Made by a program: the position numbers and the translations under genes. Below are positions 1 to 64,000 of a stretch of DNA of 64,000 nucleotides, one piece after another. Below the pieces are notes generated by a model. It had not been told where the DNA came from, did no database searches, and saw only the letters and a list, made by a program, of their open reading frames with translations. Every line of letters starts with the position of its first letter. Position 1 is the first letter of the stretch. Origin of the DNA: Candidatus Stercoripulliclostridium sp. (GTDB taxonomy: Bacteria; Bacillota; Clostridia; Christensenellales; DTU072); contig JAZNIY010000008.1 of the NCBI GenBank assembly GCA_045577735.1, positions 201,088 to 265,087 of the forward strand. Direction: 5' to 3'.

Positions 1-1
1 C

Positions 2-2950
2 AGCACCAAGGGTGCAACCGTAGCTCCCACTTGTACTGCAAAGGGTTACACCATTTATAGCTGTGCTGACTGTAACAACGATTATCATTGGGATTTCGTT
101 GATGCACTTGGCCACACCTATGGTGATCTCGTAGCAAAAGTAGAAGCAACCTGCACCGAAGATGGTATGGAAGCACACTACGTATGCTCCGTATGTGGTG
201 AATTCTTTGACGCAGAAAAGAATGCTGTTGAAGAAAGCGAACTTGTAATCGATGCACTTGGCCACGCCTATGGCACTCTCATAGAAAAAGTAGATGCAAC
301 CTGCAGTGCCGATGGTAAAGAAGCACACTACGTATGTTCCGTATGTGGTGAATTCTTTGACGCAGAAAAGAATGCTGTTGAAGAAAGCGAACTTGTAATC
401 GATGCACTTGGCCACGCCTATGGCACTCTCATAGCAAAAGTAGAAGCAACCTGTACTGCTGATGGTAAAGAAGCACACTACGTATGCTCCGTATGTGGTG
501 AATTCTTTGACGCAGAAAAGAACGCAGTTGAAGAAAGTGAACTCGTAATTGATTGTCCCGGCCACGCATATGGCACGATCATTGCTGAAGTTCCCGCAAC
601 CTGTACTTCAACCGGTAAGCAAGCATATTACAAATGTTCCGTATGTAATGAACTCTTTGATGCAGAAAAGAATGCTGTTGAAGAAGAAGATCTCGTTATT
701 GGACTAAAGGATCATAACCTAGTAGAAATACCTGCAGTAGCACCCGAATGTAAAGAAAATGGTTGGACTGTTGGTGAAAAATGTTCTGAATGTGGCAAGA
801 TAACCATTGCTCCTACCTCCGTTCCCGCAACCGGTTGCGTAGACGTTGACCCCAAAGACAACGTTTGTGACGTATGTGGCGACGTTTATTGCACACACCC
901 CGAAGAAAAATTAACCTCCGTATATACCGATCCTACCTGTGAGGCTGACGGATATACCACCCAAACCTGTGAATGTGGATACGTTAACGTTGTAACCGAT
1001 ACCGACTCTAAACTTGGCCACGCCTATGGTGGTCTAGTAGCAAAAGTAGAAGCAACCTGCACCGAAGATGGTATGGAAGCACACTACGAATGTTCCGTAT
1101 GCCACAAGTTCTTTGATGAAGAAAAGAACGAAGTTGAAGAAAGTAGCCTAGTAATCGGAGCCCCCGGTCACGATTATGATGCAGTAGTAACCGATCCCAC
1201 TTGTGAAGCAGACGGCTATACCACCTATACTTGTGCTTGTGGTGACAGCTACGTTGAAACCGATACCGACTCTAAACTAGGCCACACCTATGGTGATCTA
1301 GTAGCAAAGGTAGATGAGACCTGCACCAACGATGGTAAAGAAGCACACTATGAATGTTCAGTATGCCACAAGTTCTTTGACGCAGAAAAGAACGAAGTAG
1401 CAGAAGATAGCCTAGTAATCGCCGGTGGACACAAATACGTAGGAACCGAATGTTCCGAATGTCATGCAATCAAGGAAAACAAAGCTGTTGCAACCTTTGA
1501 ATTTGGTGCAAATGGTGCTGCAAGCAACAATGACGGCACAAGCAAAACGTCATATTCTGAAACGAATGGTGGATACACTCTAACACTTACTAATATGACC
1601 AACATGTACACTGGTGCTAGAGATGATAAGGGTAACTCTACGATTAAGGGTGGCACTAGTTCTGCTAAAGGATCTTTTGGCTTCACCGTACCAGAGGATG
1701 TAACTTCCGTAATCATTCATATTGCAAAATATGGCTCTGATAGCACAAATGTAATAATTAATGGCACAACGTATACTCTATCAAAGATGGAAAACAATGG
1801 AGAATACGATGCTATTGAAATAAACACGACGTCCACAAAGACCGTAACGGTAGAAGCATCGGCAGCAAGCAAGAAACGTTTCATGGTTAACACTATCGTA
1901 TTCAACAAGCTAGTAGAATGCGCACACGAAGGCAAAACCGCAACCCACCAAGATGCAACTTGCACGGTAGCCGGCTTTAACGGATTCAAGTGTGAAGCTT
2001 GTGGTCACGCTTGGACTACCGAAGTTCTAGAAGCACCCGGCCACAATATGGCTTATACCCCTGCAAAAGAAAATAATTGTAAGGAAGTAGGTAATATTGC
2101 ATACTACTACTGCAGTGGATGTGAAGGCTACTTTGCAGACGATAAGGGACAAAACGCAATAGTAGGCGAAGTAACCATTCCCGCAGATCCTACAAAACAC
2201 GTAGATACCAACGACGATGGTATTTGTGACGTAGAAGGCTGTGGAGCAAACGTTTGTGATCACCCCGAAGAAAAGGTAACCAAAGTAGTAACCGCTCCCA
2301 CCTGCACCGCAAAGGGCTTCACCACCTATACCTGTGAATGTGGTTATGAATGGGAAGCTGACGAGGTTGAGGAAAAGGGACACAGCGAAACCGAATTTAC
2401 CTATCAAGTAGATGCACAAGACACCACCAAGCACAATAAGTTGTGTGGAGATTGTGGAGTAAACTTAGCAACCGAAGACCACACTTATACCGATGGTGTA
2501 TGTGAATATTGTGAGCACGAAGAACCTGTTGCTCCTGCAACTGTGACGGTAAATATGTCAACATTCAGTGCAATCAGTGGAAATGTTGGTGGAGATAGCA
2601 ACGTAACCTATGCTTGTGCAAAAGGTGGTGGAACCACTAACCCCGCTGTAAATTCAGGAGTAATTCGTTTGTATCAAAATTCAGCTGGAACGGGCGGTGG
2701 ATACGTTACAATTAGTGCGGTAACTGGATACAAACTCCAAAGCGTTACTATTGGATCTAGTATGAAAACGACGGTATCATATACTTTAGATGAAGAAACC
2801 CAAAAGTCTACAAGTGAATCACTCGCAGCTAATGGTAAATATACGGTTTCTGATCTTTCCAATGATTCAATAACTTTCTATTGTATGGGAACAACTTCTT
2901 CTACTAGACTTTACTTGAACTATATAGAAGTAACTTACGTCAAAGCATAA
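2..2950 (+). CDS. Large Cys/His-rich repeat protein, probably surface or secreted (5' end lies outside the window)
   Basis: The frame is open from base 2 to TAA at 2950. It has repeated H-x-Y...ATCTxDGxxAHYxCSxC units, two Ser/Thr/Gly-rich non-repeat domains and DxDxD-like loops (DVDPKDNVCD, DTNDDGICD). Confidence 0.8.
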   Translation, partial: STKGATVAPTCTAKGYTIYSCADCNNDYHWDFVDALGHTYGDLVAKVEATCTEDGMEAHYVCSVCGEFFDAEKNAVEESELVIDALGHAYGTLIEKVDATCSADGKEAHYVCSVCGEFFDAEKNAVEESELVIDALGHAYGTLIAKVEATCTADGKEAHYVCSVCGEFFDAEKNAVEESELVIDCPGHAYGTIIAEVPATCTSTGKQAYYKCSVCNELFDAEKNAVEEEDLVIGLKDHNLVEIPAVAPECKENGWTVGEKCSECGKITIAPTSVPATGCVDVDPKDNVCDVCGDVYCTHPEEKLTSVYTDPTCEADGYTTQTCECGYVNVVTDTDSKLGHAYGGLVAKVEATCTEDGMEAHYECSVCHKFFDEEKNEVEESSLVIGAPGHDYDAVVTDPTCEADGYTTYTCACGDSYVETDTDSKLGHTYGDLVAKVDETCTNDGKEAHYECSVCHKFFDAEKNEVAEDSLVIAGGHKYVGTECSECHAIKENKAVATFEFGANGAASNNDGTSKTSYSETNGGYTLTLTNMTNMYTGARDDKGNSTIKGGTSSAKGSFGFTVPEDVTSVIIHIAKYGSDSTNVIINGTTYTLSKMENNGEYDAIEINTTSTKTVTVEASAASKKRFMVNTIVFNKLVECAHEGKTATHQDATCTVAGFNGFKCEACGHAWTTEVLEAPGHNMAYTPAKENNCKEVGNIAYYYCSGCEGYFADDKGQNAIVGEVTIPADPTKHVDTNDDGICDVEGCGANVCDHPEEKVTKVVTAPTCTAKGFTTYTCECGYEWEADEVEEKGHSETEFTYQVDAQDTTKHNKLCGDCGVNLATEDHTYTDGVCEYCEHEEPVAPATVTVNMSTFSAISGNVGGDSNVTYACAKGGGTTNPAVNSGVIRLYQNSAGTGGGYVTISAVTGYKLQSVTIGSSMKTTVSYTLDEETQKSTSESLAANGKYTVSDLSNDSITFYCMGTTSSTRLYLNYIEVTYVKA
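101..700 (+). repeat. Four tandem 150-bp (50-aa) coding repeats
   Basis: GATGCACTTGGCCAC recurs at 101, 251 and 401, with a diverged unit at 551. A second repeat set with a 264-bp period starts at 926 and 1190. Confidence 0.9.
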
Positions 2951-2960
2951 GATAAACCAT

Positions 2961-2996
2961 AAAACAAAAGGCACTCGAAAGGGTGCCTTTTGTTTT
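2961..2996 (+). terminator. Rho-independent terminator
   Basis: AAAACAAAAGGCACTC-GAAA-GGGTGCCTTTTGTTTT directly after the stop codon. Confidence 0.85.
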
Positions 2997-3063
2997 ACTT
3001 TGTTATTGCTTTTTTGTCGTTTTGTGGTATCATATTAGTGAACACTTTTGTTAGAGGTCTGTT

Positions 3064-4158
3064 ATGAAAAAAAGATTAGTCCTTAACCTTTTCGTTATCA
3101 TATTGGTGCTTTGTACCATATTTGCATTTACTGCTTGTAATAAAGAGGATGAAGTTAATCATCCCGACCATTCGTCGGCACTCACACCAAAAGTAGTGTT
3201 GTTCATAGGGGACGGCATGGGTGTTAACCATACCTACAATACCGAACTGTATACCGGTAAACAAGCATATTTTTCTTCCTTTGCAATCACCACGATGATG
3301 GAAACAAACTCCCTTTCCGGCACCACCGATAGCGCGGCGGCGGCAACTGCTATGGCAACGGGACACAAGGTGGAAAACAGCATACTTGCTTTGGGTGTAA
3401 ACAATTCCCCAATAGCCTCCATTACCGAGCTTGCTAAGAACGATTTGTATGGTACGGGCGTAGTTACCTCTGACGAAATTACGGGAGCCACCCCTTCGGG
3501 TTTTTCTGCTCACGCAAAGTCAAGAAACAATAGTGCGGAAATACTCCTAAGCCAAGAAAATGCTACTTTGGACCTTTTACTAGGAGAGGGCAGTTACTCT
3601 TCCGTATACAAAGAACGTTTTGAGCAAAGGGGCTGGACTTGGGCAGAAAGTATGAACGAACTCAACACCGAGAAAAAGAGATTCGTTGCAACCTTTGATG
3701 AGGTTGTACCCGAAAACGGTACTAGCGAAAAGCCCACGCTTACCGAGCTTGCAAGCTATGCTATCGATTACATGGAAACCAACTATCCCACCGGCTATTT
3801 CCTAATGATAGAGGGCGCAAAAATAGACAAGGCTTCCCACAGCAACGACGTTGAAACAATGATTAAAAACCACGTTGATTTTGACAACGCTATCAAGACG
3901 GTGGACCAAAAGCTTGCTTCCATAGGTGGTGGATACTCCATTATAGTCACGGCTGACCACGAAACGGGTGGACTACAAAGGGCAGAAAGCAAAGACCAAA
4001 TAACCAACGATCTTTACACCACTACCGACCATACTCCCGTAAACGTAAAGTTATACTTTAAAAGTACGCTAACCACGGTTCCCGCCATTTTGGATAGTGA
4101 GGTTATTCCCAACACCGACGTGTTTAGGCTCTGCAAACAACTTCTTGCAATAGCTTAA
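3064..4158 (+). CDS. Alkaline phosphatase family lipoprotein
   Basis: Lipobox FTAC; motifs FIGDGMG, TDSAAAATA, HxxxR, EGAKIDKASH, TADHETGG. Confidence 0.9.
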   Translation: MKKRLVLNLFVIILVLCTIFAFTACNKEDEVNHPDHSSALTPKVVLFIGDGMGVNHTYNTELYTGKQAYFSSFAITTMMETNSLSGTTDSAAAATAMATGHKVENSILALGVNNSPIASITELAKNDLYGTGVVTSDEITGATPSGFSAHAKSRNNSAEILLSQENATLDLLLGEGSYSSVYKERFEQRGWTWAESMNELNTEKKRFVATFDEVVPENGTSEKPTLTELASYAIDYMETNYPTGYFLMIEGAKIDKASHSNDVETMIKNHVDFDNAIKTVDQKLASIGGGYSIIVTADHETGGLQRAESKDQITNDLYTTTDHTPVNVKLYFKSTLTTVPAILDSEVIPNTDVFRLCKQLLAIA

Positions 4159-4277
4159 TAAGGCACAACGAAAAAGACGTTAAACTGCAGAAAATTCTGC
4201 AGTTTTTTTGTTGCCCAATAGGGGGTCAAATTTCGTATTACCATAACTTTACGCTATGCGCATACGCGCGCTATTCG

Positions 4278-4385
4278 GTAGACTTCAAGGTCGATACCGA
4301 ATACAATCGTGGCACCGACAAGAGCGCAACTTACTACGAAGAACTCAAGAACTACACCCCCGAAGAATACGGCTCATACCGTTAA
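4278..4385 (+). pseudogene. Headless 3' gene remnant
   Basis: Reads VDFKVDTEYNRGTDKSATYYEELKNYTPEEYGSYR* with host-like codons. No ATG or RBS upstream; a hairpin follows at 4408-4436. Confidence 0.4.
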
Positions 4386-4460
4386 AACTTTTAGGAACAA
4401 TACAAACAAGAAGCCACTCGTTAGAGTGGCTTCTTTATGCTAATAATCCTTAAGCTAGTG

Positions 4461-5069
4461 CTATTTTAATGGTAAAATCTCAAAGTGGTTGGTGGAGAGG
4501 AGTTTCTTTAGAAGATCCCACATCTCTATTATGGTTATGGTTGCGTAAACGAGAATTGCAACGAAAAGAAGGTTTACGATTGTAAAAAGCACCAAGTTGA
4601 ATTTGTCCGGCAAACGCTTGAATATTAGGTGATATAGCGCAAAACCAATGAAATAACCCAAAGTATTCATTATTAAATCGGCAGTAGCAAATCCACCAAT
4701 AAGCGTGCAAAATTGTACGATTTCAAAGGTTAACGATATGCCAAACACTATGAGAAGATGCTTCCAAACCTTTGGTCTTCTGTCTACAAAGTTAAAAAGT
4801 ATACCAAAGGGAGCCATAACGAAGCCGTTAAGGAAGATTTCAACGACTGCCATTTTGGGATTAAGATGGGAAGCTCTTATCTCAAATGGAATTATATCAA
4901 GTAAAAACCTTTCTTTGGTTGAATACTGGTGTAATTGGAAGTGATTAAACTCAATAGTAGAAGCTTTGCCGAATTTAAAATATAATCCCCAAACCAAAAA
5001 TAACCAAAAAAGTATGGTGGTGATTAATACCGTAACTCTTAACGCCGTTGAATGTCGTACTCTTTTCAT
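4461..5069 (-). CDS. VanZ-family membrane protein
   Basis: NxxxMAPFG, SLTFEIVQF and DLIMNTLG motifs; several transmembrane segments. Confidence 0.8.
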   Translation of the reverse strand: MKRVRHSTALRVTVLITTILFWLFLVWGLYFKFGKASTIEFNHFQLHQYSTKERFLLDIIPFEIRASHLNPKMAVVEIFLNGFVMAPFGILFNFVDRRPKVWKHLLIVFGISLTFEIVQFCTLIGGFATADLIMNTLGYFIGFALYHLIFKRLPDKFNLVLFTIVNLLFVAILVYATITIIEMWDLLKKLLSTNHFEILPLK

Positions 5070-5236
5070 ATCGCAACAAAGAAAATCCTTCTATCCTCTA
5101 CAATAAGTATAACATAGACGCAATAATATTTGAACGACTTTACGCAACTTTATAGAAATAAAAATACTATTTTTTGAAGCAAAAAGGCACTCGGGAGAGC
5201 GCCTTTGGTTTTGAGATCGGGCAGTAGCGTAGGGCG

Positions 5237-6469
5237 TTAAAATCTTACCTTTCTATCGGTGAAGAATTCTACGAATTTGAAACAGAATTCATCAAAGGCT
5301 TTGCGTATGGTTCCCTTGAATGCAAGCCTAAGCGCAAGTTTGTAGCCAAAGGGATCCACCTCTTTTTTGGAGTTTGCAAACTCTTTGTCTATAAAGTCAT
5401 GGTAACGTACCGATTCCGTTTGATAGGTTGTGGTGTCGCTCTCGTCTACCATTATTACCCTGTAACCAAAACGCGTAGAACCAAAGGGCCAATTATACCT
5501 TGCACTTAACGTATTTACTATGTCTATGCCTTTGTGCTTTACGCTAAAAGAATTACTATGGTCGTGACCAATGAACATGGCAAGCACGTCACCTTGTTCT
5601 ACAAGAGCATCAAATTGTCCGTAGTTATAGTAGCCGGGGCAGGGCTTTTCACAGAGCACTCCCGAATTGGTATTTTCTTCGTTGAGGTGATAGTATTCAC
5701 CCTTGTTGTATATGTGCCTAAAAGAGTAGGCAACGGCATCGTCTTTCTTAACTAACGCATCGTAGATTTCGGGAACGATGATATGTTGAAAAACGAGAGA
5801 GTTTACCTTTTCCCCACCGTTTTCTGCCTTTAATTGCTCGCTTGTTTCTTTGTACCAATCAATTTGGTCCTTTTGTACTTGGGCATATCTTTCCTCCTCG
5901 TCATAGTCGCCTGAGTCGAAAACCCAAAGGTTAAAGGCTACCTTGTCGCCGGATTTTGAAAGAATGGGGAGATTGTAAGTGCCCGTTCCGCTTAGTTCCT
6001 TAACGTCGTTAGAAAGGGAGCAAGAATAGGCGTTGTAGCTGTCTAAAAGCTCATCTCTCGTCATAGCACCTCGCTCGGAATCGTGGTTGCCAAAAGTAAC
6101 GGCCACGGGAATATTGCGACTTTCAAATACCGTCATCAACTCGCCAATCAACTTCTTGGTTTCGTTTGCATCATCGTAGTTATAGAGGTTATCTCCCGTT
6201 AGCACCACCAAATCGGGCTTTTCCCTATCACACGCAACACCTATGAGCCAAAGCGTTTCTTCCACCCTCATTCCATATTTCAAGTGAGTGTCTGCAACGT
6301 GCAATATCTTAAATTTACCATTATCGTCAAATCTAAGAACGTTGTCCACACTGCTTTCCTCGATTGCGTTAGATGTCACGCTATCTTGTGTCTTTACAAA
6401 AGAAAACGTTGCAAATGCCATAACAAATACAAATACTAATGAAGTAAAACCTATAAGTAATCTTTTCAT
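5237..6469 (-). CDS. Calcineurin-like metallophosphoesterase (Dcr2-like), secreted or anchored
   Basis: DTH, TGD, GNHD, FQHI and GHDH motifs; N-terminal hydrophobic signal. Confidence 0.85.
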   Translation of the reverse strand: MKRLLIGFTSLVFVFVMAFATFSFVKTQDSVTSNAIEESSVDNVLRFDDNGKFKILHVADTHLKYGMRVEETLWLIGVACDREKPDLVVLTGDNLYNYDDANETKKLIGELMTVFESRNIPVAVTFGNHDSERGAMTRDELLDSYNAYSCSLSNDVKELSGTGTYNLPILSKSGDKVAFNLWVFDSGDYDEEERYAQVQKDQIDWYKETSEQLKAENGGEKVNSLVFQHIIVPEIYDALVKKDDAVAYSFRHIYNKGEYYHLNEENTNSGVLCEKPCPGYYNYGQFDALVEQGDVLAMFIGHDHSNSFSVKHKGIDIVNTLSARYNWPFGSTRFGYRVIMVDESDTTTYQTESVRYHDFIDKEFANSKKEVDPFGYKLALRLAFKGTIRKAFDEFCFKFVEFFTDRKVRF

Positions 6470-6528
6470 AGTACCCGCTCCTTTCTAATTTCCATTAAAT
6501 AATAACATTATTTTTTTAGTAGCGCAAG

Positions 6529-6648
6529 AGGGCAACTTGCCGGTGTCTTGTTTGTTAATGCCCCACGATTGCTAAAGAAATAGGAGCCTACGCTGTTTCT
6601 CGGCAAAGAAAAAGAACATCGTGCTTGGTGTTCTTTTCTTTGGCGGAG
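6529..6648. repeat. Partial (right-hand) copy of the tRNA-Ser-associated structured element
   Basis: 6586-6647 is near-identical to 23453-23514 (GCCTACGCTGTTTCTCGGCAAAGAAAAAGAACAYCGTGCTTGGTGTTCTTTTCTTTGGCGGA). The upstream part resembles 27114-27150. Confidence 0.9.
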
Positions 6649-6658
6649 TGTGTGAAAC

Positions 6659-7309
6659 CTAAACCGAACATTTTTCAACGATTATAGGCTTTGACTTTTC
6701 ACCCTCAAACAAAATTTTGATATTATATGTATGTAAATCCTCATATTTATCTTTACAAACCATTGTCATTGTTATATATTCATCATCATTTTTAACAACT
6801 GGATTTTTCAAGTCAATTCGCCTTGTTTCTTCCACTAAACAACTATAAACTATCGTTTTTTCTGCTTTCCATAATATAGACCCAGTGGAATTTTTTAATT
6901 CTATATTATCTATTTGTATATCCGTTGCAATATTATTGGAAACATTTTTTATCGTAAATCCGTAGTTTGAGTGCCCACCATTAGCCCCACAAAAATCCAC
7001 TATAAATTTGGGCATATTTTCTTGTTTTTCTTTTTGTTCTAGATAATAAGCTTTTTTATCAGCTTCTTGCTTTATTATGTGATTTTGATATAATGCTAAC
7101 GCACCCAAAACAACCGTACCTATAAAAGAAAGAATTGCTCCGTAATAGCTTAAGGCTTCACCAGCAGACCATTCAGCTTGGAAAATCTCTGCATCTGAAT
7201 TTATTTTAAATAACAGATTAATGAGAAAAGGAATCCCAAATAAAATTATTGTTATCAATAAACATATAAACACAAATATAACTTTATGTTTTTTTATCCA
7301 TTTGCGCAT
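6659..7309 (-). CDS. Hypothetical membrane protein (two TM helices plus a beta-rich C-terminus)
   Basis: 216-aa ORF with RBS (AGAGG) and two hydrophobic helices. Confidence 0.7.
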   Translation of the reverse strand: MRKWIKKHKVIFVFICLLITIILFGIPFLINLLFKINSDAEIFQAEWSAGEALSYYGAILSFIGTVVLGALALYQNHIIKQEADKKAYYLEQKEKQENMPKFIVDFCGANGGHSNYGFTIKNVSNNIATDIQIDNIELKNSTGSILWKAEKTIVYSCLVEETRRIDLKNPVVKNDDEYITMTMVCKDKYEDLHTYNIKILFEGEKSKPIIVEKCSV

Positions 7310-7327
7310 AATATTGATTAACCTCTT

Positions 7328-7840
7328 TTATTCTACAATTGTGCGCAGTTTTTGTACCACACAACGAACTTTATTTGTTTTTAAGATGTTTGCTAAAACG
7401 CTTTTTAATTCTTCAAAATCAGCAATTGTCATTTCTTTATTACCGCCATTAATTTCTTTTGCAATATCATAATCCAGCTCAATTTTTATAGGATAATATG
7501 CAAAAACTGAAATATAAAAAATATTAAATTTATATTTATCGTTATACAAAGTCAAAGCGTAATACTTATCTTTTAGCAAGTCATTTATATCCGTTTTTTC
7601 TTCAGTTTCAACGTCTTGAGATTCGTAATGCCCTTGCGTTAATGCCGTAGAAGATACCACTCCGCGAACTAATATAGCCATAGCTGATTGATAATACTGC
7701 ATTTCTATCACTTTTGCTTTGGCTGTTGTGTTTTTTTCATTAAAATAAAGGCATTGTTCTTTTAAAAGTTCAATTATTGAAGAAGTTTCTTCTCCTGCAA
7801 CAGTATCATTATTCCAAAGATTTTCATATTTTTTATTCAT
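7328..7840 (-). CDS. Hypothetical protein, coupled to the EEP nuclease
   Basis: 170 aa; its start overlaps the end of the upstream gene by 8 nt. Confidence 0.7.
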   Translation of the reverse strand: MNKKYENLWNNDTVAGEETSSIIELLKEQCLYFNEKNTTAKAKVIEMQYYQSAMAILVRGVVSSTALTQGHYESQDVETEEKTDINDLLKDKYYALTLYNDKYKFNIFYISVFAYYPIKIELDYDIAKEINGGNKEMTIADFEELKSVLANILKTNKVRCVVQKLRTIVE

Positions 7841-8624
7841 ATCTTTCTTCCTCCGTTAAGTATACAATAATTGGTAAATGGTCACTAATATTAGTGTCTG
7901 GCTTATTGTTTTTTATTAAATTTATGTCGTTAATGGTCTTAACTATTTCCACGCCTTGATAATTAGGTAGCATTTCCTTTCTCAACAAACATTGATCAAA
8001 AAAATGCCAATATATATTTTGAGGATCTGAGTAATAATAACTTCCATAAATTTTAAAATCCTCAGATATTAAACTTAACATAGGATTATAAAATTTCTTA
8101 TATATTTTCTTGTCGTGTTCAATGAAATCTTTTTTAATTAAATCCTTGAACGATACGGCGTGTAAATATGCATAACTAGTCATTTGATTATCATAAGGAT
8201 TTAAATTGAAATCACCAATAACAATTGTCTTGTTGTTATGATTTTCCCCCTCTGCTGAAGCTATTGCATTTTTCATTTCGGTTATTGTTATTGCTCTAGA
8301 ATCATTTTGTTGAGGTATTTGAGATTCAAGATGAACGCCAATCAAATTAAAGCAAAAATTATTTTTATTGCAATTAAATAATATGTAGCGCTTGGATGAC
8401 TGTATTTGAGAAATCACAATATTCTTTTTAGCTAAGCATAAAACTAAACAATCATCCAAGCCAAAAATAAAATTATACTTATTTTTCAGTTGTTCAATAT
8501 CTTTTACATTTAAATTATCTGCCTCTGCAAGCATTATTAGATCTATATCTTTTGCTTGCGAAAGCTTGATTATTAATGAAGTTAAATCATTTTTTTTAAG
8601 ATTCCAAAAAAGAATTTTTATCAT
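7833..8624 (-). CDS. Endonuclease/exonuclease/phosphatase (EEP) family protein
   Basis: FWN, LAE, GVHL, IGDFN, FDQ and SDHLPI catalytic motifs. Confidence 0.85.
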   Translation of the reverse strand: MIKILFWNLKKNDLTSLIIKLSQAKDIDLIMLAEADNLNVKDIEQLKNKYNFIFGLDDCLVLCLAKKNIVISQIQSSKRYILFNCNKNNFCFNLIGVHLESQIPQQNDSRAITITEMKNAIASAEGENHNNKTIVIGDFNLNPYDNQMTSYAYLHAVSFKDLIKKDFIEHDKKIYKKFYNPMLSLISEDFKIYGSYYYSDPQNIYWHFFDQCLLRKEMLPNYQGVEIVKTINDINLIKNNKPDTNISDHLPIIVYLTEEERYE

Positions 8625-8711
8625 ATACTCAATACGAAGACTAAAATACCCATTAGTCTAAAACGTCCTCATTATATTTTATAACTGATGTTGCTATATG
8701 TTTTGCGCGGA

Positions 8712-9452
8712 TTAGTTTTTCTTAAACACAAACAAATACTCGTGGGCAAGCAGTAAAAAGTTGTGTTTTATACTGTTCGTTTTCCAAAATCCTGTTGCTT
8801 TGCAGTTGTGTTGTTCTTTTATAATAATTTCTTTTGTCTTAAAGCCTGCAAGTTCAAAAATTCGCATTGTTTCAAATGCAAGTGGTTGCACCATTCCGTT
8901 TTTACGAGTGTCGCCCATTAAAACAGCGCAAAATTTACCTTCCTTTAGGACTCTAAAACTTTCTTCTGCAACTTTGCCTATTTCCATTAAAAATGATTTA
9001 ATAGGCAAGTGAGATAAATCGCCGTCAATATCTTCGCTGTATTGAATAATATCGGCATAAGGTGGGTGCGTACAAATTAGGTCAATGCTTTCATCGGGCA
9101 ACTCCAATTTTCGAGCGTCGCCAAGATGAATAGAAATATCTACGTTAGAATCAAACTCAAAATTACATTTGTTGCGAGATAATTCAACCGCATTAGGGTT
9201 TATATCAACACCGATAAAATTTCTACCCGTTAGTTTAGATTCAACGGCAGTCGTGCCACCGCCTACAAACTGATCTAAAACAGTATCGCCCTCGTTTGAA
9301 TAACGCAAAATAATGTTTCGAGGAATATAAGGCGACCAATTACCACGATATTTAGCGTCGTGAGTTGCCCATTTACCACGATTAGGGAACGCCCAAACAG
9401 TATTTGTTTCAAGCTCGAAATTTTCGGGTTGTAAAGGGATTTTCTTTGCCAT
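8712..9452 (-). CDS. DNA methyltransferase, DpnA-like position in the cassette
   Basis: DQFVGGGTT SAM motif and THPPY catalytic motif; last gene of a DpnII-type cassette. Start moved to MAKK. Confidence 0.8.
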   Translation of the reverse strand: MAKKIPLQPENFELETNTVWAFPNRGKWATHDAKYRGNWSPYIPRNIILRYSNEGDTVLDQFVGGGTTAVESKLTGRNFIGVDINPNAVELSRNKCNFEFDSNVDISIHLGDARKLELPDESIDLICTHPPYADIIQYSEDIDGDLSHLPIKSFLMEIGKVAEESFRVLKEGKFCAVLMGDTRKNGMVQPLAFETMRIFELAGFKTKEIIIKEQHNCKATGFWKTNSIKHNFLLLAHEYLFVFKKN

Positions 9453-9453
9453 A

Positions 9454-10317
9454 TTATTCAGCGAAAAGCGTATCAACAACGCCGTTTTCCATATCGGAAA
9501 TGCAATAGATATTATCCATTACGTCAAACGTTTCTTCTAAATTGTGGCGTGCTGATTGCCAACCTTGTCCGTCGGTAAACCACACAAACGCAAAACCGTG
9601 AATTTCTTTTGCCTCTAACGCAATAGTTTTATAACTTCTTGCTGTTTCATTAAGCTTAGAGCCACCACTTGAATAAAAATTAGTTTCAATGCCATAAATG
9701 GTAACACCTTTTTTAACAACGAAATCAAAACGCTTTTCTGCCTTACCTTGATTTGAAATGTTTGAAAGGTCAATAGACCACTTTTTCTCAATGTCAGATA
9801 TGTACATTTCTTTGAAGTAGTCAACGCCTTTAACAAGACCTACTTTTTGCAAATAATCTTCAACGAGGTTTTCCATTAAATGACCGCCACGGTTTTTACG
9901 ACCATTGCTATCAAGACCAACCTCAACACCTGTAACGTAATCGACAAGATTATTTATAACGTGTTCAGAAATCAAAGAGAAAAGCCCTGTTTTTTTCATA
10001 AACATTTTATATTCTTCAACGGAATAGTTCATTTTCTTAAAGTTGAAAAGATATTCGCCGTCGCCGTCAATAGTATAAATTTCACGACCTCTAACAGCTA
10101 GTAATACGGGAATACATTTTAATACTTGCGGATAATCCGTAAGCAATTTTTCAAAATCTGCCTCTATATTTTTAGAGCCGATTAGCGAATTAAGAATATT
10201 AAGTTCAACCTTAATCGTTTCTACGTTTCCGTAAACTTTGTTAAAGTCAACGTAATAACCGTAATCGCAAATGCTATTTCTAAACGTTTTTAACCATTCC
10301 TTAAAATCTCTTTTCAT
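9454..10317 (-). CDS. dpnB: Type II restriction endonuclease, DpnII/MboI family (GATC)
   Basis: GVEVGLDSNGRKNRGG, KRFDFV, IETNFYSSGGSKLNETARSY and WFTDGxGW signatures. Confidence 0.92.
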   Translation of the reverse strand: MKRDFKEWLKTFRNSICDYGYYVDFNKVYGNVETIKVELNILNSLIGSKNIEADFEKLLTDYPQVLKCIPVLLAVRGREIYTIDGDGEYLFNFKKMNYSVEEYKMFMKKTGLFSLISEHVINNLVDYVTGVEVGLDSNGRKNRGGHLMENLVEDYLQKVGLVKGVDYFKEMYISDIEKKWSIDLSNISNQGKAEKRFDFVVKKGVTIYGIETNFYSSGGSKLNETARSYKTIALEAKEIHGFAFVWFTDGQGWQSARHNLEETFDVMDNIYCISDMENGVVDTLFAE

Positions 10318-10332
10318 AAGTTTGTTTTCTCC

Positions 10333-10575
10333 TTAATAGCGAGTGTCGTGGGTGCAAAAATATGTACCTATAGTTTCAAATAAAGTTTTGTCATTAGGGG
10401 CTAAGTCAATTAAAAGTTTCAAGTCTTGTTTTGTTTGATATCCGTAGTTTTGTTGATTATCAACGCTTTGTTTTAAAAATGACTTTATCGCTTTTTCTTT
10501 TATATGATTTTCAATGTTTGGATCTTGAAGTAGTTTTATAAAATCAAGTAGAAATGTGAAGAAATCTTGTTCCAT
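10333..10575 (-). CDS. Small hypothetical protein inside the RM operon
   Basis: 80 aa, RBS GGGAG, tight spacing to both neighbours. Confidence 0.6.
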   Translation of the reverse strand: MEQDFFTFLLDFIKLLQDPNIENHIKEKAIKSFLKQSVDNQQNYGYQTKQDLKLLIDLAPNDKTLFETIGTYFCTHDTRY

Positions 10576-10589
10576 AAGTATCTCCCTAA

Positions 10590-11435
10590 TTATTCTATCG
10601 TGATATGTATTACATTATCGACAAGCTTCCATTTCGCTTGCTTTGAAATGAAAATATTATCTTCATTAATCAAACCGCTTTGTTTATATATTTCTGTTAC
10701 TCCACCTAAATATCTACGTGTTTTATCTATATTTAGTTGATAAGTGCTACCATTAAAAACAACCGTTATAGTTTCATCGTTAGCGCTTATTGTATTTTTA
10801 ATTAGTTGAGGGATGATTAAAATACGCGCGCGAATATCGTTTGCAGTTATTTCTCTTGACACGATGTAGTCATTTTCAATAGTGATAACAGGGGTAGAGT
10901 CGCAAGTAGATACTTCAGTAAAAAGGCTCTTAATTGCCTCTTTTACCAAAACAGGCTTATATGTAAAACCTATTCCGTTTTCAATACACATATCAAGAAG
11001 TTTCTCACCATTTATTAAAATAGTAGGATTATTAGGATTGCTAATGGCTTCTTCTAGTGCTCCTTTTGTAAAATCAGAGGTGGTAATCAAAACGTTAATA
11101 AAATTACAATTCAAAACATTGCCGTTTTTATCTCTTTTTGTAGAGCCTTTTAAATCCCTTATTTCTTTTGCTTGAACTTTGTTTGATAGCTTGTACCTTT
11201 TGGCTTGGATGTAGTAGTTTATAGTATCTATACCACCAACATCAATTCCTTTTTTAATACAAGTTAAATCAATACCTTTATCGCCAACATATTGCGTAGT
11301 AACGACTTCTTCAAAGCCGATTTTTTGCAAAAAATGATTTAAGAAAAGTTCAAAATCTCTAGGGCTGACAAAGCAATCGTAAAGCGCTTGGATATATTCC
11401 TTTTTAAGTTCCTTTGGTAAATCTAAATAATTCAT
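10590..11435 (-). CDS. Mrr-like (PD-(D/E)xK) restriction endonuclease with a C-terminal extra domain
   Basis: PRDFE, GDKGID, IQAKRY, ITTSDFT and LINGEKL Mrr_cat motifs. Confidence 0.85.
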   Translation of the reverse strand: MNYLDLPKELKKEYIQALYDCFVSPRDFELFLNHFLQKIGFEEVVTTQYVGDKGIDLTCIKKGIDVGGIDTINYYIQAKRYKLSNKVQAKEIRDLKGSTKRDKNGNVLNCNFINVLITTSDFTKGALEEAISNPNNPTILINGEKLLDMCIENGIGFTYKPVLVKEAIKSLFTEVSTCDSTPVITIENDYIVSREITANDIRARILIIPQLIKNTISANDETITVVFNGSTYQLNIDKTRRYLGGVTEIYKQSGLINEDNIFISKQAKWKLVDNVIHITIE

Positions 11436-11447
11436 CTTGTTTCCTCT

Positions 11448-12515
11448 CTAATTACAAATAAGCAATTCTTTTATCTTGCCACGGCTGTCGCCTTTACTGT
11501 TTATTGCTCTTGTAGCCTCAACCTTGTTTATTGTATATGATTTATAAAGTTCCTCGAAGAAAGTATCTTCGGGGTTTACGTTTTGCGGATCAGAATTACT
11601 TAACATTATTTTTGCACCGCTTAAATTTATTTCATCAATAAATCTTGCAAGGCGTATTTGTTCGTTATCATCAAAGCAATCGGCATTATATGCTGTAAAG
11701 CCCGCTGTTTCAGAAATAGGACGGTAAGGGGGATCAAGATAAACAAAAGTATCTTTATCTATAAAATCTTTTGAAAGAGTATAATCTCCACAAACGATAG
11801 TAACGTTTTGTAATGCCTCAGATACGTTACGCAAATTGTTTTCATCGCAAATAGTTGGGTTTTTATATGCTCCCATAGGAACATTAAATTGTCCTTTCTT
11901 GTTCACACGATAAAGCCCATTAAAGCAAGTCTTGTTTAAGAATATAAATAAAGAGGCTTTTTCGACTGCGGTTTCTTCAGTAATTTGCAAAGAATTAAAT
12001 CTATCTCTTGCTGTATAGTAATAATATTTACGTCCGTTTTCATCCATAGGAACGAACGCAAGTTGCATTTCGGTTAGTTTATTTACAAGCTCGTCAACCT
12101 TGTTTTTTACAACGTTATAAGCGTTGATAAGCTCTTCATTTATATCACTAATATAAAGGCTTTCAAAGTTATATTTAGAAAGAATATTAAAAAGCAATGC
12201 ACCACCACCAACCAATGGCTCTGCATACTTTGTTAAGACTTTTTTCCCGTCAATAGGAATATATTTTTCTAATTGTTCAATAAGTTGACCTTTACCTCCA
12301 ACCCATTTAACAAAAGGCTTTAACTCAACAATCTTTTGTTTTTCGTATCTAATAGTACGCTTATCAATAGGCTTTTCGGCATTGCTTGGGATAATCCACA
12401 TATTGCCGACCATCATTGCACCTTTAATGCGTTCTTCCGCGCATAAAATTGCAACGCGTCTTTGAGAAATATTCCATTTTTCTGCTGCCTCTTTTGCCGA
12501 CATATAACTAAGCAT
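11448..12515 (-). CDS. dpnM: Dam/DpnM-family adenine methyltransferase with an N-terminal HTH
   Basis: KWVGGK, EPLVGGGA, FNGLYRVNKKGQFNVP and DPPY motifs. N-terminal AKEAAEKWNISQRRV HTH; RBS GAGGTGA before 12515. Confidence 0.9.
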   Translation of the reverse strand: MLSYMSAKEAAEKWNISQRRVAILCAEERIKGAMMVGNMWIIPSNAEKPIDKRTIRYEKQKIVELKPFVKWVGGKGQLIEQLEKYIPIDGKKVLTKYAEPLVGGGALLFNILSKYNFESLYISDINEELINAYNVVKNKVDELVNKLTEMQLAFVPMDENGRKYYYYTARDRFNSLQITEETAVEKASLFIFLNKTCFNGLYRVNKKGQFNVPMGAYKNPTICDENNLRNVSEALQNVTIVCGDYTLSKDFIDKDTFVYLDPPYRPISETAGFTAYNADCFDDNEQIRLARFIDEINLSGAKIMLSNSDPQNVNPEDTFFEELYKSYTINKVEATRAINSKGDSRGKIKELLICN

Positions 12516-12633
12516 AAATATCACCTCAAATATGATACATATATTATATTCCAAATCTCGAATAATAGCAATAGGATATTTACTAAAACTTAAACATAAA
12601 TTTTTGGTTTATAATGTGATGCCACTATTATGA

Positions 12634-12694
12634 GTGCTTGTTATATACAAGTAGACCCAATTTCAAGGTATAAAATATATGTTTGGCGGCGGAG
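12634..12694. repeat. Partial (left-hand) copy of the tRNA-Ser-associated element
   Basis: GTGCTTGTTATATACAAGTAGACCCAATTTCAAGGTATAAAA...GTTTGGCGGCGGAG matches 23160-23223 and 27007-27069. Confidence 0.9.
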
Positions 12695-12761
12695 GGTATT
12701 AAACATAAAACTATCTTTTGTTGAGATTGACTTTTTGTTTAACCTATGTTAGTATGAAAGC

Positions 12762-13472
12762 ATGGAACAAATACAAGAAATAAAAGAACAACTATGTGAC
12801 GTATGTCATAAAATGTGGCAACTTGGTTGGGTTGCTGCAAATGATGGAAACGTTAGTGCAAAACTTCCCGATGGAAGGGTTATTGCTACGCCTACAGGCA
12901 TCAGTAAAGCATTTATTACACCTGAAAAACTTGTTATTCTTGACAAAGAGGGCAATATCCTTGAAGCCAACGAAGGATATCGTCCATCAAGTGAAATCAA
13001 AATGCATCTTCGTTGTTATCAAAAGAGAGAGGACGTTTTTAGTGTAATCCATGCTCATCCTCCTGGTGCTACTGGGTTTGCTGTAGCACATAAGGCAATG
13101 GATATGTATAACATGATAGAGGATGTTGCCGTTATTGGTTCGGTACCACTTACTCCTTATGGCACACCATCTACTTCGGAAGTTCCGGATTCAATAGAAC
13201 CATACCTTGAAGAACATGATGTTATGCTTTTAGAAAACCATGGAGCACTTGCCGTGGGAAGCGACGTAATAACCGCTTTTTATAGAATGGAAAGTCTTGA
13301 ACTTTGGGCAAAAATAACTATTAATGCTGTTATTTTGGGTGGCAGTCACGATATTAGCAAAGAGAACATACAAAAACTCATTGATTTAAGAGGATACTAT
13401 AGAGTAACGGGTAGGCACCCCGGATATAAGGTTTTTAATCCGGAAGATAATTTGCTTCATAAGAAGGATTAA
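12762..13472 (+). CDS. fucA: Class II aldolase (fuculose/rhamnulose-1-phosphate aldolase)
   Basis: DGNVS, TPTG, PSSEIKMH, HAH and LENHG motifs; operon with a kinase and fucI. Confidence 0.75.
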   Translation: MEQIQEIKEQLCDVCHKMWQLGWVAANDGNVSAKLPDGRVIATPTGISKAFITPEKLVILDKEGNILEANEGYRPSSEIKMHLRCYQKREDVFSVIHAHPPGATGFAVAHKAMDMYNMIEDVAVIGSVPLTPYGTPSTSEVPDSIEPYLEEHDVMLLENHGALAVGSDVITAFYRMESLELWAKITINAVILGGSHDISKENIQKLIDLRGYYRVTGRHPGYKVFNPEDNLLHKKD

Positions 13473-13495
13473 TTAGTCCAAAAGGTCAAGATAAG

Positions 13496-14905
13496 ATGAA
13501 AACGGTTTTAGCCTTTGATTTTGGTGCTTCTTCTGGAAGAGCAATAAAAGGAGTCTTTGACGGAAAAAGTATAAAGTATTCAGAAATTCATCGTTTTGAA
13601 AACATACCCCAAATAGTTGATGGGCATGTTTGTCATGATGTTGATATGATTTTTGAGGAAATCAAAACTGCGATTAGAAAGGCAGGGAGGGTTGATTCAA
13701 TCGCTTTTGATACTTGGGGTGTTGATTATGCACTTCTTGATGAAGAAGGTAATATTATACACGAGCCGTATCATTATCGCGATAGTCGCACTGCTAACGC
13801 CTTGGAGATTGCGTTTGCCAAAATGCCAGCAGAAGCAATATTTGTAGAAACCGGCAATCAAATAATGAATATCAACACCCTTTTTCAACTTCTCTGTGAC
13901 AAGGATCTTCATAATGCAGATAAATTGCTTTTTATGCCGGATTTATTTGCTTATCTTCTTACTGGGGAAAAGGTTTGTGAAGTTACTATAGCATCAACGT
14001 CGCAAATGTTTGATATGGTAAAAGGGGAATGGAGTAAGAAAGTTTTAGATACTTTTGGCATTAAAAAAGAATTACTTCCACCTTTGAAAAAGAGTGCAAC
14101 GATAAACGGCTACTATAACGGAGTGCCAGTCATAAGTGTTGCCGGACATGATACGCAATGTGCCGTTGTAGCAATGCCCACGCATACGAAAGATGTGGCT
14201 TTTCTTTCCTGTGGCACTTGGTCGCTTATGGGGTGTGAGGTAGATGCTCCGATTATTACAAAAGAAAGTGCTGAGTACGACCTTTCTAACGAAATGGGCG
14301 CAAATGGAAAAATCAACTTTCTTAAAAACATTAGTGGGCTTTGGCTCATCCAACAACTAAGACAAGATTTAAAAGAACATGGAAAGAGCTTATCTTACGA
14401 TGAACTTGAAAATTTGGCGAGATCAAGTGAGAAATTTCGTAGTTTTATAGATCCCGATGCCCCTGATTTTTCGGCACATGGCGATTTGATTGACAAGATA
14501 AAAGCATATTGCAAAAAAACAAACCAACCAGTACCTTTGACTATCGGTCAAATAGTACGCTGTATTTATGAAAGCCTTGTTATGAAATATAGACTTGCCC
14601 TTGAGCAAATCAGCGAGTGTGCCCAAAAAAACTTTGAAGTACTTAACCTTATGGGTGGCGGTTCCAAAGATAGTTTCTTGTGTGAATTAGCCTCTGAGAG
14701 CATAGGTATCCCTGTTATTGCAGGGCCGGTTGAAGCCACCGCTCTTGGCAACATTATATTACAACTTATTGCACTTGGTGCAATAAAGGATGTTGACGAG
14801 GGACGAAAAATAATTGCCGAAACGGAAAATGTAAAACTTTTTAACAAAAAAAGAAGGGCAGAGTGGGATGTGGCATATAAAAGATTTTGTGAAATTATAT
14901 CGTAA
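13496..14905 (+). CDS. FGGY sugar kinase (rhamnulokinase/fuculokinase)
   Basis: DFGASSGR, DTWGVDY, HYRD, GHDT, SCGTWSL and GPVEATALGN motifs. Confidence 0.88.
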   Translation: MKTVLAFDFGASSGRAIKGVFDGKSIKYSEIHRFENIPQIVDGHVCHDVDMIFEEIKTAIRKAGRVDSIAFDTWGVDYALLDEEGNIIHEPYHYRDSRTANALEIAFAKMPAEAIFVETGNQIMNINTLFQLLCDKDLHNADKLLFMPDLFAYLLTGEKVCEVTIASTSQMFDMVKGEWSKKVLDTFGIKKELLPPLKKSATINGYYNGVPVISVAGHDTQCAVVAMPTHTKDVAFLSCGTWSLMGCEVDAPIITKESAEYDLSNEMGANGKINFLKNISGLWLIQQLRQDLKEHGKSLSYDELENLARSSEKFRSFIDPDAPDFSAHGDLIDKIKAYCKKTNQPVPLTIGQIVRCIYESLVMKYRLALEQISECAQKNFEVLNLMGGGSKDSFLCELASESIGIPVIAGPVEATALGNIILQLIALGAIKDVDEGRKIIAETENVKLFNKKRRAEWDVAYKRFCEIIS

Positions 14906-14947
14906 CAATTTTTAATAAATATACAATAATTGAAAGGAGAAAAAGAA

Positions 14948-16732
14948 ATGTTGTACCCTAAAATTGGAATTAGGCCTGTTATTGACGGACGCTGGGGTGG
15001 CGTTAGAGAAAGTCTTGAAACACAGACGATGAATATGGCAAAATCAGCAGCAAAACTTATAAGCGAAAACCTTAAATATCCAGACGGCACACCAGTACAA
15101 TGCGTTATTTCCAACACTACAATTGGTGGTGGTGCAGAAGCCGCAAAATGCGAGGAGCAATTTTCCACAGAAAATGTTGTAGCGACCCTTTCGGTAACTC
15201 CTTGCTGGTGTTACGGCTCCGAAACATTTGATATGAACCCAAATACGATTAAAGCAGTATGGGGATTTAACGGTACAGAAAGACCCGGCGCCGTATATCT
15301 TGCCGCCGTAATGGCTGCTTATGCCCAAAAGGGACTTCCGGCATTTTCTATTTACGGTAAAGACGTTCAAGATATGGATGATACGACCATTCCTTCCGAC
15401 GTTAGCGAAAAAATCCTTCGTTTTGCAAAATCTGCTGTTACGGTAGGATGGATGAAGAACAAGTCTTACGTTAATCTTGGTGGGGTATCAATGGGCATAG
15501 CAGGCAGTTATTGTGATGCATCTATGTTCCAAAAATATTTTGGTATTCGTGCCGAGTGGGTTGATATGAGTGACATCATTAGAAGAATAACCCTTGAAAT
15601 ATATGATAAAGATGAGTACGATAGGGCTCTAAAATGGATTAAAGCAAATTGTAAGGAAGGCTTTGACGTAAATGCCGGTAAAGAACTTCCCGAAATCATA
15701 AAGAAATCTAAAGTTGTACCAGCAGATAAGGACTGGGAGTTTATCGCAAAGTTTTCAATTATAGTTAAAGATATTCTTTATGGAAATAAGAAACTTGATG
15801 AGCTTGGCTGGCATGAAGAAGCACTGGGTAAAAATGCGGTTGCCGGCGGGTTCCAAGGACAAAGAAATTGGACGGATTGGCTTCCCAATGCAGATTTTAC
15901 CGAAGCAATAATGGCTTCTACCTTTGACTGGAATGGACCAAAGGCTCCCACTCCGTTTGCAACGGAGAATGACACACTTAATGGGGTTTCCATGATGTTG
16001 GGAACGCTTTTAACAGGAAGTGCTCCATGTTTCCATGACGTTCGTACATATTGGAGTCCCGAGGCTTGTGAAAGAGTAACAGGAATTAAGCCAGAGGGGA
16101 AGGCAAGCGAAGGTTTTATTCATCTTATCAATTCTGGAGCAACAGCCCTTGACGGATGTGGTGCATCTAAAAACGATAAAGGCGAGAATTGCATGAAGCC
16201 CTTCTGGGAAATGACGGAATCAGATATAAACGCCTGCTTGGAAGCAACCGATTGGTGCAGAGCAAATTATGAATATTTCCGTGGCGGTGGTTTTTCTAGT
16301 CATTTCCGTTGTAAAGCAGAAATGCCCGTTACAATGCTTCGTGTAAACATTGTAGAAGGGGTTGGCCCGGTTATGCAAATTGCAGAGGGATATACTGTAA
16401 ATATTCCCGATAATGCACACACGACTATTGATTTAAGAACGGATAGAACATGGCCTACAACTTGGTTTACTCCCATTCTCACGGGCGAGGGTGCATTCAA
16501 AGACGTTTACTCTGTTATGGCAAACTGGGGAGCAAACCATGGTGTTACGGTATATGGTCACGTAGGGGCAGACCTTATTACACTTGCATCCATGCTTCGT
16601 ATACCTGTTAATATGCACAACGTATCGCAAGAAAAAATCTTCCGTCCCCATTCATGGACAGCGTTTGGTACCGAGGATAGTCAATCGGCAGATTACAAAG
16701 CATGTGGCGTTTATGGTCCCATTTATGGCTAA
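14948..16732 (+). CDS. fucI: L-fucose (D-arabinose) isomerase
   Basis: [43 protein letters not shown] and WGANH motifs. Confidence 0.95.
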
Positions 16733-16767
16733 TTAGAAACCTAAAACACATATAACCATAAAAACAA

Positions 16768-16797
16768 AAAAGGCCTTGTCTTAACAAGGTCTTTTAT
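16768..16797. terminator. Bidirectional terminator between convergent operons
   Basis: AAAAGGCCTTGT-CTTA-ACAAGGTCTTTT. Confidence 0.75.
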
Positions 16798-16807
16798 CAT
16801 TTTATCG

Positions 16808-18712
16808 TTAATCAATGGTATAAGTATTTTTGTCTAAATCAATAGTGATGGAGGTGCCGTCTGAATAGGTGGTTTTTTGTTTGCGATAACTTCCAAGAAA
16901 TTCATGTTTCAACATCTCTTTGTTATATAATCGCTCTTGTAGATTACATAGGGGTTCAATACGACTAATCTCCTTTTTTAATTCTTCATCATTCATCATT
17001 TCAATATCGGCAGTACGATTGTCGGTTCCTATTTTCTTAAGAGAGTTTCCGTATGGGTGCAAGTAAGGCATACCGGCATTCAAGGCACAATATAAATCGC
17101 CATCCTCTCCTTTTGGAATGCCCCAATTATTAAACCAATTCCAAGGTATGATTATGCAATCGTGATATACTAAATTGCAAAGAGGGATAGGGATGCCGAT
17201 AGGCTTACCATTTTCCTGTGGTTTTAATGCGTGAGGACCATGGTGAACAAGGGCAAGGTGATTGAGTAGTTGCATTCCGGGTTCTTCGGAAGACATTATA
17301 AGTCCTTTTTCGTTGAGATAGTCAAAGCATTTTGCACGGAAGGCTATGCTTTCTTCCCTTGTAACAGAGTGATTTTCATGGAAGCACTCATCACCTTGCA
17401 TAATTGCAAACACATCAAGGTATGCACCTTGCACGTCAATATTGTGTTCTGCAAGTTCGTCATATGTTTTCTTAACAAAATCCAAAGCGAAAGAAGAACA
17501 AAGATAGGTATGTTCCCCACCATCCCATATTGAGCAGTAGGGGTTGCTTCCATCAGCATTAGTTATAGCCTTGTTTTTGTCAAATACCGGGCTGTCGTAA
17601 TAATAATCTCTATATTGGTCGTGAAGTGCGAACACATAGCCGAGTTCGCGACAAGTATCGGCAAAATCTTTTAGCCCATTCCAGCCACCGGCTTGTTTAC
17701 AAGGAGGCAAAACATACGGGTGATCGTTGTCATATCCATTTTTCCCCCAACCATCGGTGTGTATATAAAGCTTTTCAAGTCCCAGTTCCTTTAATTTTTT
17801 CATTTGCTCGGAGCGTTCTTTAAAAGTGGCACATAAGATTTCATTAGAGCCATTTTTATTATAAAATTGAGACTTTTCGTTTATTTTAGAAAAAATTTTA
17901 TGGTGAAGAACAGGTGCGCCGATAATTTTTTGTATATTAGGGTTACCCTTTATTTTTTCATCAAGCGTTACCAATAGGTTGTTTTTCATTAGATAACTGC
18001 GGTAGGTTTTCGCTATGGTGTTATAATCGCCATCGTTATGGAAGCAAAGGCGTAATTTTCTTTCATAAGATATTTTTCCAAGTGAGGTTTGCCAATAAAC
18101 GGAATTAAGAAAAGCCAAACGTTTTCCGTAACAGGAGAACATTGATGCATCATAGGGGGTTTCAACAATTGCAGTCAAAGAGTGCCCATCACAAACCCGT
18201 CCCCAAAGTGGCATATAGCAATCGGCAGAATTAATAGGTCTTTTAACGGTTGTATAATAATGGGTTGCAAATATATTTTTTTTGTACCCGTCCGGCAAAA
18301 TGAATCCTTGTCGCATTGGGTCTACGTGGTATGAAGTCTGTGTTTTATTTTTTGAATTAAAGCCACCCGGGAAGAAAATACCCTGGATTTGACCACTGGT
18401 TTCATTTTCGGTTTTAAGTGAAAAAACGACGTCATCTTCTATGACTTCGGCAGAACAAACTATAGTAAATGGTAGTTTGTCGCCATCAAGAAAAAAGTCG
18501 GAATAGTAGGTTATTATTTTATTTTCGGAATAATGTGTGTTTTTTGTTTTTGCAGACGTCAAGGGTAGGGTTTTAACCTTTTGTCTATCACCAATGTTTT
18601 TGCTAACCGCAACAAAAGGCTTTCTTCCATCGTTTATCCAAGTAAATCCATTATATGATATATCATAAGAACAGATCTTTTCATTAAACTTAATATTAAT
18701 TTTTTTATTCAT
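16808..18712 (-). CDS. Glycoside hydrolase, probably GH129 (alpha-N-acetylgalactosaminidase-like)
   Basis: HTDGWGxxGYDNDHP, LHDQYRDYY, GAYLDVF and SSEE motifs typical of GH101/GH129-type barrels. Confidence 0.7.
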   Translation of the reverse strand: MNKKINIKFNEKICSYDISYNGFTWINDGRKPFVAVSKNIGDRQKVKTLPLTSAKTKNTHYSENKIITYYSDFFLDGDKLPFTIVCSAEVIEDDVVFSLKTENETSGQIQGIFFPGGFNSKNKTQTSYHVDPMRQGFILPDGYKKNIFATHYYTTVKRPINSADCYMPLWGRVCDGHSLTAIVETPYDASMFSCYGKRLAFLNSVYWQTSLGKISYERKLRLCFHNDGDYNTIAKTYRSYLMKNNLLVTLDEKIKGNPNIQKIIGAPVLHHKIFSKINEKSQFYNKNGSNEILCATFKERSEQMKKLKELGLEKLYIHTDGWGKNGYDNDHPYVLPPCKQAGGWNGLKDFADTCRELGYVFALHDQYRDYYYDSPVFDKNKAITNADGSNPYCSIWDGGEHTYLCSSFALDFVKKTYDELAEHNIDVQGAYLDVFAIMQGDECFHENHSVTREESIAFRAKCFDYLNEKGLIMSSEEPGMQLLNHLALVHHGPHALKPQENGKPIGIPIPLCNLVYHDCIIIPWNWFNNWGIPKGEDGDLYCALNAGMPYLHPYGNSLKKIGTDNRTADIEMMNDEELKKEISRIEPLCNLQERLYNKEMLKHEFLGSYRKQKTTYSDGTSITIDLDKNTYTID

Positions 18713-18729
18713 AATTACAACCTAACTAA

Positions 18730-19263
18730 TTATTGTATTTCCAGTTTTATAAAACTGTCTACATCATGGAAAGTGCTCTTGTTGGTAGGGTTAAGTGCAT
18801 ATAGATTTAGTGCATCCTCATCATAATCTTGCCTAAATAAATTAAAATAAGCATTATCTTTTTGAAAACCCAACCTTTGTAAATTAGCGATAGGGATAGT
18901 CATGTAGCAATCCCAACAATCATGCTTCTTGTCAACGTGCGAAAAGAAAGGAGGAGAAGGAAGATATGTTATATTTAGTGGCCCATCATTGTTTTCAACA
19001 ACGCCTGCATATTGCACACCATCGGGGTTGACTTCCAACTCTAAATATTTATTTCTTTTTCCAAGAGTAATAAAAATTTCGACGGTATCTCCTTCGTATA
19101 GCTTGTCGTTGTATGATTTGCCTTTTGAAAAAACATTTTTATCATAAGAAACAAAGGATAGATTAAGCGAATCATTCTCAAACAATAGAGAATAGTCGGT
19201 TTTATTTTTTGCAAAACCACCAAAGTTATCTTTTAATTTTCCAGAGCAAATCAGTTTTTTCAT
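18730..19263 (-). CDS. CBM9-like/DOMON carbohydrate-binding domain protein
   Basis: LYEGDTVEIF, YLELEVNPDG, FNLFR and TFH motifs. Confidence 0.65.
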   Translation of the reverse strand: MKKLICSGKLKDNFGGFAKNKTDYSLLFENDSLNLSFVSYDKNVFSKGKSYNDKLYEGDTVEIFITLGKRNKYLELEVNPDGVQYAGVVENNDGPLNITYLPSPPFFSHVDKKHDCWDCYMTIPIANLQRLGFQKDNAYFNLFRQDYDEDALNLYALNPTNKSTFHDVDSFIKLEIQ

Positions 19264-19265
19264 AT

Positions 19266-20348
19266 CTATAAGTACTTTTTAACAATGGCATTCATTTGCT
19301 CCAAGTTTTGTTCCATTCTTTCTACCATTTTCATTTGTGTGCGACATCTATCCAAATTGTGTTTTTCGCGATGGGTTTTAAAGTAGTGATCGCCCTCAAG
19401 ATAGTCTGTCAAAAATCTCATGCCACACTCAAAGGTCATAAGGATTGCTCCAAAAGAGAGATTTTCTTTTTCTTTTTGTGTTAGGCTATCCTTTACTTCG
19501 CCAAGAAAACCTTTGCAGAATGATTCGTAAAGATCTAACGAAAAGTCTACGTTACTAAGATCCTTTTCATCCTCTTTGCCGGTATTTGTTCCACTTCTAA
19601 TGCTATCACCAAAATCATATAAAACAGAGCCTTTCATAACGGTATCCAAATCGATTACCGTAACGGGCATCATGCTATCTACGTTCACTAAAACGTTATT
19701 TAGTTTAGTATCGTTATGTGTTACGCGAAGGGGAATATCGCCAGAATTAATTAAATCCAGCACCTTGGAACAATAGTGTTTTCTTTGATAAAACCATTTT
19801 ACCTCATCTTCTACTTCCTGGAGTCTATTAAAAGAGTTTTTGGCTATAGCGTTTTCAAACTTAGCAAATCTATCAACTGTATTATGGAAATTAGGTATGG
19901 AATCCTTAATTGTTTCTGCGGGATACCCATCTAGCATTTTCTGGAACTTACCGAAGCCAACACCGCTTACTTCAAATTGCTCCTTTGTGGGGCTTGTTTC
20001 AATGCTGATGCCACCATAAACGAAATTGTACAAACGATAGTAGCCTATTTCATCATTTCCGTAATAAGACTTATAGTCAAGGGTTTTTATTACTCTTAAG
20101 CAGTCACTAACGTCTTGTCCACTTGCAAGCATCTTATCAAATATATATTCGGTCACACCTACTATATTTTGCATTAAGCCATCAACGTCGCGAAAAACCT
20201 TATGGTTAATTCTTTGTAGAATATAATGTTTACCTTTTTCATCTACTACTTTATACGTGTCGTTTATATGTCCACATCCGTATTTTTCTGCACCAACGAT
20301 AGGGGAGTCAACTTGAAATTGATTACAGATATTTACTATTTTTTCCAT
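19266..20348 (-). CDS. N-acetylhexosamine 1-kinase-like phosphotransferase (APH fold)
   Basis: GHINDT, ILQRIN, HNDTKLNN, IDLDTVM and RFLTDYLxGDxYFK motifs. Confidence 0.85.
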   Translation of the reverse strand: MEKIVNICNQFQVDSPIVGAEKYGCGHINDTYKVVDEKGKHYILQRINHKVFRDVDGLMQNIVGVTEYIFDKMLASGQDVSDCLRVIKTLDYKSYYGNDEIGYYRLYNFVYGGISIETSPTKEQFEVSGVGFGKFQKMLDGYPAETIKDSIPNFHNTVDRFAKFENAIAKNSFNRLQEVEDEVKWFYQRKHYCSKVLDLINSGDIPLRVTHNDTKLNNVLVNVDSMMPVTVIDLDTVMKGSVLYDFGDSIRSGTNTGKEDEKDLSNVDFSLDLYESFCKGFLGEVKDSLTQKEKENLSFGAILMTFECGMRFLTDYLEGDHYFKTHREKHNLDRCRTQMKMVERMEQNLEQMNAIVKKYL

Positions 20349-20353
20349 TGTTC

Positions 20354-21808
20354 TTATCTCCCGTATTTTTTCTTTATTTTTGCGTTCGTTATAATATTTG
20401 GCAGTCCTGCCCAGTAGAGAACCCGCCTAGCCCACCAGAGTTTGGAAAAAGCTTTGATTACTCCAACAGGATCATATAACCATTTTGGAGTAGGTTTAAC
20501 ACCAAAAGTTTTGAGTATTTTGTTGTGTTGCATTAATTTTTGCTCAAATGATAGATAATCTTTTTCATTAGACCAAAGCCTTTCTGCTACTGCGAGCAAT
20601 CTAGGGAAGGTCTTTTTTCTTGCTGTTTTTACGTTAGGTAATAATTCGCCCCATAAACAAGTTTCTACGCCAATGAGGTTTTTTTCAAAAACGAGGGGTT
20701 CATAATCATAAACTCGTTTTAGATTGTTTATACCATAAGGTAAATCCAAATAATATGGTTCTGTTTTTGCATTTATGATTTTCCTTCCACGAGCCATTTC
20801 TTTTTGGAATTTTTCGTTATTATAATCAATATCCCAGCATTCCCAGACAATGCGTTCATCAATAATTCCAGTAGGATCACTTTCATTCCACATGATAGGC
20901 GTTTTCCCGTTGTTGATTATAAATGCACCCAATTCATTCATAAAATGTGCCTGAAACTCATTATAGTTTTTGCAACCGAGTGCAATAAACTTTTGTTTGC
21001 AATGGGGACACAATTCCCAGCGTTGAGAGGGGACTTCATCTCCACCGATGTGGAAATATTCGTCAGTAAATATGTCCATTAATTCTTTAATAATGGTTTT
21101 TATAGCATCAATGGTGCTTTCTTTACCGATACAAGCTACGTCAAATTTTACACCAAAATTTTCAGCGACTCTCACACTTCTATTGAAACAGCCAAACTCT
21201 GGATATGACGCAATTGCAGACTGAAAGTGTCCCGGGACGTCTATTTCCGGTATAACACGGATTCCTTTTGAATGAGCATAGTCTATTATTCTTCGTAAAT
21301 CATCTTGAGTATAATATCCTTTATGCTCTTTTAATCTAAATAACGTTCTGCGTCTAATACTTCCAATTTCGGTAAGTTTTGGAAAGGCTTTTATTTCGAC
21401 ACGCCAACCTTGGTCGTCGTTAAGGTGTAAATGTAAAGTGTTAAACTTGTAAAGAGCAAGATAATCGATTTGCTTTAAGACTTCTTCTACACTAAAAAAG
21501 TATCTTGCGACGTCTAACATATACGCACGCATTTGAATTTTGGGAGCATCCTCAATAATCATAGCGGGAATTTCTTTCTCGCAAGTTTTAACGAGTTGAG
21601 ATAAACTGGCTTTTGCACGCTCTTTTGCAATATGGTCTCTATATTTTAGTTCAACCATATTTTCTTTAATCGCAATAATATACCCTTCGCTTGGAAGAGT
21701 GGTATCTTGAATTTCGTTACAAGCGAGATCTTCTATATCAAAAATATTATCAATAGAATATCCTTGTTCATTAAGTAAATTAATCTTTTGTGGTCTTGGT
21801 ATAATCAT
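20354..21808 (-). CDS. GH20 beta-N-acetylhexosaminidase
   Basis: MLDVARYF, HLNDDQGWR, PEIDVPGH and HIGGDE motifs; start placed at MIIPRP. Confidence 0.92.
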   Translation of the reverse strand: MIIPRPQKINLLNEQGYSIDNIFDIEDLACNEIQDTTLPSEGYIIAIKENMVELKYRDHIAKERAKASLSQLVKTCEKEIPAMIIEDAPKIQMRAYMLDVARYFFSVEEVLKQIDYLALYKFNTLHLHLNDDQGWRVEIKAFPKLTEIGSIRRRTLFRLKEHKGYYTQDDLRRIIDYAHSKGIRVIPEIDVPGHFQSAIASYPEFGCFNRSVRVAENFGVKFDVACIGKESTIDAIKTIIKELMDIFTDEYFHIGGDEVPSQRWELCPHCKQKFIALGCKNYNEFQAHFMNELGAFIINNGKTPIMWNESDPTGIIDERIVWECWDIDYNNEKFQKEMARGRKIINAKTEPYYLDLPYGINNLKRVYDYEPLVFEKNLIGVETCLWGELLPNVKTARKKTFPRLLAVAERLWSNEKDYLSFEQKLMQHNKILKTFGVKPTPKWLYDPVGVIKAFSKLWWARRVLYWAGLPNIITNAKIKKKYGR

Positions 21809-21833
21809 AAATATTATTGTAAACTTGTTCTCC

Positions 21834-23030
21834 TTAGTCTTTAAGCAACCAGATAGCAAGGTCGCATATTTTTATTCCCTCATAGGTATAATCGTCATGT
21901 TTTGTGTTTGCAATAATCATTTTGGGATGAGCATCAGCTATCTTAAGCAATGGTTCATACTCTCTCTTGAATGTTTCGGGATTATCTATATTATCACTAA
22001 CTTGAATATAAATTTGTTCACTACCACGTTTTGCGACGAAGTCAACTTCTTTTTGATAAAGTTTTCCAACGTATATTTCATAACCACGACGTAAAAGCTC
22101 TATACAAACAATATTTTCGTAAATTCTGCCGTAGTCCATGTTTCTACTACCAAGCAAAGCGTATCTAAAACCCACGTCGCTCAAATAATATTTGTCAGAC
22201 GTGTCAAGATATTTTTTGCCTTTAATGTCGTAGCGTTTAACGTCGTAAAACATAAAGGCATTGCACAAATATTTAACGTATTTTCCAATAGTAACGTGAT
22301 TGGTAGTAATCTTATTAAAGGTTAAAGTATCGCTTACTTTATTCGGGGACGTTAAATTACTTATGTTATCCATTAAATATTCTGAAAGATGGTCTAAAAC
22401 GTACGTGTCAGGCAATTTGTACTTGCTAACCAAATCTCTATTAACGATGGTGTTATAAACTTCGCTTATATATTTAACTCGGTCTTGTTCTTTTTTATAA
22501 GCATAAGAGCCTGCGAGCCCACCTTTAATTGTGTATTGTTTAAACAAAGTATCTATATCACTCTCGTTTTCATGATAAAGAACAAATTCTTTAAAGCTAA
22601 AGGGGAAGACGTGGATTTCTATATATCTACCTGTAAACAAGGTGGCTAAATCGTTGCTTAAAAGAAAAGCATTTGAGCCTGTAATATAAATATCATATTT
22701 ACCACTTGTATATAGGCTGTTTATTGCAACTTCAAATTTGTCGCAAAGCTGTACCTCATCAATAAAAAGATAATTATTTTTACCTTTTTGATAACAAGAT
22801 TCTACGTAGTCGTTAAGTTTATGATATTCTTTAAGTTTTTCAAACTTAATGTTGAAAAAATCTATAAATATAATATTCGCGTTACTATCATTTTCTTTCA
22901 AATAATCAATATAAGATTCCATTAGTTTGGATTTGCCAGAACGCCTGATACCTGTAATAATTTTTATATCGGGCGTATCTTTTAAATCAATCAATCTTTG
23001 CAAATAATCTATTCTTTCAATTAACTTCAT
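21834..23030 (-). CDS. AAA_14 ATPase with a C-terminal DUF4143-type domain
   Basis: [24 protein letters not shown] and EVDFV motifs. Confidence 0.85.
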
Positions 23031-23143
23031 TTTTAATTCCCGCTTTCGAAACTTTAATTTTTTTTGTTTTTCGAAACCAATATTATTTTATTCTTATATT
23101 TTCCAAATGTCAATATCTTATAAAAAATAATGGTTAAAAACAA

Positions 23144-23514
23144 TTTGAGATTATCACGTGTGCTTGTTATTATACAAGTAGACCCAATTTCAAGGGATAA
23201 AAATTTTGGGTTTGGTAGCGGAGAAACAGTATAGCGAAAGGCTGTCTCAAGCAAGCAACAATAGCAATAGGGTATCTTACTTGTAATGCGCCGTTTTTTT
23301 GATGGGCACGAACACAATGTGTTCGCTTTCGCCAGGTTTTTGCCCAAGCAAAATGCCAAGCAATTGGCTATAATGTGAGCAATGCGAACTATCCTTCGAA
23401 CAAAGTGAGTCAATGCAAAAACTAATGCACCCTAATTCCTAAAGGAATGGGCGCCTACGCTGTTTCTCGGCAAAGAAAAAGAACACCGTGCTTGGTGTTC
23501 TTTTCTTTGGCGGA
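23144..23514. repeat. Full-length copy of the tRNA-Ser-associated structured element
   Basis: Colinear with 26992-27309, with conserved stems and a longer variable hairpin; ends in a terminator plus TGGCGGA. Confidence 0.9.
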
Positions 23515-23543
23515 AAATATTAAATGTAAAACTGACTTTTTCA

Positions 23544-25046
23544 TTAAATGCTTTTAATAGTTTCTTCGATTTTTCTGCTAGAATGTTTAGAGATGATGGT
23601 ATAAATTATTTCTTTTACATCATAATTGAGTAATAAAGGAGCAGGTAAACTCTGCGACTGGTTTGGTAAAAGCTTATTAAATTTTATTTTAATTACATCA
23701 AAATCTATATCATTTGTTAAAATCTCAAAAGGTTCATATAAATATGAAAGTTCGGCATTCATTTTCTCAGTTTCGTACTCCACATTGCTTTTATCGTAAA
23801 CATTTCCCAAAGCCATAGGTAGTCTCATAGGCACACTTACGCTAGGGTGACTGCCGTAATTATCATAGTCATCGATGTCAGAGCTAGTTTTAGAATTAAA
23901 AATGGTCATAAACATTTGGTTATGCTTAAATGATTGTGGAAACAATTCTAATTCTTTAATATTGCAGATACTGTTTTTAGGGAGAAATAAATTTAAAATG
24001 ATATCCTCATCGAATTCATTTCCTTCATTTGTCAAAGCGAGATTCAAACTCTTAATATTTTTAACTTTTAAAAGAAGATATAATAAATCTTGTTCTTCTT
24101 GAATTAAATCAGCTAATTTTAAAATGTCTTTTAATTTCTTTTTTTCTTTTAATGACCCATAGTCTGATATTTCGTAATTTAAATTAGTCGAAAAACGTTT
24201 ATATAGTTTCAAGTTTCCAAAGTTCAATAATTCTGTTGTATCAACATCCAACTCATTAACAAGGATGAATTCACGAATGCGAGAAAACTCTTCTTTATAT
24301 AAATCTTCAATCGAAGAAATTTCCTCACCCATAGTAATCTTAATTAAAACGGATGACCCTAAACAAGAGGAATTGCTCAATTCATTTTCTAAAAATGGGA
24401 TAGCATTTTCCTTCAATTTGGTCTCAATTTGCTTAAAAAGTGTATTGTGGGCATTACTCAAATGCTTGATTATGGAATTTTCTAACAACTTATAATTACC
24501 CTTTAGTTTACCATCTTCAATAGATTTTAGGAGTAGAATGGAGCTTTTCTCACATTTTTTATATAGATAATCTACAGTGCTTCTTTCGGCTGGAATAGGC
24601 TCTGATTGTGCTCCAGAACGTACGAAAATCGAACCATTTGAAATATAAGGAGGATGTAAGCCTTCTTTAATATTAATGACAATTACTCCAAACCCTATTT
24701 TGCTTGGATTATCGATAAATCTTGCTTTTATTAAATTAACGACTTCTAAATCAACAAAAGGCTTGATAATGTTTATAATGTTTAATTCAACTTCACCATT
24801 TGGCTTTTCAATGTCAACAATTTGTTTAGAATTATCAACACCGATAAAAAGCCATCCTCCTGAGCAGTTCGCAAAAGAACAAATTACTTTAGGGAGCTTT
24901 TTCTTTACTTTTTCACCGAAATCACCTTTAAATTCGATTTTATATCCTTCATCGACATTTGATAATTGTAATAAATCCTCATATTTAATTTTATCAAATG
25001 GAATATCATCTCCGTTTAAATTTTTAAATGGGCAGTAATAATGCAT
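23544..25046 (-). CDS. Schlafen/AlbA_2-domain protein with an uncharacterised C-terminus
   Basis: EGYKIEFK, ICSFANCSGGWLFIGVD and PY...FVRSG AlbA_2 motifs. Confidence 0.85.
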   Translation of the reverse strand: MHYYCPFKNLNGDDIPFDKIKYEDLLQLSNVDEGYKIEFKGDFGEKVKKKLPKVICSFANCSGGWLFIGVDNSKQIVDIEKPNGEVELNIINIIKPFVDLEVVNLIKARFIDNPSKIGFGVIVINIKEGLHPPYISNGSIFVRSGAQSEPIPAERSTVDYLYKKCEKSSILLLKSIEDGKLKGNYKLLENSIIKHLSNAHNTLFKQIETKLKENAIPFLENELSNSSCLGSSVLIKITMGEEISSIEDLYKEEFSRIREFILVNELDVDTTELLNFGNLKLYKRFSTNLNYEISDYGSLKEKKKLKDILKLADLIQEEQDLLYLLLKVKNIKSLNLALTNEGNEFDEDIILNLFLPKNSICNIKELELFPQSFKHNQMFMTIFNSKTSSDIDDYDNYGSHPSVSVPMRLPMALGNVYDKSNVEYETEKMNAELSYLYEPFEILTNDIDFDVIKIKFNKLLPNQSQSLPAPLLLNYDVKEIIYTIISKHSSRKIEETIKSI

Positions 25047-25241
25047 AAAACTCCTATTGTTTTGAAATAAGTGGTAAGAAACGTTGTCCTTATTATACTA
25101 ATTTTTTGTTAAAAATGCAAGTGTATTAAAAATGTATGATAGAATGGATGGTTTCGGTTTTTGGGGGATTTAAATAAGGGTATTGTTTCTTTAATAGGAA
25201 AGTGGTATAATAAATGAAACTATTATAAGAAAAGATAAAAA

Positions 25242-26810
25242 ATGGAAAACAAATTTACACGGAATCAACAACAACAAAATGAATATAAAGCGAAATTAAA
25301 GCAAGAATCGAAAGAGGTCTATAATATTGAAAAATGTTGGGCTTCTCATAAGCCATATAAAGGACTAATTGCTTCACACATAAAACCATATAAACTTTGT
25401 GTGCTAGACAATGATTCTTATTCTGAGTATAACGTAAATAACGGATTATTGTTGTCAAAGACAATTGATGACTATTTTGATAAGTTATTAATTACCTTTG
25501 ACGAAGAGGGTAAAATAATTTGTAGTGACAAGGTTGAGAATGAAATAAAAGAAGAGTTTTCTTTTTATAAGTTAGATGAAAGAATATATAATGTAGAACG
25601 CAAAAACTATATGCGTATACATAGAAGCTTGTTTTACTACAAACATTACTATAATCAAAGTGATATTCCGGCCAATTTAAGAATAGGAAATATGACAATT
25701 CCATTTTTTGATTGTGGCATAAAGCATTATAAAAAGACTTTTATAATTTTTAATAATTCTTTTTGGACAATATGCCCTACAACAAAATTAAAACAAGAAT
25801 TTATTACTCGAACTAACTATAAATTTAAATATTATATTTCTAATGTGGACTTGGCAAACATATTATTAAATATGGAAGAGTATGCTGTTAATTGTGAAAT
25901 AACGCCATTTCTAAATACGCCAACCTCAACAATAAATGTTGAAAACCCTAAAGAAGTAATTGAAGAAAATGAATTTAAAATTAGTTCTACAAATTATAGT
26001 ATTTCTAGTTTTGAGCCTAACAAATTTATATGTTTTTTAAATAACATTCTTTGCAATGATATCGAAGTACAAAAGTTTAGAACAATTATAAATCTCGCTC
26101 TACAAGGGAGGGGTTTTACGAAAGGTATGGCTCTGTTTGGTGATACTCAAAATATTGACAAGCTAATCTTTATATTAAAAGAAATTTTAGGCACCTATAT
26201 CATTGATTATAAAGATACGAAAATTCTATATAAAAAGAATGCTCCCCCAAGTATTCCTAATTGTTGTATAATGGTGTTCTCAAATCACAATTTACCTATT
26301 GAACAATATAACTGGAGCAAAATGATTGATAACTCTTACTTTCCAACTACAATACTAAACATTAATCAGTTTGTTCCATTGGTGACAACAAGCTCGGATA
26401 AAAATTTAAATTTACGGAATTGTATTAAATTTAGGATTAATGCTACGACAAAGCAGTTTGATATTGATGAAATATTAAGAGAAGAAAATAGTGCTATATT
26501 AAATTGGTTTGTAAACGATGTAAAAGTGTCACATGAAGAGTTTGAATGCATTGTTAAGGAATATGAATTAATAACTAGCGACGCTTCTATAAATGATTGG
26601 CTATATAATAATTGTGATTTTGGTGAAAAGATTAAAACTGAAGAAAAGGCTACTGATTTATACGAAAACTATATTGATTTTACCACCAAAAATAAGTTAA
26701 TGCCTGCAACGTCAAGATATTTTTTTATACAAATAAGCAAAATTTTTCAAAAAAAGAGATATGGCTTTGGAATGGTATATCTAGGTATTAAATTAAAAAA
26801 CAATATTTAA
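25242..26810 (+). CDS. HNH endonuclease fused to degenerate P4/D5-type primase-helicase and winged-helix regions
   Basis: N-terminal ASHIKP...NGLLL...FDxxLITF. The middle resembles the D5 region with a broken Walker A (FGDTQNIDK). The C-terminus LYENY..F...SRYFF...KKR..GMVYLGIKL resembles the P4 primase tail. Confidence 0.7.
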   Translation: MENKFTRNQQQQNEYKAKLKQESKEVYNIEKCWASHKPYKGLIASHIKPYKLCVLDNDSYSEYNVNNGLLLSKTIDDYFDKLLITFDEEGKIICSDKVENEIKEEFSFYKLDERIYNVERKNYMRIHRSLFYYKHYYNQSDIPANLRIGNMTIPFFDCGIKHYKKTFIIFNNSFWTICPTTKLKQEFITRTNYKFKYYISNVDLANILLNMEEYAVNCEITPFLNTPTSTINVENPKEVIEENEFKISSTNYSISSFEPNKFICFLNNILCNDIEVQKFRTIINLALQGRGFTKGMALFGDTQNIDKLIFILKEILGTYIIDYKDTKILYKKNAPPSIPNCCIMVFSNHNLPIEQYNWSKMIDNSYFPTTILNINQFVPLVTTSSDKNLNLRNCIKFRINATTKQFDIDEILREENSAILNWFVNDVKVSHEEFECIVKEYELITSDASINDWLYNNCDFGEKIKTEEKATDLYENYIDFTTKNKLMPATSRYFFIQISKIFQKKRYGFGMVYLGIKLKNNI

Positions 26811-26835
26811 CAATATGTTTGTACAATTTATTAAT

Positions 26836-26907
26836 TTTGAGATTATCACGTGTGCTTGTTAGTAACAAGGAGCGTCGCGATGCTCCGCCAAACAAGCACA
26901 CGTGATA
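26836..26907. repeat. Element left end folded into a 17-bp perfect inverted repeat
   Basis: TATCACGTGTGCTTGTT (26844-60) pairs with AACAAGCACACGTGATA (26891-907). The first 26 nt are identical to 23144-23169. Confidence 0.85.
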
Positions 26908-26991
26908 GGTAAAACTTAACTGAAATAGACTTGATTTAGGACGACTGAATCAGGTCTTTTTATTGCCTAAAATTTGGCTAAAAAACCTTGA

Positions 26992-27294
26992 TTGAGATCC
27001 TGGCGTGTGCTCGTTATATACAAGTAGCCCTAATTTCAAGGTATAAAAATTTTGGGTTTGGGGGCGGAGAAACAGTATAGCGAAAGGTTGTCTCATGCAA
27101 GCAAAAAAGTAATAGGGCACCTTGCTTGTAAGGTGCCTTGTTTATTTAATGGACACGAACACAAGTGTTCGCTTTCGCCAGGTTTGGTGTGCAAAGCACT
27201 CCAAACTAATGCACCCTAATCGTTAAAACGATAGGGTATATTTTCTCTGTTTTTCTGCCAGCAAAAAAGACATCCTTGATTGGATGCCTTTTGC
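26992..27294. repeat. Full-length tRNA-proximal copy of the structured element, including the tRNA terminator
   Basis: Homologous to 23144-23514; terminator stem CCAGCAAAAAAGACATCC/GGATGCCTTTTGCTGG. Confidence 0.9.
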
Positions 27295-27386
27295 TGGCGG
27301 AGAAACAGGGATTTGAACCCTGGCTACGCTTCTCACGTACTACTCCCTTAGCAGGGGAGCCCCTTCGGCCTCTTGGGTATTTCTCC
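27295..27386 (-). tRNA. tRNA-Ser(GCT) with encoded CCA
   Basis: The reverse complement GGAGAAATACCCAAGAGGCCGAAGGGGCTCCCCTGCTAAGGGAGTAGTACGTGAGAAGCGTAGCCAGGGTTCAAATCCCTGTTTCTCCGCCA folds as a cloverleaf with a long variable arm. Confidence 0.97.
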
Positions 27387-27512
27387 GAATATAAATTTTT
27401 ATTATTAAGATGTCGTGCTCCAATGCTAAGGGAGTATCCCGAAGCAGGGGGACGTAGCCGCCCGGAGAAGAAGCCAGTGGCTTTTTATCAGGCGAAGTCC
27501 CGACTTGTCGGA

Positions 27513-27546
27513 CCTTCGGCCTCTTGGGTATTTCTCCGAATATAAA
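27513..27546 (-). repeat. 34-bp direct duplication of the tRNA-Ser 5' end and its flank
   Basis: CCTTCGGCCTCTTGGGTATTTCTCCGAATATAAA is identical to 27362-27395. Confidence 0.92.
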
Positions 27547-27605
27547 GGGTTATTGTGCGGTATTTTTTTGCGCAATTTTGGACGGCTTCCTTAATTGCAT
27601 AATAG

Positions 27606-27634
27606 ATATTAACATACATTTTTTCATTTGTCAA
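27606..27634 (-). promoter_or_regulatory. sigmaA-type promoter for the tRNA-Ser transcript
   Basis: Minus strand TTGACA-17nt-TAATAT with an extended TG. Confidence 0.6.
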
Positions 27635-27700
27635 TCTAATTCTTTGACTATTATTGACATTTGGAGTATAATATTTTCAAATTTCACAGTAGGTAATATT

Positions 27701-28903
27701 ATGAAGTATCTAGTTGTATTGGGCGATGGTATGGCTGACTATAAATTGGAGGCTCTTGGCGATAAAACTCCTCTTGAATATGCCAATACCCCAAATATCG
27801 ATAGGCTCGCTCCTCTTTCGCAAATCGGTCTCGTTAAAACCGTTCCCAACGGCATGAAGCCCGGTAGCGACGTTGCAAACCTTTCCGTTATAGGATACGC
27901 CCCCGAAAAATATTATAGTGGAAGAAGTCCCCTCGAAGCCCTTTCCATCGGCGTAGATATGCAAGAGGGCGATATAGCCGTGCGCACTAATTTGGTAACC
28001 CTTTCAGATGAGCCCGAAATAGCTTGTAAAACCATGATAGATTACTCTGCAGGAGAAATATCGACCAAAGAGGCAAGTGAGCTTATTAAGGCCGTTAAAG
28101 AGACCCTAAGTGACGACGAATTTTCTTTCTATGCCGGTGTTAGTTATCGCCATTGCATGATTATTAAAAACGGCACTACCGAAACCGAACTTACACCTCC
28201 CCACGATATTAGTGGTAGAGTAATAGGGGACTATTTGCCAAGCGGTAAGGACGGAGAAAAACTCCTTTCACTAATCGAGCGTTCTTACGCCGTTTTGAAG
28301 GACCATCCAGTCAATTTGGAACGCATAAAGAATGGTAAAAATCCTGCAACTCACGTTTGGTTTTGGGGCGCAGGCACCAAGCCCAGCCTTGATAATTTTG
28401 AAGAAAAATATGGACTCAAAGGCGCAGTTATTTCTGCCGTTGACCTACTCAAAGGCATTGCAATAGGGGCAGAAATGTTGGCTCCCGAAGTGGAAGGCGC
28501 AACCGGAACGCTTGCAACAAACTGGGACGGAAAAATCGCTAAAGCAAAGGAATGCTTCGAGAATGGCTACGATTACGTATATATTCATTTGGAAGCCCCC
28601 GATGAATGTGGACACCAAGGCGACACTTTCGGCAAGGTAAAAGCCATAGAAAAAGTTGATTACGTTGTGGGCGAAATGGTAAAATATCTTGAGTCAAAGG
28701 GCGATTTTACCTTGGTCGTTACCCCCGACCACGCCACCCCAATCGTGAAGAAAACTCATACCTCGGAACCCATTCCATATATGATATACAAGAGTGCAAA
28801 TCCACAAAATAGCACCCTAAAATATAACGAAACAGATGCCCAAAGTGGAGAATATCTACCAAGTGGACAATGCATAATATCAAAAATGTTGGAGACAAAA
28901 TGA
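27701..28903 (+). CDS. apgM: Cofactor-independent phosphoglycerate mutase (ApgM family)
   Basis: GDGMAD, PGSDVANL, YSGRSPLEA, EAPDECGH and TPDHATP motifs. Confidence 0.9.
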   Translation: MKYLVVLGDGMADYKLEALGDKTPLEYANTPNIDRLAPLSQIGLVKTVPNGMKPGSDVANLSVIGYAPEKYYSGRSPLEALSIGVDMQEGDIAVRTNLVTLSDEPEIACKTMIDYSAGEISTKEASELIKAVKETLSDDEFSFYAGVSYRHCMIIKNGTTETELTPPHDISGRVIGDYLPSGKDGEKLLSLIERSYAVLKDHPVNLERIKNGKNPATHVWFWGAGTKPSLDNFEEKYGLKGAVISAVDLLKGIAIGAEMLAPEVEGATGTLATNWDGKIAKAKECFENGYDYVYIHLEAPDECGHQGDTFGKVKAIEKVDYVVGEMVKYLESKGDFTLVVTPDHATPIVKKTHTSEPIPYMIYKSANPQNSTLKYNETDAQSGEYLPSGQCIISKMLETK

Positions 28904-30729
28904 TTACATCAAAAGAACTAAGAGAAAAATGGATTAAGTTTTACGAAAGTAAGGGCCACACCAATATAGGTGCAGTTTCGCTAATTGGCGACGGTACTAC
29001 CGGCGTTATGTTTAACGTTGCAGGTATGCAACCACTAATGCCCTATCTACTAGGTAAAAAGCACCCCGCCGGCACCAGACTTTGCAACGTTCAAGGTTGT
29101 GTTAGAACGGTTGATATCGACTCCGTTGGCGACGCTACCCACTTCACCTTCTTTGAAATGATGGGTAACTGGAGCTTGGGAGATTACTTCAAAAAGGAAA
29201 AAACCGCTTGGTCTTTTGAACTTTTGACCGAGGTCTTTGGCTTCGATAAGGAAAAGATTTGCTCCACCGTTTTTGAGGGCAACAACTCTGCTCCTCGCGA
29301 TGAAGAAACGGCATCATACCTCAAAGCATTAGGCATTAAAGAAGAAAACATTTTCTACCTTGACAAGTCTAATAACTGGTGGGAACTTGAAGGCACCGTA
29401 GGCACTCCCTGTGGTCCCGACAACGAATGGTTCTATCCTCGCCACGACAACCCTTGCTGTGACAAGTGTGACGTAAACTGCGATTGTGGTAGATACGTTG
29501 AAATCGGAAACGACGTATATATGCAATACAAAAAGCTCGAAGGCGGTAAGTATGAAGAGCTCGAAAACAAGAACGTTGATACCGGCTTTGGTCTCGATAG
29601 ACTTCTTCTATTCCTAAACGGACTAGACGACGGTTACAAGACCGACCTATTCGCTGGTGCAATTGCTCATCTTGAAAGTGCTTCTGGCAAGACCTATGGT
29701 GCAACCGAAGCTGACACCAAGGCAATGAGAATTATAGCCGACCACACCAGAACGGCAGTTATGCTCATTGGTGACGTTAATGGAATTACCCCCTCCAACA
29801 CCGGGGCAGGCTACATCTTGAGAAGACTTCTCCGCCGTGCAATTAGATACTCCAAGAACTTGGGTATCTCTGCAACCGAAATGTGCGAAGTTGCAAAAAT
29901 CTTCATAGAAAAAATCTATGACGAAGCATATCCTCTTCTCGTTGAAAAGGAAGAATATATCCTTGACGAAATCACCAAGGAAATAAAGAAGTTCGAAGTT
30001 ACCCTTGCTGGTGGTATGAAAGAGTTCGAAAAGATCATAAACGGAATGCAAAGAAAGAATGAGTTTATGAGCCTAAAAGACCCCAATTACGTACCTGAAA
30101 CCGAGATTTCCGGCAAACAGGCATTTAGGCTATACGATACCTTCGGCTACCCCCTAGAGCTCACCATAGAGCTTGCAAACGAAAGAGGCCTCACCGTTGA
30201 TGAGAAGGGCTTTAACGAAGCATTCAAGGCTCACCAAGAACTCTCCAAGGCTCAAGCACAAGCAGCAAAGGGTGGCTTGACCGAAAGAAATGAAGCGACT
30301 ACCAACTACCACACGGCAACTCACATTTTGCTTGCAGCACTTCGCAAGGTTCTTAAAGACGAAACCGTTATGCAAAAGGGTAGCAATATCACCACCGAAA
30401 GATTGCGCGTTGACTTTAACTTCTCTCGTCCCCTAACCCCCGAAGAAGTAAAGGGTGTTGAAGACGAAGTAAATGCAGTTATAGCAAGCTCCATTCCCGT
30501 AACTTGCGAAGAAATGAGCGTTGAAAAGGCTCGTGCAGAAGGAGCAATCGGCGTATTCGGTGACAGATATGGTGAACTCGTAAAAGTTTACTCCATCGGC
30601 ACTTATAGTAAAGAAATTTGTGGTGGACCACACGCCACCAACACCAACGAACTTGGTACCTTCAAGATTCAAAAGGAACAAAGTTCCTCTGCGGGGGTAA
30701 GAAGGATTAAGGCAATTCTCACCAAGTAA
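28900..30729 (+). CDS. alaS: Alanine--tRNA ligase, short form (609 aa)
   Basis: AGMQP, HFTFFEMMGNWS, DTGFGLDR, ADHTR, LYDTFGYP, editing HxxxH and CGGPH; ends at GVRRIKA. Confidence 0.95.
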   Translation: MITSKELREKWIKFYESKGHTNIGAVSLIGDGTTGVMFNVAGMQPLMPYLLGKKHPAGTRLCNVQGCVRTVDIDSVGDATHFTFFEMMGNWSLGDYFKKEKTAWSFELLTEVFGFDKEKICSTVFEGNNSAPRDEETASYLKALGIKEENIFYLDKSNNWWELEGTVGTPCGPDNEWFYPRHDNPCCDKCDVNCDCGRYVEIGNDVYMQYKKLEGGKYEELENKNVDTGFGLDRLLLFLNGLDDGYKTDLFAGAIAHLESASGKTYGATEADTKAMRIIADHTRTAVMLIGDVNGITPSNTGAGYILRRLLRRAIRYSKNLGISATEMCEVAKIFIEKIYDEAYPLLVEKEEYILDEITKEIKKFEVTLAGGMKEFEKIINGMQRKNEFMSLKDPNYVPETEISGKQAFRLYDTFGYPLELTIELANERGLTVDEKGFNEAFKAHQELSKAQAQAAKGGLTERNEATTNYHTATHILLAALRKVLKDETVMQKGSNITTERLRVDFNFSRPLTPEEVKGVEDEVNAVIASSIPVTCEEMSVEKARAEGAIGVFGDRYGELVKVYSIGTYSKEICGGPHATNTNELGTFKIQKEQSSSAGVRRIKAILTK

Positions 30730-30843
30730 AACGCGTTATTTTAGCGAACAACTTCACAAAACAAGAGCCTCCCTCGGTCGTTTACGAGTAGTAAAGTCCC
30801 GTCAGTAGGCTCTTTTGTTTTGCCTCGTTCTTCATCTAAACTA
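30728..30843. repeat. Nested-hairpin intergenic repeat (family 2)
   Basis: 35 nt identical to 54015-54049; core GGTCGTTTAC-N5-GTAAAGTCCC shared with 51684. Confidence 0.8.
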
Positions 30844-30964
30844 AAGGTAAGCCGGCGAAGTTACTCCCTATGGTCGTAGCTACTAATTGGCTAAAATACG
30901 TTAGGAAATAGGGAGTATTAGTCGTCCGTGCGCGCATTTGCGCACTTATTCGCGCAAAATACTA

Positions 30965-30994
30965 TTGCGCACTCGCGTATACGTGTGTTATAAT
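30965..30994 (+). promoter_or_regulatory. secA promoter with an alternating purine-pyrimidine spacer
   Basis: TTGCGC-actcgcgtatacgtgtgt-TATAAT. Confidence 0.6.
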
Positions 30995-31027
30995 AACATG
31001 TAAAACTAAAACTTTGGAGAGTATGAC

Positions 31028-33757
31028 ATGGGTTTCTTTAATTCATTATTCACTAAAGATCGTAAGAATAATGTAACCACTACCAATAATAGCGACTTGG
31101 ATGACCTTAAGCTTTTTGAAAGAAAGGAACAGCTAAAGCATAGAAAAAAATTGGAAGTTATCGTCGATGAAATAGAGGCTTTGGAAGGAAATATGCAAGC
31201 CCTTAGCGACGATCAACTAAGAGAAAAAACCACAGAGTTTAAAGAAAGATTGGCAAAAGGCGAAACGTTGGACGACCTTCTTCCCGAAGCTTTTGCCGTT
31301 GTGCGTGAAGCCGGTAAGCGCGTACTTAATATGCGCCACTATAGAGTGCAACTTATGGGTGGTATCGTTCTTCATCAAGGTAGAATTGCAGAAATGCAAA
31401 CCGGTGAAGGTAAAACCCTCGTTGCTACCCTCCCTGCATATCTTAATGCTCTTTTAGGAAAGGGTGTACACGTTGTTACCGTTAACGAATACCTCGCGAA
31501 GCGTGACGCTGAATGGATGGGTAAGGTTTACAAATTCTTGGGCCTCACCGTTGGTTGCGTATATCGTGAAATGACCAAAGAGGAAAGAAAGGAAGCTTAT
31601 CAATGCGACATAACCTACGCTACAAACTCCGAAATAGGCTTTGATTACCTTCGTGATAACGGCGAAGTCGAGCGTGAACATATCGTTCAACGCGGACATC
31701 ATTTTGCCATCGTTGACGAAGTTGACTCCATCTTAATAGACGAAGCTCGTACCCCTTTGATTATATCCGGTATGGGCGAGCAAGCAAGCGATATTTACGT
31801 AAAAGTGGACAGGTTCGTAAAACAACGCTTGAAAGAAGAAGATTATGAAATAGACGAGAAGAACAATCGCGTTTCTTTGACCGAGTCCGGTGTTATGAAG
31901 GTTGAAGATTACTTCAACATGAGCACCATTAGCGAGGAAGAGCAACCCATGCTTCGCATATATATCAGCACCGCTCTTCGCGCAAACCTTTTGATGCACG
32001 TAAACAAGGATTACATTGTTGAAAACGGCGAAATCGTCATCGTTGATGAGTTTACCGGCCGTAAAATGGTGGGTAGACGTTACTCCGAGGGCTTGCACCA
32101 AGCTATCGAAGCCAAAGAAAACGTTAAAATCAAGAGAGAAAGCGTTACCATTGCTACTATCACCTTCCAAAACTACTTCCGTATGTACAAAAAGCTTTCC
32201 GGCATGACCGGTACTGCTTTTACCGAGGAAGCCGAGTTTAGAGGCATCTATAACCTTGACGTAGTCAAGATTCCTTCCAACAAAGAAGTGGTTCGCGTGG
32301 ACGAGCCCGATAAAGTATATGCTAAACGCGAAGACAAAATCGAGGCTGTTATTGAGGATATCAAAGAGTGTTACGAATATGGTCAACCCGTACTAGTTGG
32401 TACTACCTCCGTTGAAGCATCCGAAGAATTGTCATCAAAACTTCGCAAACTCGGCATAAAGCACAACGTTTTGAACGCAAAATATCACGCAGAGGAAGCA
32501 GAAATTATTGCTCAAGCAGGTAGAATAGGATCGGTTACTATTGCAACCAACATGGCTGGTCGTGGTACGGACATCTTGCTTGGCGGTAACCCCGAAAACT
32601 TTGCTAAAAACCAAATGAAAAAAGAGGGCTTTACCCCCGAACTTATAGACGTCGCAACGGCATTTAACGCCATTGAGGACGATGAGCAAATTAAGGCTAG
32701 AGAAAGATATGCCGAGCTCCTAAAAGAGGCAAAAGAGGAGTGTGCAGAGGAAAAAGAACAAGTCCTTGAAAAGGGTGGCTTGCGCGTTATAGGAACCGAG
32801 CGCCACGAAGCAAGACGTATTGATAACCAATTGCGTGGTCGTTCCGGACGTCAAGGCGACAAGGGAAGCAGTTGCTTCTACCTCTCTTGCGAGGACGATA
32901 TTGCACGTCTATTTGGTGGTGATAGAATAAAAGCTACGCTGGAAATGGGTGGTGGAAACATCCAAATGGGCATACTCTCCAAGCTTATTGAAACGGCACA
33001 AAAACGCTGTGAAGAAAACAACTATGCCGTTCGTAAGAGAGTGCTTGAGTACGATGACGTTATGAACAAACAACGTCAACTCATCTATTCCGAACGTAAC
33101 GAAGTTCTTGACGGAAAGGACGTTCACGAACAAGTTCTTAAATACTTTGACCCCATTGTTGACGATATCGTTTACAAATATCTTGATGCAGAGGGTGAAG
33201 TAACCGATGAAAGAATAGAAATGTTCAACCGTGATCTCGAAGAAAACTTGCTCCTCTCCGGCACCAACCTTATTACCCACGAGGTATATGAAAACAATAG
33301 TGACGAGAAGATCAGAGAACTCGTATACGATACCTTAATCGAGCAATATGAAGCTAAAATCAAGCGCGCAGAGGAAGAAGGCATAGACTTTAAGGCAAAC
33401 GAAAGAAACGTTCTTCTTCGTCAAGTTGACCTTAACTGGAAGCAACATATTGCTGCAATGGACCACTTAAGAAAGGGTATAGGCTTGCGTGCACTCGCCC
33501 AACGCGATCCCGTCATAGAGTATCGCAGAGAGGGTATGGATATGTTTGACCAAATGATAGATAACATTCAAGACAGAACGGCAAGAACCCTCATTAAAGT
33601 TGATATAGAGGCTGTAATCGAAAGGAAAAACCTATTTTTACAAGCTCTCCAACGCCACGTAACCATTCGTAACAACGATGCAAACAAGAACGTTGGCAGA
33701 AACGATCCATGCCCCTGTGGAAGTGGAAGAAAGTACAAGAATTGTTGCGGTAAATAG
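31028..33757 (+). CDS. secA: Preprotein translocase SecA
   Basis: MQTGEGKT, DEVDSILIDEARTPLIIS, ATNMAGRGTDI and the SEC-C motif GRNDPCPCGSGRKYKNCC. Confidence 0.98.
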   Translation: MGFFNSLFTKDRKNNVTTTNNSDLDDLKLFERKEQLKHRKKLEVIVDEIEALEGNMQALSDDQLREKTTEFKERLAKGETLDDLLPEAFAVVREAGKRVLNMRHYRVQLMGGIVLHQGRIAEMQTGEGKTLVATLPAYLNALLGKGVHVVTVNEYLAKRDAEWMGKVYKFLGLTVGCVYREMTKEERKEAYQCDITYATNSEIGFDYLRDNGEVEREHIVQRGHHFAIVDEVDSILIDEARTPLIISGMGEQASDIYVKVDRFVKQRLKEEDYEIDEKNNRVSLTESGVMKVEDYFNMSTISEEEQPMLRIYISTALRANLLMHVNKDYIVENGEIVIVDEFTGRKMVGRRYSEGLHQAIEAKENVKIKRESVTIATITFQNYFRMYKKLSGMTGTAFTEEAEFRGIYNLDVVKIPSNKEVVRVDEPDKVYAKREDKIEAVIEDIKECYEYGQPVLVGTTSVEASEELSSKLRKLGIKHNVLNAKYHAEEAEIIAQAGRIGSVTIATNMAGRGTDILLGGNPENFAKNQMKKEGFTPELIDVATAFNAIEDDEQIKARERYAELLKEAKEECAEEKEQVLEKGGLRVIGTERHEARRIDNQLRGRSGRQGDKGSSCFYLSCEDDIARLFGGDRIKATLEMGGGNIQMGILSKLIETAQKRCEENNYAVRKRVLEYDDVMNKQRQLIYSERNEVLDGKDVHEQVLKYFDPIVDDIVYKYLDAEGEVTDERIEMFNRDLEENLLLSGTNLITHEVYENNSDEKIRELVYDTLIEQYEAKIKRAEEEGIDFKANERNVLLRQVDLNWKQHIAAMDHLRKGIGLRALAQRDPVIEYRREGMDMFDQMIDNIQDRTARTLIKVDIEAVIERKNLFLQALQRHVTIRNNDANKNVGRNDPCPCGSGRKYKNCCGK

Positions 33758-33758
33758 T

Positions 33759-34862
33759 ATGATCGACTTCTATGACGAAAAAGTTAGGCTAGAGGAGTTG
33801 GGCGCATCGATTAAAACCTCGGCAGAAGCCATTGACGTTAATGCTCTTCAAGTAGAACTTGAAGAACTTAGGAAAAAACAGGAAGAAGAGGGCTTTTGGC
33901 TAGACGTAGAAAGGGCGAAAACCGTAAACGTGCGCATTGCCGAAATAGAGAGAAAGTGCTCTACCGTCAGCCGTCTTATGCAAGAAGCAGAGGGTTGCCT
34001 AGAACTTATGCTTATGGCAGAGGAAATGCAAGAGGAAAGCGCCGTAGAGGACGTCAAGGAGATGTTAAAGACCTTGGAAACGGAGGTAGAAAAACTCTTC
34101 CTCGAAAGCCTTATGAAAGGAAAATACGACGGCAACGACGCCATTTTAACCCTTCACGCCGGTGCCGGTGGTACGGAAGCACAGGACTGGGTAGACATGC
34201 TTTACCGAATGTACCGCAGGTACGCAGAGCGTGCCGGATACTCGGTGAGTGAAATGGATTACCAAGCAGGCGACGAGGCGGGGATAAAGAGCGTCACCTT
34301 CAAATTACAAGGAAGCAATGCTTACGGGTTCCTAAAGGCAGAAAAAGGGGTGCACAGACTCGTTAGAATTAGTCCGTTTGATGCTAACAAGAGAAGGCAC
34401 ACGAGTTTTGCAAGCCTAGAGGTAATGCCGGAAATTGAAACCGATGACGAAATAAAAATTAATCCCGAAGACCTTAAGATTGATACTTGTAGATCGTCGG
34501 GGGCTGGTGGACAGCACGTTAACAAAACGGAAAGTGCCGTTAGAATAACCCACCTTCCAACGGGAATTGTAACCTGGTGTCAAAGTGAAAGAAGTCAGGT
34601 GCAAAACAAGGAAACGGCAATGAGGATGCTAAGGAGCAAACTCGTCGAGTTAAAGGAACGCGAGCAAATGGAAGAGGCTCTTTCCTTGAAGGGTGAGATT
34701 AAGAAAATAGAGTGGGGCTCTCAAATTCGTTCCTACGTATTTTGTCCCTATACCCTAGTAAAAGATCACCGTACCGGATATGAAAACTCCAACGTAGGTG
34801 CCGTTATGGACGGCGATATTGAAGGGTTCATATACGATTATCTAGTAAAAGCAAACCAATAA
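33759..34862 (+). CDS. prfB: Peptide chain release factor 2 (no programmed frameshift)
   Basis: SPF specificity motif and GGQ; a single continuous frame from ATG 33759. Confidence 0.96.
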   Translation: MIDFYDEKVRLEELGASIKTSAEAIDVNALQVELEELRKKQEEEGFWLDVERAKTVNVRIAEIERKCSTVSRLMQEAEGCLELMLMAEEMQEESAVEDVKEMLKTLETEVEKLFLESLMKGKYDGNDAILTLHAGAGGTEAQDWVDMLYRMYRRYAERAGYSVSEMDYQAGDEAGIKSVTFKLQGSNAYGFLKAEKGVHRLVRISPFDANKRRHTSFASLEVMPEIETDDEIKINPEDLKIDTCRSSGAGGQHVNKTESAVRITHLPTGIVTWCQSERSQVQNKETAMRMLRSKLVELKEREQMEEALSLKGEIKKIEWGSQIRSYVFCPYTLVKDHRTGYENSNVGAVMDGDIEGFIYDYLVKANQ

Positions 34863-34892
34863 AAACATAGAAATTAACTTACGGAGGCATAT

Positions 34893-36173
34893 ATGTTAGA
34901 CCTAAATCTTATTAGAAGCGATGCACAAAAGGTCAAAGAAGCCCTTGCTAAAAAGGGTTATGAAGTAGATTTTAGTGAGCTCCTTGCTTGGGATCAAGAG
35001 AGAAAGTCTGCTAAGCAAAACGTTGAGGCACTAAAAGCACAAAGAAACAAGGTTTCTGGCGAAATACCCAAGCTCAAAAAGGCTGGTCAACCCGTCGAAC
35101 ACATCTTTGAAGAGATGAGAAACTTGGGCGAAGAAATTGCAAAATGCGACAAAATCGTTGGCGAACTTGAAGAAAAAATCAACGATTTCTTGCTACGTTT
35201 ACCCAATATGCCCGACCCCGATTTGGTAGGTGGCGAAAAGGAAAACAACGTAGTTATTAAGATGTATGGCGAAAAGCCCAACTTCGATTTTAAAGCAAAG
35301 AACCACGTTGATCTTTGTACCTCTTTGGGACTTATAGATTACGAACGTGGCGTAAAACTAAGTGGTGGTGGCTTCTGGCTATACCGTGGACTTGGTGCTC
35401 GTCTTGAGTGGGCACTCCTCAACTTCTTTATCGACGAACATTTGAACGATGGTTACGAATTCATTCTTCCTCCCCACCAATTGGGTTATAACTGTGGACT
35501 GGGCGCAGGTCAATTCCCCAAGTTTAGTGAAGAAGTATATTGGCTAGAGGGCGAAGAGGACAGAAAGAAGAATCGCTTTATGCTCCCCACCGCTGAAACC
35601 GCTCTTGTAAACGTATATGCAGGCGAAATCATGGACGAATCCATGCTCCCCTTAAAGTTGTTCGCTTACACTCCTTGCTATCGTAAAGAAGCAGGTTCCT
35701 ATAGAAGTGAAGAGCGTGGTATGATACGTGGACACCAATTCAACAAGGTAGAAATGGTTCAATATGCAAAGCCCGAAGAAAGTATGGTCGCTTTTGAAGA
35801 ACTACTAAACAAGGCTGCTCGCCTAGTAGAAAAACTCGGTTTGCACTTTAGAGTTTCTAAGCTCGCAGCAGGCGACTGCTCTGCAAGTATGGCTCGTACC
35901 TATGACATAGAGGTTTGGATTCCTTCTATGGGTATCTACAAGGAAGTATCCAGCGTTTCCAATGCAAACGACTACCAAGCACGTCGCAACAACACTCGTT
36001 ATCGCGACTCCAAGACCGGTAAACCTCAATACGTTCACACCTTGAACGGAAGTGGTCTTGCAACCAGCCGTGTAATTCCCGCTATCGTAGAGCAATACCA
36101 AAATGCAGACGGCTCCGTAACCGTGCCCGAAGTATTGCGTAAGTATCTGGGCGGACTAGAAGTTATCAAATAG
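34893..36173 (+). CDS. serS: Serine--tRNA ligase
   Basis: LPTAE, CYRKEAG, HQFNKVE, EVSSVSN and TLNGSGLA motifs. Confidence 0.97.
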   Translation: MLDLNLIRSDAQKVKEALAKKGYEVDFSELLAWDQERKSAKQNVEALKAQRNKVSGEIPKLKKAGQPVEHIFEEMRNLGEEIAKCDKIVGELEEKINDFLLRLPNMPDPDLVGGEKENNVVIKMYGEKPNFDFKAKNHVDLCTSLGLIDYERGVKLSGGGFWLYRGLGARLEWALLNFFIDEHLNDGYEFILPPHQLGYNCGLGAGQFPKFSEEVYWLEGEEDRKKNRFMLPTAETALVNVYAGEIMDESMLPLKLFAYTPCYRKEAGSYRSEERGMIRGHQFNKVEMVQYAKPEESMVAFEELLNKAARLVEKLGLHFRVSKLAAGDCSASMARTYDIEVWIPSMGIYKEVSSVSNANDYQARRNNTRYRDSKTGKPQYVHTLNGSGLATSRVIPAIVEQYQNADGSVTVPEVLRKYLGGLEVIK

Positions 36174-36192
36174 TAATTAAGAAAGGAAGGAT

Positions 36193-37083
36193 ATGACTCC
36201 GGTAAATGGTGGTATGGTGAGTGGAATATTAAAGCTCGCCCTAAAGTTCATATTGGGCTTAATCAAATACTTCTCCCTTGCAATCTTGTATGCAATAGGG
36301 GGAGTGGTTTTGTATGCAGTATGGAAGTTTAACCCATTTAGCGGAGATCTATATTCCATTTTATACCTCGTTGGATTTGCCCTCAGCATACTTCTTTCTT
36401 GGCTAATTGCATTTAGGGACAAGGACAAGAAAAAGAAGGGAAAGAGTGAAGAAAAGGGCTCTTGGCGCTTGAAAAAGGAAGACGTCGAAGAGGAGCCCAA
36501 GAGTTGGTGGCAAAAAAGAAAGGAAAAGAAGGCCCTTGCTCTTGAAAGGGCCAAAGAGGAAGAGGAAAAGCGTGAAAGAATGGCGCGTGAAGAAGAAATG
36601 CGCGCGCAAGAAAGACGTCTTGAAGAACTTCGCTCCGAACGCCTAAGGGAAGAAATTGCACGCGAAGAAAGGCTAATCGACGAATATCGTCAGCAGTCTG
36701 CAAGGTCGGCGCTGAACCGTTATGAGGAAACTGTTGCACCCTACCCGGTTCATGTAATAGAAAACGACAACAACTACTTTGGGATGCCAAACACTAGAGT
36801 TGAGAATGTTCATAACTACCAAACTCAACCAACCCAGCATAGTGCGCCTACGCAACAAAACATACCAACGCACCATAGCGCACCCGAGTATTTTAGAGCC
36901 ACGGCAAACCAAGAGGTTGTTGCCCCATTTAGCCAAAGGGCAAAGGAAGAACCCAAAATTTATATGTCTGCAGTAGAGCAAGATTTACTCATACACGAGT
37001 ATAGCGATCGCTTTGAAGTTTACCAACTGAACGGTGGCGAAAAGAAGCTCGTTAACGTAGAATATAAAGAAGGAAGAAGCTAA
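36193..37083 (+). CDS. Hypothetical membrane protein with a charged coiled coil
   Basis: Two N-terminal TM helices, an E/R/K-rich helix and a small C-terminal domain; RBS present. Confidence 0.7.
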   Translation: MTPVNGGMVSGILKLALKFILGLIKYFSLAILYAIGGVVLYAVWKFNPFSGDLYSILYLVGFALSILLSWLIAFRDKDKKKKGKSEEKGSWRLKKEDVEEEPKSWWQKRKEKKALALERAKEEEEKRERMAREEEMRAQERRLEELRSERLREEIAREERLIDEYRQQSARSALNRYEETVAPYPVHVIENDNNYFGMPNTRVENVHNYQTQPTQHSAPTQQNIPTHHSAPEYFRATANQEVVAPFSQRAKEEPKIYMSAVEQDLLIHEYSDRFEVYQLNGGEKKLVNVEYKEGRS

Positions 37084-37084
37084 A

Positions 37085-37975
37085 ATGGAAGAAAGGGTAA
37101 GGAGCGACAAAAGAATATTTCCTAAAAGAAGCAAAAATCGTGCTTGGGAGTTAGACGCCCTTCGCGGTCTTGCTATCTTGGGAGTTGTTTGGGACCACGT
37201 CATGTTCGACCTTGCCTATATGTTCTATTATGAATGGCAATATCTAGGCGCAGAGGGACTTTTGAAGGCGGGCGAGTTTGCTCGCACCTATCACGAGGGT
37301 TTCCTTAGAGTACTCGGCTGGCCCGTTTTCGTTTTCATATTCTTCTTCGTTTCGGGCATATGTACCACCTTCTCCAGAAATAACTTTTTCCGTGGCTTGA
37401 AGCTTGCACTGGTGGCCGTGCTTGTTTCCGTCGTTACCTACCTCATTGACGAGTACATGGGAATGAGTGGCAGTTTCATACTCTTTGGAGTACTTCATTG
37501 CCTAGCAACTTGCATACTTTTATATTCTCTCATCGAGTGGATTTTAAAGCTTACTGCAAGCAAGTCAAAGTATTATCGCTACATAAAAGTAGGGGTATAT
37601 TTTGCCCTTGCCGTTGCCTTACTAATAGTTAATTATACACAAAACGTTACCTTGTACGACGTCAATACCTACAAGGCAACCGTTCAGTCAAATTGGGATT
37701 TTGCGGGAATGTTCGTATTTACTAGAGATTGGTGGACGGCAGACTATTTCCCCCTTCTTCCCTTCTTTGCATTCTTCCTACTCGGTGCAGGGGTATCCCC
37801 ACTTGCCTATCCCAAGAAGGAGAGCTTGTTACCCAAGCTTGACGGCAAATGGAACAAATTCCTCACCATTCCCGGAAGATATTCTCTCTATATCTATCTT
37901 GCCCTACAAGTAATAGCCGTCGTTGTGCTATGTTTAATTACTTGGATTGCAACGGGCACCATTCCCTTTATTTAA
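37085..37975 (+). CDS. DUF1624 / heparan-alpha-glucosaminide N-acetyltransferase-like membrane protein
   Basis: ELDALRGLAI, FGVLH, DYFPLLP and GRYSLYIYL motifs. Confidence 0.8.
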   Translation: MEERVRSDKRIFPKRSKNRAWELDALRGLAILGVVWDHVMFDLAYMFYYEWQYLGAEGLLKAGEFARTYHEGFLRVLGWPVFVFIFFFVSGICTTFSRNNFFRGLKLALVAVLVSVVTYLIDEYMGMSGSFILFGVLHCLATCILLYSLIEWILKLTASKSKYYRYIKVGVYFALAVALLIVNYTQNVTLYDVNTYKATVQSNWDFAGMFVFTRDWWTADYFPLLPFFAFFLLGAGVSPLAYPKKESLLPKLDGKWNKFLTIPGRYSLYIYLALQVIAVVVLCLITWIATGTIPFI

Positions 37976-37976
37976 C

Positions 37977-38831
37977 ATGAAGTGTTATCTTTGTCCAAAT
38001 GATTGTGGCGTAGACCGTAGCGAAAGGCTAGGGCTATGTCTTTGTGGTGAAGAAATGATAATAAATCGCATTGCGCCCCATTACTATGAAGAACCACCCA
38101 TAAGTGGCACGAGTGGTAGTGGAACGGTGTTTTTTGGTGGCTGTGTAATGAGATGCGACTTCTGCCAAAATGCCGTAATTAGTAGGGCGCCCAGAGGAAA
38201 AACCTATACTCCACAACAGCTTGCCGACGAAATAAAGAGGTTGGAAGAGAGTGGGGTTCATAACATAAATTTCGTCACCCCCACCCAATGGAGTGATCAA
38301 ATTAGAAGGACTCTCGATATTTACCGACCCAATATTCCCATAGTTTACAACACCTCGGGATACGAGAAAGTACAGGTTATAAAAGAGCTTTTACCATACG
38401 TTGACGTTTTTCTACCTGACTACAAATATGGTGCCCAAACACTAGGATTAAGGCTCTCAAAACGCAAAAACTATCCCCAAATAGCTCTTGATGCAATAGA
38501 GCTTATGGTCAAGGAAAAGCCACCTGTGTACGAAGGTGATTTAATGAAACAAGGGGTAATAATTAGGCACCTGGTTTTGCCGGGCTACTTGGACAATAGC
38601 AAACAGGCGCTAGACCTTCTAGTAGGGCGATTGGGTAGGGATTTCACGTTAAGTATAATGTCACAATTTACGCCTATGCCTAACTGCAAAGAGCCTGCTA
38701 GACGGCTTAAACCCATTGAGTATAAAATAGTTGTAAACCACGCAATCAAGCTGGGCTTAGAGGACGTATTCACTCAAGAGATTGCCTCTGCAGAAGAGGA
38801 GTACATACCACCTTTCGACACCGAAAGTTAG
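37977..38831 (+). CDS. Radical SAM protein, PflX-like
   Basis: CxLCPxxCGVDR, EEPPISG, CxxxCxxCQN and IIRHLVLPG motifs. Confidence 0.88.
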   Translation: MKCYLCPNDCGVDRSERLGLCLCGEEMIINRIAPHYYEEPPISGTSGSGTVFFGGCVMRCDFCQNAVISRAPRGKTYTPQQLADEIKRLEESGVHNINFVTPTQWSDQIRRTLDIYRPNIPIVYNTSGYEKVQVIKELLPYVDVFLPDYKYGAQTLGLRLSKRKNYPQIALDAIELMVKEKPPVYEGDLMKQGVIIRHLVLPGYLDNSKQALDLLVGRLGRDFTLSIMSQFTPMPNCKEPARRLKPIEYKIVVNHAIKLGLEDVFTQEIASAEEEYIPPFDTES

Positions 38832-38896
38832 AGTGTAAATCAAAAGAAAACCACCTTTATTAGGTGGTTGAATTTTTGTTTAGAGTAATGCCCTTC

Positions 38897-39235
38897 CTAT
38901 TGTTTTGCTACTATCTTATTTATGCTGTCTTGAATGAGGCAGAAGGTAACGAATCCAAAGCCCACAAGGAAGAGAATGAGATATATTAGAGCGCGATTGC
39001 TGTCGGAGCCCTCGTGTCGGTCCAGCTTTTCACCCATCTTATAAGCCCAAAATAGCTCGTATATGCCACCGGTAATTAGGGATAGGAAGAAAGCCATTCC
39101 ACCACTTGCATTGTTGTGGTCGCCCGTAATTTCTGCAACTTCATCAGTCATTTTAATAAACCAATATATGCCATAGATGCCAAAGGTAATTATGGACAAA
39201 ATTACGGCTTTGGCAATGCTTCTTTTTTCAACCAT
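38897..39235 (-). CDS. DUF4234-family membrane protein
   Basis: Repeated LSIITFGIY / LSLITGGIY motif. Confidence 0.75.
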   Translation of the reverse strand: MVEKRSIAKAVILSIITFGIYGIYWFIKMTDEVAEITGDHNNASGGMAFFLSLITGGIYELFWAYKMGEKLDRHEGSDSNRALIYLILFLVGFGFVTFCLIQDSINKIVAKQ

Positions 39236-39316
39236 ATTATTCTCTCCTTATATTACGTATTACGCGCGAAAGGCACAAAAAAGCCACCGCATAGCAGTGG
39301 CTTGATTTTAGTATTA

Positions 39317-39931
39317 TTAACCGATGTACCAGTCTTGGTGAGATTTGATGATTTGTTGTTCTTCAACAACGAGCTCGTTTCTAATTCTATAGAGGTGACG
39401 ATTGGTAATCTTGGTGAGATTTTCTGTCTCTCTTGCATTCTTGATTAGAGACGCAATATAAACTATTGATAGAACAACTGCTGCTACCAAGAAAACGTAT
39501 TGGAATACCGCTGCGTTTACGAAGATGGTAGAGAAGTACATTATACCGTCAACGGTAAAGGCGGGAATAACGTTGTAAAGAGGAATGCTTCCACCAAGGT
39601 TTGAGAACGACCAAATTGTTAGCGCGTCTAATACTACAGCCAAAATGGTAATAAGAATTTTCTTAATTCCTTGCCAAATGAGCTTGCCGTAGAATTTGTC
39701 CTTGCCTAGCACCTTTTTGTTGGTGCCAAGGTAAAATTTGTCTGCACCAAGCCAGCCAAGTATGGTTGCAAAGACGGTTGCAACGGCGGGAGATTTTTCT
39801 TTGAGGGAGAGGAGGGTTACCAACTTGTCGGGGGAAACGTCTTCTAACGCAACTTTAGCACCATCCCAATCTTCCGTAGTGAGTTTATCTTTGTTTTGTT
39901 CCAAGAACATACCTATATGAATCTTTTTCAT
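39317..39931 (-). CDS. TM2-domain membrane protein
   Basis: KSP...LGWLGADKFYLG motif. Confidence 0.75.
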   Translation of the reverse strand: MKKIHIGMFLEQNKDKLTTEDWDGAKVALEDVSPDKLVTLLSLKEKSPAVATVFATILGWLGADKFYLGTNKKVLGKDKFYGKLIWQGIKKILITILAVVLDALTIWSFSNLGGSIPLYNVIPAFTVDGIMYFSTIFVNAAVFQYVFLVAAVVLSIVYIASLIKNARETENLTKITNRHLYRIRNELVVEEQQIIKSHQDWYIG

Positions 39932-40299
39932 TCTTTCTCTCCTAACTGTTCGGCATAGTCTTTTATTGAGTTAACTATCAATTGATAGTTGTATTCTTTA
40001 CAAAGGTTGTGGGTAAGGAAAAAATCTACAATATGCCAAGAACCCAAGGTAGCCCAGCCCAAAAGAAGTTTTTGTAGACCACCCACGTTGTCTTGAATAT
40101 AGAACCTGTCGGCACCGAGCCAACCGGCAAAGATTGCAAGACCTAGCGTAGTTCTTGGTGATTTTATGGGAATGGATTTTATAAAGCTATAGTCGTCTTC
40201 GGCCATACTGCGAAACAAAACGTCCAATGCCGTAATCTTATTTTCGGGGACAAAATGTTTGAAATGCAGTAATAGCTCGCTAACCTTAGTAGGTTGCAT
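39928..40299 (-). CDS. TM2-domain membrane protein
   Basis: KSP...GWLGADRFY...W.IVDFF motif; ATGA overlap with the next gene. Confidence 0.8.
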   Translation of the reverse strand: MQPTKVSELLLHFKHFVPENKITALDVLFRSMAEDDYSFIKSIPIKSPRTTLGLAIFAGWLGADRFYIQDNVGGLQKLLLGWATLGSWHIVDFFLTHNLCKEYNYQLIVNSIKDYAEQLGEKE

Positions 40300-40447
40300 A
40301 CAAACTCCTCCATTTTCACTAATTATTTATATTATATTATGAGGGCACATATTTGTCAAGAGGAAAAAAAATTATAATGTTTACATTATAGTTCAAAAAC
40401 AAAACCGCCCATATCGAGCGGTTAGGTTTTTATTCTTTTAGTTTCTC

Positions 40448-42601
40448 TTATTCTTTGTCACCATCGTCTTTGTTTTCATCCTCTTGAGATACGTTTTCTT
40501 GAGGATTTTCGTTTTCAACGATGGGGTTAGCGGGCCTTTCTTCCTCTACGATAATAACGGGATCGCTAATCGTAATGGTAGGCTCCTCCGATACTATGAA
40601 ATCACGAGGGTTGCCAAGAGGGTTTTCTTTTGCTCTTGCTTCTTCTGCCTTTTTCTTTGCTTCCTCTTCGCGCTTTGCCTTTTTTTCCAAGATATACTCG
40701 GTAATTTCTTCTGCGCTCTTGCCTTCCATGATTAGGTCAACTTCGTCGCCGTATATGGTTTCGTGTTGGAATAGGAGGGCAACCATAACGTGGAGCTTGT
40801 CCTCGTTTTCGCGAATGGTGGAAAGTGCTCTTTCGTAAGCCGTGTCGACAATCTTTCTAATTTCCTTGTCGATGATTGCCGCAACTTCGTCAGAATAGCT
40901 TGCTTGGGTTTGGTAATCTCTACCAATAAATACTTCTTGTTCGCCACCGAAGTATACGTTTCTAAGCTCGGGTGACATACCCCATTCGGTAACCATGCTA
41001 CGTGCAATGCTGGTAGCGTGCTTGATATCTTGGCTTGCGCCGGTAGTGATGTCGCGAATGATTATTTCTTCTGCCGCTCTACCACCCATAGTCATTGCAA
41101 TGGTGTCTTGCAGATGAGAAAGCGTGGTGTGAGCATCGTCGGATTTGGGACGAGAAATGGTGTAGCCTGCGGCTCTACCGCGAGGTATGATGCTAACCTC
41201 TTGAACAGCGTTGCAATTCTTCAAAAGTCTGCCGACAAGAGCGTGTCCGGCTTCGTGGTATGCAGTAATGCGTTTGTCCTTTTCAGTAACTACTCTACTG
41301 CGCTTTTGGGGTCCCGCAATAACCTTATTGATACCCTCAAGTATGTCAACCATAGTGATTAGCTTTCTGTCGTCACGCGCTGCAATAATGGCTGCTTCGT
41401 TAAGTAGGTTTGCAATATCAGCTCCACTAAAACCGGTGGTTAGACGGGCAAGGTTTTTAAAGTCGATGTCGGGGGACAAGGGTTTGTTTCTTGCGTGAAC
41501 GCGGAAGATGGCTTCTCTACCACGAACATCGGGAAGGTTGACGTAAATTTGACGGTCGAATCTGCCGGGACGAAGGAGAGCGGGGTCTAGTACATCGGCA
41601 CGGTTAGTTGCCGCCATAATAACTATGGATTCGTTTTCTTCAAAGCCGTCCATTTGAACGAGTAGTTGGTTCAAGGTTTGTTCACGTTCGTCGTTACCAC
41701 CACCAAGACCTGCGCCACGTTTTCTACCTACTGCGTCTATTTCGTCAATGAACACGATGCAGGGTTGAGCTTTCTTTGCTTGTGCAAAAAGATCTCTAAC
41801 ACGGCTTGCACCAACGCCAACGAACATTTCTACGAAGTCGGAACCACTAATGGAGAAGAAAGGCACGTTTGCTTCGCCTGCAACGGCTTTGGCAAATAGC
41901 GTCTTACCCGTTCCGGGAGGGCCTACTAGAAGTACGCCCTTGGGTATTTTTGCGCCAATATCTTTGAACTTCTTGGGGCTCTTTAGGAACTCAACGACCT
42001 CTTTTAGTTCTTGCTTTTCTTCTTCTGCACCGGCTACGTCGGTAAATCTTACCTTAACCTTGTCGACAGCTTTGGACTTGGTCTTGCCAAAGTTCATTGC
42101 GCCACCGTTGCCACCGCTTTGCTTACGCATAATTATGAATATAACTACTATGCAAGCAAGACCACCCAGTCCGGAAATAATGTAGGGGAGGTAACTAAAG
42201 AAACTGCCTTCGCTGGGATCGTTTAGCCAAATTGTGGGTAGTCCGTCTTTGAGTAGTCCGTCTTTGTCCAAGTTTTCTAGGGCTAGAACGAGGTTGTTAC
42301 GATAGGTGATAACCGAAACGGCATCTTTATACTTGCCTTTCTTGAAGTTTTCCACCTTTTTAGCGTAGTCCTCTGCGCTGGTTTCTGCATTTTTGGTATA
42401 GAGTACGTTGACAACGTAATCACCATCAAAATATAGAGCTTCGACGGAGCCGTCTTTGACCTTTTGAACAAGGCTATCGTAGCTTAAAATTTCGGGTTCG
42501 GACTTGCCTAGGTTAGTGAGAACTATGGCAAGAACAAGCACTACGATTACCATGGCGCCAATCATTATAAACGTTCTTTTATTGTTTTGTGTGGGGTTCA
42601 T
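40448..42601 (-). CDS. ftsH: ATP-dependent zinc metalloprotease FtsH
   Basis: Two TM helices, [16 protein letters not shown], the SRH region and HEAGH. Confidence 0.98.
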
Positions 42602-42683
42602 TTTATCCTCATGCGTTATTTAACGTTAAATATCGATATTTTTTCCATTATACCATAATATTTATTAAAGAGCAATTAAAGAT

Positions 42684-43220
42684 TTACCCCTTTTTGTGTA
42701 CTATGGAGAGAAAACTAAAAATATTATATGCAATTCGTTCACTCATATTTGCAACAAGGGAATAGGGGCAGTTCATTAGCGAGAATAAATTATCGTTGCT
42801 CCTTGGCGCGACCACTCCGAGAATGCCTATATCGCCTACGCGAGGTAGATTTTTCTTTAATGCTTCGCCTGCTTTTAGCCCTTTTGCGGAATATTTAATT
42901 TTGCCCACGTCTTTTTCGTCACCGACGCAGGCATCGACTGCAATAACGAGGCTGGATGGGTGCGTTTTTTTAAGATGTAGGAAGTATTTGTAGTAATTTA
43001 TGCCGTTGACAGGCGCGCGTATGCCACCGTAGACGTAGGCGGGCGTGCGATATTTGTCGCGAAGCAAGTCGCCCACCAGGGGGCCGAGGGAATCGCCTAT
43101 AACTTGGGAGGAACCAATGCACAAAACAACAGGGAGCGCCATAAGAAAGTTTATTAGCCATTCCCTTGCTTTTATGCAAGCTTGGCTAAAAAGGGGGAAA
43201 GGAAGGTCAAGAAAAGCCAT
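42684..43220 (-). CDS. yyaC: Spore protease YyaC family (DUF1256)
   Basis: CIGS..IGDSLGPLVG, IAVDACVG and VGDIGI motifs. The start may instead be 43142. Confidence 0.85.
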   Translation of the reverse strand: MAFLDLPFPLFSQACIKAREWLINFLMALPVVLCIGSSQVIGDSLGPLVGDLLRDKYRTPAYVYGGIRAPVNGINYYKYFLHLKKTHPSSLVIAVDACVGDEKDVGKIKYSAKGLKAGEALKKNLPRVGDIGILGVVAPRSNDNLFSLMNCPYSLVANMSERIAYNIFSFLSIVHKKG

Positions 43221-43230
43221 ATTTCCCCAC

Positions 43231-43259
43231 TTGACTTATATGCGCGCGTGTGTTAAAAT
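43231..43259 (+). promoter_or_regulatory. sigmaA promoter with a fully alternating 17-nt spacer
   Basis: TTGACT-tatatgcgcgcgtgtgt-TAAAAT. Confidence 0.75.
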
Positions 43260-43310
43260 ACATAATAGTATGGTGTATGCTCTAAAAGTGTGCACACTAG
43301 GAGGCTTATT

Positions 43311-44147
43311 ATGGAAATCATTTTAGATCTTGTGTTGGTAGCAATTATAGTCCTTATGGTTATGATTGGTATAAAACGTGGACTTGTTAAGACCTGTGTT
43401 GGTCTAATTTCTACCATTTTGGTAATAGTTGTTGCGATCGTAGCCGTTAATCCCGTTACCAATTTAATTATTGTTGGTACCGAATGGGACGATGACGTAC
43501 GCACTTCTTTGGAAAGTCCTCTTGCAGATAAGTTACCCAATGCTTACGCAAAGGTTTATTACTTTGACCTTAACGAAGACGGTGAAAAAGAACTCGTTTA
43601 TGAAATGGATGGCATAAAAGCACCCTTTGAAGAAATCTTCAAAGAAAACGCCGTTCTCGACTTCATTAACGTTGCAGGATTGCTCACCGATAGCGTAGAC
43701 GGATTACTACAAGAAAACGCAGAAAACAATCCCGAAATTGCAGACTACAAAGATCAAACCAATACCATAGACTTCATTGACGGCGTAACCACGCCCTTGA
43801 CCTCTATTATCTTTACTGGAATTTGCTTCATTTTACTACTAATCGTTTCCAGAATCGTAATAGCACTCCTATTCAAATTACTAAAGAAGCTAGTTTCTTC
43901 CTTGTATATCGTTCACTTCGTGGACAAGATGCTTGGTGGTGTATTTGGACTAGCAATGGGCGCACTATTCGTACTAGTGCTAGTAACCGTAATCCAAATC
44001 CTATCACAACTTGCATTCATGGATGCAATTAGCGAGTTTATGTCCAAGACCATCGTAACCAAGTTCTTAATGGAAAACAATTTCCTTTATGATTTCCTAA
44101 TTAACTCCATTAACCTTGGCGAACTAATGGGAAGCTTAGGCAAATAG
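43311..44147 (+). CDS. CvpA (colicin V production) family membrane protein
   Basis: GIKRGLV near the N-terminus and DKMLGGVFGL near the C-terminus; RBS AGGAGG. Confidence 0.75.
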   Translation: MEIILDLVLVAIIVLMVMIGIKRGLVKTCVGLISTILVIVVAIVAVNPVTNLIIVGTEWDDDVRTSLESPLADKLPNAYAKVYYFDLNEDGEKELVYEMDGIKAPFEEIFKENAVLDFINVAGLLTDSVDGLLQENAENNPEIADYKDQTNTIDFIDGVTTPLTSIIFTGICFILLLIVSRIVIALLFKLLKKLVSSLYIVHFVDKMLGGVFGLAMGALFVLVLVTVIQILSQLAFMDAISEFMSKTIVTKFLMENNFLYDFLINSINLGELMGSLGK

Positions 44148-44184
44148 TTAAAAAATAACGGACTAAAATAAAAGGAGAAGACCT

Positions 44185-46467
44185 ATGTTAAAACACTTTG
44201 GTGGTTTTGTTATGGGTATTACCGTTGGTATTCTAATTATATCCATCACCCTTGTTGGCGGTGGATATCTCCTTCTTACCAAAGAGGGAATGATGAAGAC
44301 GGTAGAAGAAAACGTTGGTGCCAGCGTAGGAATGGACCTCAACGAAGAGCAAGAACAACTCTCCATACTAGATTATGGTATGAGTATTTTGGAAATCTTC
44401 GGCAATCTTTCCGATACGCCTATTAAGGATATTGAAAATACCGTAGGTATCAACAAGATTTCCACGACCATAAGCGATGCCGTGGGCATTGAAGCTGGTG
44501 TAATTGGTGAAAGCTCCATTTCCAATCTGGGCGCAACCCTTGCTGATAATCTTACTATGAATATTATGCAAGACAAGTTCGAGGTTGAGCTTCCAGACCT
44601 ACCTATGTTCAACGACGAAGAATTCCTTTCCAAGCCCATGAACGAAGCCTTTGGCGACCTTGACCAAAACACTCTTGACGGCTTTATCGAAGTTGTATAC
44701 GACGAAGATGCTACCGAAGAAAATCCAGCAAGTAGCGCACTTCTCCAAAAACTCGGCAAAAAGACGCTAAAAGAGGTTTCCGAGGATATGGATGCCATCA
44801 TCCAAGATACCGCTATAGGTGAGGTCGTGGACATTACCGAAGAGAGCGCAGAGGTTATGCAATACCTAAAGGACACCAAGATTGGTGAGCTTGACGGCGC
44901 AATTAAAGACATGAAGATTTCGGACGCTATTGCTATTGATGAAAACAGCTCCGAAGTTATGAAATACCTAAAGGACAAAAAACTTGACGAGCTTGACGGC
45001 GCAATCAAGGAAATGAAGATTAAAGACGCCATCACCATTCATTTTGAAGACGATCCCGAAAACGGCATTAAAAAGTCCAGCAAGGTACTAATATATCTAC
45101 AAGACAGCACCCTCGAGGAAATTGACGAAAATATTAAGAAAATGACCATCGGCGATGCTATTGATATTGACGAAAACAGCAGTAGGGTACTACGTTATTT
45201 GCAAAACAGCAAATTGGACGAGCTCGATGCCGACATCAAAGAGATGACTCTTTCCGACACCGTTGATATCTATCTTGAAGACGATCCCGAAAACGGCATT
45301 AAGAAGTCCAGTAAAGTTCTCATTTACCTAAAGGACTGCAAGATTGACGAACTTAATGCAGAAATTGAAAAGATGACCATTGCCGACGCGGTAGAAATTA
45401 CCGAAGACAGCCACCCCGTCATGAGGGCAATAGCCGACCTAACCCTAAACCAACTTGGCGAAAAAGATGAACTTCAAACCAGAATTAACGGCTTAATGCT
45501 AAAAGATGTTGTGGAAATTGATGAAGAGGATGAAAACACTCCTAAGATCTTGTTAGCACTAAAAGACAGCTACGTTGGCGATCTTTCCGAGGATATGGAC
45601 AAACTCACCATTGAGCAAGTAATGGACGATAGTGATTCCGGCATCTTCTCACTCATTCCCTCCGACACCAGGATACAAGACGTAGGTTCTGCTTCTTCCG
45701 ATGCTGTAACCGACACCTCTCTTTATGCTTTGAGAGCAGTAGGTATCTTCGAGTATTCCCTTAAGGCAGACCAATACTCCTTCCTAGAGCTTATTGCAAG
45801 AATAAACAAGAATAACGGAACTCCCGATGAAATCATTAACGACTTCACTAAGGGCGACATGTCTAGTGGTAACATCGCTCTTGACCAATCCATTACTCAC
45901 TCCGTATATCTTACCAAAGACGGCACCGTTAACAATGCTACCTTTAAAGCAACTGCAGAAATGCAACTGGGATACGAGGGCATAGGCGTAAGCAACGACG
46001 TTGTCGTGCTCAATTCCATTGACGGCATCACCATTAACGCTAACGGCGCATACGTATTAAGCCCCGAAGTCGTTCACAATATTGCAAATCTTGCAAATAT
46101 CGGTGCAAATCATAGCATAGTATTCTACGTTGACCAAGGTATCGACCTAGAAATCCAAGCAGGACAAACCGACGGCGTATACGATAACTACGACATCCTA
46201 TTCTCCGTAATGTACGACGTTAACAATGCAGTTGACCAAGGTACCCTTTACTTTGGTAGTGGCATCAGATCGGAAAACGCTATGGGTGGATGTGCTGTTT
46301 ACGTAGCAGATAATATCAAGGTACTAGACGGAGAGAGTAACTACGTTGATTACGATTTTGTAAGTGCTCTACCCATTACCTTCAAGATGGTTAAGAAGAA
46401 CAGCACCAGTCCCCTTGAACCCAATACTTGGGCACAAGCATACAACGCATACGATAGTTTGATCTAA
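44185..46467 (+). CDS. Membrane-anchored acidic protein with ~34-aa repeats
   Basis: N-terminal TM helix; repeats of type IGEVVDITEESAEVMQYLKDTKIGELDGAIKDMK. Confidence 0.75.
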   Translation: MLKHFGGFVMGITVGILIISITLVGGGYLLLTKEGMMKTVEENVGASVGMDLNEEQEQLSILDYGMSILEIFGNLSDTPIKDIENTVGINKISTTISDAVGIEAGVIGESSISNLGATLADNLTMNIMQDKFEVELPDLPMFNDEEFLSKPMNEAFGDLDQNTLDGFIEVVYDEDATEENPASSALLQKLGKKTLKEVSEDMDAIIQDTAIGEVVDITEESAEVMQYLKDTKIGELDGAIKDMKISDAIAIDENSSEVMKYLKDKKLDELDGAIKEMKIKDAITIHFEDDPENGIKKSSKVLIYLQDSTLEEIDENIKKMTIGDAIDIDENSSRVLRYLQNSKLDELDADIKEMTLSDTVDIYLEDDPENGIKKSSKVLIYLKDCKIDELNAEIEKMTIADAVEITEDSHPVMRAIADLTLNQLGEKDELQTRINGLMLKDVVEIDEEDENTPKILLALKDSYVGDLSEDMDKLTIEQVMDDSDSGIFSLIPSDTRIQDVGSASSDAVTDTSLYALRAVGIFEYSLKADQYSFLELIARINKNNGTPDEIINDFTKGDMSSGNIALDQSITHSVYLTKDGTVNNATFKATAEMQLGYEGIGVSNDVVVLNSIDGITINANGAYVLSPEVVHNIANLANIGANHSIVFYVDQGIDLEIQAGQTDGVYDNYDILFSVMYDVNNAVDQGTLYFGSGIRSENAMGGCAVYVADNIKVLDGESNYVDYDFVSALPITFKMVKKNSTSPLEPNTWAQAYNAYDSLI

Positions 46468-47450
46468 TGAAAGTAAAATTAAACGCTAAAAACACAAGCC
46501 TTCGCAATCTTCTCGAAAGCGAAGGTTTTGTATTTCCCTGTGGGGGAAAAGGACTTTGTGGAAGGTGTAAGATAGTTGCACCTACCCTTCCTATTACCGA
46601 AAAGGACAGAACTTTTATACCTGAAGCCGACCTAGAAAGTGGCGTGCGCCTTGCTTGCGACAAAGTAGTAGACGGCGAACTCGAGCTGGATTGCTTGCTG
46701 GAAAGAAGTGAGAAGAAGAAAAAGAAGATCTCCGAAGCCGATGCCTACGTTATTTTTGAGGACGGCAGAACGGTTGTGGGACTATGTGATGGTGGAGAGA
46801 TACTAGACGAAGTTATACTTCCTCCAACGCCCACTTCGTTTAGAGAACTTCGTAGTGTTGCGCAAAAGGAAACCGTGGAGTTGTATGAAGAGCACGGACT
46901 AGCGAAGGCAACCATAATTTTGCTTAGTGGCACGCCCCAAAAATTTAGCGAGGTAACGGGCATAATCGAGGAATACGATTATTGCACCACGGTGGAGGCA
47001 AAGCTCTTTGATATGACATCGGAAGAGGTACTAATGGTACCAAAGCCCACGGCACTCATCGGTGGAGATATACTCCTAGAAATGTTGGGAAGGTTGGAGG
47101 GCACCATGCTCGTAAAAGACGGATACATTGCCTACCTGGAGGAAAACCACCTCTTTATCGCGCGCGTGATACCTAATATTAACGCCCCTGCAACCTACGT
47201 TACGGCAATAGCATACTTTATTAAAAGGTTCGCGCCAAAAGCCAAGTACGTAGTAGGGGACAACCCCTTGGCAAAGGCTTGTGGTCTAGTACCCGTACAA
47301 AGTAAAGTTAGTGAAAACTCTGCAAGCCTGCTTGCTTCCAATCGTCCCAAAGCCAAGCTGGAAAGACTAACCAAAAAGGTCGTTGAACTTTCCCTTGCCG
47401 ACGACGACCTCTTCCAAGAACTACTTACCGAGATAGCAAATAAGGCTTAA
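46467..47450 (+). CDS. 2Fe-2S ferredoxin-domain protein, reduced RACo/ASKHA-like
   Basis: CGGKGLCGRC...RLAC and a residual IGGDI. Confidence 0.65.
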   Translation: MKVKLNAKNTSLRNLLESEGFVFPCGGKGLCGRCKIVAPTLPITEKDRTFIPEADLESGVRLACDKVVDGELELDCLLERSEKKKKKISEADAYVIFEDGRTVVGLCDGGEILDEVILPPTPTSFRELRSVAQKETVELYEEHGLAKATIILLSGTPQKFSEVTGIIEEYDYCTTVEAKLFDMTSEEVLMVPKPTALIGGDILLEMLGRLEGTMLVKDGYIAYLEENHLFIARVIPNINAPATYVTAIAYFIKRFAPKAKYVVGDNPLAKACGLVPVQSKVSENSASLLASNRPKAKLERLTKKVVELSLADDDLFQELLTEIANKA

Positions 47451-47786
47451 AGCCCTGTTTTCATACTCCAGTATTTTATTGATTTTGGGGTGATCCAGTT
47501 GGTCAAGAAGGGTAAAGAGTTCAATTTGAAGAGCAAGAATTTTTGATGTTTCCCCCTCTCTTGGTAAATGCCGAGGAGAGGGGTTTTTGTTTTCCGTAAG
47601 CATACCTTTTACGCACTCTTTTAGGGATATTACGTATCCCACCACTTTGCGCGCGTGTGAAAGCCTAGAAAGAAGATATATTTGCTCGTTTAATATATCT
47701 ATTATTTGTGTTACCAAAGGATGCTCCGAGCCGTTTAATTTAAGGTTGTACGCCCGCGCAAGGTTTTCCATGTAATCGTCTTTCAT
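47421..47786 (-). CDS. Hypothetical helical protein
   Basis: ORF between a terminator (47855-47882) and a convergent gene; start placed at MKDDY. Confidence 0.5.
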   Translation of the reverse strand: MKDDYMENLARAYNLKLNGSEHPLVTQIIDILNEQIYLLSRLSHARKVVGYVISLKECVKGMLTENKNPSPRHLPREGETSKILALQIELFTLLDQLDHPKINKILEYENRALSLICYLGK

Positions 47787-47908
47787 AGCACTAATGTATG
47801 CAATAAAAAGGGAATATGGTGAAAGAAATCGCAGGAAAGGTTGGGGTAAAATTAAGGGCACCTTTGGAGGGTGCCCTTTTTAATGAGATAACGTGCTGAA
47901 AATTCGGT

Positions 47909-50080
47909 TTATTTGTTATGCTTCTCTTTGAAGAAGAGAAGTAGGCTTGCCGACAAGCATACGTATACGCTACTTGCGTTGTGGACAAGCGCGCCACTTA
48001 CTGCGTTAAGTAGCCCAAGGGCGGAGAGCACGACCGAGGTTAAGCTAATGCAAAGCGAGAGTATTATGTTTACGGTTACCAGCCTGAAGGTTACGCGGGA
48101 AAGCTTGATGAGGAAGGGGACCTTTCTAAGGTCGTTAGCAAGGAGGGATACGTCTGCCGTTTCTATTGCCACGCTGTTGCCCATTGCGCCCATTGCTAGG
48201 GAAGTATCGCTTGCACTCATTGCGGGAGCATCGTTTACGCCGTCGCCCACCATAAGTACTTTGCCTTCCTTTTTGTACTCTTCTATGCACTCAACCTTGT
48301 TTTCGGGAAGAAGCCCTGCCTTGACTTCTTCTATGCCAACCTTGGAGGCAATAAGAGATGCTGAAGCGTGATTGTCACCCGTTAGCATTACTGGTTTTAC
48401 GCCAAGGGCTTTTAGTTCGTTTATGGCACTTTGGGAGCCTTTACGCAAGGTATCGGTTATTAAAATTGCACCTTTATATTCTCCATCTATCATTACGGCA
48501 ACGGTGGTGGAGGAGGATAAAAGGAGTTTGCCCTTTTCGCTTTCGGGTAGGTCTTGTAGTACTTCGGAGAGCTTTAAGATTTCTATTTTTTTGTTTTCAA
48601 CTACGGCTTTAATACCTACGCCCACCTTGCTTTCCGTGCTACTGGGCTCGCTAATTTCGCCATCGTATGCGTTAACTATGGCTTTACCGATGAGGTGTTC
48701 GGACTTGCTTTCAGCAGAGGCGGAAAGACGTAGCAATTCTTCCCTTTCTATGCCGTAGGGGACGACCTCTTGCACTATGGGTTTGCCCTCGGTTAGAGTG
48801 CCCGTTTTATCAAGGCAAACCACCTTGATTTTGGAAAGGGCTTCAAATGCAACGCCACTCTTTACAAGTATACCTTTCTTACTTGCGTTACCAATTCCCG
48901 CGGCAACGCCAATGGGCACTGCGAGAGTCATTGCGCAAGGACATACCACTATGAGAATGGTTATTGCTCTTTGTATGGCATCGAGAGCGCTGACTTTAAG
49001 ACCGAATAGGGCAACGAAGAAAACTATAACTGCAAGGGTACAAGTGGTAGGTACGAAATAACTGGCCCATTTGTCGGCAAGACGAACGAAGGGTGCCTTT
49101 TTCTTTTCTGCCTCTTTTACGTAGGCTATCAGTTTGGAGAGAGAGGTTTCCGTGCTGACGCTGGTTGCCTTAATTTCTATTGCGCTGTCCAAATTTTTGG
49201 TTCCGGCATATACCTTGTCGCCGGGGGAAACGTCAAGAGGTGCGTATTCTCCCGTAATAGAAGAGGTGTCAACGGAGCCTTGTCCCGATACTACTATGCC
49301 GTCAAGGGCAATGACTTCGTGGGGGCGAGTTAGAAGAACGTCGCCAACGTTTATGGTATTTACGTTGACGTCAACGTAACCCTCGCCGGTTTTTAACGTT
49401 GCGAGTACGGGGGTCATATCAATAAGGTCCTTGACTGCGCTACGTGACTTTCTACTGGTCACACCCTCAATTTGTTGACCGAGTGTCATTAGGAAGGCGA
49501 TTTCGCCGGCAGCAAAAATATAACTACCATGGCCGTGTCCTTCGCCTACGCCAAACGCCATAAGTATACCCATTACGATACTTGCCGTCATAGCAATGCT
49601 AATGAGGAGTGCTGCGGTAATCTTTTTGCGCTTCAAGTTCTTTATTGCGCCACGATATATGGGCGTGCCACAAAGCACGATAACCACCCAAGCGGGGTCG
49701 AATACTGCAGTAAAGGGGTAGGGGTGATATACGTCAAAGTGTGAAAGCAGATAGCTTGCAATAAGTATGGGGAGGGATACTATTAGGAATATCCAATACT
49801 TGCCGAGTCTACCTTTTTTTGGTGTTTGGGAAAGGTCTACGCCACAGCAAGAGGCATGCTCGGGTTCCTCTAAATCTATGCCACAGCAAGAGCAACCTAC
49901 GGTGCCTTCCTCTTCTTCGGAATGTTGCTCTCTAAGAGAATGTTCTTCGTGAGAGGGGTTCGCAAGGGAACAATTTTCGCCCTCGTGAGTGTGGTGGTGT
50001 TTTCCGCAACCACAACTGCAGTTATGCTCGTTTTGGCAACCCAATTCTTCGTTTTGGGGCATTAAATCTCTATTTTCCAT
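47909..50080 (-). CDS. Heavy-metal-translocating P1B-type ATPase
   Basis: TGE, CPC, DKTGTLT, SEH, TGD and GDGVNDAP motifs; His/Cys-rich N-terminus. Confidence 0.93.
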   Translation of the reverse strand: MENRDLMPQNEELGCQNEHNCSCGCGKHHHTHEGENCSLANPSHEEHSLREQHSEEEEGTVGCSCCGIDLEEPEHASCCGVDLSQTPKKGRLGKYWIFLIVSLPILIASYLLSHFDVYHPYPFTAVFDPAWVVIVLCGTPIYRGAIKNLKRKKITAALLISIAMTASIVMGILMAFGVGEGHGHGSYIFAAGEIAFLMTLGQQIEGVTSRKSRSAVKDLIDMTPVLATLKTGEGYVDVNVNTINVGDVLLTRPHEVIALDGIVVSGQGSVDTSSITGEYAPLDVSPGDKVYAGTKNLDSAIEIKATSVSTETSLSKLIAYVKEAEKKKAPFVRLADKWASYFVPTTCTLAVIVFFVALFGLKVSALDAIQRAITILIVVCPCAMTLAVPIGVAAGIGNASKKGILVKSGVAFEALSKIKVVCLDKTGTLTEGKPIVQEVVPYGIEREELLRLSASAESKSEHLIGKAIVNAYDGEISEPSSTESKVGVGIKAVVENKKIEILKLSEVLQDLPESEKGKLLLSSSTTVAVMIDGEYKGAILITDTLRKGSQSAINELKALGVKPVMLTGDNHASASLIASKVGIEEVKAGLLPENKVECIEEYKKEGKVLMVGDGVNDAPAMSASDTSLAMGAMGNSVAIETADVSLLANDLRKVPFLIKLSRVTFRLVTVNIILSLCISLTSVVLSALGLLNAVSGALVHNASSVYVCLSASLLLFFKEKHNK

Positions 50081-50087
50081 ATTTCAA

Positions 50088-50345
50088 CTACATAAATTTT
50101 TCTATAATCTTAGTGAATGCTTGCATTACGTCGTCTTCACCTCTGGCAACCGACTCTTTAACGCAAGTGTTAAGGTGGTTTTTAAGAATAATGTTGGAAG
50201 TTTTCTTTAGTGCACAAGTGCAAGCGTGTAGCTGTACGAGTACCTTTTCACATTCTTCACCGTTTTCTATCATTTTAACGATACCTTTAATTTGACCGTC
50301 AATGCGATTAAGTCTTGTGATGCATTCTTTACCATATTCTTTCAT
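50088..50345 (-). CDS. csoR: CsoR/RcnR-family metal-sensing repressor
   Basis: RLNRIDGQIKGI..M...ECEKVLVQ...HLNTC. Confidence 0.88.
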   Translation of the reverse strand: MKEYGKECITRLNRIDGQIKGIVKMIENGEECEKVLVQLHACTCALKKTSNIILKNHLNTCVKESVARGEDDVMQAFTKIIEKFM

Positions 50346-50359
50346 ATTTGCTCCTTAAT

Positions 50360-50412
50360 ATACCCCCGTGGGGTATCTGTTTATAGTACTAATATATACC
50401 CCCTAGGGGTAT
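50360..50412. promoter_or_regulatory. Two CsoR operators overlapping the csoR promoter
   Basis: ATACCCCCGTGGGGTAT (50360-76) and ATACCCCCTAGGGGTAT (50396-412). Confidence 0.85.
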
Positions 50413-50538
50413 TTGTCAACCCTTTTTTACAAATTTTTTGGGGAAAAATTAAAAAAATAGTGGTAAAAGTTTGAAAATTTGCTTTACAAGTTAGTTTATT
50501 ATATATATAATATTAAAGCATTTGTAGGCAACTATAAA

Positions 50539-50582
50539 TCCTTGTTCTACCCTAGGGTAGAGCCATAAGTCCAAAAGGAGGT
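50539..50582 (+). ncRNA. rpsF leader (S6:S18-binding cis-regulatory RNA)
   Basis: TCCTTG-[CTACC-CTAG-GGTAG hairpin]-AGCCATAAGTCCAAAAGGAGGT. The anti-SD pairing and CCR loop match the Bacillota S6:S18 leader pattern. Confidence 0.75.
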
Positions 50583-50590
50583 AAAATAAT

Positions 50591-50875
50591 ATGAACAAAT
50601 ACCAAGTTTTATTCATCATCGAAAATGGTATTGAAGACGAAGCGAAAGAAGCAGTTATCACTAAATATACTGACCTTATCGAAAGTCTTGGCGGTTCTGT
50701 AAGTATGGTTGATAAGTGGGGTACCCGCAAGTATGCATATCCTATCAACTACAAAACCGAAGGCTACTACGTTCTTGTTCAATTCGAAGCTGCTCCCACA
50801 GTTCCTGAAGAACTCGACAGACAAATGAGAATTAACGAAAACATAGTTCGTCAAATGATCACCAGACAATTCTAA
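50591..50875 (+). CDS. rpsF: 30S ribosomal protein S6
   Basis: WGTRKYAYPI..EGYYVL motif; rpsF-ssb-rpsR synteny. Confidence 0.97.
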   Translation: MNKYQVLFIIENGIEDEAKEAVITKYTDLIESLGGSVSMVDKWGTRKYAYPINYKTEGYYVLVQFEAAPTVPEELDRQMRINENIVRQMITRQF

Positions 50876-50888
50876 TAGGAGGAGTGTT

Positions 50889-51314
50889 ATGAACAAAGTT
50901 ATTCTTATTGGTAACCTTACCAAAGATCCCGAACAAACCTACACCCCTTCAAACATTTGCGTTTGCCGTTTCACTGTAGCCGTTAACCGCTCCTATTCCA
51001 GCCAAAATGGTGACAAGCAAACCGACTTCTTGCCCGTAGTTTGCTGGCGTAACCAAGCCGAAAACTGCGCAAAGCACCTCAAGAAAGGTTCTAAAGTTGG
51101 CGTAAGCGGATCTATCCAAACCCGCACCTATGATGACGCTAACGGCGTAAGAAGATACGTTACCGAAATCGTTGCAGACGAAGTACAATTCCTCTCCACC
51201 CGTAATGACGGTTCCGACGACCTTCCCGAAATCCCCGAAGCTCGCGAAACCAGGAGAGCACCCAGAGTGGAAGATGCACGTCCCATCGCAAGTGAAGACG
51301 ACCTTCCCTTCTAA
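50889..51314 (+). CDS. ssb: Single-stranded DNA-binding protein
   Basis: MNKVILIGNLTKDPE at the start and DDLPF at the end. Confidence 0.97.
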   Translation: MNKVILIGNLTKDPEQTYTPSNICVCRFTVAVNRSYSSQNGDKQTDFLPVVCWRNQAENCAKHLKKGSKVGVSGSIQTRTYDDANGVRRYVTEIVADEVQFLSTRNDGSDDLPEIPEARETRRAPRVEDARPIASEDDLPF

Positions 51315-51338
51315 TTTTAGAGTATAAGGAGTATAAAT

Positions 51339-51638
51339 ATGGAAAATAAGACTGCTAAACCCGCAAGACCTGCTGGAAAGCGTGCACCTAAAAAGAAAGT
51401 TTGCCCCTTTTGCGTAAACAAGGTTGATGAAATCGATTACATCGCTCTTGCAAAAGAAATCGAAAAGTCCTCCGAACGTAGCTATAAAGACGGCGAAAAG
51501 CGTCCTCGCTATATCGCTGAAAAAGGCAAGATTCTTCCCCGCCGTATGTCCGGTGTTTGCGTAAAACATCAACGCGCACTTGCAACTGCAATTAAACGCG
51601 CACGTATAATGGCTCTTCTTCCTTTCAAAGGCGAATAA
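51339..51638 (+). CDS. rpsR: 30S ribosomal protein S18 (Zn-ligand type, with an internal insertion)
   Basis: CPFC...[28 protein letters not shown]. Confidence 0.95.
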
Positions 51639-51663
51639 AAACCATTATTTTGGCACTAGCCAT

Positions 51664-51831
51664 AGGAAAAACAAGTCCCACTCGGTCGTTTACGAAAAGT
51701 AAAGTCCCGTCGTGGGACTTTTATTTTTTCCGTCGGTTAGTATCCAAACTAATGGTTTTTATTTACATACTATAAGTTAGCAGAGTCCCGTCAGGTGGCT
51801 TTTTTGTTTTGCTCGTTTTTCATCTTAACTA
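51664..51831. repeat. Nested-hairpin intergenic repeat (family 2), about 1.5 copies
   Basis: AAGTCCCAC-TCGGTCGTTTACGAAAAGTAAAGTCCCGTC-GTGGGACTT, then a partial copy AGTCCCGTCAG...TTCATCTTAACTA resembling 30795-30843. Confidence 0.8.
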
Positions 51832-51952
51832 GCGTGTTTTAAGAGGATTAATAAAGATAGAAGCCATGAAGAAAGTCCTAATTTTGAGGAATTGACAGTC
51901 AAAAGAAAAGATGATATTATTAAAATATAAACAAAAGTAGGAGGACAAAAAA

Positions 51953-52333
51953 GTGATTGACTTTAACAAAAGTGGATTTTTTGCAAGATTAAAGAAAGTA
52001 GATAATGGAGAATTTAGCGCTATCATTAATGATTTTTTGATTAGTGGCGAAAGCATAGTTGGCTCTTATCAAAGCGTAAGAGATGGTATTGTTTTTACAA
52101 ACAAGAGAATCATTACGATAAATGTTCAAGGTATAACTGGAAAGAAAAAAGATTTTACGTCTATTCCATATAGCAAGATTGCAACCTTCTCTTTAGAGAC
52201 GGCTGGGGTGTTTGATATGGATGCAGAACTTGAAATATACTTACCATCAATAGGTAAAGTTCATTTTGAATTTACTGGAAGAACAGATGTTAAAGAGATT
52301 TGTAAAATGATATCCACATATGCGTTAGCATAA
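51953..52333 (+). CDS. Bacterial PH-domain protein
   Basis: RDGIVFTNKRII.NVQGITGKK...FSLETAG.FD.DAEL; GTG start with RBS. Confidence 0.88.
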   Translation: MIDFNKSGFFARLKKVDNGEFSAIINDFLISGESIVGSYQSVRDGIVFTNKRIITINVQGITGKKKDFTSIPYSKIATFSLETAGVFDMDAELEIYLPSIGKVHFEFTGRTDVKEICKMISTYALA

Positions 52334-52353
52334 TATAGGCTATATTAAAAGTA

Positions 52354-52390
52354 AAAGACCGTTACTCAGTAATAACGGTCTTTTTTTCTT
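52354..52390 (+). terminator. Rho-independent terminator
   Basis: AAAAGACCGTTA...TAACGGTCTTTTTTT. Confidence 0.85.
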
Positions 52391-52400
52391 TGGTTTTTGA

Positions 52401-52613
52401 GTTTTTAATATTTACTTATATATCTTATACAGTCGAGTTTTTTCTTTTCTTGGGGACAGCTTAGTCAGAGTCTTAAAATGGCATAAAGAAGCTGGTAAAC
52501 CCTTTGTTACCGACCTTATTGGGCAACTTGGTACGCTACTTACCTTTGGAAGTATTGCAAGTTTCCTTGTTGGCGCCGTAGTGTTTAAAAAGGATGAAAA
52601 AAATAGCTATTAA
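52401..52613 (+). pseudogene. Headless remnant of a membrane protein gene
   Basis: Open frame with no start codon, ending ...DLIGQLGTLLTFGSIASFLVGAVVFKKDEKNSY*, followed by its own terminator. Confidence 0.5.
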
Positions 52614-52765
52614 ATAAAAGGCTCACGGAAACGTGTGCTTTTTTGTGGTTAAATGTTTGAGCGTGCGCCTAAAATTCCATTTTAGATATTGATTATTATA
52701 AAATAAAGAATTATAATAAATCTAGCGTGCGCGCAAGACATAATTTAATTATATATGAGGTAGAT

Positions 52766-53713
52766 ATGGATTATTCTAAATGTTATTACAAAGGTCGTTA
52801 CGTTTATAGCGCAAGGGAATATTTGGATGCTATGAAAGCAAATTACTTTAACCTTGCATACGATCCTAAAAACAGGGAAAAGATGCTCGAAGAAATAGAA
52901 AGAATTATGAACTATAATTCCAGCAAAGATATATTTGCCCTTGCATATCTTTTGTTTGATGCGGGAACGGAGTCAAGCTATGACAGAGCCTATAACTGTT
53001 TGGATATAATCGTTAGTTGGGACTATGCTCCTGCTAAATATCTATTAGGACAAATGTACTTTTTGGGCGCAAGAGTAGACAAGGACGTAGACAGATTTTT
53101 CGAGCTAACCCAAGAGGCGGCAAAAGACAATTTTATACCCGCTAAAAATGCTTTGGCATATGCCTATTTTAACGGATATGGCTGTAAAACCGACCACGCA
53201 AAAGGTCGCAAGTTGCTCCAAGAATGTATCGATACCGCTAATTACGGCGTAGCATATTACAACGCCGGCGTAGGCTATATGCAAGGCTCTTTTGGCTATC
53301 CTAAGGATGAGAGAAAGGCACTTTCTTATTTCCAAGAAGCATCCTACCAATATTACAAATCAGCATCCTACAATTTGGGAATAATGTATCTTGAAGGTAA
53401 GGGATGCACTAAAAACATCCAAAAGGGACTCCAAGAATTGTCGGCAGCCGCAAGTCTTGGACATTTGAAATCCCAAAAGAAACTGGGTGACGCCTATTAT
53501 TTTGGCAAGATAACCACCAAAAACCTTGAAAGAGCCTATACCTATTACCTCATGGCGGCGGAAAACGGCGATCCCTACTCCATGTATAGCGTCGGCTACA
53601 TGATCGTCAAAAAGGAATATATGTGGGTTGACCGATTCGAGGGTATCAAGTGGCTACAAAAGGCGTCGTATAAAGGGTATGAGGCGGCAACCAAACTACT
53701 CAATAACTTGTAG
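52766..53713 (+). CDS. Sel1-like repeat protein
   Basis: Repeated A..LG.MY..G.G..K pattern; RBS GAGG before 52766. Confidence 0.88.
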   Translation: MDYSKCYYKGRYVYSAREYLDAMKANYFNLAYDPKNREKMLEEIERIMNYNSSKDIFALAYLLFDAGTESSYDRAYNCLDIIVSWDYAPAKYLLGQMYFLGARVDKDVDRFFELTQEAAKDNFIPAKNALAYAYFNGYGCKTDHAKGRKLLQECIDTANYGVAYYNAGVGYMQGSFGYPKDERKALSYFQEASYQYYKSASYNLGIMYLEGKGCTKNIQKGLQELSAAASLGHLKSQKKLGDAYYFGKITTKNLERAYTYYLMAAENGDPYSMYSVGYMIVKKEYMWVDRFEGIKWLQKASYKGYEAATKLLNNL

Positions 53714-54154
53714 ACTTTGTTTTTTGGCGAATTAGTTAGAAAAATGGGAAAATTTACTTAGTCATTTACGCTTAGTAAACTCCTTGCGTAAATTTTCCCT
53801 TTTCCGTCCTACTTCATCCAAAAACCAAAGTCTACCGAGGTCTAGGAAAAGTAAGAGGGTACTCAAACTGAATAACAAGGTTTTTTGGCGAATTACTTTG
53901 TCAAAGGCAAATTTTCTCAAGGCGCAGTAGGTCAACTACAGCAACCTTTCTAAAATTTGCCTTTTCCTCGTACTTCATCCAAAAACCAAAGTCTATCGTG
54001 GTCTAACACTAGTAAAAACGCGTTATTTTAGCGAACAACTTCACAAAACTAAAAATCTCCCTACGGGTCATGTACGCCTAGTACACTCCCCTTGGGAGAT
54101 TTTCTTTTTGTTCGTATCTCATCCAAAAAACAAAGTCTATCAGAGACTTAACAC
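53712..54154. repeat. Three tandem nested-hairpin units (family 2)
   Basis: Each unit runs TTTT(GG/AG)CGAA...TCATCCAAAAA(C/A)CAAAGTCTA. Unit 1 is closed by AGACTTTG/CAAAGTCT. Confidence 0.85.
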
Positions 54155-54182
54155 AGACAAAAATAAGAAAAAAACTAAAATT

Positions 54183-54375
54183 TTTCCTTGTGAACGTAGC
54201 AACGCGTAGTGAAGCCGTTCCGCGTTCCGCGCTCCGCACTCCGCACTTTCCAAGTCCAAACTAACACGTTTTTAAGAGGCTAGTCAATGGTGAGAACATA
54301 TTAAACCTTTTCCTTGTGAGTGAAGCGTAAGCGTAACGAAGCCGTTCCTCACTCCGCGCTCCGCACTCCGCACTT
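54183..54375. repeat. Two ~66-bp direct repeats with CTCCGCA heptamers
   Basis: TTTCCTTGTGA...GAAGCCGTTCC...TCCGCGCTCCGCACTCCGCACTT at ~54183 and ~54309. Confidence 0.8.
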
Positions 54376-54731
54376 AACAACATCCAAAAACCAAAGCCTA
54401 CCGTGGTCTAACAAAAGAAAGAGAGAAAAAATCAAACAACACGGTTTTTTTGGGGAATGGTTAGAAAAATACAACGTAAATACTAGTAAGAGATTTATGA
54501 AAGCCTTGTTATATGTTTAACAAGGCTTTTTTAATAGTTTAACGCATCACCCTCCTTAATGGGCAAAGGGAGTAATAAAGAGGGAGCATTTTCACGCTAA
54601 AAACCTAAAAAAGAGTGAATAAAATTTAAAATATTGACATATATAAAATTCTATACTATAATTAATTTGTATTTGCGGGCATAGAAAATGCTTAAAATAT
54701 TTTGTTAAAGTTGTAAACGGAGGAGGAAATT

Positions 54732-55544
54732 ATGTTTTACGTACAAATGTGTTCATCGATTGCATATTTTCAAGTGCGTCAAAAAGAAGGGTATAGAAAA
54801 TACTTGAAAATTATTGATATTATTTGGAATATCAGTTTTATTTTTTGCTTGTTTTTCTATTTCAATAAAGCCTTTGGCTGGAACATTCTAAACGTTAGTG
54901 ACAATATTTATGACATTATCTTAATAGGCATTACCGCTTTTACCTCACTGTTCTTTATATTAAGAAGCATAGATAATCTTAATAAAGATTTGAGAGGATT
55001 GAGAAAAACGAGAGATCACAAAAAACTCTTCACTTGGAGCATAGTGTCTTTGCCCATTGCTTACGTGGTTACTTTATTGTTTGGTCTTACCTTATCTATT
55101 GTCGCCGGCTTTAATACAGCTTTAACTGTTGCCACAATGGCTGTTTCATTACAAATGCCATTGGTAATAGTAGAATTATTTTTCTACAACTCTTTTAGAA
55201 AAAGACAAAAAGAGTTCGTAGAGTATCATGGGGGTCCCTTAAGTAGGACTAAGTATGATGAATATTATGTGAAAGTGGCAGAACAAAACAAGTTTAAGAG
55301 TTGCGCCAGCATTTTGCCCATAATAATCGAAGTTGCGATGGCTATATTTGTTATAGTGTTCCTAGTTATGCCCCTTGTTCAGAATGTGGATATAAGCGCA
55401 ATAAAGGGTTCGTTGCCCAAAAATTTGCTAAAAGAAGGAAGCTTAATTGGACAGGCTACGGAGTTGTTGCTCTTTGCTACAACGATTATAGATTTTTTCA
55501 AAAAGAATTTGCCTAGAAAGAAAAAAGAGAAGAAAAACGATTAA
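54732..55544 (+). CDS. Hypothetical multi-pass membrane protein
   Basis: RBS AGGAGG, several TM helices, own promoter (TTGACA at 54635) and terminator. Confidence 0.7.
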   Translation: MFYVQMCSSIAYFQVRQKEGYRKYLKIIDIIWNISFIFCLFFYFNKAFGWNILNVSDNIYDIILIGITAFTSLFFILRSIDNLNKDLRGLRKTRDHKKLFTWSIVSLPIAYVVTLLFGLTLSIVAGFNTALTVATMAVSLQMPLVIVELFFYNSFRKRQKEFVEYHGGPLSRTKYDEYYVKVAEQNKFKSCASILPIIIEVAMAIFVIVFLVMPLVQNVDISAIKGSLPKNLLKEGSLIGQATELLLFATTIIDFFKKNLPRKKKEKKND

Positions 55545-55599
55545 ATCAAAACAACTTAAACGGGCTCCGAGGGGGCCCTTTTTGTTGGGGAGATAAATG

Positions 55600-55628
55600 T
55601 TGCAAGTGCGCGCGCGTTGTGATAAAAT
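55600..55628 (+). promoter_or_regulatory. sigmaA promoter with a (GC)n spacer
   Basis: TTGCAA-gtgcgcgcgcgttgtga-TAAAAT. Confidence 0.65.
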
Positions 55629-55659
55629 AGGGGTGAGTTAGTATCATTTGGAGGGTTAT

Positions 55660-57975
55660 ATGCGCTTTTTAGCAAATATCGTTTCCTATATCTATATAGC
55701 AATAGCCTTTCTTACTTCGCTGTTCTCTTGGGGGGAGGGTGAAATGATGCCTTTTAGAAATATTTATGACCTGTCGAGTGCGCTCCCTGAGTATCAAACG
55801 CTGAGCTGTGACGAGAAATCCGATTGGCAAGCAAAATGGATTTGGAATAAGGATGACCTTGAAGAAAAGAATACGTGGACGTGCTTTGTAAAGAGGGTGA
55901 ATGTTGAGAGCGTGCCTCAAAATCTTGTTGCACACATCTCTGCCGACTCCAAATATTGGCTTTATATCAACGGACAAAACGTTGTCTTTGAGGGTAGCGT
56001 TAAGAGGGGCGAGGGCTTTGGATATTATGATAGCATAAATATTGCTCCTTACCTAAAAGAGGGGGAGAACGCTATTTGTGCCCTCGTGTGGTTCTGGGGA
56101 AGCGAAAAGAACTACTCCTATTCTTCCAGTGGTCAAGGGGGCTTTATCTTTGAAGCTATTGGGGAAACCAGCATACTTTCCGATAATAGTTGGAAGGTGA
56201 AAAAGAACGGCGCATATCTTGATAGTGCCTTTAATCAGCCCAATTATAGGCTTCCCGAGTACAGTATACGTTACGATGCAAGGGAGGAAATAGGGGACTG
56301 GACAAGCGAGTCTTTCGACTCTTCCTCTTGGGAGAGTGCAACCGAGTACGCTAAGGGTGGCGAAGGGGTATACGGAAAGTTATATGCTAGAGGTATACCT
56401 ATGCTCAAGGACTTTGGGCTTAAAGATTACGAAAATGGCAAAGAATACGAAAACCACACCGTAAAGAAGGTGGGTGGGGAGAAAATAACCCTTGATATCC
56501 CCTATAACGCACAGTTTACGCCTTACTTGAAGATAATTGCACCCAAGGGTAAAAAGATAACCATCACCACGGAAAACACCTTTATAACGGGTGCCGTATC
56601 TACTACGTACGTTACGAAAGAGGGCGAACAAGAGTTCGAAGCCCTAGGCTGGATGAACGGCGAGCACGTTACCTACAAGATACCCAAGGGTGTTACGATA
56701 ATAGCGCTAAAATATCGCGAAACGGGGTATAATAGCGAGTTTTCGGGTGATTTTAGGTGTGACGATGAGTTTATGAACACCTTGTGGCAAAAGTCACTCC
56801 GTACACTTTACGTCACGATGCGTGACAATTTTATGGACTGTCCCGACAGAGAAAGGGCACAGTGGTGGGGCGATGCCACAAGCGAAATGATAATGACCAT
56901 GTACTCTATGGACACTAATTCCTACCTACTCTACCAAAAAGGTGTCGATGCAATGTTAAAGCACGTCGGCGATGACAACGTGCTCCAAACCGTCGTGCCC
57001 ATTAGTGGGGATTACTTTGAACTTCCCGTTCAGCAACTTGGTGGTATAGTTGGCTTCTTGACTTATTACGAATACACCGGCGACAAAGCCTTTCTTGAAA
57101 GGGTATATCCCTACGCACTAAACTACTTGAAACTTTGGGAAATGGGTGAAAATAACCTTGTTAAGCATCGTGAAGGCTCTTGGGACTGGCCGGACTGGGG
57201 CAAAAAAGCCGATATGACGGCAATAGAAAACGCTTGGGTATACTATGCTCTTTCTAGCGTTGAGGAAATGGCAAATGTACTTAAAAAGGGAGAAGACCTA
57301 CCCTTTATTACCTCAAGAAAGAGCGCGATATACGAAGGATACAAGGCGCTTTGGACAGAAAGTGGATACAAGAGCAAGGACGTAAAGAAACCCGATGACA
57401 GAGCAAACGCCCTTGCCGTTCTATCAGGACTTGCCAACGAAAAGCAGTATGATACCATTCTAAACGTGCTGACAACCACAAAAAACGCTAGCCCCTATAT
57501 GGAATATTACGTCTTGGAAGCACTCTGTAAAATGGGCAAATACCAAGAAGCAACCGCTAGAATTAAAGAGCGTTACGAGGATATGGTAGAGGAAGATTAC
57601 TCCACGCTTTGGGAGTTTTGGAACTCTTGGCAAGGCACGATGAACCACGCTTGGAGTGGTGGCCCACTAGTTATAATGAGCAAGCATCTCGCCGGTATTA
57701 CTCCACTAGAGGCTGGCTACGAACTTGTTGAAATAAAACCCCAGTACGACCTCTTTGGGACTCTAAACTGCACCGTTCCCAGTGTTAAGGGGTTAATCAC
57801 TTTGAAGTACGAAAATCAGTACGGCAACCAAATGATAGACCTCACTTTGCCTAGTGGCACAACGGCAGTTTTGTACGCGCCCACAAGTGGCATCGTTACG
57901 GTAAACGGAGAGTTATACTATCGCAACGGAGAGTATATAAACGGCGCAACCAACGTTGAGGTCGTTCAACAATAA
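55660..57975 (+). CDS. GH78-family alpha-L-rhamnosidase-like glycosidase
   Basis: ISADSKY.LYING, DCPDRERAQWWGD, TLWE and NHAWSGGP motifs. Confidence 0.85.
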   Translation: MRFLANIVSYIYIAIAFLTSLFSWGEGEMMPFRNIYDLSSALPEYQTLSCDEKSDWQAKWIWNKDDLEEKNTWTCFVKRVNVESVPQNLVAHISADSKYWLYINGQNVVFEGSVKRGEGFGYYDSINIAPYLKEGENAICALVWFWGSEKNYSYSSSGQGGFIFEAIGETSILSDNSWKVKKNGAYLDSAFNQPNYRLPEYSIRYDAREEIGDWTSESFDSSSWESATEYAKGGEGVYGKLYARGIPMLKDFGLKDYENGKEYENHTVKKVGGEKITLDIPYNAQFTPYLKIIAPKGKKITITTENTFITGAVSTTYVTKEGEQEFEALGWMNGEHVTYKIPKGVTIIALKYRETGYNSEFSGDFRCDDEFMNTLWQKSLRTLYVTMRDNFMDCPDRERAQWWGDATSEMIMTMYSMDTNSYLLYQKGVDAMLKHVGDDNVLQTVVPISGDYFELPVQQLGGIVGFLTYYEYTGDKAFLERVYPYALNYLKLWEMGENNLVKHREGSWDWPDWGKKADMTAIENAWVYYALSSVEEMANVLKKGEDLPFITSRKSAIYEGYKALWTESGYKSKDVKKPDDRANALAVLSGLANEKQYDTILNVLTTTKNASPYMEYYVLEALCKMGKYQEATARIKERYEDMVEEDYSTLWEFWNSWQGTMNHAWSGGPLVIMSKHLAGITPLEAGYELVEIKPQYDLFGTLNCTVPSVKGLITLKYENQYGNQMIDLTLPSGTTAVLYAPTSGIVTVNGELYYRNGEYINGATNVEVVQQ

Positions 57976-57987
57976 GGTAGGAGAGAA

Positions 57988-59154
57988 ATGAAAGTTAATA
58001 TTTTCCCACTAGTATCTAGTTTGCATAACGAAAGCAAGATAAACGAAAACACCGCAAGACTACTAAGTGAACTTATGAGCACGGGCGAGTTGGAGTTTAG
58101 GATTACGCCTATCGAAGAATTGTACGATGGCGACCTTGCTCTCATTCTCGTTCAGAGTGGAGGTAGCGAGGGCTTGTTTTTGGAGCGATTTAATAGCTTG
58201 AAAGCACCATTCTATTTGCTCACTTATGGCAATAATAACTCCCTTCCCGCTTCCCTAGAAATACTTTCATACCTTAAGGACAACAACCTTGAGGGAGAGG
58301 TGTTGCACGGCTCTAACGCTTATATCGTAGGGCGCATTAAGGAGCTAACAAAATGCGAGGCAACTAGTAGACTGGGTGTTGTGGGTAAGCCCAGTGATTG
58401 GCTTATTGCCAGCAACGTTAACTATGCAACTGCAAAAAGATTGCACGGCGTGGAACTTGTAGATATCCCAATTGAAAGGGTGATTGGCGACTACCATTAC
58501 CAAGAGAGCGTCAACGATGGGGGATTGAGCTTTAACTACGACAAGGCAGAACTTGACAAGGCGTTAAGGCTACACAAGGTGCTGGAATCCTTAAAAGAGG
58601 AATACAACCTTTCGGGCTTGACGATAAGGTGCTTTGACCTTCTTGGTACCATTGGCACTACGGCTTGCCTTTCCCTAGCCCTCCTAAATCAAGAGGGCAC
58701 GGTTGCCACTTGCGAGGGCGACGTTCCCACGATGATAAGCATGGAGATACTTTCCAAAATTTTAGGAAAACCCAGCTTCCAAGCAAACCCAAGTAGAATA
58801 GACGTAAAGGGCAATAAAATAGTTTTTGCTCACTGCACTCTTCCCCTAAATATGGTTAAAGATTACTACCTTGACACCCACTTCGAGTCGGGAATAGGGG
58901 TAGCAATAAAAGGATACTTGAATGAGGAAAGGGTAACCATATTTAAGCTTAGCAGAAACCTAAAAGACTACTTTGTGACAACCGGAACTATTGTTAGAAA
59001 CCTTGAAGAAGACAACCTTTGTCGCACCCAAATAGAGGTAATGTTGGACGAAGGAACGGAGTATTTTCTAACAAGGCCCTACGGCAATCACCACGTTATT
59101 CTTTACGGCGACCACAAAAAGGAAATTGTGGAATATATGCAAGGAATAAAATAG
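57988..59154 (+). CDS. L-fucose/L-arabinose isomerase superfamily protein
   Basis: TIRCF, TCEGD, FAHCT, THFES, CRTQ and GNHH motifs. Confidence 0.75.
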   Translation: MKVNIFPLVSSLHNESKINENTARLLSELMSTGELEFRITPIEELYDGDLALILVQSGGSEGLFLERFNSLKAPFYLLTYGNNNSLPASLEILSYLKDNNLEGEVLHGSNAYIVGRIKELTKCEATSRLGVVGKPSDWLIASNVNYATAKRLHGVELVDIPIERVIGDYHYQESVNDGGLSFNYDKAELDKALRLHKVLESLKEEYNLSGLTIRCFDLLGTIGTTACLSLALLNQEGTVATCEGDVPTMISMEILSKILGKPSFQANPSRIDVKGNKIVFAHCTLPLNMVKDYYLDTHFESGIGVAIKGYLNEERVTIFKLSRNLKDYFVTTGTIVRNLEEDNLCRTQIEVMLDEGTEYFLTRPYGNHHVILYGDHKKEIVEYMQGIK

Positions 59155-59206
59155 CAAACCTTAAGCACGACGTGATATACAACAAAAGCACCTAACAGGG
59201 TGCTTT

Positions 59207-59395
59207 TTAATCTTCCAATTCTAAAATATAATCCGTTGTAACCTTATAGAATTTTGCAAGCTTTATAAGGACGTCAATGGACAACTGCCTTTTCTCATTT
59301 TCATACTGAGAATAGGTGTTTTGTTTTACGTTCAAATATTTTGCAACGGCTTGTTGAGTGAAGCCATTTTCTTCTCTTAATTCCTTTAGCCTCAT
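59207..59395 (-). CDS. XRE-family HTH regulator
   Basis: RLKELRE...TQQAVA..L.V...TYSQYE. Confidence 0.88.
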   Translation of the reverse strand: MRLKELREENGFTQQAVAKYLNVKQNTYSQYENEKRQLSIDVLIKLAKFYKVTTDYILELED

Positions 59396-59409
59396 ATTTT
59401 TAGTATATT

Positions 59410-59456
59410 ATATCTCATAAAGAGATATTGACATATATCTCAAAATGTGATATTAT
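59410..59456. promoter_or_regulatory. Paired operators over divergent promoters
   Basis: ATATCTC-N5-GAGATAT (59410-28) and ATATCTC-N5-GTGATAT (59435-53); TTGACA-17-TATTAT. Confidence 0.7.
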
Positions 59457-59489
59457 TTATATATAAAGCACAAGGAGAAAGAAAATTTC

Positions 59490-60221
59490 ATGGCAAAAAA
59501 AGGATTAAGTGAACAATACAAACATAAGCAGTCAAAGCTATTACAACAAAAAATAGAGAAAGAAGAACGAGAAAGTCATTATGACTTTTGGATAGTAAAT
59601 AAATATATTTCAAGTGGAGAATTGAAGTGGGTTAAAGACAAAGATTTCCATAATGCATTGTTAGAGAGGGAAAAGACGGGCGCTTCCTTGAGCGATAAGT
59701 GTATCCTTCAGATGTATTTAAAATTGAGAAAATCATTTGGTTGGAAATATTTAAGAACGGAAGAAGAGAAAGAATATATCACACAAACTTATAGTACACC
59801 CACGATGATTCATGAGAATATATTTGGAGATTATGAAGTGATGGGTGGCGAACGAGAGAGCACTATACCATACTGGCATACGTGGGATGTTTACTATAGG
59901 GACCCTAGAGAATATGGTAATTATGAAAGATTGGTGGAATTAGAAAATGCTGCATTGGATGAGTTTTTTGCCTTTGTGTCATTAGGGTATGTTAAATATC
60001 CAATTTCTGCTTTTTTTCTGTATGGTAATGGTTTTGATATACTATACGATAGTTTTTTATATTTCTTGTTGGGAATAGGAATGCTATTAACCATGCCTAT
60101 TAGTATAATAATATATAGTGTTAAAAATAGGTTTTATAGACAATATAGAAGAGCGGTCAAACAAATAAGAAAACAAGTAAAGGAAGAGGGATTGTTAAAT
60201 AAAACAATAGACAGCAAATAA
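59490..60221 (+). CDS. Hypothetical protein with a C-terminal TM helix
   Basis: 243 aa, RBS AAGGAG, terminator at 60225-60253. Confidence 0.7.
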   Translation: MAKKGLSEQYKHKQSKLLQQKIEKEERESHYDFWIVNKYISSGELKWVKDKDFHNALLEREKTGASLSDKCILQMYLKLRKSFGWKYLRTEEEKEYITQTYSTPTMIHENIFGDYEVMGGERESTIPYWHTWDVYYRDPREYGNYERLVELENAALDEFFAFVSLGYVKYPISAFFLYGNGFDILYDSFLYFLLGIGMLLTMPISIIIYSVKNRFYRQYRRAVKQIRKQVKEEGLLNKTIDSK

Positions 60222-60297
60222 TTAAAAAGAGCAATTCAATTGCTCTTTTTTTTAACTCTATCTTGCACGCGCGTGTATTATGTGATAAAATACTAGT

Positions 60298-61197
60298 ATG
60301 AGTTTACGCGATCTATTGATGCGTGCCTACGTAAGCCGTAGGGAAAAATATGCCAACTCCGACGTTAAGTATGCGGGCGTGACGGTGGAAAGAAATATTA
60401 GGTATGGCGAAAGAAAAAGTCAGACCTTTTCGCTGTACAGAAGTTCCGAAAAACGCGCACCAACTTTTATATATTTTCACGGTGGAGCACTCGTTGGTAG
60501 AACGAAAAAGTGGCGTAAGGGCTTTTGTGTCGACGTCGCTAAACTTGGATTTGCCGTTCTTAACGTAGAGTACAAAGGCGAAGTAACGCTAGGTGCAAAA
60601 GAGTGCTTGGAAGAGGTGGAAAAATTGCTTCCATTCCTAGTGGAGCAGGGCAGTAGTCTTGCGCTTGACTTGGACAAACTCTTCATTGGCGGTGACGAGA
60701 TTGGAGCATATATTGCTTCATACCTTGCCATTAAGGCAGAAAAGTACGGTCTTAGGCCCTATGGTGTCACCCTCTTTTCCGGCTTTTATGATGCAGTATC
60801 CCACGCAAAGTCCAACTCCTACTATTCCACACAATACCACTTTATTAAAAAGTTCTTTAAGGTAGACCTCAAACTTGCCCAAGGCAATCGCGCCATTTCC
60901 GACCAACTAAACGAACTTAGCGTATCAAGAATGGTGGAAAGCGATTTTCCGCCCGTCTTTATTTGCCACTCGGTAAACGATGAATTTTTACCGGAGCAAG
61001 GGGAAATAATGGTAAAGGCACTAAAGCAAAAGGGTGTGTCGGTTTGGGAGTTTAGGGCCATTTCCGAAACACGATACCACAACTTCCATTTGAACCGTCG
61101 TTCCAAAGAGAACCAGTCGGTTATGGAATATCTTTCCACCTTCCTAGCAGAAGCTCTTGGTGGTGGCATATACAGAAACGAACATAGGGAGATTTAA
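60298..61197 (+). CDS. Alpha/beta hydrolase fold protein, probably non-catalytic
   Basis: HGG oxyanion motif; the nucleophile elbow reads GDEIG instead of GDSAG. Confidence 0.75.
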   Translation: MSLRDLLMRAYVSRREKYANSDVKYAGVTVERNIRYGERKSQTFSLYRSSEKRAPTFIYFHGGALVGRTKKWRKGFCVDVAKLGFAVLNVEYKGEVTLGAKECLEEVEKLLPFLVEQGSSLALDLDKLFIGGDEIGAYIASYLAIKAEKYGLRPYGVTLFSGFYDAVSHAKSNSYYSTQYHFIKKFFKVDLKLAQGNRAISDQLNELSVSRMVESDFPPVFICHSVNDEFLPEQGEIMVKALKQKGVSVWEFRAISETRYHNFHLNRRSKENQSVMEYLSTFLAEALGGGIYRNEHREI

Positions 61198-61198
61198 C

Positions 61199-63346
61199 AT
61201 GGAGACAAGATTAGATGCACATTTGGTTGCTAAAACCAACGGAAAAGGTAACCCAAAACAAGAATATATATCCAATAAGATTCGTGTTACCGTTATCGCA
61301 CCCGAACTTATAAGAGTGGAGTTTGACGACAGGAGCACTTTCCTTGATAGTGCTACGCAATCGGTGTGGTTCCGTGACCTTGGCGAATGTGAGTTTTCGC
61401 TAAGGTTCCTAGACAAGCACATTGCCGTTAAGACCACTAAAGCCGAGTATTTCATTAATCGCAAGAAGAAGAGAATAGATTACGTTATTATTGACGGCAA
61501 GAACGTAAAAGCAAACAACAAGGACAACTTGAAGGGCACCTATCGCACCTTGGATATGACTCGTGGATACGCTCCCTTGGGGCTTGGCATAATCGGTAGA
61601 AACGGCGTTGCAGTAATAGAGGACAACTCCCTAATTCTTGCCGAGGACGGCGAATGTAAGGCTCGTCCCGAGGAAAAGGACCTCTACTGCTTTGCGACAA
61701 AGGAGCCACAAAGGGCACTCGACCTATTCTACAAAATCACGGGTGCACCTCCCATGGTACCAAGATACGCGCTAGGTAACTGGTGGTCCCGTTATCGTGC
61801 CTATACTCAACAAGAATATCTTGACCTTATGAATAAATTCATAGCGCGCGAAATACCCTTTACCGTTGCTACCATAGACATGGACTGGCACTGGGTTGAC
61901 GTTGCAAAGCGTTTTGGATATACAACTTTCAAGGACAGTTACGTATGTCAACGCGGTTGGACGGGATACAGCTGGAATACCGAGCTCTTCCCCGACTACA
62001 AAGCCTTCCTCAAGGAGCTGAAGGACAAGAACTTGCACGTGACCGTAAACCTTCACCCTGCAAGTGGTGTTAGAAGTTTTGAAAACCAATACGAAGAGAT
62101 GTGCAAGGAAATGGGCGTGGAGCCTAACGGCGAGCCGGTAAGATTCGACTGCACCGATCCCAAGTTCTTAAACGCATACTTCAAAGTTTTGCACAAGCCC
62201 TATGAAAGGGATGGCGTGGACTTTTGGTGGATAGACTGGCAACAAGGCAAGTGGAGTAAGCTCCCGGGACTAGATCCCCTTTGGGCATGTAACCACTACC
62301 ACACCTTGGACAACGCCAAAAACGGCAAGCGCCCCTTGATACTTTCGAGATACGCAGGCATTGGCTCGCACCGTTACCCCTTGGGCTTTAGCGGTGACGC
62401 TTGCATAGTTTGGAAGTCCCTCGATTTCCAACCCTACTTTACCTATAACGCATCTAACGTGGGCTATACCCATTGGTCGCACGATATAGGTGGTCACCAT
62501 ATGGGCAATGCCGAGAACGACGAGCTATATCTTCGCTGGGTACAATTTGGCGTATTCACTCCCATAATGAGATTGCACAGTAACAATATGGTAATGAGCA
62601 AGGAGCCTTGGAACCATAAGACGGTAGAGGAAGAGGCAGTACAAGCCTTGCGCTTCCGTCACTCCTTTATACCTTACGTTTACACGGCGTACTACCAAAA
62701 CTACAAGCACTCCGTGCCCATTTGTAAGCCTTTGTATTACGACTATCCCGACCTTGACGAGGCGTACAAGGTCAAGAACCAATATATGTTTGGCGAGGGC
62801 TTGATGGTGTGCCCCATAACCAGCAAGTGGGACAAGAATGGTATCAGTAAACGCGACATTTGGCTACCCGAAGGCGTTTGGACGGATATCTTTACCGGCG
62901 AAGTATTGGGTGGAGGACACCACACTATCACTAGGGACAAGAAGTCCATTCCCGTTTACGCAAAAGAGGGCGCGATCATACCATTCCAAGACGTAGAAGG
63001 CAACTTTAGCGGTAACCCCAAGAACTTGGTTTTGAACGTATACAACTCCGGTGATGGCTCCTATGCCTTGTACGAGGACGATGGCGAGAGCACTTCCTAC
63101 CAAGAGGACAAGGGCGCGTTCACCAAGTTTGAATTAAAGGACAATACTTTTACTATAAATCCCGTTGAGGGCGATATATCTTTAGTGCCCGAAACACGCA
63201 CCTATACAGTCTGCTTCGAGTTCGATATTGACGAGAGCGAAGTGCTGATTAATGGTGAAAAGGTAGAGGCTCAAAAGGCGGAAAACACCCTAATCATAGA
63301 AGGAGTTAAGGCAACCGACAAGGTAGAAATAAGGATAAACCTATAA
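61199..63346 (+). CDS. GH31 glycoside hydrolase
   Basis: GNWWSRY, IDMDWH, WWIDWQQG, FSGD, WSHDIGG and LYEDDG motifs. Confidence 0.92.
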   Translation: METRLDAHLVAKTNGKGNPKQEYISNKIRVTVIAPELIRVEFDDRSTFLDSATQSVWFRDLGECEFSLRFLDKHIAVKTTKAEYFINRKKKRIDYVIIDGKNVKANNKDNLKGTYRTLDMTRGYAPLGLGIIGRNGVAVIEDNSLILAEDGECKARPEEKDLYCFATKEPQRALDLFYKITGAPPMVPRYALGNWWSRYRAYTQQEYLDLMNKFIAREIPFTVATIDMDWHWVDVAKRFGYTTFKDSYVCQRGWTGYSWNTELFPDYKAFLKELKDKNLHVTVNLHPASGVRSFENQYEEMCKEMGVEPNGEPVRFDCTDPKFLNAYFKVLHKPYERDGVDFWWIDWQQGKWSKLPGLDPLWACNHYHTLDNAKNGKRPLILSRYAGIGSHRYPLGFSGDACIVWKSLDFQPYFTYNASNVGYTHWSHDIGGHHMGNAENDELYLRWVQFGVFTPIMRLHSNNMVMSKEPWNHKTVEEEAVQALRFRHSFIPYVYTAYYQNYKHSVPICKPLYYDYPDLDEAYKVKNQYMFGEGLMVCPITSKWDKNGISKRDIWLPEGVWTDIFTGEVLGGGHHTITRDKKSIPVYAKEGAIIPFQDVEGNFSGNPKNLVLNVYNSGDGSYALYEDDGESTSYQEDKGAFTKFELKDNTFTINPVEGDISLVPETRTYTVCFEFDIDESEVLINGEKVEAQKAENTLIIEGVKATDKVEIRINL

Positions 63347-64000
63347 TGTTACCATCCCGCTTTTTCCCGGAGCGACTGGGGAAAGTCTACCAAAATTTAA
63401 AGAGCGCGCTGGATAACGGTCAACAAACGGCCGTTTTCTACACGGCGCAAAACGCAAGGTACCATCTCGCTAGCACAGCGGGACACTTCTTCGTGTACGT
63501 TACGCCCGATAGGTTGTCTGCAAGGCAGGCTGTAAGCATACTTAACGAGTACGCAGAAGGCAAGGTCGTACTCATTCCAGAGCGTGACGATTTGCTCATT
63601 AACACCACCGTAAATATTTCTCCCTCCATAGCTGACAGAACGCTCGCGCTTTCCGAAATTCTTTGTGGCGAAGCCGTTGGCGCGGTAATTTCTATAGATG
63701 GACTAATGCAATATTTTCCTGCACCCTCCCTTTTTGAAAAGAGCATAACCTACCTCGAAAGGGGTATGGAAATAGATATTGACCTTCTTGCTGAGCGGTT
63801 AATTCAAGGGGGCTACACCTATGCCGAGCAAGTGCTTTCTCCCGGCGAGTTTGGCCGTAGGGGTGACGTGTTTGACGTTTGGAGCACGGGGGCAGAGCTT
63901 CCAACCAGAGTGGAGTTCTTTGGTGATGAAATAGAGTCGCTTCGCACCTTTGCGCCCGAAACGATGCTTTCCGTTAGAGAATTGGAAAGTATAATTATAT
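63346..64000 (+). CDS. mfd: Transcription-repair coupling factor, 5' part (runs off the window)
   Basis: Not in the ORF track. ATG 63346 opens a frame containing GY...V..PGEFGRRGDVFDVW...PTRVEFFGDEIESLRTF, the UvrB-homology module. Confidence 0.85.
   Translation, partial: MLPSRFFPERLGKVYQNLKSALDNGQQTAVFYTAQNARYHLASTAGHFFVYVTPDRLSARQAVSILNEYAEGKVVLIPERDDLLINTTVNISPSIADRTLALSEILCGEAVGAVISIDGLMQYFPAPSLFEKSITYLERGMEIDIDLLAERLIQGGYTYAEQVLSPGEFGRRGDVFDVWSTGAELPTRVEFFGDEIESLRTFAPETMLSVRELESIII

Follow-up and report, generated by a model that had tools for sequence, protein, structure and literature searches.

Defence and sugar-use gene blocks stacked over 21 kb next to a serine tRNA gene in an uncultured gut bacterium

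Introduction

In the uncultured gut bacterium Candidatus Stercoripulliclostridium sp., a serine tRNA gene is followed by 21 kb of stacked gene blocks for defence and sugar use, in which no recombinase, transposase or relaxase family was found among the 24 open reading frames (ORFs) scanned, in agreement with an earlier sequence-only reading of this DNA. This raises the question of how such blocks arrive, and leave, at a locus that encodes no integrase. We addressed it in the window, meaning the whole 64,000-nt stretch of DNA that was analysed, and in related genomes. The array is real and modular. Its cassettes lack a recombinase of their own and are gained and lost at CCGCCA joints, and we consider it likely that a large serine recombinase (LSR) acting in trans stacked them one by one at the 3' end of tRNA-Ser, with the tRNA T-loop as half of the target site.

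Results

The positions of the tRNA-Ser(GCT) gene and the Pfam content of the three cargo blocks were borne out (table 1), as was the presence of five non-coding stretches between and beside the blocks. The cargo has a GC content of 0.28-0.38, against 0.42-0.44 in the flanks, and four of its ORFs (216, 170, 80, and 177 aa) had no family match; protein-cluster look-ups of the 170-aa and 216-aa ORFs returned hypothetical clusters only. The five stretches had been taken for copies of one element, but the stretch at 6529-6648 aligns solely with 23144-23514 and with none of the other three, and alignment among the stretches rules out a single repeat family across the array. They combine, in varying ways, pieces of three distinct parts: 29-bp cassette ends, a hairpin (H), and a mini-element (E). 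The block borders fall where they had been placed, each block starting after CCGCC on the minus strand (6646, 12692, 23513) and ending before a GTGTGCT(T/C)G motif.

Table 1. Features of the array, in window coordinates
Feature	Position	Strand	Remarks
Truncated E left end, displaced	6529-6640	minus	Hairpin plus inverted tRNA-Ser end
Intact LSR-type cassette end	6641-6669	minus	GTTCG-18 nt-CCGCCA; predicted attR, P arm
RM/EEP block	6659-12554	minus	D12 methylase, Mrr-type nuclease, DpnII-type nuclease, N6/N4 methylase, EEP nuclease, three ORFs without family
Half copy of H	12634-12686	plus	tRNA-proximal end of RM block
Worn LSR-type cassette end	12687-12715	minus	GATAG-18 nt-CCGCCG; homology to four other genomes stops at 12688
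Glycan/fucose block	12762-21822		Aldolase, FGGY kinase, fucose isomerase, GH129-like, APH, GH20
AAA_14/DUF4143 ATPase	21834-23030	minus	PADLOC PDC-S01 model; joined to glycan block without junction
Hybrid of H (left part) and half-H (right part)	23144-23216	plus	
E copy 2	23217-23507	minus	Optional 60-nt insert; closes with direct copy of tRNA-Ser end
Worn LSR-type cassette end	23508-23536	minus	GTCAG-18 nt-CCGCCA; G010 joined here
Schlafen/AlbA_2 protein, 500 aa	23544-25046	minus	Cargo
HNH-domain protein, 522 aa	25242-26810	plus	Cargo
Hairpin H	26843-26908	plus	Likely rolling-circle origin/oriT of Rep+LSR parent elements
Half copy of H, variant tail	26992-27062	plus	
E copy 1	27063-27294	minus	Terminator-like hairpin; inverted tRNA end 27259-27247; folded body 27216, 27184; right end 27094-27080; direct copy of tRNA nt 59-75 at 27079-27063
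tRNA-Ser(GCT)	27295-27386	minus	T-loop GTTCA 13 nt ahead of terminal CCGCCA; predicted attB half

The cassette end is perfect at 6641-6669 and worn at two places, 12687 and 23508; all three match attachment arms belonging to LSRs that lie at tRNA 3' ends in relatives. The intact end is the only GTTCG-N18-CCGCCA in the genome and ranks first of 3,925,056 positions with matrices built from other genomes' arms, and the two ends without the GTTCG motif rank 128-2219 with the 11- and 14-arm matrices (23508 at 128-140 of 3.9 million), a scoring that is not independent of the hypothesis because the training arms were chosen by the 18-nt-spacing pattern. The three arms have 13-16 of 23 positions in common, and an arm resembling the 23508 end closes a cassette in a related locus (L258). 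All three are distal arms; none of the window's cassettes starts with a canonical YGAAC arm, the proximal counterpart, which is present on the same glycan block in two relatives (G011 and G020). The 29-bp arm had not been listed in the sequence-only reading. These matches support the LSR-type arm, not the structured repeat, as the recombination signal.

Gain and loss of blocks was followed in related genomes that are not independent of one another. As expected, cargo varies modularly at the CCGCCA joints, where the Schlafen/HNH unit and the RM unit are missing exactly; further breakpoints, at 21822, 12723, and, inside the RM block, 10321-11449, lie away from any repeat and any joint. The RM-less join is a 1608-nt contig of sequencing run X16 (a single contig, depth 6) in which 6641 adjoins 12688, flanked by 1169 and 439 nt. 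In G010, 27063 is joined to the hairpin at 23514. The glycan/fucose block, 92-97% identical in five relatives, stops at 12688 in G007, G010, G011, and G020 beside four different unrelated neighbours, and stands behind tRNA-Ser(TGA) in G011. The ATPase had been counted with this block; its content was as claimed, but it is no obligate member, being missing from the block in three relatives (G005, G011, and G020) with a breakpoint at 21822. Low or missing cover of the Schlafen/HNH unit in four runs does not prove that it is absent there. Two further joints, 23507>27295 (side 22) and 6600>12688 (side 30), may stem from repeats and were left out of the counts; neither circles nor recombination events were seen in the data, which consist of contigs only.

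Homologous recombination between repeated E and H segments might also shuffle blocks, leaving the arms as old scars. Over stretches of 60-200 nt, copies of E and of half-H show 82-90% likeness, 23144-23216 is itself a hybrid of H and half-H, and elsewhere in the genome E forms tandem runs at tRNA-Thr, -Glu, and -Val and a Val-type E end lies inside an Ala array, all of which would suit such exchange. As the main process it is nevertheless unlikely, given that the RM-less join is confined to the 5-6 bp of CCGCC(A) and that the sequences adjoining the glycan block at 12688 are unrelated; it may operate as a secondary process.

For stacking by an LSR, the relatives supply the enzyme and its context. 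There, LSR genes lie directly against tRNA 3' ends and the flanking signature is constant, with GTTCR-18 nt-NNNCCA to one side and NNNCCA-13/14 nt-YGAAC to the other, and complete relatives read in the order tRNA, arm, LSR, HUH Rep, hairpin H. The cognate protein (Resolvase, Recombinase, and Zn-ribbon) adjoins the sites in relatives only, not in this genome. The LSR family is present in 24 of 81 family genomes and 7 of 21 other genus members. G004 has an LSR converging on its orthologous tRNA-Ser(GCT) gene, and in G061, too, one converges on tRNA-Ser(GCT). Across relatives the targets comprise Ser, Ala, Arg, Leu, and Asn tRNAs and tmRNA. YGAAC occurs 13-14 nt after CCA at 15 of the 16 tRNA/tmRNA genes in 31 LSR loci, compared with 1 of the 48 tRNA genes of this genome. 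At 13 LSR loci without a tRNA the spacing is 18 in 7 of 10 motif pairs, and the arm is absent from 6 of the 13. A related-locus search seeded with a single LSR returned only the query itself.

Sites linked to LSRs agree with the serine-integrase layout of inverted arms about a central dinucleotide and have a spacing of 18+18 nt, against 13 nt between the same motifs inside the tRNA itself. In serine integrases the zinc-ribbon motif is described as sitting 5 bp further inward in attB than in attP (PMC3783163), a shift that the 13- and 18-nt spacings of the predicted sites reproduce. Breakpoints in the relatives place the predicted crossover within the hexamer.

Hairpin H occurs in the array once in full and as three half copies. 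The pair of H and half-H seen in the window is also found upstream of an LSR gene in another locus (L035), and H-type hairpins precede the same methylase as in the RM block in two more (L262 and L271). H adjoins a PF23343 Rep in 33 of 120 loci and an LSR in 22 of 120. Its stem covaries, and CTCCGCCA within 26843-26908, present in 20 of 115 family members, belongs to that covarying stem, which rules it out as a tRNA relic. H is likely a rolling-circle origin and not tRNA-derived; it may resemble the pC194/phiX174 and MOB-P nick sites.

Conceivably, an HUH Rep nicks one H copy, terminates at the next, and peels out the intervening block as a single-stranded circle. Four same-strand copies of H or half-H bracket the blocks, H is tied to the PF23343 Rep, joints 26961>23157 were seen in two runs, and HUH enzymes are described as able to recombine nick sites (PMC5714925). 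We regard this route as improbable, somewhat more so than homologous recombination, in that the whole-unit losses observed map to CCGCCA joints, not to H, and this genome yielded no Rep.

The third part, E, is a folded mini-element of 210-290 bp that stands behind 13 of the genome's 48 tRNA genes and carries direct and inverted copies of the last 18 nt of each host tRNA. The genome has 24 occurrences of its core motif, and in 22 cases a tRNA gene on the same strand lies upstream, at a distance of 102 to 18,141 nt. This main repeat is not specific to tRNA-Ser(GCT); because it stands behind many tRNA genes, one half of the observation named beforehand as contrary to the sequence-only reading, an element scattered regardless of tRNA-Ser, was made, yet E is tied to tRNA arrays. 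Three hairpins are kept despite sequence change, and copy 1 folds with a z of -8.4 relative to 100 mononucleotide shuffles. Starting from nt 59, the direct copy leaves the T-loop unreproduced; a YGAAC arm follows 9 of 18 complete direct copies versus 3 of 35 E left ends.

An origin of E from a MITE or IS finds no support, since E has tRNA-specific ends and no common terminal repeats. An IS110/bridge-RNA partner was rejected, there being no PF02371 in the genome, and the single Y1 transposase of the genome lies away from E. Rfam returned only tRNA at the gathering level and no match for E, and the E pattern was found in none of the viral contigs searched.

In the genome, 97.6% complete, no LSR of the tRNA-end family (E<=1e-60) and no PF23343 Rep were found. 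For the island, eight recombinase and Rep queries gave one tblastn match, at E 0.005, unsupported by pairwise comparison with the LSR; the same comparison gave no support to the 170-aa ORF as an LSR remnant. The genome's one LSR (C3) was rejected as helper, having 20-27% identity to the family and neither a tRNA nor an arm in the 11 homolog loci listed. A XerC-like protein (C19:68056) does not track E, being found in 2 of 10 E-bearing genomes, and was likewise rejected as a general helper; it is a candidate mover of E alone.

Least probable of all is an integron-like or tyrosine-recombinase platform with folded E as attC-like single-stranded substrate of this XerC-like protein: the strong, conserved fold of E, the position of the XerC-like gene 200 nt from an E copy here, its fusion to the glycan block in G005, and a tRNA gene in 3 of 6 more distant homolog loci speak for it, but neither strand of four junctions holds an RYYYAAC/GTTRRRY attC core pair, the protein, one of three tyrosine recombinases of the genome, none of them in the island, scores 107.9 bits on an integron-integrase model with a cut-off of 265, it is missing from most E-bearing genomes, and the direct copy of E stops short of the T-loop. 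The integron-like part of the sequence-only reading accordingly falls.

Discussion

The other part of that reading, tandem accretion of integrase-less cassettes by a trans-acting recombinase, is supported, with the relatives' breakpoints at CCGCCA joints as it predicted. On the reading we prefer, accretion by an LSR in trans, half of the site to which the enzyme binds would be the T-loop of the tRNA, and a crossover at or beside tRNA nt 71-72 would leave the tRNA intact. The cassettes of the window would be deletion derivatives that have retained their arms and the H origin. The search of this genome for a matching LSR or Rep came up empty, which makes a transient incoming element the likely helper. 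On the same reading, E rebuilds, 210-290 bp further downstream, a half site resembling the T-loop, where an LSR would find a second place to land.

E may add a further step to accretion by the LSR. Rewritten for each tRNA with an inverted and a direct copy of nt 59-76, it might slip between the tRNA and the resident cassette as a mobile duplicator of the landing pad, restoring a free serine-recombinase target and leaving the old cassette excisable. We put this forward tentatively, as an idea that is rather doubtful at present. A literature search, mostly without subscription papers, found nothing on T-loop-reading LSRs or on E.

The island is a CIME-like accretion array, not an integron. Integron cassette arrays, too, hold modular cargo with structured non-coding DNA between the modules; the present array differs in having no IntI, no attC cores, and multi-gene blocks with their own promoters in mixed orientation. 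CIMEs, as outlined for Firmicutes, have lost their integration and transfer genes, kept their att sites, and become stacked at a tRNA 3' end with ICEs and IMEs through later site-specific insertions (PMC5704250), and it is this stacking of integrase-less elements that the array has in common with them. In that account Firmicutes IMEs at tRNA ends use tyrosine integrases and those with serine recombinases disrupt dispensable genes (PMC5704250), whereas the LSR helper predicted here would leave the tRNA intact and has many targets.

Closer in enzyme are the ssrA genomic islands of Dehalococcoides, which, like the array, are tandem and lie behind a tRNA-like gene and which, as predicted for the array, are made by a large serine recombinase (DsiB), 15 of the islands being described as without an integration module (PMC3146451). 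They are reported to have one target (ssrA), a 20-bp direct repeat, a crossover in the T-loop, and a six-gene module (PMC3146451), in contrast to the 5-6 bp core at the acceptor end, the many targets, and the two-gene LSR+Rep parents seen here. The sites of the LI/A118 integrases share palindromic attP arms and an outer motif 5 bp nearer the centre in attB, as far as described in PMC3783163; in the present case the universal T-loop serves as outer motif, and this motif is lacking from the downstream half of the native target (1 of 48 tRNAs). Streptococcal IMEs with relaxases of the rolling-circle-initiator type are also small and combine an integrase with a Rep-like HUH protein, but every such element described in PMC5357655 has a tyrosine integrase, and the PF23343 Rep pairs with an LSR.

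For a large family of LSRs (4170 clusters at E<=1e-50 out of 8000 scored), the locus names enzymes, yields predicted sites, and provides natural pairs of filled and empty targets. The family appears to act on a feature common to nearly every tRNA gene and to leave those genes undamaged. Confirmation of this would provide integrases with a predictable and broadly present bacterial target. Of the parts described, E, with its tRNA-matched ends, is the one that could represent a new kind of element; if its proposed role is true, it would get round the one-shot directionality of serine integrases and, together with T-loop-reading LSRs, would make almost any tRNA gene an open-ended cassette array. 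Confirmation of stacking by such LSRs would account for the integrase-less defence and glycan islands in gut Clostridia.

Structure and variation of the island

The island borders tRNA-Ser(GCT) in a genome of 1.96 Mb that is 97.6% complete. Its cargo is AT-rich, and the contents that the sequence-only reading gave its modules were borne out, as was the lack of a mobility gene among the 24 ORFs scanned; tblastn for mobility genes in the island returned one weak match (E-value 0.005), which failed a pairwise check. The five repeat stretches of that reading also exist but are not copies of one element, 6529-6648 aligning with 23144-23514 alone. They resolve into three parts: a folded mini-element of 210-290 bp (E), a covarying hairpin (H) that has one motif in common with three half copies, and a 29-bp cassette end typical of large serine recombinases (LSRs), here called the arm.

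Coordinates of the island and its parts in the window (minus strand, that of the tRNA, except where marked)
Feature	Position	Remark
Island	6529 to 27295	to the 3' end of tRNA-Ser(GCT)
E	27063-27294	full copy
E	23217-23507	full copy
E	6529-6640	truncated left end
H	26843-26908 (plus strand)	hairpin
Half-H	26992, 23144, 12634 (plus strand)	half copies
Arm	6641-6669	GTTCG-18 nt-CCGCCA

Cargo was proposed to vary modularly among relatives with breaks at the repeats, and at several borders it does. The glycan block, 92-97% identical in five relatives (G005, G007, G010, G011 and G020), ends at 12688 in four of them beside four different neighbours, and at 12723 in G005. It lies behind tRNA-Ser(TGA) in G011, where one copy of E and two canonical arms of the YGAAC type precede it, and behind tRNA-Ser(GCT) in G020, with a canonical YGAAC arm of its own. 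In G010, E copy 1 is joined directly to the 23514 hairpin and the Schlafen/HNH unit is absent, and one contig of sequencing run X16, 1608 nt long at depth 6, connects 6641 with 12688 and lacks the RM unit. A common ACT/metallo-beta-lactamase-fold cassette precedes E in G005 and follows it in G015. Two observations speak against a strictly modular array: the break of three relatives falls at 21822, a position without any repeat that separates GH20 from the ATPase, and the RM block varies internally, 10321-11449 being replaced in runs X3, X11 and X16. GH20 and the ATPase are linked in contigs of runs X1 and X2. A contig joint in run X2 leads from 23540 to 23145 (back 396 nt, side 42) and may come from repeats; the product would be a cargo-less unit of an H hybrid, E and an arm.

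A mini-element behind tRNA genes

Genome-wide BLAST and motif scans located the main repeat, which had been tied to tRNA-Ser, 3' of many tRNA genes. The E core motif occurs 24 times in the genome, in 22 cases downstream of a tRNA on the same strand at a distance of 102-18,141 nt; all 15 right-end matches lie in elements so placed, and 13 of the 48 tRNA genes have E directly 3'. The element reads CCA, a terminator-like hairpin, an inverted copy of the last 18 nt of the tRNA and three hairpins, followed by a tail that is variable but fixed in length, a constant right end and a direct copy from tRNA nt 59; both tRNA copies stop at nt 59. The host tRNA is the best match among 46 distinct ends for 10 of 11 direct copies (two tied) and for 8 of 13 inverted copies (two tied), with 2/20 for control tRNAs. 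In tests against 30 shuffles, hairpins 1, 2 and 3 came out ahead of 29 or more in 36, 41 and 40 of 43 copies, respectively, compared with 3 copies for the tail; the third hairpin exists in 33 sequence versions. E is present in 10 of 81 family genomes, nine of these within the genus, and was neither found in viral contigs nor matched in Rfam.

A short conserved motif (e.g., 27130-27140) lies in the E body 52-55 nt before the right end in 41 of 49 matches, flanked by two hypervariable stretches of fixed length. Some copies carry a direct repeat of a non-host tRNA (L047 8105-8280 and L055 8110-8355, loci of other genomes, and contig C25 62148), with a Pro type at Leu-GAG and a Val type in Ala arrays; a ZMP/ZTP riboswitch occupies L055 13415-13496. 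The 5' end of tRNA-Ser is repeated 151 bp upstream of the gene, together with a structured stretch that includes the anticodon arm in inverted form (27400-27549); the piece is absent from G003, G005, G007 and G010, and locus L093 has tandem tRNA 5'-end repeats. Elsewhere in the window are a 927-aa ORF with internal repeats (167-2950), a 90-bp repeat pair (30759-30848 and 51667-51756) and an intergenic hairpin array (53719-54469).

Large serine recombinases and their arms

The comparisons show breakpoints fixed at the hexamer CCGCCA, an arm signature and, in relatives, parents that combine LSR, Rep and H. In G004 an LSR converges on the 3' end of the orthologous tRNA, in G005 a related LSR lies downstream of an H and half-H pair matching that of the window, and in complete relatives (L107) the order is tRNA-Ser(GCT), arm, LSR, Rep, H. 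Members of this LSR family were found in 24 of the 81 family genomes, at tRNA-Ser (all four anticodons), tRNA-Ala, tRNA-Arg and tmRNA. YGAAC follows CCA by 13-14 nt in 15 of 16 tRNA/tmRNA genes from 31 LSR loci, and in 1 of 48 tRNA genes of the genome under study. At 13 LSR loci without an adjoining tRNA, 7 of 10 GTTCR/NNNCCA pairs (one far from the gene and possibly due to chance) are spaced by 18 nt, and six loci have no pair; inside the tRNA the distance is 13 nt as opposed to 18. By these two spacings the joined site is symmetric, 18 nt on each side of tRNA nt 71-72, with the T-loop supplying the motif 5 nt closer. This geometry corresponds to that of serine-integrase attP and attB sites with a 5-nt motif shift, as described in the available text of PMC3783163.

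The exact pattern GTTCG-N18-CCGCCA occurs once in the genome, and this arm ranks first of 3,925,056 positions with matrices built on 11, 14 or 16 arms taken from other genomes, a rank owed in part to choice because the training arms were picked by a pattern with 18-nt spacing. Junctions in the C25 tRNA-Ala/Val arrays rank next. The ends at 23508 and 12687 have 13-16 of 23 positions in common with the 6641 arm and with each other, lack GTTCG and rank 128-2219 (11- and 14-arm matrices). Four further intact LSR-type arms lie in the C25 tRNA-Ala(GGC) and tRNA-Val(GAC) arrays (58513, 59420, 60279 and 112557), and locus L034 (6627-7781) holds an LSR gene with two stops, a perfect arm at its end and a displaced Leu-type E adjoining.

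Hairpin H

Among the 120 H loci listed of an estimated 790, 33 contain a PF23343 HUH Rep homolog, 22 an LSR and 14 a tRNA. Given this association, H is most likely the rolling-circle or transfer origin of Rep/LSR-carrying elements, and it may resemble known nick sites. No PF23343 match was found in the genome under study. The octamer CTCCGCCA in H was rejected as a tRNA relic since the inner stem varies in sequence with pairing kept and the octamer is present in only 20 of 115 parsable copies. Half-H and H are paired as in the window at C17 151230-151500, behind tRNA-Ser(GGA), and at C28 43820-44060, in a tRNA-Asn array.

Proposed assembly of the array

An incoming LSR element would recombine at the tRNA end or at the direct copy in E; derivatives would drop LSR and Rep while retaining arms and H, later insertions would displace older derivatives outward, and deletions may fuse neighbours, such as the ATPase with the glycan block or H with half-H. 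A YGAAC arm follows 9 of 18 complete E direct copies versus 3 of 35 E left ends (the copies are related). Since the right end of E also appears to mimic an LSR target half site, the sequences suggest that this end serves as an LSR site or takes the place of one. The proposed integron-like platform failed integron tests.

No helper recombinase for the array was found in the genome. The C3 LSR was rejected, being 20-27% identical to the LSR family and showing no tRNA or arm in the homolog loci listed, as was an XerC-like gene on C19 as a general helper, present in just 2 of 10 E-bearing genomes. The latter (68056-68958) lies inside a tRNA-Ser(CGA) array; its 98% identical counterpart in G005 (L248 352-1257) is fused upstream of the glycan block, and more distant homologs adjoin tRNA-Thr or tRNA-Val. 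The genome also has one Y1 transposase (C21 13524-14003) and a 119-bp repeat at the ends of contigs C3, C14 and C26, resembling an IS200/IS605 end.

As far as the accessible portions of these reports go, the array operates in the manner of CIME accretion (PMC5704250) and of the serine-recombinase islands at ssrA in Dehalococcoides (PMC3146451), and its LSR+Rep parents are similar to streptococcal IMEs whose relaxases are Rep-like and which carry tyrosine integrases rather than LSRs (PMC5357655). Neither T-loop-reading LSRs nor E were found described in the accessible text of the literature searched; the main text of a large LSR survey makes no mention of tRNA, and its supplements may list such targets (PMC10083194). 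The locus contributes filled and empty pairs for two of its units, a 9-kb block transferred between tRNA-Ser genes and a link of H to Rep+LSR parents.
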